Both the position numbers and the translations under genes were made by a program. From a virus (Duplodnaviria > Caudoviricetes), in the IMG/VR virus record IMGVR_UViG_3300023174_000180, positions 1-60,654 of that record: 60,654 bases of DNA; one strand, 5' to 3'. The notes beneath the pieces are model-generated. The model had not been told where the DNA came from. It searched no databases and saw nothing but the letters and a program-made list of their open reading frames with translations. Shown in pieces: positions 1-60,654 of this stretch. The first letter of the stretch is position 1; each line of letters begins with the position of its first letter.

Positions 1-110
1 GAGAAACTTTCGTCTAGTCTCTTTTGAGATTCTTCGATTGATTTTTTCAGTTCGGCAGAAGCCTTGTCGATATTTCCTAGGAGGATTTCTAATTTTGTTT
101 TTCTTTTCAT
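1..110 (-). CDS. small coiled-coil early protein, partial (runs off window); paralogue of 1071..1220
   Basis: Manual translation from ATG at 110: MKRKTKLEILLGNIDKASAELKKSIEESQKRLDESF...; promoter-like element directly upstream; not in ORF track. Confidence 0.75.
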   Translation of the reverse strand, partial: MKRKTKLEILLGNIDKASAELKKSIEESQKRLDESF

Positions 111-189
111 ACCTATAATCTATCACAGTTTAGAAATTTTGCAAGATATTTTTTCATTTAAATCTCGTTCACCATCAACGAGTTACAAC
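108..189. repeat. dispersed repeat copy A (start codon + promoter + ATCAACGAGTTACAAC box)
   Basis: Shares blocks aatctatcacag, gcaag, catttaaat, accatcaacga-n-ttacaac with 1218..1300 at near-identical spacing. Confidence 0.9.
117..144 (-). promoter_or_regulatory. sigma70-like early promoter, probably leaderless
   Basis: Minus strand TTGCAA-N16-TAGATT with TG extended -10; ATG 6 nt downstream. Confidence 0.65.
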
Positions 190-233
190 GCAAGGGACCC
201 GCCTTCCCTAAGTCGTTGATATTCAGCTACTTA
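174..233. repeat. inverted-repeat element (ATCAACGAGTTA ... TAAGTCGTTGATATTCAGCTACTTA)
   Basis: 174-185 is the reverse complement of 209-220 with 1 mismatch; 209-233 is an imperfect 11-3-11 palindrome. Confidence 0.75.
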
Positions 234-608
234 CAACTTATAAAACTTGTGATTGCGTATTGTAGCCACTAGCCTTGCGTCCCTAGCCCACTTAGGAGCG
301 ACGCTGATAGCGTGGTAATGGTTTGCACCCTTCACAATGCTCTGTAGCTGTTTATGCACCACTAGGTCAGCTAGGTAGAGAGCGTCTTTACCTTGAGGTG
401 TGGATAGTAGCCTCCTCTTGGTAGCCTCACTCACTCCATCATTCCAGAAGCTGAATTGCTTACGAGCTAGGCACACCTGACTCGCTGATTGATGACGCTC
501 TATCATGCGTGTTTGTATGACGCTAGCCACACCAGCCATACCTTCCATCCCTTCACCCCTAGCTTCTCCTAAGAGTGTGAGTGCTACAATGAGTAGTTCT
601 GCTGTCAT
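231..608 (-). CDS. cell wall hydrolase, SleB/Hydrolase_2 family
   Basis: Motifs LTLLGEARGEG, VASVIQTR, KQFSFWN, GANHYH, PKWA, NHKFY; start moved to ATG at 608 (GGAAGGGA upstream, just after the stop of 613..1032). Confidence 0.85.
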   Translation of the reverse strand: MTAELLIVALTLLGEARGEGMEGMAGVASVIQTRMIERHQSASQVCLARKQFSFWNDGVSEATKRRLLSTPQGKDALYLADLVVHKQLQSIVKGANHYHAISVAPKWARDARLVATIRNHKFYKL

Positions 609-612
609 AGTG

Positions 613-1032
613 TTAATCCCTTCCACTGCTGATTGCACCGCAGTAGTCGCTAGGCTTCTCTGCACTGATAGTACCAAGGCTGTATCCCTCAGAGCTAGTA
701 GCACCCCATAAGAAGCAAGTCTGCACCATATCGTCAATGATGCTCTGTGCCTTAGTCTTAGCAAGGTCAAGTAGTCCACCCTTGCGACCCTTAGCGTTGA
801 TCTTATTGACCAAGCTATGCAACGCAACCTTAGTGAGAGCTTTCTTCACATCATCGGGATGAGCGTAGAAGTAAAACGCTTTGCCGTTGCCCATATCGTG
901 CAACTTGCCGTTAGTTCCTTCCCAATTATAGATGCTATTGAAGAAGTGATTGATCTGTTTGATGCTTCCTTCGAGAAGGTAAGCATTGTTTTCGCCGAAG
1001 GTTTGGTAACTGATTTTGAGGTTTTGTTTCAT
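613..1032 (-). CDS. hypothetical early protein
   Basis: 139-aa ORF co-oriented with neighbours, with its own promoter-like element. Confidence 0.7.
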   Translation of the reverse strand: MKQNLKISYQTFGENNAYLLEGSIKQINHFFNSIYNWEGTNGKLHDMGNGKAFYFYAHPDDVKKALTKVALHSLVNKINAKGRKGGLLDLAKTKAQSIIDDMVQTCFLWGATSSEGYSLGTISAEKPSDYCGAISSGRD

Positions 1033-1038
1033 TGGTAT

Positions 1039-1067
1039 ATATTGCCTTTCTGTATTGATTTCGTCAA
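1039..1067 (-). promoter_or_regulatory. sigma70-like promoter, probably leaderless
   Basis: Minus strand TTGACG-N17-CAATAT; ATG 6 nt downstream. Confidence 0.5.
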
Positions 1068-1070
1068 GGG

Positions 1071-1220
1071 TTATTTATTCATCGCCTCTTGGTGGATAGC
1101 TTCCACCTTTTGAGCGTGAGCGTCAAGGGTTGCGATGGCCTTGGTAGAGGCATCCTTTAGGTCTTGGCTAGCTTTGTTGAGGTTTGCGATCAGTTGTTCG
1201 TATTTGCTTAATTTCTTCAT
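1071..1220 (-). CDS. 49-aa coiled-coil micro-protein (missing from ORF track)
   Basis: MKKLSKYEQLIANLNKASQDLKDASTKAIATLDAHAQKVEAIHQEAMNK*; promoter upstream; aligns with the ORF at 1..110. Confidence 0.8.
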   Translation of the reverse strand: MKKLSKYEQLIANLNKASQDLKDASTKAIATLDAHAQKVEAIHQEAMNK

Positions 1221-1300
1221 ATAGGTAATCTATCACAGAATAGGAATAGTGCAAGGGATTTTTACCATTTAAATTTCATTGACCATCAACGACTTACAAC
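1218..1300. repeat. dispersed repeat copy B
   Basis: Matches 108..189; contains ATCAACGACTTACAAC. Confidence 0.9.
1227..1254 (-). promoter_or_regulatory. sigma70-like early promoter, probably leaderless
   Basis: Minus strand TTGCAC-N16-TAGATT with TG extended -10; ATG 6 nt downstream. Confidence 0.65.
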
Positions 1301-1540
1301 AACAAAGTAAACTATACCCCCCATTTTTGAAAAAATTAGGATTTTGCTAGGACAAGAATAGCCGAGGGGGTACTAATATCATTCTCCCCAAAGCAATAAA
1401 AGTATTATTATATATATGCTTATACTACCCCCTATTTTAAAATCATTTAAAAAACAACCCTATATATTATATTTTGAAAGTTAAAAAAATCGGGGCTCTT
1501 TATTTTCATATACCTCTTTTTATATATAGGTAATATTTAA

Positions 1541-1546
1541 GTGTAA
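1541..1546 (+). promoter_or_regulatory. GTGTAA putative late-promoter motif
   Basis: 8 nt before ATG 1555. Confidence 0.7.
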
Positions 1547-1554
1547 TTTTAATT

Positions 1555-1791
1555 ATGAATAATAAAACACAAACATATTTTACAACCCTATTAGTATCAG
1601 TAGCTTTATTTGGCCTAATTAAAATAGGATTATATTACTTTAATAAACCTAAAACAGTATCCTATACTAAAGTAGACAAAAAAGAAGAAATTATATTGAT
1701 TAAAAAAGCTGAACCTGTTACTCCTAAAGAAAATAAACCAAAAGTAACAAAAAATGGCTTAACTAGTGGTGGCAATTGGCATAGTAGATGA
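1555..1791 (+). CDS. small membrane-anchored protein
   Basis: N-terminal hydrophobic helix, Lys-rich tail. Confidence 0.65.
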   Translation: MNNKTQTYFTTLLVSVALFGLIKIGLYYFNKPKTVSYTKVDKKEEIILIKKAEPVTPKENKPKVTKNGLTSGGNWHSR

Positions 1792-2138
1792 TATTACAAC
1801 GTATTAAAGACATTATTCAAGGTAAAGTCAAGATAGGAGAGCGTAGATCTCCTAAATGGAAATCTATTAGAAAAAAACATCTAATCAACCAGCCCAAATG
1901 TGCTGCTTGTGGTGGAAATAAGATATTAGAAGTACATCATATACAACCTTTTAATAAGAATCCAGAATTAGAATTAGATTTAAATAACTTAATAACCCTT
2001 TGTGAAAGCAAAAAGAATGGAGTATGCTGTCATCTCTTGTTTGGACATCTTGGAAATTATAGATCAATTAATATTAATGTAGTGCAAGATGTTAAAAATT
2101 GGTATAATAAAATAACAGAAAGACCACTATTCAAATGA
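1788..2138 (+). CDS. HNH endonuclease
   Basis: CAACG, EVHHIQP, NLITLC, CHLLFGH motifs. Confidence 0.9.
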   Translation: MILQRIKDIIQGKVKIGERRSPKWKSIRKKHLINQPKCAACGGNKILEVHHIQPFNKNPELELDLNNLITLCESKKNGVCCHLLFGHLGNYRSININVVQDVKNWYNKITERPLFK

Positions 2139-2608
2139 TTATAGTTGCTCAAAATATCTTAGTTCCTTTCTCTAATAATGCAAAGTTACCTAAAAATTTT
2201 GTTATATCAGATGCAAATTACCTATGCCCAAAGATTGAAACTGTTACAAATATAATATATCCAGCTTATGTTTGGTGGCTTAGATCTTTAAAATTAAGTA
2301 AATGGACTCATAAATGGGATTGTGACAACTTTGCTGACGCATTTAAACTTTTTGCTTGTGGGTATTATCAGCAAAACATAGATTCTGAAGCACAGGGAAT
2401 TGCTGTTGGCGTAGTGAATTATATGGCTAACTCAAGAGCAGAAGACGGATTAAAAGGTGGTCATGCTATCAATATTATCTATGCACAAAATAATAAAAAT
2501 GATGATAACATAAGCGATTTTGATGTATACTTCCTTGAACCGCAAAATGGTAGATTATATACTCTAACTCCAGAAGAGTTTAATAGTATTTGGACTGTTT
2601 ATATATAG
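2135..2608 (+). CDS. papain/transglutaminase-like cysteine protease (Agglutinin C-terminal-like)
   Basis: WDCDNFA, GHAINI, FLEPQ give a Cys-His-Glu pattern. Confidence 0.65.
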   Translation: MIIVAQNILVPFSNNAKLPKNFVISDANYLCPKIETVTNIIYPAYVWWLRSLKLSKWTHKWDCDNFADAFKLFACGYYQQNIDSEAQGIAVGVVNYMANSRAEDGLKGGHAINIIYAQNNKNDDNISDFDVYFLEPQNGRLYTLTPEEFNSIWTVYI

Positions 2609-2635
2609 GCCTTTCCTTACGGATAGTATAATTAT

Positions 2636-3337
2636 ATGATACCACCAATGAAATTAGCTGGCCCCAAAGCAGATTGCAAAAAAAATACTAATAATTTAAA
2701 AACCATGGAGGCAATTGGAAAAGCTGGCAAGCCTTTTGTCTTTTATGGCGCACTTTCTTTAGCTTTGCATCATAATACTTATTATAGATGTCATAATGAT
2801 ATCGACACCTTAATTTTAAAACAAGATAAAGATTGGTGGGTTAATTATATTAAGAATTTAGATTTCGATTTTAGAATTAAAATAAATGTTTATGAATTCG
2901 AGAAAGATTTAGATTTCTGGATACCATCTAAACCTATTCTATATGAAAGAGTAAAAGAAGATAGGCCACATTTTTTAAATAAAAAAGATTACGTTGTTGT
3001 AGATGTATCTCTTAAACACTCTTTAGAAGAGCATGAAAATTTTTATACTAAAACAATAAAAGTAAATGATCAAGATATCAAAATAATGAATCCAGACTTT
3101 TTAAAATTAACTAAAATAAGAAGAATGCAATTTTGGGATAATGACATCAAAGAAAGTGAAAAACTTCTTAATGAAGCAATAGAGTATAATCAAATTAATG
3201 ACGCACAAATCGCAGAAATCAAAAAAATAATACAAGATCAAAAAGATATGAGACTGGCAACAGATAAAAAGGATATTTTTGATATTAAGAACTATTTTAA
3301 TATTGATATTGATATTGACAACATACAAAATATGTAG
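2636..3337 (+). CDS. nucleotidyltransferase-fold protein
   Basis: FYGALSLALH...RCHNDIDTLI (G + DxD signature of Pol-beta-like NTases). Confidence 0.6.
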   Translation: MIPPMKLAGPKADCKKNTNNLKTMEAIGKAGKPFVFYGALSLALHHNTYYRCHNDIDTLILKQDKDWWVNYIKNLDFDFRIKINVYEFEKDLDFWIPSKPILYERVKEDRPHFLNKKDYVVVDVSLKHSLEEHENFYTKTIKVNDQDIKIMNPDFLKLTKIRRMQFWDNDIKESEKLLNEAIEYNQINDAQIAEIKKIIQDQKDMRLATDKKDIFDIKNYFNIDIDIDNIQNM

Positions 3338-3343
3338 TATATT
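3315..3343 (+). promoter_or_regulatory. sigma70-like promoter
   Basis: TTGACA-N17-TATATT; ATG 3351 lies 7 nt downstream. Confidence 0.7.
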
Positions 3344-3350
3344 ATCCATT

Positions 3351-3731
3351 ATGAGGATAATTATATTACTACTATTAATTACAGCTAATCTTTATTCACA
3401 AGAGTATTCTAGAGAGTATTTGAAAAACTCTTGTCTAATTAATAGCATAGGAATGTACCAAGATGTTCATGATTTTTTCAAAAATAGAAATATATGGAAT
3501 AATGTGTTAGTTATGAGCTTTACTTCAAAAGATTGTAAAGGAAGGTGCGTAGAGGAGAGTCATGCAGTTACTATTTTTAACTGGAATAATCAGTATTATG
3601 CTTATGATATAAATCAAGGATCTTGGCCAATTAGAACTAGCGCAAATTTACAAAATAGCCCATTGCTTGCAGCAAAATTAATATGTCCAAGGTGGAATAT
3701 CAAAAGCGCTAGATATTTAGTTTCCCGATAG
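3351..3731 (+). CDS. secreted protein with putative papain-like Cys-His-Asp triad
   Basis: Start revised to 3351 (signal peptide MRIIILLLLITANLYS, promoter upstream); NSCLINS, SHAVTIF, YAYDIN. Confidence 0.55.
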   Translation: MRIIILLLLITANLYSQEYSREYLKNSCLINSIGMYQDVHDFFKNRNIWNNVLVMSFTSKDCKGRCVEESHAVTIFNWNNQYYAYDINQGSWPIRTSANLQNSPLLAAKLICPRWNIKSARYLVSR

Positions 3732-3736
3732 TGTAA
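3731..3736 (+). promoter_or_regulatory. GTGTAA putative late-promoter motif
   Basis: 9 nt before ATG 3746. Confidence 0.7.
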
Positions 3737-3745
3737 TACTATTGG

Positions 3746-4678
3746 ATGTTTAAAATACTATTAGGTTTATCTACCTTAATTCTAGCTTCTTGTGGTGCCT
3801 TTTTTTCTGTTAAAGGTATAGGTCTTTTATTCTCTGGTAGTTTTTATTCTGCTATAGCTATGGCAGCAAGTTTGGAATTTGCTAAAATAATGGCTACTAG
3901 CTTTTTATATAGATATTGGAAAAAAATAAATAACATAATTAAATTTTACTTGACTTCTGCGGTTTTTATACTAATGTGCATAACAAGTTTAGGTATTTTT
4001 GGGTTTTTGAGTCAAGCTTTTTTCTCTACTAAAAGCTCAACAGACGCAATAGAGTCTCAAATGACACTTCTTCAAAATAAAAAACAATCATTAGAAGTTC
4101 AGATAGCATCTAATAACGAAAGAATAAAAGTATTAACCGACACAAGAAAAAACCAAGAGTCTAATCTAACAAAAGCTTTAGATCAATCTATAACTACTAC
4201 CATTACTAAATCTGGAGGTTTTTTTGGCAAAGATACTCAAGAAAAAGTAATAGATAAAAATTCATTAAATCTTAAAACTAAAAGCTTTGACTCGATTCAA
4301 TCTAATATAGCATCATTGGATTCAAACACAGATAAAATAAATACCTCTAATCAGAATTTATTGAATGAAATTAATATTTTGGACAAAGATATAATATCTT
4401 TAAATACTCAAGTCATTAAATCAGACATAGGAACTTATAAATTCATAGCAAAGGCATTTAATTCAGATATTGAATCAATAGTTAAAATTTTTATACTTAT
4501 AATAGTTATTATTTTTGATCCATTAGCTCTATGTCTATTACTTGCTTTTAATTTTGTTTTAAATGAAGATAAAACTATCATAAATATACCAATAGAGAAA
4601 ATTAAGGATATTTATCAAAAATTTAAAAGAGGCACAAAATCAACTCATAACAAAGAATTAGCCGACCCAAATCTTTAG
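3746..4678 (+). CDS. membrane protein with long coiled coil
   Basis: Three N-terminal TM helices, heptad-rich middle, C-terminal TM containing IFDPLA. Confidence 0.75.
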   Translation: MFKILLGLSTLILASCGAFFSVKGIGLLFSGSFYSAIAMAASLEFAKIMATSFLYRYWKKINNIIKFYLTSAVFILMCITSLGIFGFLSQAFFSTKSSTDAIESQMTLLQNKKQSLEVQIASNNERIKVLTDTRKNQESNLTKALDQSITTTITKSGGFFGKDTQEKVIDKNSLNLKTKSFDSIQSNIASLDSNTDKINTSNQNLLNEINILDKDIISLNTQVIKSDIGTYKFIAKAFNSDIESIVKIFILIIVIIFDPLALCLLLAFNFVLNEDKTIINIPIEKIKDIYQKFKRGTKSTHNKELADPNL

Positions 4679-4681
4679 TAG

Positions 4682-4710
4682 TTGACAAAATTTAATAAAT
4701 ATAGTATATT
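4682..4710 (+). promoter_or_regulatory. sigma70-like promoter
   Basis: TTGACA-N17-TATATT; ATG 4717 lies 6 nt downstream. Confidence 0.7.
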
Positions 4711-4716
4711 ATAAAT

Positions 4717-5115
4717 ATGAAATTAAAATATATACTATTAGCTCAAATTTTACTAGTTTCCTCATTAAAAGCTCAAAGCATGTGCTATATATGGAAACAT
4801 GATTACGGTTCGGCTCAAGATGCCAGAGTTAACACTTTAAAAACAGAAGTAAGCTATCATCAAAATGAATATAATAATCTTAGGAAAATTAAAAGATATA
4901 ATGATGACATATTAGTATCTAGAGCTCAAGCTAGAGCAGTTATTTTAGCCAAACAAACAGAGCATCAAAGATTGGCTAATCAAGTTTTTAATGATAGAAT
5001 GACTCCTAATTTTGAAATTAGGCGTTCAGCAGATTCTGAAGCTTTTAATGGTGTGCGAGGATTTTCTGGTTCTAGAACAAGAAGCACACTATGCTCTTCT
5101 GGATCTTGCAAATAA
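4717..5115 (+). CDS. hypothetical secreted protein
   Basis: Signal peptide-like N-terminus ending SLKA. Confidence 0.65.
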   Translation: MKLKYILLAQILLVSSLKAQSMCYIWKHDYGSAQDARVNTLKTEVSYHQNEYNNLRKIKRYNDDILVSRAQARAVILAKQTEHQRLANQVFNDRMTPNFEIRRSADSEAFNGVRGFSGSRTRSTLCSSGSCK

Positions 5116-5116
5116 C

Positions 5117-5401
5117 TTATTGAGTCAGTGCAAACTGTTTTTTAAATTTTAAATTTAATTTAAAAGAATTTACAGCTAAACCACGATCAAATCTTTTTAT
5201 GAAGTTTGTTCCTTCTTTTGGCATGACAGCTGTATATTCATTTTTTTTAGTTTTGATTACTATGTGAGTTGGAAGAACTGAAACGCTTCTTAATTTGCCT
5301 TTCATTTCTTGTTTCACTGCTCTGGCTATTGCACAATTTTGAGGATTAGCTTTTTCTCCTTCAAAAATGTTTCTTTGACTGATGTTTATGTTTTTATTCA
5401 T
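5117..5401 (-). CDS. hypothetical protein
   Basis: 94-aa ORF overlapping the upstream gene by 4 nt; NCAIARA motif. Confidence 0.7.
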   Translation of the reverse strand: MNKNINISQRNIFEGEKANPQNCAIARAVKQEMKGKLRSVSVLPTHIVIKTKKNEYTAVMPKEGTNFIKRFDRGLAVNSFKLNLKFKKQFALTQ

Positions 5402-6036
5402 TCTCTCTCCTCTATTTTATAATCATAATTATCACTGTCTTCAGTAACCCATTTGGGGCTATTTTCTGCAGTATAAATATGAGAATTTATTTTTCTTTGC
5501 AACAATAATTCATTTGGTTTTGTTGCGAAGCTTGGATCGAATACTCTTATTCTGTTATTAGGTTGTATTGCGAAATTGCCATTATCTAATTTTATAACAT
5601 GACCAGCTTTATGCTGATCTGCTCTTTGACTAAATCCAAAATTTAATTCATTGTAATCACTATGAGCCCAATCGAGAGTAAAAAGATATCTGCCCATATA
5701 TTCCTTACCGCTTCTTCCAGTATATTTTACTACTTTATTTTCTAATAAATAAAAATTTGTTATAGCTATATGATAACTAAAACTGTCCCAAAGTTCTAAT
5801 TCAGTTAATTCCATATCTGGAGCATCTTCTTTAGAGCAAAAAGCACTAATAGGTGCATGCCACCAAATTCCACCGTCTTCCATGAGAAAATTAAAAAGTG
5901 GAACTTGGCTTGGTAAGCTTGTAACTCCAAAGATTAAACATTTATATTTTTTATCGAAACTATCTTCTTGATTTCTTAAATAATTTCCTCTTACGTAACA
6001 TTCAATTGGAGGTATATTTGCATTTAAGTATGCCAC
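5398..6036 (-). CDS. hypothetical phage protein
   Basis: 212-aa ORF, GTG start, preceded by minus-strand GTGTAA. Confidence 0.8.
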   Translation of the reverse strand: MAYLNANIPPIECYVRGNYLRNQEDSFDKKYKCLIFGVTSLPSQVPLFNFLMEDGGIWWHAPISAFCSKEDAPDMELTELELWDSFSYHIAITNFYLLENKVVKYTGRSGKEYMGRYLFTLDWAHSDYNELNFGFSQRADQHKAGHVIKLDNGNFAIQPNNRIRVFDPSFATKPNELLLQRKINSHIYTAENSPKWVTEDSDNYDYKIEERE

Positions 6037-6047
6037 AGCTAATTTAT

Positions 6048-6075
6048 TTACACTAAATTAAAAAATATGGTGTAA
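6048..6075. promoter_or_regulatory. divergent pair of GTGTAA motifs (6048-6053 minus, 6070-6075 plus)
   Basis: TTACAC-N16-GTGTAA between divergent genes. Confidence 0.75.
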
Positions 6076-6092
6076 AAGAATATGTAAGTATA

Positions 6093-6818
6093 ATGTCTAA
6101 AAAGCATAAAAATAAACATAAAGAAGATAAGTCTGTTTCTGTGCCTCAAAGAGATAAAATTGAAGGGTTCTTAAATATTCGTGAATTACAATGGACAGAT
6201 AATCAAAAAATATTCATACAGCTCCTTCAAGATAAAAACACTAAAATAGTTCTTTGCAAAGGTCCAGCGGGAACAGCTAAAAGCTTACTTAGCGTTTATG
6301 CAGCTTTAAATGCTATCAATAGCAAGAAAATAGGTGAAATATTTTATGTTCGTAATCCAGTAGAAAGTTCTTCTCATAATCTTGGATTCCTTAAAGGAGA
6401 TCTCCATAGTAAACTTGATCCTTATTTACAGCCTCTTATGGATAAACTTCACGAGTTATTACCTAAAGGACAAGTAGATATGCTTTTAAAACAAGAAAGA
6501 GTAAAGGGATTACCAGTAGGATTCTTAAGAGGTTTAAGTATAAATGCAAGCTATATTATCTGTGACGAAGCTCAAAATTTAAGTATAAATGACCTTTTAC
6601 TCATTAAAACTAGAATGGGCAAATTTAGTAAACTTATCCTAATAGGAGATATTCGTCAATCGGATATTAAAAATAGTGGTTTTGAAAAAACTTATAATTT
6701 ATTCGACGATAAAACCAGCAAAGATAAAGGAATACATACTTTTAAGTTTGGTACAGAAGATATTATGAGAAATGACATCTTAGCTTATATTATAGAAAAA
6801 TTTGAAGAGTTGAAATAA
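6093..6818 (+). CDS. phoH: PhoH-family ATPase
   Basis: GPAGTAKS Walker A, LGFLKG, FLRGLS, DEAQN, TRMG, GDIRQSD, DIMRN. Confidence 0.93.
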   Translation: MSKKHKNKHKEDKSVSVPQRDKIEGFLNIRELQWTDNQKIFIQLLQDKNTKIVLCKGPAGTAKSLLSVYAALNAINSKKIGEIFYVRNPVESSSHNLGFLKGDLHSKLDPYLQPLMDKLHELLPKGQVDMLLKQERVKGLPVGFLRGLSINASYIICDEAQNLSINDLLLIKTRMGKFSKLILIGDIRQSDIKNSGFEKTYNLFDDKTSKDKGIHTFKFGTEDIMRNDILAYIIEKFEELK

Positions 6819-6830
6819 CTTAATAATTAA

Positions 6831-6836
6831 GTGTAA
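6831..6836 (+). promoter_or_regulatory. GTGTAA putative late-promoter motif
   Basis: 6 nt before GTG 6843 and 9 nt before ATG 6846. Confidence 0.7.
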
Positions 6837-6842
6837 TTCTTC

Positions 6843-8168
6843 GTGATGTCACAAAATCTTCTTTTAAAAGAAATACAAAATCAGTATGATATTACTGAGG
6901 ATAATGTTCATTCTGTTGGGTATGGAAGAAAATACAAAAATGGAGTAGATACAGGAGAATTAGCTATAGTATATTCTGTAGATAAAAAAATACCCAAAGA
7001 CCAATTACCTCCTGATCAAATTTTACCAGATAGCTTAATTATAGATGGTAAAAAATATTATACAGATATTGTGGAAGCTAAAAGAATTAAACCATTAGCC
7101 AGTTGTTGGAATTATGGATTTAATAATGGATCAGTAGATGGAACAAATGTTTTGCCACATAGACAAATACAAAGACCTCTTCAAGGAGGAATATTTATCA
7201 CTAATGTTCTAGGTACATATAATAGCTCTGCTCAAACAGTCGGGCTTGGCACTTTTGGATTAATTTGCGTAGATAAAGATACTAACACCTTAGTTGGGTT
7301 AACTAACATACACGTACCTACTCCAGATCAATTTAATGCAGTAGAAAGGACTTCTACAAACTCTGCGCATGTTAGAAATGTTTTACAAACTGGAACTTTT
7401 ACTAGCGCTTCCGATGGATCACAAGTGCAAATTCCAGACTGTATTCAACAATTCAGTGAATCAGATTTTTTGTTGACCAATATTATAAATTTATTACCTG
7501 GATATGAAATAGGTAGAATTAAAAAATATCAACCTCTGAGATCTACTGGAAACGGAACAAACTATATAGATTCTTTGGTTTTTACTTTGATAGCAAGTAA
7601 AGTTAGTAATTCAGTTTCTTTTAAACAATTGGGGCAAAGTTTTTCTTCAGCATTACCTTGGGCGACAACAGCAGAACTAAATGATTTATTAGTTTCTAAT
7701 CCATATCTTTATTCATCTGGCAGAACAACAGGAAGAAAAGGGGATACTTGCAAATTAAGAATAATTTCTACTAATAATACGACCAGTCTTCTTTATGTAA
7801 GACAAGGAGTTTCAGTTCAAGCAACCATGTCAGATGTTTTTACTTTTGGATGGGAAAATCCTTCTTTATTATCTCCAGTCTATGGTGGAGATTCTGGGTC
7901 AGCTATAATAGCAGTAATAAATGGTACGCCTAAAATCATAGGATTAATTTTTGCTGGCGACGGTGCAGAAAATCAAGAAGCAACAATAGGCGTAGGATGT
8001 AGAATAGATCGTATAGCTAGTATACTAAATCTAGAAGCTTGGGATGGATCAAGTAAGAACGTAGATTCTAGTGCAAATCTCGATGTACAATATATAAATG
8101 GTCTAGATTCGGCAGTTACGAAAACTATAAATAATAAAAAATACTGGCAAGTAGGAATTTCGACTTAA
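6843..8168 (+). CDS. trypsin-like serine protease with N-terminal pro-domain-like region
   Basis: GTFG, LTNIHV (His), YIDS (Asp), SGRTTG, GGDSGS (Ser), IGLIFAG. Confidence 0.85.
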   Translation: MMSQNLLLKEIQNQYDITEDNVHSVGYGRKYKNGVDTGELAIVYSVDKKIPKDQLPPDQILPDSLIIDGKKYYTDIVEAKRIKPLASCWNYGFNNGSVDGTNVLPHRQIQRPLQGGIFITNVLGTYNSSAQTVGLGTFGLICVDKDTNTLVGLTNIHVPTPDQFNAVERTSTNSAHVRNVLQTGTFTSASDGSQVQIPDCIQQFSESDFLLTNIINLLPGYEIGRIKKYQPLRSTGNGTNYIDSLVFTLIASKVSNSVSFKQLGQSFSSALPWATTAELNDLLVSNPYLYSSGRTTGRKGDTCKLRIISTNNTTSLLYVRQGVSVQATMSDVFTFGWENPSLLSPVYGGDSGSAIIAVINGTPKIIGLIFAGDGAENQEATIGVGCRIDRIASILNLEAWDGSSKNVDSSANLDVQYINGLDSAVTKTINNKKYWQVGIST

Positions 8169-8196
8169 TTTTATTAATTTTAATAGTTAAAAATTA

Positions 8197-8202
8197 GTGT
8201 AA
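8197..8202 (+). promoter_or_regulatory. GTGTAA putative late-promoter motif
   Basis: 30 nt before ATG 8233, with AAGGA in the leader. Confidence 0.65.
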
Positions 8203-8232
8203 CTTTTTTAAAGGAATAAGAATAGTCTATTT

Positions 8233-9705
8233 ATGGCCATAACATACGGAGAATGGAGTAATGAAATTAAGATTATATTTCCTACTAGGAGTAGTTCGTC
8301 TTCTAGCAGGAGCTCGTCTTCTAGCAGGAGCTCGTCTTCTAGTTCTTCAATAGTCCAAACTTGTCAATCTACTTCATTAAAAGTTACGACAAATAATACT
8401 GAATTTACAGGTCAAATATCAACTCCTCCAGCGCAAGCTACCTCAAACTTACTAAAAATAGATTTATCTAATATAAATTCAGGTAATAATCCAGTTTCTT
8501 ATTATGAGATTTCTATAAATGGAACAATATATAGAACAGAAAATTCTCATTTTGAATTCTTAGGCACTCTTGGTCAGATTTATTTAATACAGGCTAGAGC
8601 AGTATGCGATACAACAATAGTTAGTGGATGTAGATCTTTATCTATGACAATTTCTACAGATAATGCATTGTTCCAAGGTAATATAGATCAGCCACCAGCA
8701 CAAGCCACTTCAAATTTAATAGAAATAGATTTGTCTCAATTAAACACAACTGGAGAATTTGCATTTTATGAAATATTTAAAGACGGAGTAATATATACTA
8801 CTACTGACGATCATTATGAATTTTCTGGTACTACTGGGGAAACTTATCTTATAAAAGCTAGAGCAGTTTGTAATGCTCCATCTTCTAGTTCTTTGAGAAG
8901 TTCCAGTTCTTCAAGAAGCTCCAGCTCTTCAAGAAGCTCCAGCTCTTCAAGAGTTTCCAGCTCTTCAAGAAGCTCTAGTTCTTTTAGTATTTCTAGCGTT
9001 TCTAGTTCTTCTAGTGAGTCTTACGCTTTACAAGGCAATTTAAGTGTTTCTATCATAAGAACTGATTCTGCCACTAGAGAAGTTTTCTTTAATGTAACTG
9101 CAGATGGCCAATTAATTGATTCTGACACAAGGCAAACAGATTTAGCTAATCTAACAACTTGGGGAACTCAAAGAAATTTCTTGCAATATAGATTCGTAAA
9201 TGCTGATGCTGCATTGCCTTATGGAAGTTTAAAAACGAATTGGAAAAATCTTTTTATTTTTGATTTCAATAATAATAAATTTACAGTAGTAACTCAATCA
9301 ACCCAAACAGAAAAATCTTATTTTGATACTTTAAAAAATCAAATTGAGCAAAATAATACAAATGGTGCACTTCCTAATGTTTGGATGGAATTTAGAGTAA
9401 TAAAAACTTTAGATCCAGCATCAATTCAACCTGGTGATTTATTTTCAAAAACTTTTAAACTTAATTATTTATATAATAGTTTTTATTTATCAGATGGAAC
9501 AAATTGTGATGTTGGGGCATGCGGAAACCCAAAGGATTTTTCTGAAAGAGAAGTGCCTCCATGCTCAGGTGTAACATCTGTAGTGACAGCATTTAACGTA
9601 AGCCCATTAGCACACATAACTGATTTAAGTCTACCAACTCTAGACACAGGAGATCCATCTGGTAGAAAAATAGATATAGATGTAGGATGCGAGCCCTGCA
9701 TATAA
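8233..9705 (+). CDS. Ser-rich protein with two FN3-like repeats (probable virion accessory protein)
   Basis: Duplicated ~86-aa unit (PPAQATSNL...YEI...Y-L-I-x-ARAVC) flanked by poly-Ser/Arg tracts. Confidence 0.7.
   Translation: MAITYGEWSNEIKIIFPTRSSSSSSRSSSSSRSSSSSSSIVQTCQSTSLKVTTNNTEFTGQISTPPAQATSNLLKIDLSNINSGNNPVSYYEISINGTIYRTENSHFEFLGTLGQIYLIQARAVCDTTIVSGCRSLSMTISTDNALFQGNIDQPPAQATSNLIEIDLSQLNTTGEFAFYEIFKDGVIYTTTDDHYEFSGTTGETYLIKARAVCNAPSSSSLRSSSSSRSSSSSRSSSSSRVSSSSRSSSSFSISSVSSSSSESYALQGNLSVSIIRTDSATREVFFNVTADGQLIDSDTRQTDLANLTTWGTQRNFLQYRFVNADAALPYGSLKTNWKNLFIFDFNNNKFTVVTQSTQTEKSYFDTLKNQIEQNNTNGALPNVWMEFRVIKTLDPASIQPGDLFSKTFKLNYLYNSFYLSDGTNCDVGACGNPKDFSEREVPPCSGVTSVVTAFNVSPLAHITDLSLPTLDTGDPSGRKIDIDVGCEPCI
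8287..8349 (+). repeat. 18-nt tandem repeat encoding RSSSSS
   Basis: tcgtcttctagcaggagc units. Confidence 0.85.
8896..8985 (+). repeat. 18-nt tandem repeat (about 5 copies) encoding RSSSSS
   Basis: agaagctccagctcttca units. Confidence 0.85.
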
Positions 9706-9712
9706 TAAAAAT

Positions 9713-10993
9713 ATGCCAGCATTAAGATTATATTATAGACCTAGAGGAAATGTCGTACCAATTATTAGTGGTATAGCTTACGACACTAGAAGTTCTACAG
9801 ATCCAATCGAAGTAACTCCAAAAGGTGGCCTTCCTTCTGCTGATCATATTAGGTGTTTTGTATGCAATCATTTGAGATTTGCCACTGTTACGAGCACTAC
9901 ACCAGGTCAACAGATTTCTAATATCATCCCTTGGGGAACTAATTCAAATATTATCAATAATAACGCAAATCTTGTAGCTACTACTAATATTGGCGATATA
10001 AGTGCTGGAGCTTTTCATTTATTAGCCCTAAATAAAGATGGCACAGTAACAGGATGGGGTTCAAACGCTAGTCAACAATTATCATTTTTAAATCATAATT
10101 TAACTAATGTTAAAAAAGTTTCGGCAGGTGGATATCATAGTTTATTTTTATTTAATGATGGAACGATAAGTGGTTGTGGGACTAATTATGGACAGCATAA
10201 TCTAAGATCAGGATATACGAATATTAAAGACGTAAGTGCTGGAGGTTTTCATAGTCTTGTTCTTTTTAATGATGGAACTGTTACGGGTTGGGGAGACGTA
10301 TCAGCTAACCAAGCACAAAATGTACCACAAGGGTTAACTCAAGTTGATCAGATAAGTGCAGGATCATACCATAGCCTAGCTATTATCAAAAATCCTTCAA
10401 ACTCAGCTACTCAATTAACTGGTTGGGGTGGTAGTTATAATTCTATTTATAGAAATGCAGCAGAATTACTGACTGGAGAAATTAGAGAAAATGTATTCGT
10501 TGGATTAAAAAAAGTTTCAGCAGGTACTTCTCATAGTCTGGCTATTTACGAAAAATTTATTCAAAGATCACCAGGCTCCACGATTTATGATAAATTAAGT
10601 TTTGTGACTGGTTGGGGAAATAATTCTCCATCTCAAGTAGATTCCTCTACACCAAACATACATTTAGCTGATGGAGGCAATAATTTAATAAATGCTAAAG
10701 ATATATCTGCCTCCGCTTATCACAATTTAGTTCATTTTAATGATGGAACTGTTACAGGTTGGGGTAACGCAACAGCTTTAGTTAATTTTAATAATGGTTT
10801 TTATGATAAAATTTCAGCAGGTTATGATTATTCTGTAGGAGTAAAGACTTCTACTCCTCCATTTACAGTAGAAAATTTAGATAATAATTGGCCATTTAAT
10901 GATTTATATTTTAAAGGTTGCGAAGTAGTCCTAGAACCATGTTTTTACGAATACAAATTACCACTTGTAATTAAAAAACGATTAAATAATTAA
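9713..10993 (+). CDS. RCC1/BLIP-II repeat beta-propeller protein
   Basis: Repeated (I/V)SAGxxHSLxLxxDGTVTGWG units. Confidence 0.9.
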   Translation: MPALRLYYRPRGNVVPIISGIAYDTRSSTDPIEVTPKGGLPSADHIRCFVCNHLRFATVTSTTPGQQISNIIPWGTNSNIINNNANLVATTNIGDISAGAFHLLALNKDGTVTGWGSNASQQLSFLNHNLTNVKKVSAGGYHSLFLFNDGTISGCGTNYGQHNLRSGYTNIKDVSAGGFHSLVLFNDGTVTGWGDVSANQAQNVPQGLTQVDQISAGSYHSLAIIKNPSNSATQLTGWGGSYNSIYRNAAELLTGEIRENVFVGLKKVSAGTSHSLAIYEKFIQRSPGSTIYDKLSFVTGWGNNSPSQVDSSTPNIHLADGGNNLINAKDISASAYHNLVHFNDGTVTGWGNATALVNFNNGFYDKISAGYDYSVGVKTSTPPFTVENLDNNWPFNDLYFKGCEVVLEPCFYEYKLPLVIKKRLNN

Positions 10994-11001
10994 AATATAT
11001 T

Positions 11002-11030
11002 TAGAATATTTTAATTTAAATAGATATAAT
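11002..11030 (+). promoter_or_regulatory. sigma70-like promoter for the sigma/terminase operon
   Basis: TAGAAT-N17-TATAAT; ATG 5 nt downstream. Confidence 0.6.
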
Positions 11031-11035
11031 ACTCT

Positions 11036-11470
11036 ATGTTAAAGGCATATTGTTCAAATTGCGGATCTCCAACAGAATATTCTTTAGCTAAACCTAAATT
11101 TTGCACTAATTGTGGTTTTTCTTTTATAAATAATACACCTGTAGCGAATAAATCAATTCAAGTTCAACATCCAGTTAAAGCTAAAAGGATAATTAATGAA
11201 GACCACGATGAATATGAAGATGAAAACGTAGAAGTTGAAGAAATTAAAGAATTACCAAATATTGAAAATTTAGATTTTGACATAACAATCTCTCCTTCAA
11301 ATATTGAAAAAATTGGAGATTTGGCTGGTACATCAAAAGAAAATTTATTAAGAAGACAAGAGGATAATACGGCTTCACAAGCTGATGAAAAATTTTTAGA
11401 AAATTTTGCTAAAGAAGCTGGAGCTATTCGCCCAAAAAATCGCGTTAGAAAGTTGAAAAATGGCGAGTAA
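11036..11470 (+). CDS. zinc-ribbon protein with acidic middle
   Basis: YCSNCG...KFCTNCG. Confidence 0.8.
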   Translation: MLKAYCSNCGSPTEYSLAKPKFCTNCGFSFINNTPVANKSIQVQHPVKAKRIINEDHDEYEDENVEVEEIKELPNIENLDFDITISPSNIEKIGDLAGTSKENLLRRQEDNTASQADEKFLENFAKEAGAIRPKNRVRKLKNGE

Positions 11471-12146
11471 AAAAACCATAAAATTTGAAAACTATATTAG
11501 GGAGATAGACCAAGAAATAACAAAAAGAAAACATAAGTGGAATTTGACTGCGATTGCTTGGATGGATTTTAATGACGTATCTCAAATATTAAGATTTCAT
11601 ATTTATAGAAAATGGCATTTATATGACCAAAACAAACCGCTAGCTCCATGGATTAACAGAATCATAAGTAATCAAATCAAAAATTTAATAAGAAACAATT
11701 ACAGTAATTATACAAGGCCATGCTTGAAATGTTCTGCTGCTGAAAATGAAGATGGATGCGCTATTTACAGTAAGCAATGCTCTCAATGTCCACTATACGC
11801 AAATTGGGAAAAAAATAAAAAAATTGCTCATGATACAAAATTGACTTTAAGTTTAGACAATCATGCAATAGAGGTTAATAGAATTCCAAACGAAAATTTT
11901 AACATAGAAGAATCTGCTAAAAATTTACATTTCAAAATGGAAAAAGTTTTAAAACCTATAGAGTGGAAAGCTTATAAATTGTTGTATGTAGATGGAAAAA
12001 ATGAGCAGCAGGTAGCTAAATTAATGGGATACAGAACAACGGAAAAGAATAGAATGGCTGGATATAAACAAATTAAAAATCTAAAGAAAGCTATAATGCA
12101 TAAAGTAAAAAAACATTTGTATAATGGCGACGTTGATATTATATGA
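11460..12146 (+). CDS. phage sigma70/ECF-like factor with Cys-rich insert
   Basis: Region 2-like YDQNKPLAPWINRIISNQIKNLIR; insert CLKC...C...CSQC; region 4 HTH-like LKPIEWKAYKLLYVDGKNEQQVAKLMGY. Confidence 0.75.
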   Translation: MASKKTIKFENYIREIDQEITKRKHKWNLTAIAWMDFNDVSQILRFHIYRKWHLYDQNKPLAPWINRIISNQIKNLIRNNYSNYTRPCLKCSAAENEDGCAIYSKQCSQCPLYANWEKNKKIAHDTKLTLSLDNHAIEVNRIPNENFNIEESAKNLHFKMEKVLKPIEWKAYKLLYVDGKNEQQVAKLMGYRTTEKNRMAGYKQIKNLKKAIMHKVKKHLYNGDVDII

Positions 12147-13237
12147 GCGAAGAAATTTTAATTCTAACGGAAGAGCATCAGTTAATCCTATTGAAGGAAT
12201 GGAATGATCGTCCACATAATCCACCATCTTTAGCTGAACTTGTTAAATTAGCTTTTGGTAGAGATGATTTAGACGGTAGAAGTAAAGAAGGTAAAGCTGT
12301 AAAACAATTTTTAGCGTCTAGGCAGATAAAACCTAAAAAAAGTCATGAATATGAAGCCAAAGGTTTAATAGATTTAACAAATGATCAAAAAGAATACATA
12401 AGTAATAATTGTAATACTATGACTGGTATTGAAATGGCTAAGATTATTTTTAAAAATGAATCATTGACTAATTTATCTCAAGAAACTAGAAGCGTGTTGG
12501 AATACATGAAAGTTATTCCAACTAATATAAAATTCAATAATACAGAAAACGAAGAGGCAGCTTCTGGCGATTATAAACCCCCAAGAAGCGAAGAAAGAAT
12601 GGTTGCAAAAATTAATAAATATGTTTTAGATGGAATTGATAAAACTAAAATTACACATGGCCAAAAAAGAGAAATTATAGCTCTAATTGGATACATGAAT
12701 ACTCATAGATTTATTCATCAAATTAATCTTTATGATAATGAACCAGATAGAGAATTATTTGAAAGTAGTTTTATAAGATATACTTATAATAAAGCTGACT
12801 TGACTCAAGAAGAAGTAGATCAATATATAGTCCTTTGTACAGAAGTTTTAATATCTTCTAATATTCAGCAAACAATCTCTGTACTTCAAAATCAAATTGA
12901 ATTAGCTATTCAAGATGATGGAAAAATTCCAATGGCTATAGTGGAAGCAAGTAATACGGCCAGAAAAGAGTATAACGATTGCGTAAATCGTCAACAAAAA
13001 TTAAATAATGATCTTAAAGTTAAAAGAAGTGAAAGATTAAGCAAGCAAGTTAAAGATACAGCTTCTATAATAAATCTTGTTCAGATGTGGAAAGAAGAAG
13101 AAAGTCGAGCTAAATTAATTAAAATGGCAGAAATGAGAAAAAAGACTTTGGAAAAAGAAATAGACAGATTATCTTCAATGGACGAAGTAAAATGTAAAAT
13201 TTTAGGTATTTCTAGAGATGAAATTTTAAATGGATGA
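12143..13237 (+). CDS. hypothetical protein of the packaging operon (possible terminase small subunit)
   Basis: HTH-like N-terminal helices, C-terminal coiled coil, ATGA-coupled and upstream of TerL; function inferred from position only. Confidence 0.5.
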   Translation: MSEEILILTEEHQLILLKEWNDRPHNPPSLAELVKLAFGRDDLDGRSKEGKAVKQFLASRQIKPKKSHEYEAKGLIDLTNDQKEYISNNCNTMTGIEMAKIIFKNESLTNLSQETRSVLEYMKVIPTNIKFNNTENEEAASGDYKPPRSEERMVAKINKYVLDGIDKTKITHGQKREIIALIGYMNTHRFIHQINLYDNEPDRELFESSFIRYTYNKADLTQEEVDQYIVLCTEVLISSNIQQTISVLQNQIELAIQDDGKIPMAIVEASNTARKEYNDCVNRQQKLNNDLKVKRSERLSKQVKDTASIINLVQMWKEEESRAKLIKMAEMRKKTLEKEIDRLSSMDEVKCKILGISRDEILNG

Positions 13238-14169
13238 GTATTATATGCAAAGTAGATGGTAAAGAGTTCAAAGATGAAAAAAGTCTTCATCTTGCTCTTA
13301 GGGGTTATGGCTTAAATAAAGAAAAATATTATCATCAATATTATCCCAAGAAAGATTTGTTAACTGGAGAAACAATAAACTTTAAAACTAAAGAGCAGTA
13401 TTTAAATAGCGATTTTAACGATAAAAATAATATGAAGAAGTGGCTTAAATCTCAGCCATTAGAAAAATCTAAGGAATACTGCATTGATTTATTAAAAAAA
13501 AGAAAAAAAGATAAAAATTTAATTTATAGCCCTTCTCAAATAGAGCTTAGAACAATTATGAGCCCTTCTATAGTTTTCTATAATAAAATTTTTGATGATT
13601 ATTATGATGTTTGCTCTAGTTTAGGGTTAGAGAATAAGTTTATTCATCCTAAAAATATATCAAATCAATTTAATTTTAAATTAACTAAAGACGATACTAT
13701 GTATGTAGACACCAGAGAGCAAAATTGGTTAAAATTTAATATACCATTTGAGATTAAAACATTACCTTATGGGGACTATACATGTAGTAATGATAATTGC
13801 AATTGCTATATAGAAAGAAAAAGTTTAAGTGATTTTATAAGCACACTAAGCGTAGGAAATCTAGAAAGATTTAAAAAAGAAATACAAAAAGCTCATCAAA
13901 ATGGATCATATCTGGTTGTAGTAATAGAAGAAAAGCTCCAGAATGCTTTGAGCTTTCAATACTTGCCTCATATTAGTAAAAAAATTAAAGCTACTCCAGA
14001 GTTTATATTTCACAACGTAAGATCACTACTACAGGAATATGATAATTTACAATTCTTATTTGTTGATGGTCGAGAAGAAATGAAAAGAACAATAGAGGCT
14101 ATATTAGCATCTAAATGTTTTTATAAAAAAGCAGATCTTCAACTAGCTTACGATTTAAAACTTTTATGA
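13234..14169 (+). CDS. ERCC4/XPF-type nuclease domain protein
   Basis: VDTREQ, LPYGDY, YIERKSLSDF; degenerate zinc-finger-like N-terminus. Confidence 0.8.
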   Translation: MSIICKVDGKEFKDEKSLHLALRGYGLNKEKYYHQYYPKKDLLTGETINFKTKEQYLNSDFNDKNNMKKWLKSQPLEKSKEYCIDLLKKRKKDKNLIYSPSQIELRTIMSPSIVFYNKIFDDYYDVCSSLGLENKFIHPKNISNQFNFKLTKDDTMYVDTREQNWLKFNIPFEIKTLPYGDYTCSNDNCNCYIERKSLSDFISTLSVGNLERFKKEIQKAHQNGSYLVVVIEEKLQNALSFQYLPHISKKIKATPEFIFHNVRSLLQEYDNLQFLFVDGREEMKRTIEAILASKCFYKKADLQLAYDLKLL

Positions 14170-16010
14170 TAGAGTGCCCTAATAAATATATCAAAGAAAT
14201 AAAAGATGTTAACGCTGAGTTAGCTCAACTTAAAGGCTTTCTTAACGACAAAGAGGCTAAAATAAGTTTAGCAAAATTTTTAAGAGCTAACATAGGTTTT
14301 ACAACAGAACTTATAAGTGGAGTTAAGTTGGCTCCATATCAAGAGATACATCTTAAAGCATTTTTTAATAGAAATTTTAATATGTGTGTCTTTGGTCGTG
14401 GTTGCGGTAAGAGTTTTATGGCTGCAGTTTTTTGTTTTCTTCAATGCGTTTTTGAACCTAATACAAAAATTTTAATAGCTGGCCCTACATTCAGAACTGC
14501 GCGTTTTATATTTAGTAATTTAGAAAAAATAGTCGATAGTCCAGGTGCAGAATTATTAGCTCAATGTTTTGGAGCAAAAGCTAAAAGAAATGATCAATTT
14601 GAATGGCAAATTAATGGAGGAAGCATTGTTGCTATCCCTCTCAACGGAGAAAAAATTCGAGGCTTTCGTGCCAATATTCTTGTGCTTGACGAGTTCCTTT
14701 TGCTTCCAGAAGAAATTATTAAAAACGTTTTAATGCCATTCTTAGTAGCTCCTCAAAACATTAAAGAGAGAATGGAGATTAGAGAATTAGAGGATAAATT
14801 GATTTCAGAAGGCGTTATGAAAGAAGAAGACCGAATGGTTTTTGAAAATACGAGTAAAATGCTTGCGTTTTCTTCTGCGAGCTTTACTTTCGAAAATCTT
14901 TATAAAACTTATAAAGAATGGTGCGAAAAAATTACCAATAATGAAAAAGGAGAAGCTACATATTTTGTAAGTCAAATCAGTTATGAAGCTCTGCCAGAGG
15001 AAATGATTGATAAAACGATTATTGAGGAAGCTCAGAATGGTGGAGCAAGTCATAGTAGTTTTTTAAGAGAATATTGTGCAAGATTTACAGATGGAAGTGA
15101 TAGTTATTTTAATGCAAAAAAAATGGAAGAATGTACTTTGAAATTAGGAGAAAGACCTCATACATTAGTAAAAGGAAATCCAAATAAAAAATATGTTCTT
15201 GGTATCGATCCGAATATGAGTGATAGTCCTAATGCGGATTATTTTGCTATGGCAGTTTTAGAGATAGACGAAGAAAAAAAACAGGCTATATTAGTTCATA
15301 CTTATTCTGGTTTAGGTAATTTAAAGAATCACGTTGCATATTTATATTATATCATGACTAATTTTAATATAGTTATGATGATTCTTGATAATGCAGGAGC
15401 AGATGTATTTTTATCTGCATGTAATGAATCTGAATTATTTAAAAAACATAAATTACATATAAATACATTTGATATAGACTCTGATTTAGAAGGAGTAGAT
15501 TATGAATTAATGATTAGAAATGCTAGAGGTAAATATAATTTAGAAGATAAAAGAATTGCTTTTAATCAAGTATTTACAAGCACATTCATAAGAAGAGCAA
15601 ACGAATACTTGCAGGCTTGTATTGACTATAAGAGAATATGGTTTGCCAGCAGAACAGCTTCAGATGAAACATTTTTTAATGAATCTGTTAATTTGACTAT
15701 ACCAATAGACTTATTAAAAGTAGAAGAAAAAAAGGACTGGACTATTCTAGACTTTATAGAAAACCAAGACGATTTTATATATCAAACTAAAAAACAATGT
15801 GCTCTTGTAGAGCATTCTTCGACTAGCAGAGGAACCCAAACATTCGATTTACCTCAGCACTTAAAAAGAAGCACATCGGCCAATAAAGCTAGAAAAGACA
15901 ATTATTCAGCATTAATGTTAGCTAATTGGGCTTTCAAATGCTATAATGATATGATGAGCCAACCAGAAAAAATAGAAAATCCAACTTTTTCTCCTATAAT
16001 GATAAAATAA
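14166..16010 (+). CDS. terL: terminase large subunit
   Basis: LAPYQ motif, GRGCGKS Walker A, ILVLDEF Walker B, FLREYCARF, LGIDP nuclease motif, C-terminal RKDNYSA; directly before portal. Confidence 0.92.
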   Translation: MIECPNKYIKEIKDVNAELAQLKGFLNDKEAKISLAKFLRANIGFTTELISGVKLAPYQEIHLKAFFNRNFNMCVFGRGCGKSFMAAVFCFLQCVFEPNTKILIAGPTFRTARFIFSNLEKIVDSPGAELLAQCFGAKAKRNDQFEWQINGGSIVAIPLNGEKIRGFRANILVLDEFLLLPEEIIKNVLMPFLVAPQNIKERMEIRELEDKLISEGVMKEEDRMVFENTSKMLAFSSASFTFENLYKTYKEWCEKITNNEKGEATYFVSQISYEALPEEMIDKTIIEEAQNGGASHSSFLREYCARFTDGSDSYFNAKKMEECTLKLGERPHTLVKGNPNKKYVLGIDPNMSDSPNADYFAMAVLEIDEEKKQAILVHTYSGLGNLKNHVAYLYYIMTNFNIVMMILDNAGADVFLSACNESELFKKHKLHINTFDIDSDLEGVDYELMIRNARGKYNLEDKRIAFNQVFTSTFIRRANEYLQACIDYKRIWFASRTASDETFFNESVNLTIPIDLLKVEEKKDWTILDFIENQDDFIYQTKKQCALVEHSSTSRGTQTFDLPQHLKRSTSANKARKDNYSALMLANWAFKCYNDMMSQPEKIENPTFSPIMIK

Positions 16011-16012
16011 AA

Positions 16013-16018
16013 GTGTAA
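16013..16018 (+). promoter_or_regulatory. GTGTAA putative late-promoter motif
   Basis: 13 nt before ATG 16032. Confidence 0.7.
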
Positions 16019-16031
16019 TAATTGAAGTAAA

Positions 16032-17945
16032 ATGTCCAAAAAAATACAAAAAAGCCCAAAAAATACCAAAGATGATATCGGCCAGCCTCTTATGGTTGCA
16101 TCTGCTTCCAATAACTATGAGAGTATAGCTTCTTCCCAAGATAGTACTACTACCACAAGAAGAAACGCTGCTTCTACAATAACCAGAACAGACAGATATA
16201 AGAATATTGATGATGGATTAATACCATTCAAATATTCATTGGGCATCAAGAACAGCTCTAATATGAATGTTAGAGATGCTGTAATTTTGTGTCAAAAAGC
16301 TTATTATAATTTTTCTATTTTTAGGAATACTATAGATTTAATGACCGAATTTTCTACAAGTAATATCTTCTTCAGAAATGGAAGTCAAAAAAGTAGAGAC
16401 TTTTTCTCTGCACTTTTTAGAAAAATTAATGTTCACGAACTACAGGATAAGTTTTTTAGAGAGTACTACAGAAGCGGGAACGTGTTCTTGTATAGATTTG
16501 ATAATAAAATAAAAGAAGAAGATGCTCAAAAAATTACTCAGACATTTGGTGCTATATCTAACGCTTCAATAGATCTTCCAGTTAAATACATTATATTAAA
16601 TCCAGCTGATATCCAAATTGGTGGAACTATTAATTTTTCTTCTGGTAAATTTTATAAAATTATAAGTGATTACGAATTAGAGAGATTAAAAAATCCAAGA
16701 ACAGATGAAGACAGGGAAGTTCTTAATGCTTTACCTCCAGAAACTAAAAAATTAATTCAAAGTAAGACTTTAGGAGTTTTAACTCTACCATTAGACAATG
16801 ATAGACTTTGTGCCGTTTTTTATAAAAAGCAAGATTACGAGCCATTCGCAGTACCAATGGGTTTTCCAGTTCTCGAAGATATAAATTGGAAAGCTGAAAT
16901 GAAGAAGATGGATATGGCGATAACTCGCACAACTCAACAAGCTATTCTTTTAGTAACCATGGGCACAGAGCCAGAAAAAGGTGGAGTAAATCAAAAGAAT
17001 TTGGAAGCGATGCAAAAACTTTTCGAAAATCAAAGTGTTGGAAGAGTTTTGATTGCTGATTATACAACAAAAGCTCAATTCGTTATTCCAGATATAGCAA
17101 GCTTAATTGGTCCTCAAAAATATGAAGTAGTTGATAGAGATATTCAAATTGGCTTGAATAATATTCTAATAGGAAATGAAAAATTCGCTAATCAAAGCAT
17201 CAAAGTTCAAGTATTTATAGAAAGATTAAAGCAGGCTAGACAATCATTTATTAATGAATTTTTAATTCCAGAGATCAGGAGAATCAGTAAAGAGTTAGGA
17301 TTCAAAAATTTTCCAACTCCATATTTTGAAGATATTGATTTAAAAGATGACGTTCAATATTCTAGAATTTATACTAGATTAGTTGAGTTAGGAGTATTGA
17401 CTCCAGATGAAGGAATCAAAGCTATAGAAACAGGTATACTACCTAATCAAGAAGAGTCTCAGGAAAGTCAAAACTCTTTCAAAGCTCTTAGAGATAAAGG
17501 CTTGTATCAACCACTGATTGGTGGAGCAAAAGCTAATGAAGCTGGTAGACCACAAGGATCAACAGGAGTTCCACAATCTACAAAACAAGTCAGCCCAATT
17601 GGTCAAGGCAAACAATCCAAAGCTAGCGAAGATAAATTTAGCTTTTTGAAAGTGAAAGAAAATCTTATAGCTGCTCAAAAATTAGAAGAAGAAGTAGCTG
17701 CTTCGCTTCGTAAGAAGCATAATCTTAAAAAGCTAAGTTATTCTCAAAAAGAAATAGCAGAACAAATTTCTAAAATCATTATTGCTAATGAAAGTCCAGA
17801 AAATTGGTCTTCTAAAATAGAAAATTATATAAAAGAACCAATAGATAAAAATCAAGAAGTTGTATCCAATATAAATTCAATAGCTTGCGAGCATCAACTC
17901 GATAGTTATCTAGCAAGCATACTTTATCACAGCAAGGTAAAATAA
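16032..17945 (+). CDS. portal protein
   Basis: Follows TerL; 637 aa; FRNTIDLM and FFREYYRSGNVFLY portal-like segments. Confidence 0.8.
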   Translation: MSKKIQKSPKNTKDDIGQPLMVASASNNYESIASSQDSTTTTRRNAASTITRTDRYKNIDDGLIPFKYSLGIKNSSNMNVRDAVILCQKAYYNFSIFRNTIDLMTEFSTSNIFFRNGSQKSRDFFSALFRKINVHELQDKFFREYYRSGNVFLYRFDNKIKEEDAQKITQTFGAISNASIDLPVKYIILNPADIQIGGTINFSSGKFYKIISDYELERLKNPRTDEDREVLNALPPETKKLIQSKTLGVLTLPLDNDRLCAVFYKKQDYEPFAVPMGFPVLEDINWKAEMKKMDMAITRTTQQAILLVTMGTEPEKGGVNQKNLEAMQKLFENQSVGRVLIADYTTKAQFVIPDIASLIGPQKYEVVDRDIQIGLNNILIGNEKFANQSIKVQVFIERLKQARQSFINEFLIPEIRRISKELGFKNFPTPYFEDIDLKDDVQYSRIYTRLVELGVLTPDEGIKAIETGILPNQEESQESQNSFKALRDKGLYQPLIGGAKANEAGRPQGSTGVPQSTKQVSPIGQGKQSKASEDKFSFLKVKENLIAAQKLEEEVAASLRKKHNLKKLSYSQKEIAEQISKIIIANESPENWSSKIENYIKEPIDKNQEVVSNINSIACEHQLDSYLASILYHSKVK

Positions 17946-17946
17946 T

Positions 17947-18306
17947 ATGCCTAATTACATTAGAATTAAACAACTTGATCAGCCAGAGTTAAGTGGTTTT
18001 GTCGCCAATACTATTGGGACTAGTGATTTTGTTGTGAATACTGCTAAAGATTTAGTTTCTGGTTTTGTTGTATCCTATAATGATCCTGCTGGTAATTTTA
18101 CTCTTAGATCTGGCGATCAAACTATAAGTGGAGTTAAAACTTTCTCTACTGGAATATTCGCTCCAAATTTAGTTTACAAAACTGGTAATCAAAATATCGA
18201 CGGAACAAAAACTTTTTCATCTTTACCAACTGTAAATGGTTCTGGCCTAGCGTTAAATCAAGATATAGATTTAAAAGCTATAGCTTATTCAATTGCTTTG
18301 GGATAA
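17947..18306 (+). CDS. short fibre-shaft repeat protein
   Basis: GDQTISGVKTF / GNQNIDGTKTF repeats; ends AIAYSIALG. Confidence 0.65.
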   Translation: MPNYIRIKQLDQPELSGFVANTIGTSDFVVNTAKDLVSGFVVSYNDPAGNFTLRSGDQTISGVKTFSTGIFAPNLVYKTGNQNIDGTKTFSSLPTVNGSGLALNQDIDLKAIAYSIALG

Positions 18307-18310
18307 AATG

Positions 18311-18316
18311 GTGTAA
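18311..18316 (+). promoter_or_regulatory. GTGTAA putative late-promoter motif
   Basis: 14 nt before ATG 18331. Confidence 0.7.
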
Positions 18317-18330
18317 TTTAAGGTAAATTT

Positions 18331-18861
18331 ATGAAACAAGCTGTAAATAGTTATTCTTTTGATGCGGTAAATAAAGAAATTGTATTAAATAATATTTTAG
18401 TTGATTTAGATCAAATTCTCCTTATCGCAAATACTACAAAAGCAATTCTTTATTATAATTTCGCGTCAGGATCTAGAATTAAAGCTTTAGTTAAAGATGG
18501 AGCTTCTACTTATTTAACTTTAGACGATGCTACTGATACTTCAGGAGCTAGTAATACTGATGCACTTATTATTTATTATGATGATCACATCAGAAATATT
18601 GGAACTTCCAGCACTTTTGGATCTTTCACAAGCATAACGTCTGCAACGTTAAAAGTAAGCAATACGAATAGAAAAGTTTTAACAATTTATAATCAAGGGC
18701 CAGGAAATTTATATTTATATTATGGCACAGGTGCTTCAGTTTCAAATTACTCAATAAAGCTCAGAATAGGAGATTATTTTGAAATAGATAAGTATACTGG
18801 ACTAGTATCTGCTATTTTTGATTCACCTGGAAGCGTTGCTAAAGTCACGGAGATTACATAA
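18331..18861 (+). CDS. virion structural protein (fibre adaptor-like)
   Basis: Beta-rich; RKVLTIYNQG...LYLYYG motif; within the fibre cluster. Confidence 0.55.
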   Translation: MKQAVNSYSFDAVNKEIVLNNILVDLDQILLIANTTKAILYYNFASGSRIKALVKDGASTYLTLDDATDTSGASNTDALIIYYDDHIRNIGTSSTFGSFTSITSATLKVSNTNRKVLTIYNQGPGNLYLYYGTGASVSNYSIKLRIGDYFEIDKYTGLVSAIFDSPGSVAKVTEIT

Positions 18862-19955
18862 TGCCCTTATTTCGTTCTGACTTCATATTTACTGGAGATC
18901 TAGACGTTTCATTGGGCAACAATAAAACATTCGGTAGATACTCTAATGGAGAAAAAATACCAGCTAGCGGTAAAACTCTTCCAGAAATTTTCCAATTAAG
19001 TTTAGTAGAGCCTATTAATCCCACAGTTTCATTAAACTCCAGCAGCGTGATAGGATTTAACCAAACTTCTATAAATAATACTTTAAGTGCTTCTAATATA
19101 ATAAATAGTTTAAACTCTTCTGTGCAAACTGGTTACATAGAATTCAGAAGAGGAGGTGGCTCTTGGACGAATCTAACTGGAAATCAATCTTCTTCTATTA
19201 ATTATAGTCATTCCTTAACAGATACAAATTTTAATACAAGCCCATTTAATTATAGATATGTAGTCACTGATACAATGGGTGGGACAAATACTGCCACATT
19301 AACAATCAATCCAGTTGCTTACGTTCCGCCAACTATTACAAATATTTCTATTGGCGCAGATGCAGATTTAGGAAATATTTCTACAACCTTAGCTGGAACA
19401 ATTAATAAAAATTCTGCTAATGTAGATTTAAGTAGTTATCAACTTCAATATCATACTGGAGATAATAATTGGACCAATATTGGTGTATCTACTTCTATTT
19501 CTAATTTAAATTTTAGTGTTTCTCATAATAATATAAATTTAGTAAATGCCACAACAATATCTTATAGAATCCAAATTGTAGACCAATATCAAATTACAAA
19601 TTTAAATTTGGGAACGAGATCATTCTTTTATAGAAATTATTTAGGATATAGTTCTAATACAGTTTTGACTTTAACTCAGGTTCAAAATCTAGCAAGTTCG
19701 ATCTTATCTAATTCAAAATCTAGAACAATTTCTTCAGTATCTGCTGGAGCAGCAAATTATACTTATTATTGCTATCAAGCTTCTCAAGGAGATTTATCTT
19801 CGATTATACAGGATAGTGCGTTTCAAGTATTGGGATCATTTATAAAACTAACAGATGTTGTAGGAGTAAATAACTACGGAGCAAATGTAACATATAGAGT
19901 TTATAGATCTAACTCTACAGATGCATTTACAAATGCTTCATTAGTTTTTAATTAA
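18861..19955 (+). CDS. beta-sandwich virion protein
   Basis: N/S/T-rich Ig-like repeats (YRYVVTD, YRIQIVD); C-terminal domain resembles that of 19958..21163. Confidence 0.6.
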   Translation: MPLFRSDFIFTGDLDVSLGNNKTFGRYSNGEKIPASGKTLPEIFQLSLVEPINPTVSLNSSSVIGFNQTSINNTLSASNIINSLNSSVQTGYIEFRRGGGSWTNLTGNQSSSINYSHSLTDTNFNTSPFNYRYVVTDTMGGTNTATLTINPVAYVPPTITNISIGADADLGNISTTLAGTINKNSANVDLSSYQLQYHTGDNNWTNIGVSTSISNLNFSVSHNNINLVNATTISYRIQIVDQYQITNLNLGTRSFFYRNYLGYSSNTVLTLTQVQNLASSILSNSKSRTISSVSAGAANYTYYCYQASQGDLSSIIQDSAFQVLGSFIKLTDVVGVNNYGANVTYRVYRSNSTDAFTNASLVFN

Positions 19956-19957
19956 AT

Positions 19958-21163
19958 ATGGCTATTAATTTACCAGACGTCGTTCAGCATAATAATCAAC
20001 TAAACGCAATAGTCGATTCTAATTTTGTTAGAGGTGGTACAAGATCTGTTGCCAATTTAACTGAATTATATCAAATAGGTAGCGGCGCAAATAGCAAAGT
20101 AGATCAGCTTAAAGAAAATGTTACAAGAGTATACGTAAGTGGTGAAAATAAATTTTATTTATTAAAAAATATAAATAGTAGAACAACTTCTGCTGGTTGG
20201 CAACCTGAAAATTATGTTTATACTACTGGAACTCAAACTATAAGTGGAGCAAAAACTTTTACAAATTTAATTACTGCAAATCAATTAAGCATGTTTGATG
20301 TAGATTTGTTCCAAATTTCTGGAGTTAATTTAGAAATATATGATGGAAATGTTAATTTTAAAATTAGACCAACTGTTAATGGTTCTGGAATACAATTAAG
20401 AGGAGAAGTCGCTGATGCTCCACCAAGTTTAAATTTTAATGGTAATAGAAATATAAAAAGAGGCACTTTCCCTTCTGGAGTAAATGCAGGTGGTTCAGAT
20501 ATAATCAGTTTTGTAAATAATGTATTTTTTCCGACTGTGCCTTTATCAATATCTTTAAAAGATAGCCCATTATTGACAGGAGGAATACAAAATTATAGAA
20601 TAACTTTTACAGGATCAATAAACGGTAATGATGAATCTGATGCAGCTTTAGGAGCATTAATAGCTACAGATATTTCTAGTAACCAAACTGTATTTGTGGA
20701 CCCGACTCCACAATTTGGTAATTTTTATTACACAGGATCATATAACGTATCTCAGGACACAGCTATAAAAGTTGATCTCTCTTATTTTAAAGGTACTGAA
20801 AAACAAATTTCTCAAAACGCTAGTATATTATTTGAGTATCCAATGTATTACGCTACTGGTGCTGATAACTTATCTTTTAACCAAATACTTTATGTAAATT
20901 CAGAGTCTAACCAAGGATTAAGACCAGGAGTAGTTATTAAATTAGAAGAAAAATCTGATAAAAAAATTGTATTTAATACAAATAATGAAATTATGTATGC
21001 AGTATTTCCATCTAGTTGGGGAGAGGTAACTAGCATTAAAGATCCAAATGGATTAGAAAATTCAGCAGGATGGCAATTATATTTGCAACCTTCTAATTTC
21101 TATGTTTACAAATCAAGGTATTATTCTAGTGTATCTAACTTTGAATTGACATTTAAATACTAA
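19958..21163 (+). CDS. fibre protein
   Basis: GTQTISGAKTF and RPTVNGSG shaft motifs. Confidence 0.6.
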   Translation: MAINLPDVVQHNNQLNAIVDSNFVRGGTRSVANLTELYQIGSGANSKVDQLKENVTRVYVSGENKFYLLKNINSRTTSAGWQPENYVYTTGTQTISGAKTFTNLITANQLSMFDVDLFQISGVNLEIYDGNVNFKIRPTVNGSGIQLRGEVADAPPSLNFNGNRNIKRGTFPSGVNAGGSDIISFVNNVFFPTVPLSISLKDSPLLTGGIQNYRITFTGSINGNDESDAALGALIATDISSNQTVFVDPTPQFGNFYYTGSYNVSQDTAIKVDLSYFKGTEKQISQNASILFEYPMYYATGADNLSFNQILYVNSESNQGLRPGVVIKLEEKSDKKIVFNTNNEIMYAVFPSSWGEVTSIKDPNGLENSAGWQLYLQPSNFYVYKSRYYSSVSNFELTFKY

Positions 21164-21164
21164 T

Positions 21165-24100
21165 ATGAATACAGGAATACCATTAACACTAAACTTTGAT
21201 CTAAAAGCTCCTCTTCCTTTGGACCAAAGATTATCAGTAAATGTAACAGGAGAATTAAATTCTATAATTCAACCATATTCTGGCATGCCAGTCTACTCTG
21301 CTGATACTCAAAAAATGTATTATTTAAAAAATATAGTAAATAATCAAAAATCTTGGGTAGAATTTCCACCTTCAGATGAATTAGTAAAAAACTATGGTAA
21401 TGAAACTATAAATGGAATTAAAACTTTTTCATCTCGTCCAAACGTAAATGGAAGTGGATTTTTAGTGCAAGGTGATATCACACTAGGAGACGTAATTGGT
21501 ATTCCAAATTTTCCAACAAATGCAGTATATAATGATAATTTACTAATGAGTTGTGCTCCCAGTGGATACTTAACAGGAGATGGATATAGTGGAAATTATG
21601 ATGGTGGATATTTCTTTGGAAGAACAAAGATAACTCAAAATACAACTAGAATACTAGAAAGTAGCATAGGTGATAATTTTATTCCAGTGACAGGAACATC
21701 AGTACTGAATGGCTCTTCATTTTCGGGAGCATGGAGATGGTTGTCTTGCAGTAGTGACGCCAAATATATTACAGCTTCTCGTGACTCCAATAACCTTTAC
21801 TCATCAAATGATTTTGGAAGAACTTGGTATACAACAGCTAAAAATATTGGTAATAAAAATTGGAGAGGAATAGCTATGAGTGCTGATGGAAAGTATCAAA
21901 CCGCTGTTTCTACTTCTGAATTTAGTATACAAGGTGTTTTAGCAGTTTCAAATAACTATGGTATTTCTTGGGTAACTAAATACGAAAATACAAATCAGTG
22001 GGTAACACCTGCTATAAGTTCTGATGGAAAATATCAAACTGTTATTTATAGCAATGGAAACCCAGGGCCAGTTTATATTTTTAGATCTACCAATTATGGA
22101 GAAAGCTTTAGTCAAGTTGGCCCAATTGCTAATTCAGTAGCAATAGCAGCTTTAAGATTTATAACAATGAGCAGCGATGGAAAATATCAAACTATTGTTG
22201 CAAGTAAATATATTTTAACTTCTTCTGACTATGGGTTGACTTGGAGACAAGCGTATGTAGCTCCTACAAACATACCCTTCTTTTCAGTTTCTATGACCAC
22301 AAATGGAAGGTTTCAAATAGTTTCAACCTCTGGTGGAACTAGTTTTAATGGGCAAGTTTATGTTTCTAATGACTATGGAAACACTTGGAACATGGTAAAA
22401 GACTTTGGTCGAAATATTAGTTTGACTTCAATTTCTAATAGTGATCATGGTAGACTGATATTAATGAGCATGAAAAATGGATTTATTTTCACTTCTACTG
22501 ATTACGGAAACAATTGGAATGTTAAAACTACAAAACTAAATAATACTACTATTCTTACATCTGCAATTTTAGATACTACAACTGCCAATATTAATGTGGC
22601 TTCGTCAGCTGGAATGTCTATAGTGGATACTAGTGGAAGTAATTTTTTATTAATCGACGATGAAATTTTATATATAACTGCGATCAATGGAAACACTCTT
22701 ACAGTCACTAGAGCATACGCTGGTACAAGAGCATCAACACACGCAAATGGAGCTACAGTTATACTTTCAAATGACTGGCGAAGAACAGCAATTAGCAATG
22801 ATGGTAAATCTTTAATTGCATGTGATAATAATTTTGGTGATCCAGCGACTAATACAAAAGGCGGATATATTTATATTTCTGCAACTGATGAGAAAGTTGA
22901 TGGGAATTTTTATGCAGATAATTTAGTTTATAATGTTGGAAATCAAAATATAAGTGGAGTCAAAAATTTTATTAGTCGTCCACAATTTAATGGATCAAAT
23001 CTTGCAACTACTGCAGATGTACAAGGGGGGATTATTACTGATTATGTTAATTTAACTACATCTCAAAATATCGCAGGAGTAAAAAACTTTACTAGTCGTC
23101 CACAATTTAATACAGCAGACTTAGCTACTGTCTCACAAATTCCTACCAACACAACTTACGTTGATATGACGACAAATCAAACTGTTGTAGGTGTGAAGAA
23201 CTTTAGTAATCGTCCACAGTTTAACAGCGCAGATCTAGCTACCGTCTCACAAATTCCTACCAACACAACTTACGTTGATTTAGCTAGTACTCAAACAATT
23301 CCAGGGGATAAAACTTTCAGCAATGCTCCAAAGGTTTCAGTTGCAGGAGTCCCAAGAGCTTTGGCTATAAAAAATGAAACTGTAGATTTGACTACAGCTC
23401 AAACTGTTGCAGGTGTTAAGAACTTTAGTAGTCGTCCACAGTTTAATGGCATGGATTTAGCAACCACTGGTGAAGCAGCAGCGGGAGGAGGAGGAGCAGC
23501 TATTACTGATTACGTTAAACTTACAACAGATCAAACTATCGCTGGAACTAAAACGTTTTCTAGCACTATAGTTGGATCAATTAATGGTAACGCTGCTACT
23601 GTGACTAACGGAGTTTATACTGCTGGAGATCAAACTATCGGTGGAGTTAAAACGTTTAATAATACTCCAAAAGTTTTAGTTTCAGCGGTATCAAAATCTT
23701 TAGCTTTAAAAGACGATGTTGTAGATTTAACTACAGCTCAAACTGTCGCAGGTGTGAAGAACTTTAGTAGTCGTCCACAGTTTAACAGCGCAGACTTAGC
23801 TACGGTCTCACAAATTCCTACCAACACAACTTACGTTGATATGACTACAGCTCAAACTGTCGCAGGTGTGAAGAACTTTAGTAGTCGTCCACAGTTTAAC
23901 AGCGCAGACTTAGCTACGGTCTCACAAATTCCTACCAACACAACTTACGTTGATATGACGACAAATCAAACTGTTGCAGGAACTAAAACATTTTCTTCTG
24001 CACCAACATTTAGCGCAGGAGCTGATTTTAATTCAAATAAAATAGCAAACGCTATACCAGAAACAGTATCTGTTACAGCTAATTTGACTTTAGATGCAAC

Positions 24101-24347
24101 TTATAATGGTAAAATAATTTTAGCAAATTCAGCATCAGCATTTACAATTACTGTTCCCTCAACTCTGACTGCAGGGTTTAATGTTTCTGTTATACAGCAA
24201 GGAGCTGGACAAGTAACAATTTCTCCAGGAGCAGGTGTAACATTAAATAGCTTTAATAATCAATATAAGACTGGTGGACAATATGCAGCGTTATCAATAT
24301 TAGCTTTAAGTAGTAGCACTTTTATAATGTATGGGAATACAGCATGA
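21165..24347 (+). CDS. large fibre/receptor-binding protein with BNR (Asp-box) propeller and 38-aa shaft repeats
   Basis: Repeated SxDYGxTW and SxDGKYQT; QTVAGVKNFSSRPQFN repeats; C-terminal fibre-tip-like domain (VIQQGAGQVTI...GQYA). Confidence 0.85.
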   Translation: MNTGIPLTLNFDLKAPLPLDQRLSVNVTGELNSIIQPYSGMPVYSADTQKMYYLKNIVNNQKSWVEFPPSDELVKNYGNETINGIKTFSSRPNVNGSGFLVQGDITLGDVIGIPNFPTNAVYNDNLLMSCAPSGYLTGDGYSGNYDGGYFFGRTKITQNTTRILESSIGDNFIPVTGTSVLNGSSFSGAWRWLSCSSDAKYITASRDSNNLYSSNDFGRTWYTTAKNIGNKNWRGIAMSADGKYQTAVSTSEFSIQGVLAVSNNYGISWVTKYENTNQWVTPAISSDGKYQTVIYSNGNPGPVYIFRSTNYGESFSQVGPIANSVAIAALRFITMSSDGKYQTIVASKYILTSSDYGLTWRQAYVAPTNIPFFSVSMTTNGRFQIVSTSGGTSFNGQVYVSNDYGNTWNMVKDFGRNISLTSISNSDHGRLILMSMKNGFIFTSTDYGNNWNVKTTKLNNTTILTSAILDTTTANINVASSAGMSIVDTSGSNFLLIDDEILYITAINGNTLTVTRAYAGTRASTHANGATVILSNDWRRTAISNDGKSLIACDNNFGDPATNTKGGYIYISATDEKVDGNFYADNLVYNVGNQNISGVKNFISRPQFNGSNLATTADVQGGIITDYVNLTTSQNIAGVKNFTSRPQFNTADLATVSQIPTNTTYVDMTTNQTVVGVKNFSNRPQFNSADLATVSQIPTNTTYVDLASTQTIPGDKTFSNAPKVSVAGVPRALAIKNETVDLTTAQTVAGVKNFSSRPQFNGMDLATTGEAAAGGGGAAITDYVKLTTDQTIAGTKTFSSTIVGSINGNAATVTNGVYTAGDQTIGGVKTFNNTPKVLVSAVSKSLALKDDVVDLTTAQTVAGVKNFSSRPQFNSADLATVSQIPTNTTYVDMTTAQTVAGVKNFSSRPQFNSADLATVSQIPTNTTYVDMTTNQTVAGTKTFSSAPTFSAGADFNSNKIANAIPETVSVTANLTLDATYNGKIILANSASAFTITVPSTLTAGFNVSVIQQGAGQVTISPGAGVTLNSFNNQYKTGGQYAALSILALSSSTFIMYGNTA
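23730..23957 (+). repeat. 2 x 114-nt tandem repeat, with diverged copies from ~22930 to ~24000
   Basis: Units start at 23730 and 23844 and appear identical; encode TTAQTVAGVKNFSSRPQFNSADLATVSQIPTNTTYVDM. Confidence 0.9.
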
Positions 24348-25141
24348 TAGTATTACCCTCCGTTCAAGCTGGTATAACTGGATATTCTGGAGTAGATTTA
24401 GACTTTAAGAATTATATTTCTAAAATAGAAACTGCAGATGCAGCGAGTTTAGAGACAACAACAAAAGATGCTATTAAAGCTTTTATTTTAGGTTGTAAAT
24501 TTGATGGAATTTGGTCATCTATAATTTCTTGTGCTATTTTTGCTGGAGCAAGGACCTTAAATGGAGCATTATCCACTCTAAAAGGTAGTGCATTAACTAA
24601 TAATTTATTTGTTACAGCTAATTATAATAGACAATCTGGACTTTTAGGAGGAACAGGCAAATTTTTAAATACAAATTTAACTAATACTATTGATGCCACA
24701 AATAGAAATACTGTTCATGCCGCTACATATACTACTACTGCTGCTAGTGGTGGATATACTTTAGGAAGTGACACGGCTCAAAATGGAACTATAGCATTAA
24801 GACCATATAGCGGTGCTACATCAGTTTTTAGAGCTCACAATGGAGGAAGCTTTGATAGTACTGGTGCTGTTGTTGGTTTTGCTGGAGTCAGTAGGTCTGT
24901 CTCAACTGATATAAATTTATATTATAAAACTTCAACTGGATACTTTTCTGGAACAAGTGTATCAAGTTCAGTAGCAGTAACTGTTCCTACTAATATTTAT
25001 GTATTTGATAGATTTAATACAGGTATTCCATATAGTAATAGAATTGCATTTTACAGTGTCGGCACTCATTTAGATTTAGTAAAACTAGAAGCAAGAGTAA
25101 AAACTTTAATTGATACTTATGTATCTTTAGGTTTGGTATAA
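24344..25141 (+). CDS. putative fibre-tip / receptor-binding protein; homologous to the C-terminal domain of 26527..30057
   Basis: FILGCKFDGIW...AGARTLNGAL...NYNR...IAFYSVG...LDLVKLEAR. Confidence 0.6.
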   Translation: MIVLPSVQAGITGYSGVDLDFKNYISKIETADAASLETTTKDAIKAFILGCKFDGIWSSIISCAIFAGARTLNGALSTLKGSALTNNLFVTANYNRQSGLLGGTGKFLNTNLTNTIDATNRNTVHAATYTTTAASGGYTLGSDTAQNGTIALRPYSGATSVFRAHNGGSFDSTGAVVGFAGVSRSVSTDINLYYKTSTGYFSGTSVSSSVAVTVPTNIYVFDRFNTGIPYSNRIAFYSVGTHLDLVKLEARVKTLIDTYVSLGLV

Positions 25142-25152
25142 TAATTAATTAT

Positions 25153-25190
25153 TAGATTTTAATATTATATATTAATATAATATAGTGTAA
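25153..25190 (+). promoter_or_regulatory. tandem sigma70-like promoter (TAGATT-N17-TATAAT) and GTGTAA motif (25185-25190)
   Basis: Both elements precede ATG 25197. Confidence 0.6.
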
Positions 25191-25196
25191 TCTTTT

Positions 25197-25487
25197 ATGA
25201 GGAATATGTTGTCTAAAATATTTGGCCCTAATTGGAGATCTAGCACATCTGGAATATTAACTGTTGTCGCTATCTCTACTGCAATGTCGATACATATGGA
25301 TCCAGCATTAGTATCTTTTTTACCAGATCATATAGAAAATTATATAGTAGGAATTTCAAGAGTTGTAGCTGTAGTAAGCGGAATAATTTTTTCTCTCACA
25401 GTAAAAGATGCAAAAGTCACAGGAGGCACAGTAGCTTCCACAACTGAAGCAGAGGAAAGAATACACCCACATGGAGATCATATATGA
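25197..25487 (+). CDS. putative holin
   Basis: 96 aa, two TM helices, NWRSSTSG...VKDAKVTGG; first gene of a membrane/lipoprotein cluster. Confidence 0.6.
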   Translation: MRNMLSKIFGPNWRSSTSGILTVVAISTAMSIHMDPALVSFLPDHIENYIVGISRVVAVVSGIIFSLTVKDAKVTGGTVASTTEAEERIHPHGDHI

Positions 25488-25933
25488 ATAAATTAAATTT
25501 AATTGCCGTTTGTTTTTTAACTTTGTTTCTTGGTGCTTGCGCCACAACCAATACTGGAAAAGTTGATGTTGTGACAAGTGTTGAAAATACTCTTCCTTAT
25601 GTTAAGCCAGCGGTTGTATTAGCTTGTACAGTAGTACTTGATCAAGCCGTTTCTGGAAATGATAGAATTGAAAAAGCCAAGATGATTAATCATGTTGCAA
25701 CTATTGTAGAAGGATTAACAGTTGGAACTGCTCCAACTCCAGCTCAATTACAAAAAGCTTTAAATGATTATCTTCCAGAAGAAAAAACTCATTGGGTAAA
25801 CTATGTTAGTGTTATTAAAGATATTTATGCTCAACAATTTGCAAGACTAGATGGCAATACTGCACTTGCTATTAAGGTACTTAACGCTATTGCATCTGGA
25901 TGTAAAGATGCTACAGCAAGTTACGTAGAGTAA
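25484..25933 (+). CDS. lipoprotein
   Basis: Signal peptide with lipobox LGAC. Confidence 0.75.
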   Translation: MNKLNLIAVCFLTLFLGACATTNTGKVDVVTSVENTLPYVKPAVVLACTVVLDQAVSGNDRIEKAKMINHVATIVEGLTVGTAPTPAQLQKALNDYLPEEKTHWVNYVSVIKDIYAQQFARLDGNTALAIKVLNAIASGCKDATASYVE

Positions 25934-25935
25934 TT

Positions 25936-26136
25936 ATGCCAACTGGAATACTTCAAGCATTACTCTCAGCAGTCTCTGGAATATTCTCAGCAATTAATAA
26001 TGTATTCGGTGCAAAGAATACAAAAGAGATGAAAGAGCGACAAGAAGCTCAAAAAGAAGTTGACCATCAAAGTGAAATAGAAAAAGCTGTTAAGGAGAAA
26101 AATCTTGAAGAAGTTCGCAAACGTATTAGTTCTTAA
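25936..26136 (+). CDS. putative inner-membrane spanin-like protein
   Basis: N-terminal hydrophobic helix plus charged coiled coil; overlaps the following lipoprotein. Confidence 0.45.
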   Translation: MPTGILQALLSAVSGIFSAINNVFGAKNTKEMKERQEAQKEVDHQSEIEKAVKEKNLEEVRKRISS

Positions 26137-26521
26137 TTTTCTTCTAATTGGTTGCGCGACTGTCACACCAAATAAAATAGAAGATGATAAGTCTTCGTAT
26201 GACGCAAGTACTCCAAAACAATATCAAAAAGATAATGGCGGATTAATTTCTTTTGTTGGAGATGATGCAGTTATTACTTCTCAGGCGCGTGAACGATATA
26301 ATAATCTTATTGGTATGTATAAAATTAAATTTAAAAAAGAAAAAGCAATAGAACTAAAAGAAGATTCTGGTATTAAGTCTTATAGAGATAATTTTAATAA
26401 TGATCTCTATCTTATTAATAGTGAACATCTCGTTTATTTTGGTGTTATGAACAGTTGGTTAAAAGAAAAAGTCCCAGCAGATACTATAATAGACAAGACT
26501 ATAGATAAAATAAATAATTAA
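26105..26521 (+). CDS. lipoprotein, putative outer-membrane spanin-like
   Basis: TTG start inside the previous gene; lipobox LIGC. Confidence 0.55.
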   Translation: MKKFANVLVLNFLLIGCATVTPNKIEDDKSSYDASTPKQYQKDNGGLISFVGDDAVITSQARERYNNLIGMYKIKFKKEKAIELKEDSGIKSYRDNFNNDLYLINSEHLVYFGVMNSWLKEKVPADTIIDKTIDKINN

Positions 26522-26526
26522 AAATC

Positions 26527-29500
26527 ATGGCTCTTGTTTTTAATTACCAGGCTAACTCTCGGACTTACACTATTGGTCCAGGTAGTACTTTTCCTGGAGA
26601 TTTAATTATACCAGCTGCTGTTGGAGAAAACGAGCTACCAGTTGTTGGTATTGAAAATAACGCTTTTAAAGGAGATACTACTCTAATAAGTGTGGTAATT
26701 CCAAATAGCATAACATATATTGGTGATAGCGCTTTTTCAGATTGCAACAATTTGGTAACAGTTGATGCTTCTAATTCTAATGTCAGTTCTATAGGCGTGC
26801 AAAGTTTTAAAAATTGCTCAAAATTAACAACAGTTAATATTCCTAATGGCATAACAGCGATAAATTATGAAACATTTTCAGGTTGCACATTATTAAATAA
26901 TGTAACTATACCTGAAACTGTCACCTCAATAATAGCTAATGCTTTTGCAAATTGTAACGCTTTGTCTTCTATAACTATTCCTAGTGCAGTTCAAACTATT
27001 GGCAATTATACATTCTCGTATTGCAGAAATTTATTATCTGTAAATTTTTCACCAAATAGTAATTTAACTACAGTAGGAAGCTATGCTTTCTTATTTTGTG
27101 ATAAGTTGGTAAGTATTAATTTTAATAGTTTAACAACTTTAGGATCTCATGCATTTTGGTATTGTGGTAAACTAGAGACTGTAACTCTGCCAAATAATTT
27201 AGAAAACATTCAAGCGTGGACTTTTGAGTATTGTTATAGTTTAAAAAACTTTACTTTTCCAAGTGGATTAAAAAATATAGGTCAAAAAGCTTTTGCTGCT
27301 ACTGGAATTATTGCTGCAAATATTCCAAATGGAGTAACGAGTATCGGAGAGGGTGCTTTTCAAGGTTGCGGTGGTTTAATTTCAGCAAATATACCAACTA
27401 GTATAATAAGCTTAGGCGGTGCAGTCTTTGCCTCTTGTCCTAATTTAATTTCTGATATAATTTTTCCAGAAGGTTTGCAGGAAATTCCTGGACAATTTTT
27501 AAATGGTTGTTCAAAAGTAACTAGCATTACATTGCCAAGTACTATAAAACGTATTCGTGGAAATAATGCTTTTACTTCGACACGAATAACTAGCATAGTC
27601 TTACCAGAAGGATTATTAGAGATTCAGGATTGGGCTTTTGCATTTTGTCCTGATCTAGTCACAGTAAATATTCCTAGTACTGTAACTACAATTGGTTTTG
27701 GCGTATTTGCATATTGCAGCAAATTAGAAGGAATTACCCTGCCTCCTAATTTAAATGCTCTTAGATTTACTTTTCCTGGATGCTCTAGCTTAACATATGT
27801 TAATATTCCTGGAACATGTAAAAGAATAGAGGGCAGTACCTTTAGTAATTGTATTAATTTAGATAGTGTTACTATAAATAATGGAGTCGAAACCATAGAG
27901 TCTAGTGCGTTTTATAATTGTAAAAAAGTGACTTCTTTAAATTTGCCAAATTCAATAAAAGAAATTAGTAGTAATGCTTTTGCAAATTCAGGTATTGTTA
28001 CCATTAATATTCCGCCCTTAATAGATAAAATAAATAATAGTGTTTTTTCGAATTGCAAAGATTTAAAAACAATTACAATACCATCAAATATTATTAGTAT
28101 ATTGGAATCTGCTTTTGCAGGCTCTGGCTTAGAGAATATAACTATACCAGTATCGGTAATATATTTAGGCAATAATGCATTCGCTAATTGTCTTAGTTTA
28201 AATTCTTTTATTGTGCAGAATGATAATATGGTATTTGGAAAAAATATTTTTTCTGGAGCAACTTTAGCTGATTTTAGCTTAGGAGATTTTAATTATTCAT
28301 TTGCCGCCAGCAAAGTCACTATCAAGTCATACAATGGAGTAGATGAAATTATAAATATACCATACAGTATATTTGATACTACAATCTGTAAAATAGGTGA
28401 TTCGGCTTTCAAGGACAACGCAAATTTAAAAGAAATAAATTTTATTAGTCCTATTGACACAATTTTTGATAATGCTTTTAAGAATTGCGTTAATTTGTCT
28501 AAAATCAATTTGCCACAATCAATAACATCAATTGGTGATAATGCTTTTTATGGATGCTCTAGTTTGGCTGGAGAATTAAATTTACCAAAAGATTTATTAT
28601 CTATAGGGAATTATGCATTTTATGGATGTAACAATATAAATATTTTGGTTGTACAAAAACGTGTCACTACTATAGGTGATTATGCATTCGCTAATTGCTC
28701 ACAATTAAATTTAATTTATTTTTATGGTAATGCTCCAATTTTTGGATCCAATGTATTTAATAATATTAGCTCTAGCAAAGTATTTTTACGTTACTTATCT
28801 AGATCTGGATGGGATGACGTTAGTGCTCAAATTAGTCCATTAAGTTATATTATTTTTAGTTTAGTAAAATCTTCAAAGGTTACGTCTACATCAGGAAACA
28901 AGATGTCTTTTGTTTTCAAAACTCAAAATTTATCTACAATTAATGTTTTTAAAAATAAAACATATCTTTTTAAATCTGCCAGTAATAACTCATTAAGCCA
29001 AATTTTTAATCCTTCTTTATTTAGTAATGGAAATATTATTACTATATCGGATATATCTTCTCCAGATAATCCATTTATAAAATTCAAAAAATCTTCAAAT
29101 AATTCATGGTTAAATTTTGATTCTGAAGCAAACAGTAATAATTATTCTATACCAAATAATTCTATTTTATCTTTTAGTACGTTTGTCCCTAATATTGCTA
29201 TTGGTGGTGGCGCTATTATACAAAAATATCCTTCTGGAAAAATTAAGATAAGCGTAGCTTATCCTACAGACGAAGATGCTTTAAATTACGTTCTTGCTGT
29301 AGAAAATGCAGATGGAGAAAGATTAGAAGAAAAAGTTAAAACTGCAATCGAAAATTTTGTTCTTGGTTGTAAATATGATAATATTTGGGACTCTATAAAA
29401 GAATCATGTTTAATTGGAGGTGCAAGAACTTTAGAAGGAGCTTTGCTGCCATTAAAAGGAAATGCGCCAACAAATATTAATTTTGTTTCTTCAGATTATA

Positions 29501-30057
29501 ATAGAAAAATTGGAATTACATCACGTTATGGAGACATTAAAAGTTTAAAAGCTGGATCTAAAAATTTAGATTATCCTAGAGATAATGTTCATGCTGCAGT
29601 TTATGTAACACAACCTTTAGATATGTGGTATGATTATTTCTTTTTTTTAGCATCAGGTGGTATAAATTTATCAGTCTCTGTTGACCAATTTTATTTTAGT
29701 CTAAGAAAATGCACATCTGGAAATAATGTGACATATTGGAATTCAGACTGGAGCGCGGAAACTTTTTCAGGTTTAGTCGGAACTTCTAAAGCTAATAGTT
29801 CTTCTATCGAAGGAAGAATAAATGGGAATAGTTATACGCAAATTTTACAGCCATGCACTAGCGCTTTTTTTATTTCAAGAGCGTATAGACAAGCAGATAT
29901 TTACCTTTTAACAAATAGTCCAAATAGTACTAGTTTTTATAATTATAGTCCAGGAGTAATTGGCTTTTATTCTTTGGGTGAAAATATAGATTTAGTTAAA
30001 TTAGAAAATAGATTAAAAATATATTTTGATGAAATCAATCAAGGAATCGAAGATTAA
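26527..30057 (+). CDS. BspA/TpLRR leucine-rich repeat protein fused to a C-terminal phage domain
   Basis: More than 20 IPxSVTxIGxxAFxxCxxL repeats; no signal peptide; C-terminus homologous to 24344..25141. Confidence 0.9.
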   Translation: MALVFNYQANSRTYTIGPGSTFPGDLIIPAAVGENELPVVGIENNAFKGDTTLISVVIPNSITYIGDSAFSDCNNLVTVDASNSNVSSIGVQSFKNCSKLTTVNIPNGITAINYETFSGCTLLNNVTIPETVTSIIANAFANCNALSSITIPSAVQTIGNYTFSYCRNLLSVNFSPNSNLTTVGSYAFLFCDKLVSINFNSLTTLGSHAFWYCGKLETVTLPNNLENIQAWTFEYCYSLKNFTFPSGLKNIGQKAFAATGIIAANIPNGVTSIGEGAFQGCGGLISANIPTSIISLGGAVFASCPNLISDIIFPEGLQEIPGQFLNGCSKVTSITLPSTIKRIRGNNAFTSTRITSIVLPEGLLEIQDWAFAFCPDLVTVNIPSTVTTIGFGVFAYCSKLEGITLPPNLNALRFTFPGCSSLTYVNIPGTCKRIEGSTFSNCINLDSVTINNGVETIESSAFYNCKKVTSLNLPNSIKEISSNAFANSGIVTINIPPLIDKINNSVFSNCKDLKTITIPSNIISILESAFAGSGLENITIPVSVIYLGNNAFANCLSLNSFIVQNDNMVFGKNIFSGATLADFSLGDFNYSFAASKVTIKSYNGVDEIINIPYSIFDTTICKIGDSAFKDNANLKEINFISPIDTIFDNAFKNCVNLSKINLPQSITSIGDNAFYGCSSLAGELNLPKDLLSIGNYAFYGCNNINILVVQKRVTTIGDYAFANCSQLNLIYFYGNAPIFGSNVFNNISSSKVFLRYLSRSGWDDVSAQISPLSYIIFSLVKSSKVTSTSGNKMSFVFKTQNLSTINVFKNKTYLFKSASNNSLSQIFNPSLFSNGNIITISDISSPDNPFIKFKKSSNNSWLNFDSEANSNNYSIPNNSILSFSTFVPNIAIGGGAIIQKYPSGKIKISVAYPTDEDALNYVLAVENADGERLEEKVKTAIENFVLGCKYDNIWDSIKESCLIGGARTLEGALLPLKGNAPTNINFVSSDYNRKIGITSRYGDIKSLKAGSKNLDYPRDNVHAAVYVTQPLDMWYDYFFFLASGGINLSVSVDQFYFSLRKCTSGNNVTYWNSDWSAETFSGLVGTSKANSSSIEGRINGNSYTQILQPCTSAFFISRAYRQADIYLLTNSPNSTSFYNYSPGVIGFYSLGENIDLVKLENRLKIYFDEINQGIED

Positions 30058-30060
30058 AAA

Positions 30061-30888
30061 ATGAAATCAATTTCGGTTGATATAGTATTATCTTTTCATA
30101 AAAGCAATAATTATATATTTCAATGTTTGGAATCTATAATGTGGCAAACTTATCAAAATTTTAATATTCATATAATAGACGATAACTCACAGTCAAATCA
30201 TTTAGAAAAAATAAAAAATATATACAAAGATGATAAAAGATTTAATTTTCATCAAAATGAAAGCAATATTGGCTTCTATCAATCAGTAAATAAATATTTT
30301 AAAAATTTTAAAGGTGAATTATTTTTTATATTTGACTCTGATGATATATCTCTTCCAAATAGAATAGAAAAAACTTTAGAATATTATAATAAAGAAAAAT
30401 TTGACCTGTTCTCTGCGCCAACAATGAATTTTGTTGAAGAAGGAGAGGATGATGAAAAGTTCCAAAATGCGGAAGAAATTATTAATCATATAAAAAATCA
30501 AAGTATTCTAGAATACATAAATAAGCCAGTGCATCCTTATTTAGACGAAAATGACAATATCATAAGTAGTTTTATAAATCCATCATGCTGTATTAGAAGC
30601 GAATTTTTTAATGAGATAAATGGATATTCTATATTTTTTGCTGGAGGAGACAGAGATTTTGCTTATAAATCTTTCTATTATGGTGGAAAATTTGTTTCAT
30701 CTCAAGAAGATGAGCCGTTAGTTTTATATAGATTTCACCCTGAACAAATAACAAGATGCAATAATTATGGGATGTCAAGCTTAAACAGAGCTAATATACA
30801 TAAACAGATGAAGAACAATGAATATCAAATATATAAATCAAGAAATAAAGATTTAATTAAAAAAGTTGGCGCGTTAAATAGGAACTAA
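30061..30888 (+). CDS. glycosyltransferase family 2
   Basis: CLESIMWQTY, IIDDNS, NIGFY, FDSDD (DxD), GGDRDF, LYRFH. Confidence 0.9.
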   Translation: MKSISVDIVLSFHKSNNYIFQCLESIMWQTYQNFNIHIIDDNSQSNHLEKIKNIYKDDKRFNFHQNESNIGFYQSVNKYFKNFKGELFFIFDSDDISLPNRIEKTLEYYNKEKFDLFSAPTMNFVEEGEDDEKFQNAEEIINHIKNQSILEYINKPVHPYLDENDNIISSFINPSCCIRSEFFNEINGYSIFFAGGDRDFAYKSFYYGGKFVSSQEDEPLVLYRFHPEQITRCNNYGMSSLNRANIHKQMKNNEYQIYKSRNKDLIKKVGALNRN

Positions 30889-30890
30889 TT

Positions 30891-31517
30891 ATGCTTTCAA
30901 AAAAATCTACAGATCTTATTCTTGAATTTGAAGTTGGTGGTGGAGAAAACTATTATAATAAATTTTTAAAAAATCCAGCTTGGCCAGGAGAGCAAAGTGG
31001 AGTTACAATTGGTGTTGGTTATGATTTAGGTTATGTAAATAAAACAGAATTCACTAATGATTGGAAGGATTTACCTCAAAAAGATTTTGATAGATTATAT
31101 AAAGTAGTTGGAATGAAAGGCATATCAGCAAAAGATCTTGTGAGAGGATTAAAAGATATATCTATTCCATGGGAATTATCATTAAAAGTATTTAACAACA
31201 AAACAGTAACAAAATTTTATAATTTAACTCGTGATACCTTTCCTAATTTTGATAATCTTCCAGAAGATGCTAAAGGTGGATTAGTTAGTTTAGTATTTAA
31301 TAGAGGAAATTCATTACAAGGGGATAGACGCAAAGAAATGAAATTAATAAGAGATGCTATGGCTATAACTAATACTTTTGATCAAAAAGCGTTAACATTT
31401 ATTGCTAATCAAATTCGCTCTATGAAAAGAATATGGATTGGTGGAAGTATAGAAAAGGGTATGAGTAGAAGAAGAGACGCTGAAGCCAAATTAATAGAAA
31501 ATTCATTAAATATTTAA
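30891..31517 (+). CDS. endolysin, lysozyme-like (pesticin C-terminal-like muramidase)
   Basis: ILEFEVG, SGVTIGVGYDLG, LVSLVFNRG, RRRDAEAKL. Confidence 0.8.
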   Translation: MLSKKSTDLILEFEVGGGENYYNKFLKNPAWPGEQSGVTIGVGYDLGYVNKTEFTNDWKDLPQKDFDRLYKVVGMKGISAKDLVRGLKDISIPWELSLKVFNNKTVTKFYNLTRDTFPNFDNLPEDAKGGLVSLVFNRGNSLQGDRRKEMKLIRDAMAITNTFDQKALTFIANQIRSMKRIWIGGSIEKGMSRRRDAEAKLIENSLNI

Positions 31518-31561
31518 AATTAATTAAAAATATTACCTCTATAAGTGTATAATATATAGAG

Positions 31562-32071
31562 ATGAATAATCATTCTGATAGTCTAGGCTTTGACTTAGTT
31601 AAAGCCAAGAAAAGCTATAAACCAGGAACAAGAAAAAAGACTTCGAAAAAATGTTCAGAAAAAGCCGTGACTTTCTCTAAAAAAATTATTGCATTATTGC
31701 AAGAAAAATTAGATTTGCATAATCAAGAGTCTGATATTAAGATTAAATTATTTGACTTAAAAAATGCTTATAAAAATGGTTTTAATAATTCAGAAGATTT
31801 AAATAAAGAGACTTTAGCTCATGTTAATTTATTTATTCGTGTTGCAAAAGGCGATTTATCTACAGTATTTACTAATTTAAAATCTTCTATATTTGAAATT
31901 TCTGGATCACAATTTATAGTTAAAGGTAGTCTAATTCCCAGTGAAATAGACTATGATAAAGCAGTAGAAGATATTAAAAAATATAATTTAGAGGATTTTG
32001 AATTTTCTTCTGCAGAAGAATTATATCTAGAAGATGAAGAAGATGGTGTAACTTATACATTCGATGCATAA
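31562..32071 (+). CDS. hypothetical head-module protein
   Basis: 169-aa ORF preceded by the variant motif GTGTAT (31545-31550). Confidence 0.65.
   Translation: MNNHSDSLGFDLVKAKKSYKPGTRKKTSKKCSEKAVTFSKKIIALLQEKLDLHNQESDIKIKLFDLKNAYKNGFNNSEDLNKETLAHVNLFIRVAKGDLSTVFTNLKSSIFEISGSQFIVKGSLIPSEIDYDKAVEDIKKYNLEDFEFSSAEELYLEDEEDGVTYTFDA
32046..32051 (+). promoter_or_regulatory. GTGTAA motif inside the 3' end of the upstream gene
   Basis: 12 nt before ATG 32064. Confidence 0.6.
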
Positions 32072-33596
32072 TATGAAAAAACAAAAAAATAAATTTACAA
32101 CAATATTCTCAAATATTAACATACGTCCAGTAGTCAGCGAAGAAAAAGATAAATATCTATCTTTAGCTTCTGCTCAAGAACTTAAAAAATTTATACCAAA
32201 TATCGATACCCAAGCTAATATAGATTTATTGCCTATAGCTTTTGATGCATGCGTAGTTAATAGAATAAATAAGAATGGCGATGTTATTGATCATGAGACC
32301 GCAGCAAATGTATCTAAATATTTCGTTAATAAACCTATCAATGTAGAGCATAATAGAAATCATGTAGTTGGATGCATATTAACATCTAGCTTTAGCAAAT
32401 TTGGCTCAAATGAACCCCTTACAGAAGAGGAAGCTAAAAATACAAAAGGACCATTTAATGTTACTTTAGGCGGTGTGGTGTGGAAAATAGTAAGTCAAGA
32501 TTTAGCAGATAAACTAGAAGAATCTAATGATCCTACAAGTGAAAATTATATGAGTATTTCTGCTAGCTGGGAATTAGGATTTGATGAATATAATATCGTT
32601 ATGCTAGAAGATGGTGAGAAGAATATTGAAAATGGTCAATTTGTAACAGATCAAAAAGAAATAGATAATATAGAATCTAATTTAAGAAGTTTTGGTGGAA
32701 ATGGCAAATTTAAAGATAAACATGTTTATCGTCAAGTTTTGGGAAAAGTTATTCCTTTAGGGGTTGGTTTAACATTAAATCCAGCCGCAGATGTTAAAGG
32801 AGTAGCTGTAGAAAATAAAGAATCTACTCTTGGAGAAGACCTAAAAGCGGCTTCTGAAGAAAATAGTATTTCCCAAGATGAGAAATTAAATGTAAAAAAG
32901 GATACAATATATATGAAAATATCAAAAATTGAAGAGATCACAGATGCGCTATTGAAGGAAGTAACTGCTTCTAGCATTACTGATTTTATAGCAGAAGAGA
33001 TCAAAAAAGTTAATGATCAATTCGTGAACGAGAAAGCTGAAAAAGAAAATCAAATTAAAGTTGCTAGTGAAAAATTAGCCTCTGTAACAGCTGAACACGA
33101 TACAGTAAAAAAACAAATCGAAGAACTAAATCAAAAACTAGCCTCTATTGAAGCTGAACAATTAGCTAAAGCTAAACAAGAAGCTTTCAATATTAGAATG
33201 GCATCTTTTGATGAAGAGTACGATCTATCTGATGAAGATCGTAAAGTTCTTGCAGAAGATATTAAAGATTTAAATGAAGAAGCTTTTGCTGGTTATAAAA
33301 ATAAAATGGCAGTTCTTATGAAAGAAAAAAATAAGTCTGCGAAAAAAGCAAAGGCTTCAGAAGAAGTACAAGCTTCTAATGTAACACAAGAGGTAAAAGC
33401 CTCTGTAACAGAAGAAGTTAAAACTTCAGAAGAAGTAGCACAAATTTCTACAACCCAAGAGGTTGTTGAACAAGCTGTTGATAATGGATCAAAAGCTTCC
33501 GCAGAAATACCAAATTCAGCCCCAGCTGCAGAGCCTACCATACGTGAAAAATATGCTAAAGCTTTCGACTTGGATGGATTTGAAATCAAAAAATAA
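32064..33596 (+). CDS. prohead maturation protease fused to scaffold
   Basis: INKNGD, INVEHNR..VVG, SASWE, LTLNPAA in the N-terminal half; acidic coiled-coil C-terminal half; precedes capsid genes. Confidence 0.75.
   Translation: MHNMKKQKNKFTTIFSNINIRPVVSEEKDKYLSLASAQELKKFIPNIDTQANIDLLPIAFDACVVNRINKNGDVIDHETAANVSKYFVNKPINVEHNRNHVVGCILTSSFSKFGSNEPLTEEEAKNTKGPFNVTLGGVVWKIVSQDLADKLEESNDPTSENYMSISASWELGFDEYNIVMLEDGEKNIENGQFVTDQKEIDNIESNLRSFGGNGKFKDKHVYRQVLGKVIPLGVGLTLNPAADVKGVAVENKESTLGEDLKAASEENSISQDEKLNVKKDTIYMKISKIEEITDALLKEVTASSITDFIAEEIKKVNDQFVNEKAEKENQIKVASEKLASVTAEHDTVKKQIEELNQKLASIEAEQLAKAKQEAFNIRMASFDEEYDLSDEDRKVLAEDIKDLNEEAFAGYKNKMAVLMKEKNKSAKKAKASEEVQASNVTQEVKASVTEEVKTSEEVAQISTTQEVVEQAVDNGSKASAEIPNSAPAAEPTIREKYAKAFDLDGFEIKK
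32913..33596 (+). CDS. putative nested in-frame scaffold protein (internal start)
   Basis: ATGTAA (32890), AAGGA (32898) and AT-rich spacer before in-frame ATG 32913 (MKISKIEE...), at the start of the coiled coil. Confidence 0.55.
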   Translation: MKISKIEEITDALLKEVTASSITDFIAEEIKKVNDQFVNEKAEKENQIKVASEKLASVTAEHDTVKKQIEELNQKLASIEAEQLAKAKQEAFNIRMASFDEEYDLSDEDRKVLAEDIKDLNEEAFAGYKNKMAVLMKEKNKSAKKAKASEEVQASNVTQEVKASVTEEVKTSEEVAQISTTQEVVEQAVDNGSKASAEIPNSAPAAEPTIREKYAKAFDLDGFEIKK

Positions 33597-33608
33597 GGAG
33601 AAAAATAT

Positions 33609-34139
33609 ATGGCACTAAAATCATTCAGACAATATAGTGAACACGACGTTGTTAACCTTTTTGGTTATCACGCTGGAGATACACTAGCTGCTGGAACAGT
33701 AGTTAAGATCTCAGAAGGTGTTGCATTAGATAATAAAGGACCCGTAGAAACTATGGGTGCTATTGGGACTTCAGTAAACAATACTGTATCCATGCGTTAT
33801 GGTACTCGCGCTAAAGTTGTACCCATCACTGCTAAAGCAGATGTAGCTCTTGGAGTTACTCTAATGGCTGTAGCCGAAGTTGATGAAAATGGTGAATTAC
33901 TAAAATTCAACCCTCGTAAAGCTGCTGAAATGGGCGTTGTTCTAAAAGGACAAGCTATTCCAGTTCTTACTAAGGGAGTAGTTCATATTACTCTTGCTGG
34001 CTCTGGAGCCGCTGGTTCAGCTGTCAGATTATCTGATAGTGTTGACGGTGGTTTAACCACAGCTGGAGATGGTACCATTGTTGGTAAAACTTTAAGTGCA
34101 ATTGTTGATGGATCAGCCATCGTACAATTGAGCTTCTAA
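33609..34139 (+). CDS. head decoration / cement protein
   Basis: Gly/Ala/Val-rich 176 aa between scaffold and MCP; AAGGAG RBS. Confidence 0.65.
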   Translation: MALKSFRQYSEHDVVNLFGYHAGDTLAAGTVVKISEGVALDNKGPVETMGAIGTSVNNTVSMRYGTRAKVVPITAKADVALGVTLMAVAEVDENGELLKFNPRKAAEMGVVLKGQAIPVLTKGVVHITLAGSGAAGSAVRLSDSVDGGLTTAGDGTIVGKTLSAIVDGSAIVQLSF

Positions 34140-34158
34140 TTATAGGAGATATTTAAAA

Positions 34159-35229
34159 ATGAAATTAAAACTAAAAAATACACCAGAACAAGTTGAGCTA
34201 ATCAAAGCTATGGGTAGTAAAGATACCATCGTAGCAAGAGAAGCTTCACAAGCTTTTGCAGCATTCATTGGACCAGTAGTTAGTAAGGTTCTAATGCAAG
34301 CTGGAACTGCTAGCACAATCTATAGTGATCTTCCTTATGACGAAGATGATTCTCCCTCGATCCCATTGGATCTATGGAGTAACGAAAGCCAAGACTACAT
34401 TCAAACATGGAGTCAAAATGTTGCAGGTGGTCTACCAACTGCTAACGTAGAAGGCTTTGCAGAAATGAAAGTTGCTACCTATCGTTTGGATAGCGCAGTT
34501 TCATTCCTAAAAAGATATGCTCGCAGAGGACGTCTTGATGTCATCAGCAAAGCAGTCGAGAGAATGGCTAACGAAGTTCTTGTTAAGCAAGAGCGCAATG
34601 CTTGGGCAGTAGTTCTAAAAGCTCTAGCCGAAGCTAATAGCGGTACTAACGTAGTTAACGCTTCAGCAGCTGAAGTATTAAATCTAAGTCACCTAAATTC
34701 ACTACTAACCCTAGTCAAAAGAATTAATACTTCTTATGCTGGTGGTACCACAACTGATGTTTATGGAGTTACAGATTTGTTTGTAAGTCCAGAAGTCAAA
34801 GGTGATATCCGTCAATTCGCTTATAATGCAGTAGGAAATAACAACACAGATCTTCCTGCTGGTATTCGCGAAGACATCTATCGCAGTGCTGGTACACAAG
34901 AAATTTATGGAATCTCTATCCATGAATTAGTTGAACTTGGCAAAGATAGAAAGTACAACACCTTATTCGCAGAATTCAAAGGCTCTGGTGCTCTTACCAG
35001 CTTTGATGCTGTTAATGATCAAATCCTAGTAGGTGTTGATTTGAGTAAAGATGCATTTGTTCGCCCAGTAGCTCGTCAATCCGAGACTGGTGGAACATTC
35101 TCAGCTCAACCAGACGATCAATTCGTTTCTCGTGCAGAGAAAATTGGCTTCTACGGTTCTCTAGAAGAGGGTCGTGTTGCTCTAGATGGTCGTGCAGTAG
35201 CTGGTATCTGGCTCAATAAAACAGCCTAA
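34159..35229 (+). CDS. major capsid protein
   Basis: 356 aa, AGGAG RBS, biased codon usage, followed by a terminator; ends IGFYGSLEEGRVALDGRAVAG. Confidence 0.85.
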   Translation: MKLKLKNTPEQVELIKAMGSKDTIVAREASQAFAAFIGPVVSKVLMQAGTASTIYSDLPYDEDDSPSIPLDLWSNESQDYIQTWSQNVAGGLPTANVEGFAEMKVATYRLDSAVSFLKRYARRGRLDVISKAVERMANEVLVKQERNAWAVVLKALAEANSGTNVVNASAAEVLNLSHLNSLLTLVKRINTSYAGGTTTDVYGVTDLFVSPEVKGDIRQFAYNAVGNNNTDLPAGIREDIYRSAGTQEIYGISIHELVELGKDRKYNTLFAEFKGSGALTSFDAVNDQILVGVDLSKDAFVRPVARQSETGGTFSAQPDDQFVSRAEKIGFYGSLEEGRVALDGRAVAGIWLNKTA

Positions 35230-35249
35230 TTAACTAGCTGAAATTATAG

Positions 35250-35288
35250 AAAACCCAAGGGTTCATCCCCTTGGGTTTTTCTTTTTTT
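35250..35288 (+). terminator. Rho-independent terminator
   Basis: AAAACCCAAGGG-ttcatc-CCCTTGGGTTTT stem-loop followed by T tract. Confidence 0.9.
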
Positions 35289-35316
35289 AGACACTTTATA
35301 CTTTATATTATATAAT
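35288..35316 (+). promoter_or_regulatory. sigma70-like promoter
   Basis: TAGACA-N17-TATAAT, then AAGGA RBS and ATG 35335. Confidence 0.65.
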
Positions 35317-35334
35317 ACATTATAAGGAAATAAT

Positions 35335-35676
35335 ATGGCTAAAAAATCTAAAATCAATTCATTACATCAAGCTCACGGAAAAGTCGAAAAAAGACCATTA
35401 ACATTGGATCAAGTTTGGGGAGATTCTGGTACATCAAGATACGGCACTTTAGATAAAGAGGTTTACGAAAAGTATTTAGAAGATTTGAATAAAAGCGATC
35501 TTCAAAATCATGCTTCTAAGATGGGTCTTGTTCCAATAGACGACAGAAAAACTTTAATTGGAAGACTTAAAAAAGAATTTCAAAAGCATGTTGCTATGTA
35601 TAAGCCAACTCCAGAAGTTAATAGAAATAATACAACTTCTAAGACAGCTAGACAAATTCTTTCTGAAGGAAGATAA
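35335..35676 (+). CDS. hypothetical protein
   Basis: 113-aa basic helical ORF with RBS. Confidence 0.7.
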   Translation: MAKKSKINSLHQAHGKVEKRPLTLDQVWGDSGTSRYGTLDKEVYEKYLEDLNKSDLQNHASKMGLVPIDDRKTLIGRLKKEFQKHVAMYKPTPEVNRNNTTSKTARQILSEGR

Positions 35677-35710
35677 TTTTTAAAAAAAAATTCGCTATAA
35701 AGTCTGTGTC

Positions 35711-35716
35711 GTGTAA
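35711..35716 (+). promoter_or_regulatory. GTGTAA putative late-promoter motif
   Basis: 8 nt before ATG 35725. Confidence 0.7.
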
Positions 35717-35724
35717 TATTTTAC

Positions 35725-36072
35725 ATGGCGACATCTTATAATATTACTGGTTATCAAGGCGATTATATAAATTTAAATTTAGCTATAAAAGACAGTTCTA
35801 ATAATACTGTTCGTTTAGACGGTCATGAGGTAAGAGGTCAAGTTAGAGCAAGCTATGGATCTACAGGAGTTTTATTAGATTTAAATCCTACCATCTTAGG
35901 AGATGGTACTGCTGGAATAATTTTAATTAACGTTGATTCTAATATCTCTAAAGATCTTCCAGTTAATGATTATGTTTATGATATTGAAAGATATACACAA
36001 GGCGCACCTAATGGAAATAGTATAAAATTATTAGTTGGAAAGTTTACAATTCTACCAGAAGTAACTAGATAA
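35725..36072 (+). CDS. virion structural protein (Ig/BppU-N-like adaptor)
   Basis: QGDY...GQVR...YVYDIE...LLVGKFTILPEVTR pattern. Confidence 0.6.
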   Translation: MATSYNITGYQGDYINLNLAIKDSSNNTVRLDGHEVRGQVRASYGSTGVLLDLNPTILGDGTAGIILINVDSNISKDLPVNDYVYDIERYTQGAPNGNSIKLLVGKFTILPEVTR

Positions 36073-36096
36073 AATATTAAAAATAATATTTATATA

Positions 36097-36102
36097 GTGT
36101 AA
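36097..36102 (+). promoter_or_regulatory. GTGTAA putative late-promoter motif
   Basis: 10 nt before ATG 36113. Confidence 0.7.
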
Positions 36103-36112
36103 TATTATTTAT

Positions 36113-36727
36113 ATGACTAATAAAATTGTTGATATTGCAGATGAAATTTATCGAGAATTAGGTGAGCCAACTGATGTTAGTATTTCTAGTATAGCTTTTT
36201 GGCTTAGATCTAATTTAGGTAAATTAAATATATTAATAGCAAAAGATTTTTACATAGATGAAGTAACTCTGGAAGTAGCAGGAAAAAATTACGCATTTAC
36301 TCTATTAGAAAAAGCAATATTTAAAAAATTATACAATCTTCATTACTATGATCGTCAAATTATCAATTTAATAGGAAAAGCTAGAGCAGTAAATTTAGTA
36401 AGCACAGACGCTACAACAAGTGGCACAACTAATTCTGCAACAAACTCTATAGAAGTTCAAGAAGATGGTTTTACTTATAAAAAAGATAACAGCATAAGCA
36501 CAAAAACCGCAAACGAAACTATAAAAGCTAATACTCAATTTGTTCGTCAACTTGGTTTAAATTTTACAGACCTCAAAAGGGTAGAGAACGAAGAACTAAA
36601 ACATCTTCTTTTAAAATATTCCACTAGCACAGCTATGCCAATTCAAGTTACTGGAGACGACATTATCGCCGAATTGAATACAACTTACAATTATAGTAAT
36701 ACTCCGAGGGATTTAAACACTTTGTGA
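36113..36727 (+). CDS. putative head-tail adaptor
   Basis: Position after MCP; helical N-terminus. Confidence 0.45.
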   Translation: MTNKIVDIADEIYRELGEPTDVSISSIAFWLRSNLGKLNILIAKDFYIDEVTLEVAGKNYAFTLLEKAIFKKLYNLHYYDRQIINLIGKARAVNLVSTDATTSGTTNSATNSIEVQEDGFTYKKDNSISTKTANETIKANTQFVRQLGLNFTDLKRVENEELKHLLLKYSTSTAMPIQVTGDDIIAELNTTYNYSNTPRDLNTL

Positions 36728-36730
36728 TAT

Positions 36731-37177
36731 ATGCCAAATTCTTTATTATCATCTCAAGAAATAACAGACTTTCAAAATGCTGTCAATGATCATTTTGAAA
36801 CATTTAAAAGTTCAATAACCATACATAAAACTCCAAAAAAAATTGTGACATTGATTGAGGGAGAAGATCAAACTTTAGGTTACAATACTCAACCGCTTAA
36901 AGAATCAATAGAATATGTTCCCCAAAATGAGACTTTTCCAGCAATTATACAATACGATCCAAAAGGCGCAGTAGAAAATATTATTGATATTCAAGGTAAT
37001 ATAATGAATCAAGTCGTAAAAATAAAAGTAAAACAAGATGCAAGAGATTATATGATGAGTGATAAAATAGAAAAAGTTACTTTTGATGATAAAAGCTTTA
37101 AAATTATAAGTCATGATATACTAAGAAGTTATCAAGGTTTGAAGTATTATAATTTTTATTTAGAACTGGTAACCTAA
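36731..37177 (+). CDS. putative head closure protein
   Basis: Synteny; beta-rich, 148 aa. Confidence 0.45.
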   Translation: MPNSLLSSQEITDFQNAVNDHFETFKSSITIHKTPKKIVTLIEGEDQTLGYNTQPLKESIEYVPQNETFPAIIQYDPKGAVENIIDIQGNIMNQVVKIKVKQDARDYMMSDKIEKVTFDDKSFKIISHDILRSYQGLKYYNFYLELVT

Positions 37178-37178
37178 A

Positions 37179-37763
37179 ATGGCTAATGTAAATTATCAAT
37201 CTATCAGAAGAAAAATAGCCGATAGTAAAAAGCTACAAATTTTAGTAGACGCAAAAGCTAAAGAAAAATTTGAAAACGCAAAAGAAAAATTTATAAATAA
37301 TTTTGAAAGTCATCCAGTTACCACAGAAATTGAGGATGGTCCAGAAGCTTTAAATAAAAGTGGCACTTTGGGTGGAATGGGTAATTTATTTAGTTTTATA
37401 GGATTCAGTAAAGGAGAAAATCCGATATCAAATATTAAAAGTTATATAGAAAACTCTTTCAATTTAAGTAAATCTACTAAGTCAACATCTGGTACAAAAA
37501 TAAAATTTAATTATAAAATTAAATATCCAGGGATAGAAGAGATTGGTAAAATCTCTCCAATGCCTTGGGAGAATGGAAGAAGTTGGATTTTAGGCATAGA
37601 AAGAGGCATATCTGGTTTTGGAAATTATATGTACAAAAAAGTTAACAAAAGCAGATCTGGAGCAGGTGTTCAAGTACAAAACGAATTAAGATCTGGAAGC
37701 TTTAAGACTAAAAGTTATATGTCTGAAATTATTCAAAAATTTATAAGTAGCTTAAAATCATGA
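37179..37763 (+). CDS. putative neck / tail completion protein
   Basis: Synteny; basic; WILGIERGISG. Confidence 0.45.
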   Translation: MANVNYQSIRRKIADSKKLQILVDAKAKEKFENAKEKFINNFESHPVTTEIEDGPEALNKSGTLGGMGNLFSFIGFSKGENPISNIKSYIENSFNLSKSTKSTSGTKIKFNYKIKYPGIEEIGKISPMPWENGRSWILGIERGISGFGNYMYKKVNKSRSGAGVQVQNELRSGSFKTKSYMSEIIQKFISSLKS

Positions 37764-38587
37764 AAATCCAAAGAGATAATTTAATTTGTTCTAGCATGAT
37801 AATGTATCTGGATAACGTTATTTGTAACGAAGGAAAAGGATTTAAAAATATAAATTCTAAAATTTATCCCACTACTGCAATTTATGCTAATATGCATACT
37901 TATAGTTTGCCAGTAAAACAGGTATTAGCTGATTCATCTGTTAGCGGGGCTAATATATTAAGTGGAATATACATTAATAATAGTTTTAAAACAATAGGCT
38001 CTAATAATATAACAGGTATTAATCATTACGAAGGTCAAGTATACTTCACTCAAAACCCCAATACTGATCAAATTAGTGGTTCTTATGCTATTAAAGATTT
38101 TAATTTATACTTGACTAATAGAAAAGATCAAACCCTTATATTTGAACAAGCTTATAAAATAAGAGCTAAAACGCCTCAAACTATGACGGGTTTAGCTCCT
38201 AGTGAAGACACTATCCCAGCTATATTTATCAAAAATATAGGGGGTTATTCTAGGCCATTTGCTTTAGGAGGTGTCAAGAAATTAACCACAGACATAAGGT
38301 GTACAGTAATAACTGATAATTTATACGATTTAGACGCTTTGTGCTCATTATTAAAAGAAAAGTCTAATGCTTATTTGCCTATTATTAAGCCATCAGATTT
38401 AAAACTGAATAATTTAAATTCACTCCCTAGTGGGTTTTATAATTACAATGAATTAGCTAGTAATGCTGATTATCAATTGTATATAGATGACATTAATATA
38501 AGCAAAAATACAGATATACAGTCAGATGTAATAACGTTTAATTTGCATACAGCTTTTATTGATTTTTCTTTAAGTAATATCAAATAA
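37760..38587 (+). CDS. putative tail terminator protein
   Basis: Directly before the tail tube gene; TIPAIFI...PFALGG. Confidence 0.45.
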   Translation: MKIQRDNLICSSMIMYLDNVICNEGKGFKNINSKIYPTTAIYANMHTYSLPVKQVLADSSVSGANILSGIYINNSFKTIGSNNITGINHYEGQVYFTQNPNTDQISGSYAIKDFNLYLTNRKDQTLIFEQAYKIRAKTPQTMTGLAPSEDTIPAIFIKNIGGYSRPFALGGVKKLTTDIRCTVITDNLYDLDALCSLLKEKSNAYLPIIKPSDLKLNNLNSLPSGFYNYNELASNADYQLYIDDINISKNTDIQSDVITFNLHTAFIDFSLSNIK

Positions 38588-38641
38588 AATTTCTCTTTTA
38601 TGATATTTGACTGTAAAATAAGGAAATAGGAGATAAAAAAT

Positions 38642-39478
38642 ATGTCAGTAGCTTATTACCCATCACAAGCAGTTTTAGTCGGAGCAGATGAATTAACACT
38701 TATTCAAAGTGCTTCTGTAGATTTTAATATATCAAGGCAAGATGTCTTTGAATTCGGTACAGTTTTCGCAGTTGATACAGTTCAAGTCCAACCACCAACA
38801 GTTAACCTTAACTTTAGCTATGCAATAGCTAGTGGTACAGCCAATAACACTAATCATACAAAAATGGATCTAGATGACCTAACAACTTTATTGTCTGACA
38901 TGGCAGGAAAAACATATACTGTAAGTGGTGCAGGTAATTTAGTATTACAAAGTGGTCTAGTTAGCTCTTATGCAATTAACGCTTCTGTTGGAAATGTTCC
39001 TACTGCTACAGTTCAAGTTCAAGGTATATCTGCTACTTACACTCCTGGTAGTATTGTAAATGCAACAAGAAATGCTACAAATATTACTGCTGCAACTCCT
39101 CAAAATATGACACTAGTTGCAAGTAATGGTGGATCTAATGGAGCCGTTTCTGCTAGAAGCTTTACTGCTACTTTGGATGTGCCAAAACAATATATTTATC
39201 AATTAGGATCATTGACTCCAGTAGGAGTTATCACAAATGGTGCAGCTAAAGTAACTGTAGAGTCAGAATTCTTAATGCAAGGCTCTTCAAGTCTAAATCG
39301 CTTCGATAGAGATATCGGTACTTTAGTTCTTACCATGCCTGGTTCTGTTGGTTATACCGTAAATAATTGCAAATTAGTAAGCTATACTGAAAATGCAGGA
39401 TTAAATGATGCTTTGGTTGCAACAGCTAGGTGGGAAGCTCTAATTAAGAGTAATAACGATTTCCTAATCGGCGGTTAG
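38642..39478 (+). CDS. major tail tube protein
   Basis: IQSASVDFNISRQDVFEFG, T/S/G-rich, strong AGGAG RBS, variant motif CTGTAA at 38611; upstream of chaperones and TMP. Confidence 0.7.
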   Translation: MSVAYYPSQAVLVGADELTLIQSASVDFNISRQDVFEFGTVFAVDTVQVQPPTVNLNFSYAIASGTANNTNHTKMDLDDLTTLLSDMAGKTYTVSGAGNLVLQSGLVSSYAINASVGNVPTATVQVQGISATYTPGSIVNATRNATNITAATPQNMTLVASNGGSNGAVSARSFTATLDVPKQYIYQLGSLTPVGVITNGAAKVTVESEFLMQGSSSLNRFDRDIGTLVLTMPGSVGYTVNNCKLVSYTENAGLNDALVATARWEALIKSNNDFLIGG

Positions 39479-39510
39479 TTATATTAATTATATTAATTTT
39501 AAAACTTTAT

Positions 39511-39539
39511 TAGAAATAATAAGGTTATAAGATTATTAT
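39511..39539 (+). promoter_or_regulatory. sigma70-like promoter
   Basis: TAGAAA-N17-TATTAT; AAGGA RBS before ATG 39560. Confidence 0.45.
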
Positions 39540-39559
39540 AATATAAAGGTTAAAGGATT

Positions 39560-39766
39560 ATGCAATCAAGCAAGGAAAAAGATTATCTTAATTTTCAAAT
39601 AAGAAGAAAAATTATAAATTTATATAAGAACTTCTTCTTTATTCTAGAAGACGCTAAACTAACTGACGACCAATATCAAAAAAATCGCAAAAGAATACTA
39701 GACTTAGGCAACGATACAATCAGGGAAATAGAGGACGACATTAATAAATTTAATGTTAGTTTATGA
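39560..39766 (+). CDS. small hypothetical protein
   Basis: 68 aa with RBS. Confidence 0.7.
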   Translation: MQSSKEKDYLNFQIRRKIINLYKNFFFILEDAKLTDDQYQKNRKRILDLGNDTIREIEDDINKFNVSL

Positions 39767-40008
39767 AAAAATTTAATTTCAATTTTCCAATCAAGTCTAT
39801 TATTGAAGCAAATTTACATATGCAAACAATTCAAAAAGCTTTAATTAATGATTATAAAATATTAAATCCAAAAATAGAAACTATTACTAGCGAAAGATTT
39901 TTATCCATATACAGTTCTTGGGACGAAGATAAAAAAAATAACTTTATAAGAACTGTGGCTGGAAAAGCGAACTTTAAAAAAGCTAAAGTCTTTTTTGAGA
40001 ACAAATAA
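39763..40008 (+). CDS. small hypothetical protein
   Basis: 81 aa, 4-nt overlap with the previous gene. Confidence 0.65.
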   Translation: MKKFNFNFPIKSIIEANLHMQTIQKALINDYKILNPKIETITSERFLSIYSSWDEDKKNNFIRTVAGKANFKKAKVFFENK

Positions 40009-40014
40009 AATTCT

Positions 40015-40770
40015 ATGAATATTAAACAAATATATACCTTTAAAGTAAATAAGACAGAAGAAGTCGAAGAATCTGAAATTATTAAAAATGAAGCTGGCGA
40101 AGAGATCAAACAAGTTAAAAAAGTAAAGAAAGAAACTCCAGTAGAGTTTTGTATAAAAAAGCCAACAAGATCGCTATTTGATGACGCTGAATTATATTAT
40201 GGAATTAAACTTGCAGAATCTATAAAGGCTGGAATGTTGACTAAAACTTCTATGCTTAAGAAGTACGATGGTGATGGAGGAATTTTTACAAAAGGCGAAG
40301 AAGATGTACTTAATAAATTAGTAGATCTTTTAAAAGACAAGCAGAGAGCACTTAATGAATTAGTCTATAAAGAAGAAGAGGGCAAGACTTTAACTGATCA
40401 AGAAAATCAAGACAAAAGTATTCTCCAAGATGAAATAACTTTTGTGAAAAACCAAATGATAGAAATGGAAAATTCTAAAAGTGCTTTATTTGATCAGACA
40501 GCAGAAACAAGAGCTCGAAATAAAAGTATAGTATGGTGGATACTTCATCTGGCATATAAAAAAGATGGAGAAAACTTTACTCCATTATTTGGAGAAGGTG
40601 GCTTTGAATCTAGACTTAAGAAGTATGATGAACTTGAGGAATCCGATGATGAATTCTGGCAAAAAGTTTTACTAAAATATGCTTATTTAGTCAGTTTCTG
40701 GTACTCTGGAAAAATAATGACAGAAGAAGACTTTAAAGCCGTAGAGAATTATTACGATTCGTTATCTTGA
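40015..40770 (+). CDS. putative tail assembly chaperone
   Basis: Acidic coiled-coil protein between tail tube and TMP. Confidence 0.55.
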   Translation: MNIKQIYTFKVNKTEEVEESEIIKNEAGEEIKQVKKVKKETPVEFCIKKPTRSLFDDAELYYGIKLAESIKAGMLTKTSMLKKYDGDGGIFTKGEEDVLNKLVDLLKDKQRALNELVYKEEEGKTLTDQENQDKSILQDEITFVKNQMIEMENSKSALFDQTAETRARNKSIVWWILHLAYKKDGENFTPLFGEGGFESRLKKYDELEESDDEFWQKVLLKYAYLVSFWYSGKIMTEEDFKAVENYYDSLS

Positions 40771-41780
40771 GAAATTTACTTGAAAAAAAGTTAAAAATAG
40801 TTTTCCACGAAATGCTTGCTGGTAAAAGCCAAGCATTCGATGAATTGGATTCTAAGAATCTATATATCAAACATTACGGTGATTATGATTCTTCTATATT
40901 TGATCAATATTACATTAATTTTTATGATAAAGCTATAAATGAAGGACTGCCTTCTGAGTCAGATAAGCTTAAGTTTTTAATAAATGAAAAGGTGTGGTCT
41001 TCTGAAAATGAGTCTAAGATTGAGTACTTAGAATCTAAATTAAATAAATTAAAAGAACTTAAAAATAAAACTTATTTATTGTCTCAATTAGATAAATTAA
41101 AAAAAGAAATAGTAGATATAGAGTTTGAATTAACTAATCTAAAAAATAAAAAATCCCAGCTTTTAGACTTTACTGCTGAGAAATATGCAGACAATAAAAT
41201 GGAATACTATTACATATTAAATTCTTTTTATTTAGACGAAGATTTAAAAAATAGAAAATTCTCAGAAGAAGCTGATGATATAGAAACTTTTGGGCAATTA
41301 AACCACTATACTAGACTTCATAATCAAACTTTAGAAAAATTTAAACTACAAAATATAAAAAGAATAGCTATAGCTTCTTACTCAATGAGCTCAATGAGTC
41401 TATCACAGAATAATGCATACTATTTCTTCGGTAAGCCTATAGCTCTTTTAACTTATTATCAATCAACTTATTTTTCTTACGCTAATTATTATGAAAAAAT
41501 ATCTTCTAATTCTGAATATAAAAATGTACCAGAAGACATAAAGAAAGACGTAGATAAATTGATAGATTTCTATTCAGCTACTTCTAATTTAAGGAACAAA
41601 GTAAATCAAGAAAGAGATGTAAATGGGCCAGTCTTTGTTATGGACGCTACAGAAAAAGACTTAGATTTCTTGAATAAAAGCAAGACTAAACACGATAAAA
41701 GCGCATTAGACAGACTAGCAGAAGAACATGGTGGTGTTTTGGACTTGAATCAATTAGCGAATTTCTATAATAAAAAATAA
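40767..41780 (+). CDS. putative tail assembly chaperone 2
   Basis: TTG start overlapping the previous TGA; immediately before TMP. Confidence 0.5.
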   Translation: MRNLLEKKLKIVFHEMLAGKSQAFDELDSKNLYIKHYGDYDSSIFDQYYINFYDKAINEGLPSESDKLKFLINEKVWSSENESKIEYLESKLNKLKELKNKTYLLSQLDKLKKEIVDIEFELTNLKNKKSQLLDFTAEKYADNKMEYYYILNSFYLDEDLKNRKFSEEADDIETFGQLNHYTRLHNQTLEKFKLQNIKRIAIASYSMSSMSLSQNNAYYFFGKPIALLTYYQSTYFSYANYYEKISSNSEYKNVPEDIKKDVDKLIDFYSATSNLRNKVNQERDVNGPVFVMDATEKDLDFLNKSKTKHDKSALDRLAEEHGGVLDLNQLANFYNKK

Positions 41781-41792
41781 TTACATTTTTAA

Positions 41793-41798
41793 GTGTAA
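41793..41798 (+). promoter_or_regulatory. GTGTAA putative late-promoter motif
   Basis: 24 nt before ATG 41823, with AGGA in the leader. Confidence 0.7.
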
Positions 41799-41822
41799 TA
41801 TTATTATAGGAAAAAGGCTAAT

Positions 41823-44800
41823 ATGAGTGATGTAATTCTACCAATTGATGGAGATCTTAGGCCGTTAGAAGCTAAAGTAGCAAAATTCGCCTCTAGAGGC
41901 ATAAATTTAAATCTAAAGAACAGTATATCTCAGCCCCTTGGAAGAATCACTGGTCAAGTAAGCGAATTTAATAAGTCATTAGAAGCTTCTAATGCTCGAG
42001 TTTTGGCATTCGGAGCTTCTGCAGGTGCGGTATATGCAGTCGGTAAAGCTTTCTCAGAAATAATAAAATCGACAATAGAAGTAGAAAAACAACTAGCTGA
42101 TATTAATGTAGTATTAAATACTTCGCAAAAAAGTCTTGCTAATTTTGGTAGATCATTATTTGATATAGCAAGAAACACAGCTAATCCATTTAGTGAGGTC
42201 AGCAAAGCCGCTACTGAATTTGCTCGTCAGGGTTTAGGTGTTCAAGAAACCCTAAAAAGAACAAGTGATGCTTTAGTTTTGAGTAGATTATCTGGTTTAG
42301 ATGCAGCTAAAAGCGTTGACGCATTAACTGCAGCAGTAAACAGTTTTAGTAAAGCTGGATTAAATTCAACTCAAATTATTAATAAATTAGCTAATGTTGA
42401 TGCTGGATTTGCTGTTAGTTCTGCTGATTTGGCAGAAGCTATAAGTCGAGTTGGTAGTACTGCTCAAGACGTTGGAGTTGATCTAGATCAACTTATAGCA
42501 TTAGTTACAGCAGCACAACAAACTACAGCTAGAGGAGGAGCTGTAATTGGAAATTCTTTAAAAACAATTTTTACAAGATTACAAAGAACTGACACATTAG
42601 ACAAATTAGAAGAGCTTGGAGTTAAAGTAAGAGACTTAAGTGGGGAAACTTTGCCAGCAGTTCAAGTATTACAAAATCTTTCTAAATCATTTAACGCTTT
42701 ATCTCAATCACAAAAATCTTCTGTTGCAGAAACAGTTGGAGGTGTTTATCAAATTAATATTTTGAGAGCAGCTTTAGGAGATTTAGGAAAAGCTTACAGC
42801 ATATACGGAAATGCTCTTGATACATCAAAAAATTCTACCAATCAAGCAACTAGAAGAAATGAAGAACTTAATAAAACTGTAGATGCCCAATTAAAAACTT
42901 TAGTTAATAGCTTTACCCAAGCTAGTACAGAAATTGGAGGCATTGTATTTGCTCCAACTATAAGTAAAACTGCAAATTTATTAAATGACCTATTATCTGA
43001 TTTACAAAAGCCAGAAGAAGCCAGGTCAGCAGGAAGTCAAATTGGAACAGAGGTATTAAAAGGTCTTGGCACTTTTGTTTCTGGTCCTGGTTTAGCAATT
43101 GTTGGCACAGGTTTTATTAAAATATTTAGCGGATTAGCTAAATTTAGTGCAGAAGCTTTTAAAGGATTTTTAAATATTCAAAGTGGTTCTGATAGAGTTG
43201 CTGCAGCTCAAGAAAGAATTAATTCTATATTAGCTCAGAACCCTAGTCTAATAGAAGCAGCAATACAAAAACAAAATAGTTTAGCTTCAGTTGAGCAAAG
43301 GATACTACAAATTATAGAAGCTCAAAATGCAGCAAGACTCCAAGCCACTCAAATTTCAAATAAACTTGCTCCCACAGTTATTGCTGCGGAAAATGTAGCA
43401 GTAAGAAGATCTAGAGGAAAAGCTGGAGGTTTTATACCTAATTTTGCTGCATCTTCAGAGGATCAAATGATCGAAGATCTTGGTGCTTCAAAACATGGAT
43501 ATAAAGCTGGCAAAGCTTATCGTACAACTCTATATGACGGAACAGGTGGAAGTATTCCAGCTGTGGTTAATAGTGCTGAAAGAAGAAAAGATTTTATTAA
43601 TTCAGATGGTAAAAAAGCTTCATTAGTTATTCCTCCAAATGGATTTTCTTCAGGTTTCATACCTAACTTTGCAAGAGAGTCTGAATTTGTTAAAAATCAA
43701 AAATTATATGGTAGAAGAACAAAAGATGGTTATGTAAAATTATCTGGTTCAGAAGCTGAATACGGAACACAGCAAGGTACTAAAAAATTAGGCTTAGATA
43801 TAATTGAAGAAGGTGGACTTACATGGATTAAAGAAAAAGACTATACTAAATTAAATCTTGCCATGAGGCAAAGAGATGAAACTTTAGCTATGAAAAGAGC
43901 TGGAGATTTAAATTTAAGATCAACAGGACGAGGTGGAAAAGGTTTTGATAAATTATATAATTATTCTTTAATATATCCAGGAGCAGGTGGAACATCTAAA
44001 GAATTTCCTACTTATGGGACTATAGGAAAAAATGCAAAGATAGGATTCACTGCATTTCCATTTCCATTAGGAAAAGGAGATTTTGGTCAAGAAACTGTTG
44101 GAATGGCAAAAAATGCATTAGTTGATGTTGCTAAAAAAATAGTATCTGATGCAGGAATTCCACAAAAAGTTATTGCTAAAGATAAATTTACTAATACTGT
44201 TAGATCTAATCTTGGTTTAGATGCAGTTAATTCTTTAATCGGACAATCTTTTGAGGCTGGACTATTGGCGAGTGTAGGATCAATAGCTAATAATCGTAGT
44301 AGAAATTTAGACTTAAGTTCTGGTGAAATGAGAGCTATGGCGAAAAATTTTCCATCTGCCAGAAAATTAGCTGGTAAAAAAGGTGGAGACTTTAAAAGTG
44401 CTGTAAGTCCAGATAATCTTAATAGCATGGCTTTGAAGATAGCTAAAGCAGAAGGATTGGCGCTTCCAAGCCAAGAATTTTCTACTGGAAGAGGCGGCGG
44501 AAGAGTATCTGCTGCTTCTGGTTATGCAGCAGGTATGGATAAAGCTCTCAGTTTAGCTATTAGAAGAGAAAAAATGGCAGGTATTGATTCTGATAGAATT
44601 AAAGTAGGAAAAGACGCTAGTCTTATTAGTGATCAAAATCCTTTAGGATTGGGAGTTTATAATACCAAAGACGAACCAGCTGGTTTAAGACAAGGAATTT
44701 CTAGATACGGAAGCTCTAATCAAGCTAAATTAGCTGGTATGGCAAAGGGCTTTATACCAAATTTTGCTCAAGATAAAGCGTCTGGTGGATTAGGGGATAA

Positions 44801-47800
44801 AATATTACAATTTTCTATTATATCTAGTTTATTAGCTTCTCAAGCTAAAACTCAAGCTGAAGGTGCTGCAGAAAGAGAAAAAGAAAAAGGGGCTATATCA
44901 GAACTTACTAAAAGTGCATTAGTAGCTTCAGAAGCTTTAGAGGGATTTGGTAGCGGCGCATTCATAGGTTCATTATTTGGTAAAACAATACCTGGAGCTG
45001 TCGCAGGTGGATTATCTGGAGCATATTCTGGAGCTAATAAAATTAACATGTCACAATTTGATGGTGAAATACAAAATATTAAAAATAAAGTTGGAGAGTT
45101 AAATGACGCTGCAAATAATTTAGAAGGAGTAGCAGCTAATTTAGCACCTGATTTTGAAAAATTAATATCTGCTATGGATAGTGGTGAAAATATATCAGAA
45201 TATAAGAAAGCAATTATCGATAAAATAAATCTTGATAAAAGTTTGACTGCTCAGATGAAAACTTCTGCAATGAGCGCTTTAAATAAAGATCCAAGATCTT
45301 TACAACCATTTTTGGCTCAAATGATCAATCAGATGCGAGACGAATCTGGTATTAAAGCTATATCCGCCTCTTTAAAAGAAACTAATGTAAAAAATAGTAC
45401 GCCAAGTTTAGCTGATAAACTTATGAATCGTGTGCCAGATAATTTACCCTTTGGAATTAAAAATCAACTTCAAAATGTACTAGGCAGCAAACCTGAAATA
45501 AATAAAAATTTAGCTACTCAAGATAGTGCTACAAATTTAATGTTAGGATCATTAAGTAGTTTATCTATGAAATTAGATAATAAAAAATTTATGGATTTAA
45601 GTAAGGTTTTAGTTGATAATTCTAAAAATGCAGAAGGTTTTGTAAATGCACTCATCAGTGCAAGAAAATCAATAGGAGATGCAACAGATGATTTAGATGA
45701 ATTAAAAGAGTCTCTTAAATTAGATAAAACAGGAGTAGTTGGAAAAAATATTGTAGCTGGAGGCTTAAATGCAACTGGACAATTCTTAAATCAAAAAGTA
45801 CAGACAGCTTCAGGCTTATCTAAAAGAGAACCTGGTAGACCAGGCAAATTTAGATCTAATTTAGCTGGAGCTTCTCAAATCTATAATTTAGATTATAGTG
45901 ATCCGTTAGCTATGTCAGATGAAGGTCAAGCTGATTTAGCTAAAGGATATTTATCTCAAAGTAAAAATCCATTAATAGGTGGAAATGCTACGCTCTCTTT
46001 AAGAGATAGTTTATTATCTCAAGGTATATCAGAAGAAGATATAGCAAAACAATTTCCAGAATTTAATAAAAATATTGATGAAGCAATATCGGCAAAACAA
46101 CAACAAAAAGAAGAATCGTTAAGAAAAACTTTTGAGGTCATAAACAAAGGCAAACCATTAACTAAAGAACAAGAAGCTTTAATTAAACCAAAAAATGCTA
46201 CAAGAAAAGAATTAGTAGGAGCATATAGAAAAGAAACTGCTGAAAAAATAATGCCTACAACTACTACAAAAGTTGCTAATGGGCCAGATATACAAACTCC
46301 AGTATCTAGAAAAGATTTAGGTACAACTTATGTTCCTCCAGTTATGCCACCAGCTCCAACTGCTGAAGAGCTTCAAGCTCAAAACGATGTAATTGCATTA
46401 ACAAAAACATCAGCAGAAGTTAAAAACGCCACACAAGAAAATCCTGGCGTAATTGGACCAGTCAATCAAAATCAAAATAATGGTTTTAGTTTAAATAGTT
46501 TATTAGATAATCCAATGGTAATTGGTGGAGCTACTGGATTAATTGTTAATGGATTAAGTCGTTTGAATCCATTTGGGCGAGGAAAAAATGCTGTGGCACC
46601 AGAAATTTCACAAGGAACTACAAGTCCTTCTCCAGCACAAGGAACTACAAGTCCTTCTCCAGGTCCAAAGATACCTAAGCCAGGAACTTTTAGGCCAGGG
46701 AGTCCATTACCAAAAGGAGTACCTGTAACAAACTTGCCGACTTCTCAAAGATATTTTCCAACAGCTATGAAAGGAATTCAACAAGGAAGAAATTTACTCG
46801 AAAAAGGAAAAAATTTAATAAAACCTGCTGCTGCTGCTGGATCAAGACTTTTAGGAAACGCGGCTAATGTTGTACCAAGATTTTTAGGAGCGGGAGCAAA
46901 TCTTGCAGGTTTAGAGTTAACAGGAGCAGGAGCTGGTGCAGCTTTAGGAGCTGGTGGAGCATTCTTAGCAGGCAGTGCTATAGTTGGCACTGCTATAGGA
47001 AGTACTATTGGTGGTTACCAATTGGGAGAAATGTTCGATCCAGGAGCAGAAAAACGTGGAAATTTTGCTTATAATCTAGCTCCAAGTTTATTTGGCGGAC
47101 CAAGTAAAAAAGAACAAGAAAGACAAATAAAACAAGGAGAATATCTTCAAAATTTTAACAAAGTCCAACAAGCTAAAAGGCAACAAGAAGCTAAAGAAAA
47201 ATCCGAAAGAGATGCAAGTAGAGCTGCATCTCAAAAAAGATTAGCTGATGCTACAAAAGCAAGAGAAGATTACAACAAGCCTATAGACCCACTTCGTCCT
47301 AGCATTCCTCCACCACCACCCGCTCCAAGTAGCACCAAAGGATTGTTCCAAGAAACATATGCTAGTCAAGCTTTTCCAGGAGTTAAGGGTCTTTCTGATC
47401 AAGCTACTCCATTTTCATATGGTGATCAATTCTTTAAATCTCAAGAAGATTTAACTAGTTACAGAGATCGGGTAAAGATGGGAACAGAAGATCCAATCAA
47501 ACAAGCTCAAGAAGCCAAAAGAGAAAAAATAAATCAACAAGCGCCAGCAAAAGAAGAGGATAGAAGATCTTATGACCAAGAAGACGCCAAGATAGAAAGA
47601 GAAAGAAAAAAGCAAGAAGAAGAAATCAAAAAACAAGCAGCTGAAGCAGAAAAAGCAACAATGACTCCAGAAGGATCAAATTCAAATACTAGCAATATAA
47701 ACGTAGCTCCTGTTATTACTCTAAATGCTGGAGCTAATCAAGATGAATTAATAAAACTCGTTACTAGTAAAGTACAAGAATTTGCTCAAAATTTAATGAC

Positions 47801-47885
47801 TGAAATAGATCAAAAAATGTCAGATAGAGATAAAGGTAATGTGAATCCCCCAAGGGGAATGACTGGTAATACTTTAACTGGTTAA
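41823..47885 (+). CDS. tail tape measure protein (TP901-like N-terminal core, long mosaic C-terminal part)
   Basis: 2020 aa; EFARQG, DLAEAISRVGSTA, ARGGAVIGNSLKTIFTRL; Ala/Gly-rich hydrophobic stretches. Confidence 0.9.
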   Translation: MSDVILPIDGDLRPLEAKVAKFASRGINLNLKNSISQPLGRITGQVSEFNKSLEASNARVLAFGASAGAVYAVGKAFSEIIKSTIEVEKQLADINVVLNTSQKSLANFGRSLFDIARNTANPFSEVSKAATEFARQGLGVQETLKRTSDALVLSRLSGLDAAKSVDALTAAVNSFSKAGLNSTQIINKLANVDAGFAVSSADLAEAISRVGSTAQDVGVDLDQLIALVTAAQQTTARGGAVIGNSLKTIFTRLQRTDTLDKLEELGVKVRDLSGETLPAVQVLQNLSKSFNALSQSQKSSVAETVGGVYQINILRAALGDLGKAYSIYGNALDTSKNSTNQATRRNEELNKTVDAQLKTLVNSFTQASTEIGGIVFAPTISKTANLLNDLLSDLQKPEEARSAGSQIGTEVLKGLGTFVSGPGLAIVGTGFIKIFSGLAKFSAEAFKGFLNIQSGSDRVAAAQERINSILAQNPSLIEAAIQKQNSLASVEQRILQIIEAQNAARLQATQISNKLAPTVIAAENVAVRRSRGKAGGFIPNFAASSEDQMIEDLGASKHGYKAGKAYRTTLYDGTGGSIPAVVNSAERRKDFINSDGKKASLVIPPNGFSSGFIPNFARESEFVKNQKLYGRRTKDGYVKLSGSEAEYGTQQGTKKLGLDIIEEGGLTWIKEKDYTKLNLAMRQRDETLAMKRAGDLNLRSTGRGGKGFDKLYNYSLIYPGAGGTSKEFPTYGTIGKNAKIGFTAFPFPLGKGDFGQETVGMAKNALVDVAKKIVSDAGIPQKVIAKDKFTNTVRSNLGLDAVNSLIGQSFEAGLLASVGSIANNRSRNLDLSSGEMRAMAKNFPSARKLAGKKGGDFKSAVSPDNLNSMALKIAKAEGLALPSQEFSTGRGGGRVSAASGYAAGMDKALSLAIRREKMAGIDSDRIKVGKDASLISDQNPLGLGVYNTKDEPAGLRQGISRYGSSNQAKLAGMAKGFIPNFAQDKASGGLGDKILQFSIISSLLASQAKTQAEGAAEREKEKGAISELTKSALVASEALEGFGSGAFIGSLFGKTIPGAVAGGLSGAYSGANKINMSQFDGEIQNIKNKVGELNDAANNLEGVAANLAPDFEKLISAMDSGENISEYKKAIIDKINLDKSLTAQMKTSAMSALNKDPRSLQPFLAQMINQMRDESGIKAISASLKETNVKNSTPSLADKLMNRVPDNLPFGIKNQLQNVLGSKPEINKNLATQDSATNLMLGSLSSLSMKLDNKKFMDLSKVLVDNSKNAEGFVNALISARKSIGDATDDLDELKESLKLDKTGVVGKNIVAGGLNATGQFLNQKVQTASGLSKREPGRPGKFRSNLAGASQIYNLDYSDPLAMSDEGQADLAKGYLSQSKNPLIGGNATLSLRDSLLSQGISEEDIAKQFPEFNKNIDEAISAKQQQKEESLRKTFEVINKGKPLTKEQEALIKPKNATRKELVGAYRKETAEKIMPTTTTKVANGPDIQTPVSRKDLGTTYVPPVMPPAPTAEELQAQNDVIALTKTSAEVKNATQENPGVIGPVNQNQNNGFSLNSLLDNPMVIGGATGLIVNGLSRLNPFGRGKNAVAPEISQGTTSPSPAQGTTSPSPGPKIPKPGTFRPGSPLPKGVPVTNLPTSQRYFPTAMKGIQQGRNLLEKGKNLIKPAAAAGSRLLGNAANVVPRFLGAGANLAGLELTGAGAGAALGAGGAFLAGSAIVGTAIGSTIGGYQLGEMFDPGAEKRGNFAYNLAPSLFGGPSKKEQERQIKQGEYLQNFNKVQQAKRQQEAKEKSERDASRAASQKRLADATKAREDYNKPIDPLRPSIPPPPPAPSSTKGLFQETYASQAFPGVKGLSDQATPFSYGDQFFKSQEDLTSYRDRVKMGTEDPIKQAQEAKREKINQQAPAKEEDRRSYDQEDAKIERERKKQEEEIKKQAAEAEKATMTPEGSNSNTSNINVAPVITLNAGANQDELIKLVTSKVQEFAQNLMTEIDQKMSDRDKGNVNPPRGMTGNTLTG
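46609..46662 (+). repeat. 2 x 27-nt tandem repeat (QGTTSPSP)
   Basis: cacaaggaactacaagtccttctccag twice. Confidence 0.9.
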
Positions 47886-47914
47886 TAACATGACAAAGGC
47901 TAAAGGATAAAAAT

Positions 47915-49609
47915 ATGGCCACAAACATAGACATTACATTTTCTGATTCAAACTCTAGCTATGTGCCAACATTATTAGGTGGTATTAAAAGAGTAGCTTC
48001 TACAGAATCAAATATACCATTTAAATTTATAGAAGAATATACATTAGAAGGCTTAGTAATTGCTTTTAATAATTCAACAGGTGCAACAGATATATGGAGC
48101 AAAGTAGAAACCTTAAGTCAAAAAATAAAAACCAAAATAACGGATGATATATCGATCAATGTAAATGGCACAACTTTTTCTAACATATATAGAATAACAA
48201 GCATAAGTTTCCAAAGACCTTCTACTCCTGATCAGGATGTAAAAAGTAAGAACTTCTCAATATCTTTTGAAAGACATGTAGCGGTAGCAGACTCTTTACT
48301 ATCTACTTACGGTTTATCAAATTTAGAAAAAATTAATAGTATTGACTTCTCAATAACTTCAGAACAAAATGTCAATTCAGTAACCATAACAAAAAATTTA
48401 AATATTCAGTATACAACAATTTACACAGGTAATGTATGCGAAGAGAGCGCTAGCTCTGTCTTTACTTCAATAAATAATATTTTCACAACTTACACAAAAG
48501 GAAGGAAATACACATCTCAAACTTGCGACCAAAGAAATAAATCTTTAAACGTACAAGAAAGAGTGGTCACATTTGATAATACTAGTCAAGATTTTGGAGA
48601 ATTTTTAGGTTATGAATTGTCGATACAAAACAATGGAGTCTTTACAGTAACAGAAAATGGCAACATACAATCCAATAGTGATTCTAATACAATGTCTGCT
48701 TTAAAAACTAAAGCTGAATCTTTAAGATCTGGAGCTTTTACTAGATGTCAAAATTTTACTACAATTTATTATCAAAAATTAGGTCTTGTTGTAGGCAGTT
48801 ATAACTATAACGTACAGAATCTTCCTATAAGCTCTAATTTAAGTGTTGATGGTTCTAATATGTCAGCTACTTATTCTGTAACTTATTCAAATGACCCAAG
48901 AAATGTAACAGATGTAATAGTTGATATATCAGAAGAAGTGTCTTCTTCTGTTCTAAGAGATGAAGTCAAAAAAGTTCAAAGTGGAAGCATATTAGGAATG
49001 GGAGTAACAGATTTTACATCATCAAATCAAAAATTTTCAAAAGCAAAAACTAAATATCAATCTTTATATTCTAGCGTCCTTACAGCTGCAAAAACCTTAA
49101 ATAATCAACAAAATATTTTAAGTCATAAATATCCATCATACTTAACTAATGCAAATGTTACTTTTAATATATCAGAAGGTTCTGTAAATTTTAACCATAC
49201 ATTTGTAAGTAATAAGGGTTTTGATTCTAAAGATGCTAATTTTGTTTCTGTGTCAGCAGAAGCAACTTCTAGAGGTCCACTTCATTTAGTAAATTCATTT
49301 TTAATTTTTGGAGGCGTTCAAGAAGGTAAAGAATTAATACAAGATGTTGCTCAGGGAAAAGTTGGAGAAATTAATTTAACAGTTGATTTTCTTTTAAAGC
49401 CAAATACAACTTTAGACCAATGTATAGCTAAATTTAAACTATTTATAGATAAAATAAAAAAAGCTCCTGGATTTTTAAGAGACGTATCTTATACTCTTGA
49501 TCCAGTAGGCAGAACTTTTAATGGAACAGCTATATTTTTAGAGTTTGATAGATATAGAGAACTCAAAGATTTAGCTTTAAAAGCGGAGGCTATCGATGTC
49601 GATATTTAA
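47915..49609 (+). CDS. tail tip / distal tail protein
   Basis: First gene after TMP; S/T/N-rich beta protein. Confidence 0.55.
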   Translation: MATNIDITFSDSNSSYVPTLLGGIKRVASTESNIPFKFIEEYTLEGLVIAFNNSTGATDIWSKVETLSQKIKTKITDDISINVNGTTFSNIYRITSISFQRPSTPDQDVKSKNFSISFERHVAVADSLLSTYGLSNLEKINSIDFSITSEQNVNSVTITKNLNIQYTTIYTGNVCEESASSVFTSINNIFTTYTKGRKYTSQTCDQRNKSLNVQERVVTFDNTSQDFGEFLGYELSIQNNGVFTVTENGNIQSNSDSNTMSALKTKAESLRSGAFTRCQNFTTIYYQKLGLVVGSYNYNVQNLPISSNLSVDGSNMSATYSVTYSNDPRNVTDVIVDISEEVSSSVLRDEVKKVQSGSILGMGVTDFTSSNQKFSKAKTKYQSLYSSVLTAAKTLNNQQNILSHKYPSYLTNANVTFNISEGSVNFNHTFVSNKGFDSKDANFVSVSAEATSRGPLHLVNSFLIFGGVQEGKELIQDVAQGKVGEINLTVDFLLKPNTTLDQCIAKFKLFIDKIKKAPGFLRDVSYTLDPVGRTFNGTAIFLEFDRYRELKDLALKAEAIDVDI

Positions 49610-51119
49610 TTTATCTAATTGGGCTAGCATAAGTAATCAGCCAGTACCATATGTTACCAAAACTTTAGAGCCAATTTATGATGGTCCAGATCATATAGCT
49701 ACAAAAAGTACTTATAGATACTTAGGCGAGTATCTGCCGTTTGGTAAAGGAAATGGTGAAGATTTACCTATCAATGGGGTAGATCAAACTGATTTTCAAT
49801 TAATAACTTTTCTAAATGGTTTTACTTCAATTTTTGAAACTGATAATGGTGATAAATGTATTTTATCGGATGTAAATGTAGAGAATAATAAAGCGTATGG
49901 TATAATACCATACAACGTAACTTGTGATTGTTATAATTTTTTATCTGGTAATGGAGTTATCGGTATCTCGAATCAATTAAACTTTAATGAAAACGAAGAT
50001 CGCACAATAAACGTAGACCATAGCATTTCAATAAAATATCTAAATATAGGTCAAAATAACATAACAACCGTTAAAAGTTTAGCAAGATCTTTAACTGGAA
50101 ACGTTTCTGATTGGAAATTTTTAGATTACAATTTTGCTTCAATAAGCCCAATTTTAACTTCGTCAAGAGAAACTGCTGACATATCAGCTGGAAATTACAG
50201 TATACAACAAAGCTTTTTAATTGGAAAAGACAAAAACAATGCATTAGAAACTCCAGTAATAAAAACAAATATAACAATTCAATCTGGTTTAGACAATGCT
50301 ACTCTTAACTTAAGAGGTAATGTTTTTACTGGTAAAGCTAGTTTTGATTTAGATGATTTTAAAGATTATTTAGATTTTAGTGTCCCAACTGATTTTAAGG
50401 CTATAGGTGGTACAATATCCGACGATACATTTAGTAAAAATTTAAATTTTGATCTACAATTTTCTAATGACAAAAGAATATCCCAAAATGGCAATTTAAA
50501 AAATCAAAATATTTCTGTCGATGTGGAGTATATAACAGAAAGTTATAGAGTAAATTTTCAATCTCAAGCAGAGAATATAGTGACTATAGACAATAGTACT
50601 TTAGAAAATGATTTAATAAAAAATTCTACAGAAGCAAAAGCGCTAATGAGTTCATTTTTTGATATAAATTCCGCTTACAAATTAGAGACAATTACTGGAT
50701 ATGCTACTGGTAAAATGACCTATTCAGAATCTTCAGAAAGATCACTAAGAATAACTGGAGAAAATGGAAAAGTAAAATTTTATGATTTATCTATAAGCAT
50801 AAATGCAAAACCTGGTTTATATCAAGCTTCATTTGCTCCAATATTAAGCGGAAAGGGAGGATACTATGTACAAGATTTAGATTTTAGAACTAGGGGTACA
50901 GCCAATCTTTCCGTTCAGGGTAAGTGCACTGTAGATTCCATAGGCTCAGTAGATACTCGATCATTGTCTCAACTTTTAGATAGATATAAAAACAAATACA
51001 TGAGTGATGCCATACTTTTAAATGATGAACTCTCTTTGGATCCAAAAGCTTTATCTTTTAAATATACTTATGAGTTGAGTCACGTTGATGACTCTTTCAA
51101 GGAATATAGGGCAAAATAA
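49596..51119 (+). CDS. tail tip protein
   Basis: Synteny; beta-rich, similar in style to the previous gene. Confidence 0.5.
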   Translation: MSIFNLSNWASISNQPVPYVTKTLEPIYDGPDHIATKSTYRYLGEYLPFGKGNGEDLPINGVDQTDFQLITFLNGFTSIFETDNGDKCILSDVNVENNKAYGIIPYNVTCDCYNFLSGNGVIGISNQLNFNENEDRTINVDHSISIKYLNIGQNNITTVKSLARSLTGNVSDWKFLDYNFASISPILTSSRETADISAGNYSIQQSFLIGKDKNNALETPVIKTNITIQSGLDNATLNLRGNVFTGKASFDLDDFKDYLDFSVPTDFKAIGGTISDDTFSKNLNFDLQFSNDKRISQNGNLKNQNISVDVEYITESYRVNFQSQAENIVTIDNSTLENDLIKNSTEAKALMSSFFDINSAYKLETITGYATGKMTYSESSERSLRITGENGKVKFYDLSISINAKPGLYQASFAPILSGKGGYYVQDLDFRTRGTANLSVQGKCTVDSIGSVDTRSLSQLLDRYKNKYMSDAILLNDELSLDPKALSFKYTYELSHVDDSFKEYRAK

Positions 51120-51120
51120 A

Positions 51121-53217
51121 ATGAATAAAATACAATATTTTAAAGATTTAGCAAACGTTAATTTTGGAGATTATGTATTTCATTTTAATTTTACTGGAGA
51201 CAATTCATCTACAGATGCATATAGATTAAATAATTCTGGAGATTATAGTAATTTAAGCGGTTATTTTTCTCGATTTAGCTTATCTACAGATTTTAGTGAT
51301 CAAATTACTTTTTATACTTTACCTTCAGACGCTTACTCTGATTCTGAAGAATATACATTTTTATTTAATTACGAAGGACCACAATCCTTGCCCTGTAATT
51401 TATTCTCTACTATAGTCGAAGAAAGTAATACAAAAGTTGGATTTGCTATATCAATAAACCATTATAATGATTTAGCAATAGAATACTATAAAGATGGAAT
51501 AGAGTATAATTTATATGAAACTGATCTAAATTTAGATACAAAAGGTTTACTTTTTATCAAAGGAAATAAATCCTCTGTGAACATTGGAATTTATAATTTA
51601 ACAAAAGGTTCTTTGACTCAAGAATCTTTCCCCATAGAATTGAGTGGTATAATTTTAAGCGGGATAAGAATAGGATCATTGGATTATCCAACTTTTAGTA
51701 AAACTAATGCTGATTTTAATGGAAAATTAAAAGATTTTGTGTTTTTGAAAAAAAATATAAATGATACAGAACTAGAGATTTTGTTTAATCAATTTGTTTA
51801 TAATATAGAAGACGCTTATGAATATAATTTATTTAGCGAAAGATATTCTTCAAATTTAAGTCCTCATACGAGTGGAATTTTTGATACATTTACTCAATTC
51901 TCTAATAGTTGTTTTACCAAAACATTTATAGAACAAACAGGGTCAATAAACGGATTGATAAGTGGAAGCACAATCGGGAATACAATGGGAGTTTCTGGTA
52001 AAGTCAACTTTAATAATTATGAAGTTTTAAAAAGCCCAATGAATACTTTTTTCACTGGTATTAAAAAAACTGGAGAGTTAGTTACAACGTCTTCTGTGAC
52101 AAGTCTGACTGGATACAAAGATGAGGTTTTAACTCAAATTTATGATTTTTGTCAGGACAAATTAATAGATTTTAAATTCAGATCTGGTTTATTTAAAACA
52201 GTTAATGTAGATTCTGTACAAAATTTATTTGGATACGTAGAAGAAACTATAACTTTGCCAACTGGAACAGTAGTATTGACGGGATTTGAAACAATTTTAA
52301 ACCCAGATTATATTACCCCAGTTAATCCAGATAACCAAAATCTCAATTATGTTTATAGTTTCGATATTGTTAATAATATCAATTACATAACAAAAACAGA
52401 ATCTTTAACATTCGTTGGTGCATCAGTCGATCCAGATTTTACAGTAAATAGAACTTCTGAATTTGGATTTAGAAAAGTCATTAGACTAAGCAGATTAAAT
52501 AATTTTATAAATGAACTTGGAGTTGAAAATGTTATAATAAATAATATCTTAGATCAAAATGATATTGTCGAAATATACAATATATCTAAAACAGGTTCAA
52601 ACGTTGTTTTAAATGATCCTTTATATATAAGTAATGGCTCAAAAAATATTTATATTGGACCTAGCGAAAGATCTAAAATCATAACCTTTAATGGGGTAAC
52701 TGAATTTCCAGTTTCAGATTATACTATTACAAATTACAATATAACGTCTAATAGAGGCGTGGATAATAAAGACTTTTTAGATTTAGATTTTGTTAAAGAT
52801 AGCGGATCTGCGGTTAAATTTGATTATACTGGTCAAAATACTGAACCTAATGTTGGAAGAGATTTCTTATTCTTAAATGGTATTAAGTTAATCAGTGGGT
52901 ATCAATATAATCTGAGTCAATCTAATGTAAACTTTATTAATGAAAATATTCCTGTAACAGGATCTATCGATGGATTTAACGTATTAATCGGCTATACAAG
53001 ATATACTGGTTATAATAATTTCTTTAATATATATGCTATAAATGGCAATAATAATAGATTTTTTAAGGGCTCTAACGTAATATATTTAAATGGTATTAAA
53101 TTAAATTTTGATAGCTTTTTAGAAACTTCAGTTAATGATCCATTTTATAATCCTACCTTTAGTGATAAAACAGATGTAACTATATACAACAACGAGGACA
53201 ATTTCTTTAATATGTAA
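51121..53217 (+). CDS. tail/baseplate protein with LamG-like N-terminal region
   Basis: Start revised to ATG 51121; IRIGS...FNGKLKDFVFL motif; C-terminal (F/Y)LNGIKL repeats. Confidence 0.55.
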   Translation: MNKIQYFKDLANVNFGDYVFHFNFTGDNSSTDAYRLNNSGDYSNLSGYFSRFSLSTDFSDQITFYTLPSDAYSDSEEYTFLFNYEGPQSLPCNLFSTIVEESNTKVGFAISINHYNDLAIEYYKDGIEYNLYETDLNLDTKGLLFIKGNKSSVNIGIYNLTKGSLTQESFPIELSGIILSGIRIGSLDYPTFSKTNADFNGKLKDFVFLKKNINDTELEILFNQFVYNIEDAYEYNLFSERYSSNLSPHTSGIFDTFTQFSNSCFTKTFIEQTGSINGLISGSTIGNTMGVSGKVNFNNYEVLKSPMNTFFTGIKKTGELVTTSSVTSLTGYKDEVLTQIYDFCQDKLIDFKFRSGLFKTVNVDSVQNLFGYVEETITLPTGTVVLTGFETILNPDYITPVNPDNQNLNYVYSFDIVNNINYITKTESLTFVGASVDPDFTVNRTSEFGFRKVIRLSRLNNFINELGVENVIINNILDQNDIVEIYNISKTGSNVVLNDPLYISNGSKNIYIGPSERSKIITFNGVTEFPVSDYTITNYNITSNRGVDNKDFLDLDFVKDSGSAVKFDYTGQNTEPNVGRDFLFLNGIKLISGYQYNLSQSNVNFINENIPVTGSIDGFNVLIGYTRYTGYNNFFNIYAINGNNNRFFKGSNVIYLNGIKLNFDSFLETSVNDPFYNPTFSDKTDVTIYNNEDNFFNM

Positions 53218-53222
53218 TAATT

Positions 53223-56210
53223 ATGGCTTCTACAACAATCAAAAAAATAGAATCAATAACCTTAAATGGAAGCAATAAATATGCTGGAGGATACATATAT
53301 AACATATCTTTTAGACCATCTTTTTCAGGAAGTCCTTCTGAAATACAAGTTAATGTAATAAATGAAACTGGCTCTTATACTCCTCCAAAATTAGACTTAA
53401 AAAGTCCAGTTCAAGTTAAAATTGGTAAATTAGATCTTGGTGGATTTTTTCTTTATAAAACTAAAAAAAGAAATTCATCTCAAGGTAATATATTGGAGTT
53501 ATATTTAATAGATCCAACTTTTGTATTAGATAAATTTTTTGTAGGACTTGTAAGTAAACATGGTTGGACGGATAGTTATAAAAAATCTATAGAAAAAGAT
53601 ATTGGTAATATTAAAGCTGGAAAAGGTTATACAGATAGACTAAATGAAATTATAAAATCTGGTGGTCAAGATGGAGTTAAAGGAGATATTTTTTCTCAAA
53701 CTGATAATTTAATTTTAATAGGAAGACTTTTTCATCCATGCGATACTAATAAAGATAATAAAATTGACTATAGAGAAGATGGAAGTAATTTAGATTTTTG
53801 CGATCCATGCCCAAATTGTCCTCAAGAAAAATTTGAAAGCAAATGCTTTGAATTAAGTTCAACTAGAATTTTTGGAGTAGCTTATTCATTTAAAGATTTT
53901 ATAGATAATTGGACAAAAATAAAATTTTCAAATGGTGTCTCCATAGGAATTGAAACACCAAATATATCATCTAAAAATCCTAAAACTTATGCTAATTTCT
54001 TCAGAGAGCATACTGGTACATTAAGAGAAATTTTATCTGCATGGTGCAATGATTTTGGATTAAATTGGTATTACGATTTTAAGAATAAAAAAATAAAATT
54101 TATAGATTTATCTTCAAAAGAAATTCAGGTAAAAGAAGATGTTATATTAAATAAATATAAAGATATTCAATTAGTCAGCTATGATTTAGAAGAGACTGTA
54201 GAGAATACAGAGCAAAGAGGGTCTATAAGTTGGTATGAAAGAGAGGGTCAGAAAAAAGCTTATGATTGCAATAAGGCTGAACCCGTAAGTTTGGCCCCAG
54301 TTTATGCAGCTGATTATTTTGGAAATAGAATAAGGAATGCTGATACTGCGACTGGCGTAGCTAAATTAGACTCTAATGCTGATTCAGTAGGAGCTATATT
54401 ATGCAATTATAATCAAGCTTTAAGAGATGCTTTTTGGTTTAGGTCAATTTATGAATGTACAACTCCAATAAAAGCTGCTGGATTAATAACAGATCTACAA
54501 GAGAAAAAACCAGAAAAATTTAAAAATCGAAATGGAGAGGAAATAATAATATCAAAACCATTTACAATGCAAGAGATGGGCGATATGAAAATTTTAGCAG
54601 TTGTAACTAAAGATCCAGTTAAGGGTGGAAAGGAAACGACTTTCTCGAAGAAAGCTAAAGATTTTTATCCAACTTTATATAATCAATTAACTACAATCGA
54701 ACAAGAAACATTTAATAGATATAGCGGTTATTTTATAATAGCTTATTTTGATGAAGATTATTACAGTCAAAGAATTGATCTAGAAAAAGATGCATTTAGT
54801 TTTATGGGAAGATTTTTCATGAGAGAGCATTTAACTAGGTTGTGCGGAATAACTGGCAATCAAGAATTTATTAAAAATAATACTCAAGTTGAGTCTGCTG
54901 ATGGAACTGCAAGCCTGTATTCTAAATCAGAGGGTATTGGAAGTAATCCTTTAACCAAATATGCATATTATGAATCTGGTTGCTTGGGATGTATGGTCGG
55001 AACAGGAAACTTAAGCAAAGAACCTCCAAAACAGCAAAAATATACAAAAGGTTCATCAGTTAATTCTCAAGGTTTTAATTTTGCTGCTTCTAACGGTGGA
55101 CTTTATCTACAGCAAACTCCTTCTAAATATAAAGAACAAGATGGTCCAACATTCTCTAGCAATATAGGAAATCAAGTTCCATTAAGAGTAGCTCAAACCA
55201 GCATTGTTTTAGAAAGAGAACCAGTGTGGTCTCCTACTGTAGATGAATTTACGGAAACTACTGTACAAAATTTAACAGAAACAAATGTCAATTTATTAGC
55301 ACCAGCGTTTTTAGGTGGAGACGGAAAGGGCTCAGATAATAAATGGATTTTGGAAGCACTAGGTCAAACTGTTTCTGGCATAGAATCAATGATAAAAGTA
55401 TTAGTAGTTTATCCTGGAGGATTCTCAGTAGATTTAAAAAATAAAGAAAAACATCCTACAGAAAAAACTGTTTTTGATAAACCTAAAAATGAACAAATCT
55501 TAAGAAGAATAGGAGGCAAATTTGGTTATGATACAAAGTTAGGTTTATTAGATAATACTTGTTCTAAAATTTCATTCATTCTTTATGACACAAAGGGCAA
55601 AGCAGTAAAAGATGTAATACCAAGTATTTATACTCCACCTCATGTTATGCGAGATTTAGAAGGCAAAGAGATAATCAAATCTAAATTTAGTATATCCGCT
55701 TCTACTCCTTGCGACGCTTGCCTAGGACAAGAAAATAGACCTCCAGGATATAAAGTTTTTGTAACTCAAAACTTCAGTCAAAGCGTAATCATACCAAAGA
55801 TTCAAACTGGAGTTGCTTCTGGTATAAAAGCTCCAGAAGAAGTAATGAATTTTAATATTAATTATCGCACAATAACAAATGATGATTTGATAGCCTATAC
55901 TGGATATAAAGGATATGGATGTGTGCCTAATTTAAGTTATTTAAATGAAATTAATAATAACTATGGGCAATTATCATTCCAAAATAAAGAATCAGATAAA
56001 ACTTTATCTGTAGAAATTAAAGGTCTTCCAGAGCTAGACGATATCGCTACAGAAATGCAAAATGGATTAAATGAAATAAATATTAATGTTAATGATCAAG
56101 GAATATCCTCTAATTTAGTTTATGGAACTAAACTAATGAGAGAAATAAATTCAGATTTAATTAAATTTGACAATGAGAATAGCTTGCTGTCAGTCCCTAG
56201 GGGTTTATAA
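53223..56210 (+). CDS. baseplate hub / central tail-tip protein
   Basis: 995 aa; GTLREILSAWCNDFGLNWYYDF segment typical of hub proteins; Cys clusters. Confidence 0.55.
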   Translation: MASTTIKKIESITLNGSNKYAGGYIYNISFRPSFSGSPSEIQVNVINETGSYTPPKLDLKSPVQVKIGKLDLGGFFLYKTKKRNSSQGNILELYLIDPTFVLDKFFVGLVSKHGWTDSYKKSIEKDIGNIKAGKGYTDRLNEIIKSGGQDGVKGDIFSQTDNLILIGRLFHPCDTNKDNKIDYREDGSNLDFCDPCPNCPQEKFESKCFELSSTRIFGVAYSFKDFIDNWTKIKFSNGVSIGIETPNISSKNPKTYANFFREHTGTLREILSAWCNDFGLNWYYDFKNKKIKFIDLSSKEIQVKEDVILNKYKDIQLVSYDLEETVENTEQRGSISWYEREGQKKAYDCNKAEPVSLAPVYAADYFGNRIRNADTATGVAKLDSNADSVGAILCNYNQALRDAFWFRSIYECTTPIKAAGLITDLQEKKPEKFKNRNGEEIIISKPFTMQEMGDMKILAVVTKDPVKGGKETTFSKKAKDFYPTLYNQLTTIEQETFNRYSGYFIIAYFDEDYYSQRIDLEKDAFSFMGRFFMREHLTRLCGITGNQEFIKNNTQVESADGTASLYSKSEGIGSNPLTKYAYYESGCLGCMVGTGNLSKEPPKQQKYTKGSSVNSQGFNFAASNGGLYLQQTPSKYKEQDGPTFSSNIGNQVPLRVAQTSIVLEREPVWSPTVDEFTETTVQNLTETNVNLLAPAFLGGDGKGSDNKWILEALGQTVSGIESMIKVLVVYPGGFSVDLKNKEKHPTEKTVFDKPKNEQILRRIGGKFGYDTKLGLLDNTCSKISFILYDTKGKAVKDVIPSIYTPPHVMRDLEGKEIIKSKFSISASTPCDACLGQENRPPGYKVFVTQNFSQSVIIPKIQTGVASGIKAPEEVMNFNINYRTITNDDLIAYTGYKGYGCVPNLSYLNEINNNYGQLSFQNKESDKTLSVEIKGLPELDDIATEMQNGLNEININVNDQGISSNLVYGTKLMREINSDLIKFDNENSLLSVPRGL

Positions 56211-56213
56211 TTT

Positions 56214-58346
56214 ATGATTGCTTCTGGTTATATATATAGAAACATCTTAAACCAAACTGGAAATTTTAAAACCAATTGGAGGATTTCTGCAGACAATAAA
56301 ACTGGAGTATGCGAATTTGGTTTGAGCGGAAGCGTAGCACCTTATAGTAAATATAGTTATTTATTATCTGGAGGAGAAATTTATGATTCTTCTAATAAAC
56401 TTATAACTTCCTATGAGAATGGGGTAAGTTTTACGATTCAAAATGATTTTATAAATAAAGCAGATACTTTTATCTTTAATAATGAAATACAATATTTTCA
56501 TAAACCCATAGCTGATAATTATAATTTTAATTATTTTTACGTTAATCCTTCTGGATGTACAATAAATTTTGATTTTGAATTTCAAGGAGAAAGTACTGAA
56601 TTAGACGTTTTTACTTTAAACGCCAAAACAAAAAATTTAAATACAAATATCACAAATAGAAATATCACAGGCAGATTAATAAATAAAAAACCAGACTTAG
56701 AAATTAAAGTTTTTAAAGCAGACGTTCTACAAGAAAATCCTAATTATTACGTAGAAGGTTTTCCAATTAGCTTTTATGAAACTGGAGAATTCTACATTAA
56801 GCCAACCCTTGAAGATGATCCCTTCTTTGTAGATGAAATTATACCAATAAGGTTTTATACTAATTTTGGAAATATTGATAAAAATATATCAATTACAGGA
56901 AAATTTTTTGATCTAGAGTTCGATTATTTATTCACTACTCCATCTGACGAAGATATTTTAGTTCCTTGGTCTGGTTTAAGAAATGTATATTTATACTATG
57001 GAAATAATAATGGCGCAAGTCTAAAATTTAATTTGACTTATGAAAGTGGAGAGACTGGCTACATATATGGACCAATACCAGTTTCTGGAAATTACTCTAC
57101 TATAATAAGCGGATATGTAAGTGGATCTGGGTACATATCTAAAATTATAGAAGATTATGTAAATTTTACTGGATATAATGATTTTGAAAAAAGAAGATTT
57201 GTAAGTGGTGTCACAGGTTTTGAACTTTCTAAATATATTTATGCTACAGGTTTTGTTGAGTATAATTATAGTTTGACTGGTACTGGGTTAGGTACTGGCA
57301 TAATATATAAAGATATATACTCCTCTGGTTTAGTTGATAGAAAAATATCTGGCTATGTACCTTATCTTGGCGGTGGAGCTATCTTTTTTGGCGAAGACTA
57401 TTTCTTGGGTACTGGATTTGATGCAGATGAAAACAATAATAAAGTAATAATAACTGGTTACGCTATTTCTGGAATTGGTAATAAAAAATTATACTATACT
57501 GGTTCTATAACAGGAATAAACTTAAATGAAGGTCAATATTATGATAAATTATTTGAATATAAATTTATAAAAGAAGATTTTTATTATACATCTCCAGCTT
57601 ATACATTAACTGGCACTGGTTATGCAACAAATTTTAATTTAAAAACTGGTATAGTTGATGAAAAGTTTTTCATTAATTTTGACGAAGGATATTATTTTTT
57701 TGATAAAGAAAGTAGAAGTCGTACTGGATTCTATAATATATCTGACGAAACTAAAGTCATAACTGGGCTATCTGGATTATTGAATTGTAATTTTAGTCAA
57801 GATAGAAAATATATAGGCGTCGGTAATATGAGTGGAAATAATAATTTCCATCTATTTATTAGTGCATGCTATAAATCTGGAATTTATTTTAAATATTTAG
57901 CTACTGGTTCTGGTTATAATATTAAATATTATATATTAAACTCATCTGGAGAACCAGAATCTTTAGATATTAATGTGCCAAAATTTGTTACAATTTCGCC
58001 CAGTCAACAGGAGATGTCTTTTAATAGAGAAAATATAGACTACTTAACTAAGAATATTTATGGATCAGAAATTAGAACAAGAATATCTCATATTGGAAAA
58101 ACTTCAAGTGGTAGTGGTTATTTTAATAATATATTTTCTGCTGGAGGAGTTGGATGCGACAATAGTGGAGTATGGATTCACGAGGCTCCTGCAATTGAAA
58201 AAATAGATAAATACTACTCTCCTTTATTTTTATCAAATGTTAATGTTAATATACTAAGCCATGAAGATACATACTACCATTTTTATGATAATTCTTTGAA
58301 TTTAAAAGTATTAAAGTCTGGAACAAGAATAGGAAATATAGTGTAA
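56214..58346 (+). CDS. tail-associated protein with dense [S/T]G motifs
   Basis: 710 aa, Tyr/Gly/Ser/Thr-rich. Confidence 0.65.
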   Translation: MIASGYIYRNILNQTGNFKTNWRISADNKTGVCEFGLSGSVAPYSKYSYLLSGGEIYDSSNKLITSYENGVSFTIQNDFINKADTFIFNNEIQYFHKPIADNYNFNYFYVNPSGCTINFDFEFQGESTELDVFTLNAKTKNLNTNITNRNITGRLINKKPDLEIKVFKADVLQENPNYYVEGFPISFYETGEFYIKPTLEDDPFFVDEIIPIRFYTNFGNIDKNISITGKFFDLEFDYLFTTPSDEDILVPWSGLRNVYLYYGNNNGASLKFNLTYESGETGYIYGPIPVSGNYSTIISGYVSGSGYISKIIEDYVNFTGYNDFEKRRFVSGVTGFELSKYIYATGFVEYNYSLTGTGLGTGIIYKDIYSSGLVDRKISGYVPYLGGGAIFFGEDYFLGTGFDADENNNKVIITGYAISGIGNKKLYYTGSITGINLNEGQYYDKLFEYKFIKEDFYYTSPAYTLTGTGYATNFNLKTGIVDEKFFINFDEGYYFFDKESRSRTGFYNISDETKVITGLSGLLNCNFSQDRKYIGVGNMSGNNNFHLFISACYKSGIYFKYLATGSGYNIKYYILNSSGEPESLDINVPKFVTISPSQQEMSFNRENIDYLTKNIYGSEIRTRISHIGKTSSGSGYFNNIFSAGGVGCDNSGVWIHEAPAIEKIDKYYSPLFLSNVNVNILSHEDTYYHFYDNSLNLKVLKSGTRIGNIV
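58341..58346 (+). promoter_or_regulatory. GTGTAA motif overlapping the stop codon of the upstream gene
   Basis: 10 nt before ATG 58357. Confidence 0.65.
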
Positions 58347-58356
58347 ATCTTAAGTA

Positions 58357-59559
58357 ATGAATACCGTTTATATATCCTATCAAAACGCTAATCAGGCTTC
58401 AAGTTCTTCAGTAAGTTCTAGTTCATCAAGGTCTAGTTCATCAAGGTCTAGTTCATCAAGGTCTAGTTTGTTAGTATCTAGTTCTTCTATTTCTTCTGGA
58501 GATGGTGGTTCATCTGGAGTCGGTGGAGGCGCTGGCGCTCCTTGCGGTGGAGGCCATGCTTGCAGTAGGGCAACATTCGATATTGCTATAGGATATGGGT
58601 CAAGTCTTACAAGCAATATATCTGCTGGCCCTGGAGATGTTGTGGTATTAAGGGCAGAATTAAACAATACAGGACCAGGCAACGGAGGACCCGATAATGG
58701 GCCAGGTCCAGCTCCTTTTGATGGCACTATGGATAGATATAGTTCTGCAGTAATTACAGCAGAAAAAAGTGCAGAGATTTTTGGAGCAGATGACCATAAT
58801 AATCAAACTAAAACTTATAGCGTTAAAATTATTCCAATTCCAGAAAATACAAATCCTCATACTGGTATAACTTGGGTAAGAATTAAAAATACTTGTGGCC
58901 AAATAGTTTATAGCTGTTGCTTATCTTTGGGTGGCGGAAATACTCAGCCTCCTCTCCCCCCTAATTCATATGGAGCAGCAGGCTCAAATCAAATTTTCAA
59001 AATAATAAATTATGCTTCTAATGCTAATGATCCAAAATGGTTGAGTTTAATATCTTCAAGATTAGTTAATAATGACTTGAGTAGTTATCCAACATTTAAT
59101 ATTAAAAATATAAATAAATTTAAATTTAATGAAATATATTATTCTAATGAAAAAGATAAAGCAATAGGTGATGTTAGAGATTTTGGTAAAGGATTCGTTA
59201 GTCTAATGACCGCTAGCCAATTTTTAGATTTATGTATAAAAAGACCAAATCAATCAAAAACTGATCAAAAATTCTTTAAAGTATTTGAAAGTAATTGTCC
59301 AATCGTAATGCCATCTATCCAAGTCATACAATTCAAAAATGGAGATTTTCATTTGCTTCACAGCAGAGGAAAAGCCACAGTTCATGCGATAAAAAGTAAA
59401 TATGGGCATGATCATTTAGTGCCAGTTTTTATTGGTTTGCAAAATTTTGATAATCAAATAGGCATTAAAGAAATTGTGAACAATTTAAATAGAGGCGTAG
59501 TAGGTGAAGATGGATTGTCAAGGTCAAAGGATGCTTTTTCTTCAAACTATTATGAGTAA
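58357..59559 (+). CDS. Ser/Gly-rich multidomain protein
   Basis: SSSSR tract, Gly/Pro/Cys/His-rich middle domain, globular C-terminal domain. Confidence 0.65.
   Translation: MNTVYISYQNANQASSSSVSSSSSRSSSSRSSSSRSSLLVSSSSISSGDGGSSGVGGGAGAPCGGGHACSRATFDIAIGYGSSLTSNISAGPGDVVVLRAELNNTGPGNGGPDNGPGPAPFDGTMDRYSSAVITAEKSAEIFGADDHNNQTKTYSVKIIPIPENTNPHTGITWVRIKNTCGQIVYSCCLSLGGGNTQPPLPPNSYGAAGSNQIFKIINYASNANDPKWLSLISSRLVNNDLSSYPTFNIKNINKFKFNEIYYSNEKDKAIGDVRDFGKGFVSLMTASQFLDLCIKRPNQSKTDQKFFKVFESNCPIVMPSIQVIQFKNGDFHLLHSRGKATVHAIKSKYGHDHLVPVFIGLQNFDNQIGIKEIVNNLNRGVVGEDGLSRSKDAFSSNYYE
58417..58468 (+). repeat. 15-nt tandem repeat (about 3.5 copies) encoding SSSSR
   Basis: tctagttcatcaagg x3 plus partial copy. 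Confidence 0.9.
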
Positions 59560-59561
59560 TA

Positions 59562-59906
59562 ATGTTAAATCGTTCTATCTTTTTAAAATTAAAACAATCA
59601 TCTGAAGACAAATTAATATTAAATTTATTAAGTTTAATAAGATCATATTATAGCAATAATAGCGTATTAATAAAAAACGTATCTAATTTACCAAATAACA
59701 CTTACTATATAAATAAAACTGGTTACTTAGAAGGATATATTCTCCAAGAAGGTAATTACTATTTGAACTTATTAGTTTCTAAAAATGGGCTTTTAGAAAA
59801 TAAATATTTATTTATTAGAGCTACAAGTTCAAAGAAACAAAAATCTTATTTATATAAAGTTACAAATGCTAAAAATGTTGGTTTTATAAAATTTAGGGAT
59901 ATTTAA
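59562..59906 (+). CDS. hypothetical basic protein
   Basis: 114-aa ORF filling the gap between co-oriented genes. Confidence 0.55.
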   Translation: MLNRSIFLKLKQSSEDKLILNLLSLIRSYYSNNSVLIKNVSNLPNNTYYINKTGYLEGYILQEGNYYLNLLVSKNGLLENKYLFIRATSSKKQKSYLYKVTNAKNVGFIKFRDI

Positions 59907-59908
59907 AT

Positions 59909-60654
59909 ATGGCTAGTTCTTCTTTAAGTTGCCAAAATTCCTCAAGTATTCCAAATCAATTTTTAATTGAATTAAATGCTAGTGGAGACTATAAGGTAAC
60001 TCCTAGCGGATATCAGACTTTACATAAGATGATAATTTATGATGAAGTTGCTTCTGGAATTTATAGTGGAAGATATGAAACTCCATATTTACCTTATGAT
60101 GGAATTAATACATTAGCTTTAACTGGAATTGTTTCTGGAGTTTTAAGTTCAACATCTGCTGGAGTAGTTACTGGATTTAAAATTGGCATAACTGGAATTA
60201 AAAGTGGTATTGTAAAAAATATAGCTTCTGTACAAACAAAATTAAATCCATCTACTAGGGTAGAATTAAAAACAATCTTTAAAGATACTAACGAATATCT
60301 TTATGAAAATGAATATGACGGAGCGCAAATTTTAAATCTTATTGATGTAAATTATAGTAACGCAAATGGATTATCTACGTTTCAAAAAACATCAAGAGAA
60401 ATTTTTAAAGAAGCTTTTTGTTGTAAAAATTTTGAAATTGGTGTTATCAAATTTGCAGGAAAAGATAATTTAGAACTATTTGATTTTACAGAAGATGAAG
60501 CAAGCTTAATTAATTATATACAAAACTTAAGACCAGTTGAAAAAAATTATCCAGGTTCAGCAATAAATCAAGCTCTTGATATGGCTGCAACTGCAAATTG
60601 GAAATCTAATAAAACTAAAATTGTCAATATAATATCTAACAATAAACCTTATAT
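59909..60654 (+). CDS. tail-associated protein with degenerate vWA-like domain, partial (runs off window)
   Basis: Manual translation open to the window end: MASSSLSCQN...ILNLIDVNYS...EIGVIKF...DFTED...AINQALDMAATANWKSNKTKIVNIISN. Confidence 0.65.
   Translation, partial: MASSSLSCQNSSSIPNQFLIELNASGDYKVTPSGYQTLHKMIIYDEVASGIYSGRYETPYLPYDGINTLALTGIVSGVLSSTSAGVVTGFKIGITGIKSGIVKNIASVQTKLNPSTRVELKTIFKDTNEYLYENEYDGAQILNLIDVNYSNANGLSTFQKTSREIFKEAFCCKNFEIGVIKFAGKDNLELFDFTEDEASLINYIQNLRPVEKNYPGSAINQALDMAATANWKSNKTKIVNIISNNKPY

Follow-up and report, generated by a model that had tools for sequence, protein, structure and literature searches.

A GTGTAA box ahead of gene blocks in an uncultured freshwater phage is a candidate one-element promoter, most likely served by a phage-encoded sigma factor

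In the DNA of an uncultured freshwater phage, about 14 gene blocks are marked by the hexamer GTGTAA ahead of the start codon. The stretch analysed here (60,654 nt; hereafter 'the window') encodes one obvious sigma factor, at 11460, which had been named as the reader of this box in the initial annotation. Most likely, the box is a one-piece promoter used with a sigma factor made by the phage, yet the sigma at 11460 (the 'Cys4' sigma, after its four-cysteine insert) is probably not the one that reads it. Our favoured reading, held tentatively, is that GTGTAA is a one-box promoter of the −10 type serving a non-early regulon, with a second phage sigma family, type B, as a more probable reader than the Cys4 sigma.

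Under this proposal, GTGTAA, extended to W-A/G-GTGTAA-T/A with A/T-rich flanks, would form a single-element −10-type promoter at which host core RNA polymerase acts together with a phage-encoded sigma factor, and transcription would start ~8–10 nt past the box. For roughly half of the units the start would be the A of the ATG or lie 1–2 nt before it, and the mRNA would be leaderless or nearly so; the remaining units would carry a leader of 12–35 nt, sometimes with a Shine-Dalgarno-like purine run. The regulon would cover the non-early genes, from auxiliary functions and packaging to head, tail and lysis, with early genes transcribed from host-type TTGACA/TATAAT promoters. The type-B sigma would be produced from an early, host-promoter-driven operon outside the window, and the Cys4 sigma, the less likely reader, may itself be a target of the regulon.

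All 14 exact copies of GTGTAA were found at the coordinates and on the strands given in the initial annotation (Table 1), together with just the two further plus-strand copies that it mentioned (9569 and 24235) and six intragenic minus-strand copies that it had not listed (12651, 20728, 26565, 39037, 48421 and 48490). Enrichment over background holds for placement but not for total count: the 22 copies on both strands show no overall excess (25.75 ± 5.5 expected from dinucleotide shuffles), while 14 of them stand in sense orientation within the −40 to −1 window of 14 of the 58 genes, which ranks GTGTAA first among all hexamers upstream of genes (binomial p 6.6e-18) in a window where merely 1,568 of 60,654 bases (2.6%) are non-coding. 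Inside genes, 4 sense copies were found versus ~10 expected (P about 0.02–0.03) and 6 antisense copies versus ~12 expected (P about 0.03–0.05), based on codon-order and synonymous-codon shuffles. As for the two intragenic plus-strand copies, that at 24235 is absent from the related locus L008, and that at 9569 is retained in L004, where it encodes Gly-Val; both may be chance occurrences.

Table 1. Coordinates of GTGTAA boxes, variants and related features in the window
Feature	Position	Strand	Context
GTGTAA	1541..1546	+	8 nt to ATG 1555; 78-aa gene heads HNH and lectin-like unit
GTGTAA	3731..3736	+	9 nt to ATG 3746; orthologous sites in L007, L008 and L009
GTGTAA	6048..6053	−	11 nt to GTG 6036; ferredoxin-like unit
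GTGTAA	6070..6075	+	17 nt to ATG 6093; PhoH-like gene
GTGTAA	6831..6836	+	9 nt to ATG 6846; protease-like gene
GTGTAA	8197..8202	+	30 nt to ATG 8233; leader purine-rich, AAAGGAATAAG
GTGTAA	16013..16018	+	13 nt to ATG 16032; 637-aa gene directly after large terminase
GTGTAA	18311..18316	+	14 nt to ATG 18331; virion and fibre unit
GTGTAA	25185..25190	+	6 nt to ATG 25197; 96-aa gene heads unit containing lysozyme-like 30891
GTGTAA	32046..32051	+	12 nt to ATG 32064; within 3′ end of gene 31562-32071
GTGTAA	35711..35716	+	8 nt to ATG 35725; box-to-ATG stretch identical in 3 of 3 relatives
GTGTAA	36097..36102	+	10 nt to ATG 36113
GTGTAA	41793..41798	+	24 nt to ATG 41823; tape measure protein; leader AGGAAAAAGG
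GTGTAA	58341..58346	+	10 nt to ATG 58357; TAA of the box doubles as stop codon of gene 56214-58346
Variant GTGTAT	31545..31550	+	reads GTGTATAAT; 11 nt to ATG 31562
Variant CTGTAA	38611..38616	+	25 nt to ATG 38642; AGGAGA leader
Host-type promoter TTGACA-N17-TATATT	4679..4716	+	read from sequence; second promoter class in window
Small zinc-ribbon protein, acidic middle	11036..11470	+	overlaps sigma gene 11460; partner gene, conserved also in G001 and G002
ECF-like sigma (sigma2 and sigma4)	11460..12146	+	invariant four-cysteine insert C88, C91, C100, C110

The boxes head genes of several kinds. Virion genes are among them, as expected of the 'late' regulon originally described, but PhoH, ferredoxin-like and protease-like genes are included as well, and 'non-early (middle plus late)' describes it more safely. 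Family matches agreed with the labels tape measure protein, fibre-like (21165), lysozyme-like (30891) and protease-like (6843), whereas 'portal' (16032), 'neck' and 'tail tube' had no family match, the 637-aa gene at 16032 being called portal by position only. For the protease-like gene, the start chosen by the ORF finder is GTG 6843, 6 nt from its box. At 3731, the first base of the box doubles as the last base of the stop codon of the upstream gene.

Orthologous footprints at three sites retained the box in 10 of 10, 8 of 8 and 3 of 3 relatives while the flanks diverged. The box at 36097 is present in 10 of 10 relatives at 40–98% protein identity, that at 41793 in 8 of 8, and that at 16013, again with diverged flanks, in L002, L007, L008, L009, L011, L013 and L014; the 6-nt gap at 25185 is identical in L002 and L011, and the 32046 box is retained in L135 and L142. 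Two of the three variants proposed earlier are real and retained in relatives: GTGTAT at 31545 (2 of 2; L135 and L142) and CTGTAA at 38611, where relatives read ATGTAAT or CTGTAAT, with TGTAA(T) retained in 8 of 8. The third, ATGTAA at 32890, found no support, as it lies inside gene 32064-33596 and ahead of no gene in the ORF map. The boxes at 6048 (minus strand) and 6070 (plus strand) stand back to back, 16 nt apart, as a pair retained in L004, L007, L008 and L011, and they are the only conserved blocks of the divergent 56-nt region 6037–6092, within which two promoters are required.

Related loci were collected using single sigma proteins as queries (one such query, P0131, found nothing), giving 51 non-redundant, sigma-anchored loci with GC contents of 29–51%. 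GTGTAA was the top-ranked upstream hexamer in 15 of the 51, among the top three in 31 and among the top ten in 37, and fell outside the ten best in the other 14. It ranked first in two complete genomes, ahead of 22 of 267 genes in G001 (p 2.5e-17) and 18 of 265 in G002 (p 3.3e-13), with TTGACA as the second enriched upstream class in G001. When Bacillus phage Stahl and phiEco32 were analysed in the same way as controls, the top word was the Shine-Dalgarno sequence (AGGAGG or AAGGAG), and upstream positions accounted for only 2 of 29 and 1 of 15 GTGTAA copies, respectively. In relatives L140–L144 a GC hairpin with a T-run directly adjoins the box.

The geometry of the box was determined from 189 non-redundant sites. 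The gap between box and start codon peaks sharply at 8–10 nt (N8, 44; N9, 25; N10, 18; N11, 8; N7, none) with a tail to about 57 nt, 83 of the 189 sites being 12–57 nt from the start; because the gene maps of relatives came from a crude longest-ORF caller, some of these gaps are wrong, and several N3–N6 cases are artefacts of upstream TTG or GTG codons. As had been claimed, no −35 is shared: every position upstream of −5 carries at most 0.13 bit across the 189 sites. The hexamer is followed by T at only 93 of the 189 sites (by A at 58), so that GTGTAA, rather than TGTAAT, is what is conserved. In the N8 class a pyrimidine precedes the ATG in 42 of 44 sites versus 52 of 79 long-leader sites (Fisher p 1.2e-4), a bias that would correspond to the usual Y(−1)R(+1) preference of transcription start sites. 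The N8–10 spacing with N7 empty is compatible with a single-box start 6–8 bp downstream, as in phiEco32. A role of the box as −35 or as upstream activator site was ruled out, as 8–10 nt to the ATG leaves no space for a downstream −10. Taken from the letters of the DNA, placement, conservation, geometry and the missing −35 thus agree with the earlier view of GTGTAA as a −10-only, orientation-specific and phage-specific promoter-like element.

The sharp 8–10 nt gap would be equally expected of a ribosome-binding element. Accordingly, GUGUAA might work in RNA, either as a non-Shine-Dalgarno initiation signal 8–10 nt before the AUG or as a processing site, and the short-gap class is indeed devoid of Shine-Dalgarno-like sequence (0 of 106 genes), while 16 of the 44 window genes without the motif have one under a loose definition, which indicates weak use overall. 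We consider this improbable: the 83 more distant sites lie beyond ribosome-binding distance, an RNA signal leaves the antisense depletion within genes unexplained, the box heads gene blocks (14 of 58 genes) rather than each gene, and divergent pairs and terminator-abutting sites need promoters at exactly these positions, where no other conserved element occurs. A Shine-Dalgarno-type ribosome-binding site in particular was rejected on the same distances and gene counts and because GTGTAA is not purine-rich.

If GTGTAA is a promoter, its reader could in principle come from the host, as a remodelled primary sigma or an alternative sigma, with no phage sigma involved. TGTAAT and TATAAT differ at one position, the variant at 31545 reads GTGTATAAT, and gene 39560 has a TATAAT-type −10 in the window where distant relatives have GTGTAA at the same place, so that the two elements appear, from these alignments, interchangeable at this gene. 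There is also a precedent in phage P23-45, whose middle and late promoters have an extended −10 that host sigma A uses, with gp39 blocking promoters that depend on a −35 (PMC7403470). Yet the T that TGTAAT would call for follows GTGTAA in fewer than half of the sites, all of these phages encode sigma factors of their own, and the identical hexamer is kept across GC contents of 29–51%, with related sequence in freshwater and marine metatranscriptome runs; as these phages probably have different hosts, a reader carried by the phage fits better, and a host sigma as reader seems to us a poor prospect.

The only sigma factor encoded in the window, by six-frame and protein family searches, is the Cys4 sigma. 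Region 2 (Pfam PF04542) scored 23.6 bits on the protein (cut-off 24) and 25.7 bits, above the cut-off, in the six-frame search, and is carried by many close homologues; TIGR02937 matched residues 27–191 (E 2.6e-7; 30.4 bits, under its own cut-off of 42.9). The AF2 model (pLDDT 92.8) retrieved sigma factors in Foldseek at every listed rank down to rank 13, including M. tuberculosis sigma H and E. coli sigma E (E about 2e-3, probability 0.95–1.0). The protein is thus predicted to be an ECF-like member of the sigma-70 family with regions 2 and 4, between which the four-cysteine insert is located. Its homologues number more than 1,800 at E ≤ 0.001, and its representative clusters 425 (148 at E ≤ 1e-30); no relative was found in GTDB genomes and no match in 50,697 GenBank phage records.

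The same one-box promoter might therefore be read by this Cys4 sigma, perhaps with the zinc-ribbon protein at 11036. Besides being the window's own and structurally well-recognized sigma, it is strongly conserved, as is the motif in Cys4-anchored loci. Ahead of its operon in the window stands a TATAAT element of the host type, with no GTGTAA (the region upstream of 11036 carries ...TAGATATAAT), as expected of a regulator made ahead of its targets. In G001 and G002 a GTGTAA box precedes the Cys4 sigma operon, from which the sigma may be a target of the regulon; self-transcription of this kind seems paralleled in phiEco32, where a gp36-dependent promoter precedes gene 40 (PMC8948821) and gene 36 comes after gene 40 in the same orientation, a gene order from which one transcript for both may be inferred.

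However, two complete or near-complete relatives, G010 (139 kb, 98% complete) and G011 (146 kb, 100%), share the motif and its geometry without any member of the Cys4 family, the profile of which had no match in either even at E ≤ 10. Both are strong users of GTGTA(A/T)-N8/9-ATG: 18 of 52 GTGTAA copies in G010 (p 1.2e-15) and 9 of 38 in G011 (p 5.1e-8) fall in the −40 to −1 window of a gene start, and N8 and N9 gaps predominate. This argues against the claim that the box is read by the sigma at 11460, and the motif is not confined to genomes with the Cys4 family. Their system may differ, since GTGTAT is about as frequent as GTGTAA in both, and a third, unrelated sigma-like gene of ~230 aa, present in both, could substitute for the Cys4 sigma. 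Moreover, the association of motif and Cys4 sigma is partly built in, as all loci that show it were retrieved with the Cys4 sigma. We therefore regard the Cys4 sigma as a doubtful reader, though a better candidate than either a host sigma or a signal in RNA.

The type-B sigma (roughly 190–210 aa) is present in G001, G002, G003, G005–G007 and G009–G013, among them every complete or near-complete genome examined (G001–G003, G010 and G011 are 88–100% complete), in a small sample that was partly selected through the type-B sigma itself. One tally puts it in all ten records that either reach 83% completeness or yielded the gene. Each complete or near-complete Cys4 carrier also has it, no complete genome with the Cys4 but not the type-B sigma was found, and, fragments left aside, no motif-using genome of this small sample was shown to lack it. 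It was not found in the fragments G000, G004 and G014–G017 (36–72% complete) or in the window, a fragment of ~40% of a genome outside which the gene would fall; in the window's own clade it was seen only in the one record that is at least 87% complete. The type-B operons are of early type, with no GTGTAA directly upstream, and that of G003 begins at a TTGACA promoter. We also considered whether the second sigma belongs to different families in different phages, in which case the Cys4 sigma would be the better candidate; this was overturned, as the type-B profile also matches G001–G003. The 'type-A' sigma found in G001 and G002 is an extra, third one. This pattern of gene-family presence and absence, with two Cys4-less genomes, makes the type-B sigma the more probable reader. 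In the 50,697 GenBank phage records type B had one weak match only (E 8e-4), over a ribonucleotide reductase gene, so that, as judged by these searches, neither sigma family is convincingly matched there.

A further scheme, more speculative than a Cys4 reader, is a two-step sigma cascade in a very large, uncultured aquatic and soil lineage. First, an early type-B sigma would read the invariant one-box promoter and yield leaderless mRNAs, allowing expression without a host −35 reader or the host Shine-Dalgarno system and making the module portable across host GC contents. Second, the zinc-module Cys4 sigma, a target of the first and encoded with its zinc-ribbon partner beside the terminase gene, would drive or tune another promoter class, of which the conserved [A/C]TGTAAT variant ahead of the tail-tube gene may be an example.

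One-box promoters read by a phage sigma are already known from T4 and phiEco32, and the GTGTAA system would be a further member of this type. T4 late promoters (TATAAATA) depend on gp55 as reader, assisted by gp33 and the sliding clamp, gp55 being a minimal protein with region 2 only that depends on co-activators and replication. Both systems would use a short, AT-rich, −10-only box without a −35 and a phage sigma-like reader, but the sequences differ, and the candidate sigmas here have two domains and no known clamp link. ECF (group 4) sigma factors resemble the 11460 protein, which matches the sigma70-ECF superfamily model and aligns best to structures of sigma H and sigma E; structure 5or5 is, by its title, sigma E region 2 bound to GTAAAA, a −10 word that likewise starts with GT. 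ECF promoters depend on a strong −35, however, which is absent here, and the invariant four-cysteine insert is not a general ECF feature. In Thermus phage P23-45 most transcripts are reportedly leaderless. Its middle and late promoters likewise need no −35 and adjoin start codons (PMC7403470), but they have an extended TATAAT-type element and are served by the host primary sigma plus a phage −35 blocker.

The closest description is that of phiEco32, in PMC8948821: middle and late promoters consist of one element, tAATGTAtA, without a −35, read by the phage sigma gp36 with host core RNA polymerase, and transcription starts 6–8 bp downstream of the box. By that account, both systems place a single box ahead of middle or late gene blocks and have the core TGTA in common, but the hexamer is ATGTAT there and GTGTAA here. 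The paper also describes gp36 as having no region-4 homology, whereas a sigma4-like helix-turn-helix is present in both candidates of the GTGTAA system; no sequence similarity to gp36 was detected in either family (hhalign probability 1.5% with Cys4 and 0.2% with type B; BLASTP E 23). phiEco32 further differs in host, morphology and genome size from the present siphovirus-like phage of about 150 kb. According to PMC8948821, late promoters of Salmonella phage 7-11 are GTAAtg-N16-aCTA and are read by the sigma gp47; an ECF-like phage sigma with region 4, a GTAA-containing element and late genes are shared features on that description, but those promoters are bipartite and no second box was detected in the 189 sites here. 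Full-text literature searches on the motif, phage promoters and leaderless late promoters returned no description of the motif in phages.

If the proposal is true, a box of six bases and one small phage protein would control most non-early genes in a lineage abundant in lakes and the sea, a simple rule would be available to annotate operon starts and true start codons in these genomes, and a new pair of sigma and promoter with leaderless output would stand beside the small number of characterised ones, those of T4, SPO1, phiEco32 and 7-11. The question that follows is which phage sigma, Cys4 or type B, recognizes the box and what role the zinc module plays.

The window itself carries no tRNA and no Rfam family, and the nearest large terminases, from Bacillus, Clostridioides and Lactococcus siphoviruses, are only 25% identical. 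Parts of the region 32001–42000 were found in eight metatranscriptome runs. Assembled RNA contigs of relatives show high depth over 33.1–35.2 kb and 38.6–39.4 kb; contigs from three runs of one study stop at 35237–35243, just before a predicted hairpin, and one contig ends at 38633, 17 nt past the CTGTAA box, although the ends of assemblies are not the ends of RNAs.

Each of the 14 GTGTAA copies that the initial annotation had placed shortly upstream of gene starts was found at its position in the window; the two extra plus-strand copies it mentioned are the only others on that strand, and six intragenic minus-strand copies were missing from its list. In total, 22 copies were observed versus 25.75 expected, representing no overall over-representation, yet 14 of the 22 are sense-oriented within 40 nt upstream of 14 of the 58 gene starts, in a window whose non-coding share is 2.6%. 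GTGTAA ranked first among all hexamers before gene starts (p 6.6e-18), consistent with the proposed upstream enrichment, followed by the overlapping words AGTGTA and TGTAAT and then by TATAAT. Within genes, when judged against codon-order and synonymous-codon shuffles, the box was depleted on both the sense (4 vs ~10 expected; P ~0.02-0.03) and the antisense strand (6 vs ~12 expected; P ~0.03-0.05), and two of the four sense copies are located at gene 3′ ends, serving the next gene. As for the three proposed variants, GTGTAT (31545) and CTGTAA (38611) are kept as variants in relatives; ATGTAA (32890) is not supported, as it is positioned inside a gene with no gene start after it.

Relatives' loci were collected via the window's sigma gene (11460-12146, plus strand; here 'Cys4 sigma') and more distant members of its family; of 72 loci that reached 9 kb or more, 51 were left once near-duplicates were removed. 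Among these 51, GTGTAA was the first upstream hexamer in 15, in the top three in 31 and in the top ten in 37, while it fell outside the ten best in 14; the GC content of the enriched loci ranged from 29 to 51%. It also ranked first in the two complete relatives G001 (upstream of 22 of 267 genes; p 2.5e-17) and G002 (18 of 265 genes; p 3.3e-13). At orthologous positions the box persists as its flanks drift: it precedes the 36113 gene in all ten relatives (protein identity 40-98%), the tape measure gene in 8 of 8, gene 35725 in 3 of 3 and, in seven relatives, the gene that follows the terminase. Under the identical procedure, the top upstream word of the negative controls, Bacillus phage Stahl and phiEco32, was the Shine-Dalgarno sequence, with 2 of 29 and 1 of 15 GTGTAA copies, respectively, found upstream. 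At locus L100, whose Cys4-family sigma is distant, TCGTAA rather than GTGTAA leads the upstream words (5 of 15 copies; p 3e-4) and may be a diverged box. In G001 (loci L114 and L117) and G002 (L124 and L125), several ~390-aa paralogues start with M-T-H-R-(G/A)-Y-K-(Y/F)-R-I, an N-terminus that we take to resemble TnpB-type transposon proteins; each carries GTGTAA-N10 upstream (N10 denoting 10 nt between box and start codon) and TGA just before the start.

Box anatomy was determined over 1.61 Mb (window plus relatives; 1,892 called genes), in which 301 of 798 GTGTAA copies fall in the 60 nt preceding a start; removing redundancy leaves 189. Across the 189 sites, information was at most 0.13 bit at every position from -50 to -6, bearing out the earlier observation that no -35 element is shared. 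The flanks are A/T-rich, the preceding base is A or G in 135 sites and the following base is G in just 6. The box-to-start gap peaks at N8 (44 sites), followed by N9 (25), N10 (18) and N11 (8), with none at N7 and a tail to ~57. Several gaps of N3-N6 are artefacts in which an upstream TTG or GTG was called and an ATG lies at N9-N20, as for box 6831 of the window (ATG at N9); the N6 gap at box 25185 is retained in three relatives. A Shine-Dalgarno-like word was found in none of the 106 units with N≤11, which have no room for it, versus 10 of 37 units with N>20 (Fisher p 4.9e-7). Moreover, a pyrimidine precedes the ATG in 42 of 44 N8 sites versus 52 of 79 long-leader units (p 1.2e-4), a sequence bias that would fit initiation at the A of ATG. 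Transcripts of P23-45 are reportedly leaderless.

A distance of 8-10 nt to the ATG leaves two roles for the box, as the start-proximal (-10-type) element or as a segment of the RNA. A role at the RNA level is improbable: 83 of the 189 sites are too distant from the start for ribosome binding, and depletion on the antisense strand within genes is expected of a DNA signal but not of an RNA signal. The ferredoxin-like and PhoH genes diverge from a 56-nt stretch that must contain two promoters; no block in it is conserved except a pair of back-to-back boxes, one on each strand, and four relatives retain this layout. Before the 39560 homologue, the more distant relatives L140-L144 carry a GC hairpin and T-run adjoining a GTGTAA box, where the window (39479-39559) and its closer relatives carry a TATAAT-type element; by this sequence comparison, we read the difference as promoter turnover. 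The box thus occupies sites that require a promoter and can trade places with a classical -10. That the box is a promoter is well supported by the comparative evidence and appears probable. RNA matches to the window are assembled contigs, which do not show 5′ ends; for the regulon, termed 'late' in the initial annotation, 'non-early' is preferred.

A second class, represented by the host-type -35 word TTGACA, was found in G001 (p 1.1e-11) and, more weakly, in G002 (p 4.3e-4; 19th of the twenty words listed). Host-type promoter sequences were also observed in the window at 2609-2635, 4679-4716 and 10994-11035. Reading of the GTGTAA box itself by a host sigma is improbable. At 35230-35334, a terminator-like GC hairpin and T-run follow the 34159-35229 gene and precede a TATAAT-type element; relatives' RNA contigs from three runs of one study end at 35237-35243, although assembled contigs do not show RNA ends. 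Gene 38642, annotated initially as tail tube and found here to have no family match, retains [A/C]TGTAAT and a strong AGGAGA leader, not GTGTAA, in 8 of 8 relatives (38588-38641 in the window; L136-L143); this may be a promoter with its own tuning or its own reader.

Features of the window and their positions
Feature	Position	Strand	Remarks
SleB-like cell-wall hydrolase	231-827	minus	
(A)TAG(T/A)TATAAT-like extended -10 words	~2626 and ~11020		
TTGACA-N17-TATATT host-type promoter	4679		
Small zinc-ribbon protein	11036-11470		N-terminal CxxC...CxxC, acidic low-complexity middle, C-terminal KxxPRKL-like tail
T4-type large terminase	14166-16010		
Tape measure protein	41823-47885		2020 aa

The Cys4 sigma is a member of the sigma-70 family: region 2 scored 23.6-25.7 bits (cut-off 24), TIGR02937 matched residues 27-191 (E 2.6e-7), and a confident structure model (pLDDT 92.8) aligns best with sigma factors, among them sigma H of M. 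tuberculosis and sigma E of E. coli, with weak E values (~2e-3) because the two domains move independently. An invariant four-cysteine insert (C88, C91, C100 and C110; family alignment A1) between sigma2 and sigma4 is presumably a zinc module. The family is very common in metagenomes (1,844 homologues and, separately, 425 representative clusters); tblastn against 50,697 GenBank phage records gave no match. Its operon order is conserved (zinc-ribbon protein, sigma, ~360-aa protein, ERCC4 nuclease, large terminase), and upstream of the operon G001 and G002 carry GTGTAA, the window ...TAGATATAAT. The zinc-ribbon protein, directly upstream of the sigma in G001 and G002 too (31-33% identity), may be a sigma partner.

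The complete relatives G001 and G002 each carry further sigma-like genes. One family, type B (~190-210 aa), matched Sigma70_r2 in two of three members tested (E ~1e-3) and TIGR02937 above cut-off in G005 (44.7 bits). Its gene adjoins an ATPase/kinase-like gene, and an SSB-like gene (labelled from N-terminal sequence only) adjoins it in G005, G007 and G010 and is nearby in G001 and G002. A viral-contig search with type B yielded 22 loci, and four large records behind them were checked for the Cys4 family, which was absent from G010 (139 kb, 98% complete) and G011 (146 kb, 100%) at both E≤0.001 and E≤10. In these two Cys4-less genomes, the only ones examined, AGTGTA and GTGTAA are nevertheless the top upstream words (GTGTAA: 18 of 52 copies, p 1.2e-15, and 9 of 38, p 5.1e-8, respectively), and the GTGTA(A/T) gaps of G010 (N8, 12 and N9, 5 of 29 sites) show the geometry of Cys4-bearing relatives. 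Reading of the box by the Cys4 sigma, as originally proposed for 11460, is therefore doubtful and probably wrong, and we regard it as unlikely.

The type-B profile found its family in G001 (E 1.6e-35), G002 (3.4e-33), G003 (7.5e-64) and G013 (4.2e-48), the last being 87% complete and from the wider clade of the window, with no match in the fragments G000, G004 and G014-G017 (36-72% complete). Among the complete or near-complete relatives examined, none has the Cys4 sigma without type B. The type-B gene lacks GTGTAA directly upstream, and in G003 its operon starts at a TTGACA promoter. The type-B sigma is our tentative candidate for the reader, with a chance approaching even. In the simplest reading, the host sigma would drive early genes, that of type B among them; the type-B sigma would next drive the GTGTAA units, in some phages including the Cys4 sigma itself. 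G010 and G011 (L167-L181) use GTGTAT and GTGTAA with about equal frequency and have three sigma-like genes each (~178, 230 and 200 aa), of which the ~230-aa one, unrelated to the Cys4 family, might substitute for the Cys4 sigma.

T4 gp55/TATAAATA is the classical analogue. The closest system in the parts of the literature consulted is phiEco32, where the phage sigma gp36 reads a lone tAATGTAtA element and transcription starts 6-8 bp downstream of it (excerpts of PMC8948821); the TGTA core and one-box logic are common to both. Unlike gp36, the candidate sigmas here have a sigma4-like domain and are not its homologues, the Cys4 sigma showing no similarity to it. The same excerpts give the related phage 7-11 a bipartite GTAAtg-N16-aCTA and a sigma with region 4, and part of PMC7403470 describes extended -10 promoters used with the host sigma in P23-45. 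A full-text literature search turned up no account of GTGTAA as a phage promoter; this candidate form of gene control is widespread among uncultured aquatic phages.

The window, 60,654 bases with 30% GC, is an entire virus record and is estimated to represent ~40% of a genome. It also encodes fibre-like, lysozyme-like, PhoH and ferredoxin-like genes; no tRNA or Rfam match was found in it, and no relative among GTDB genomes. The closest large terminases of GenBank phages, from large siphoviruses of Bacillus, Clostridioides and Lactococcus, are ~25% identical. Parts of the window are contained in freshwater metatranscriptome runs, and small shares only in marine runs. The first 1.5 kb (1-1554) differs in composition (GC 0.38 vs ~0.30) and includes 441 nt without ORFs (1114-1554), with no tRNA or Rfam match. 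Finally, the domain phrog_17104 is common to a 265-aa protein (24344-25141) and the C-terminal ~260 residues of a 1176-aa BspA-type leucine-rich-repeat protein (26527-30057), with E ~1e-46 for each, and is a duplicated module.
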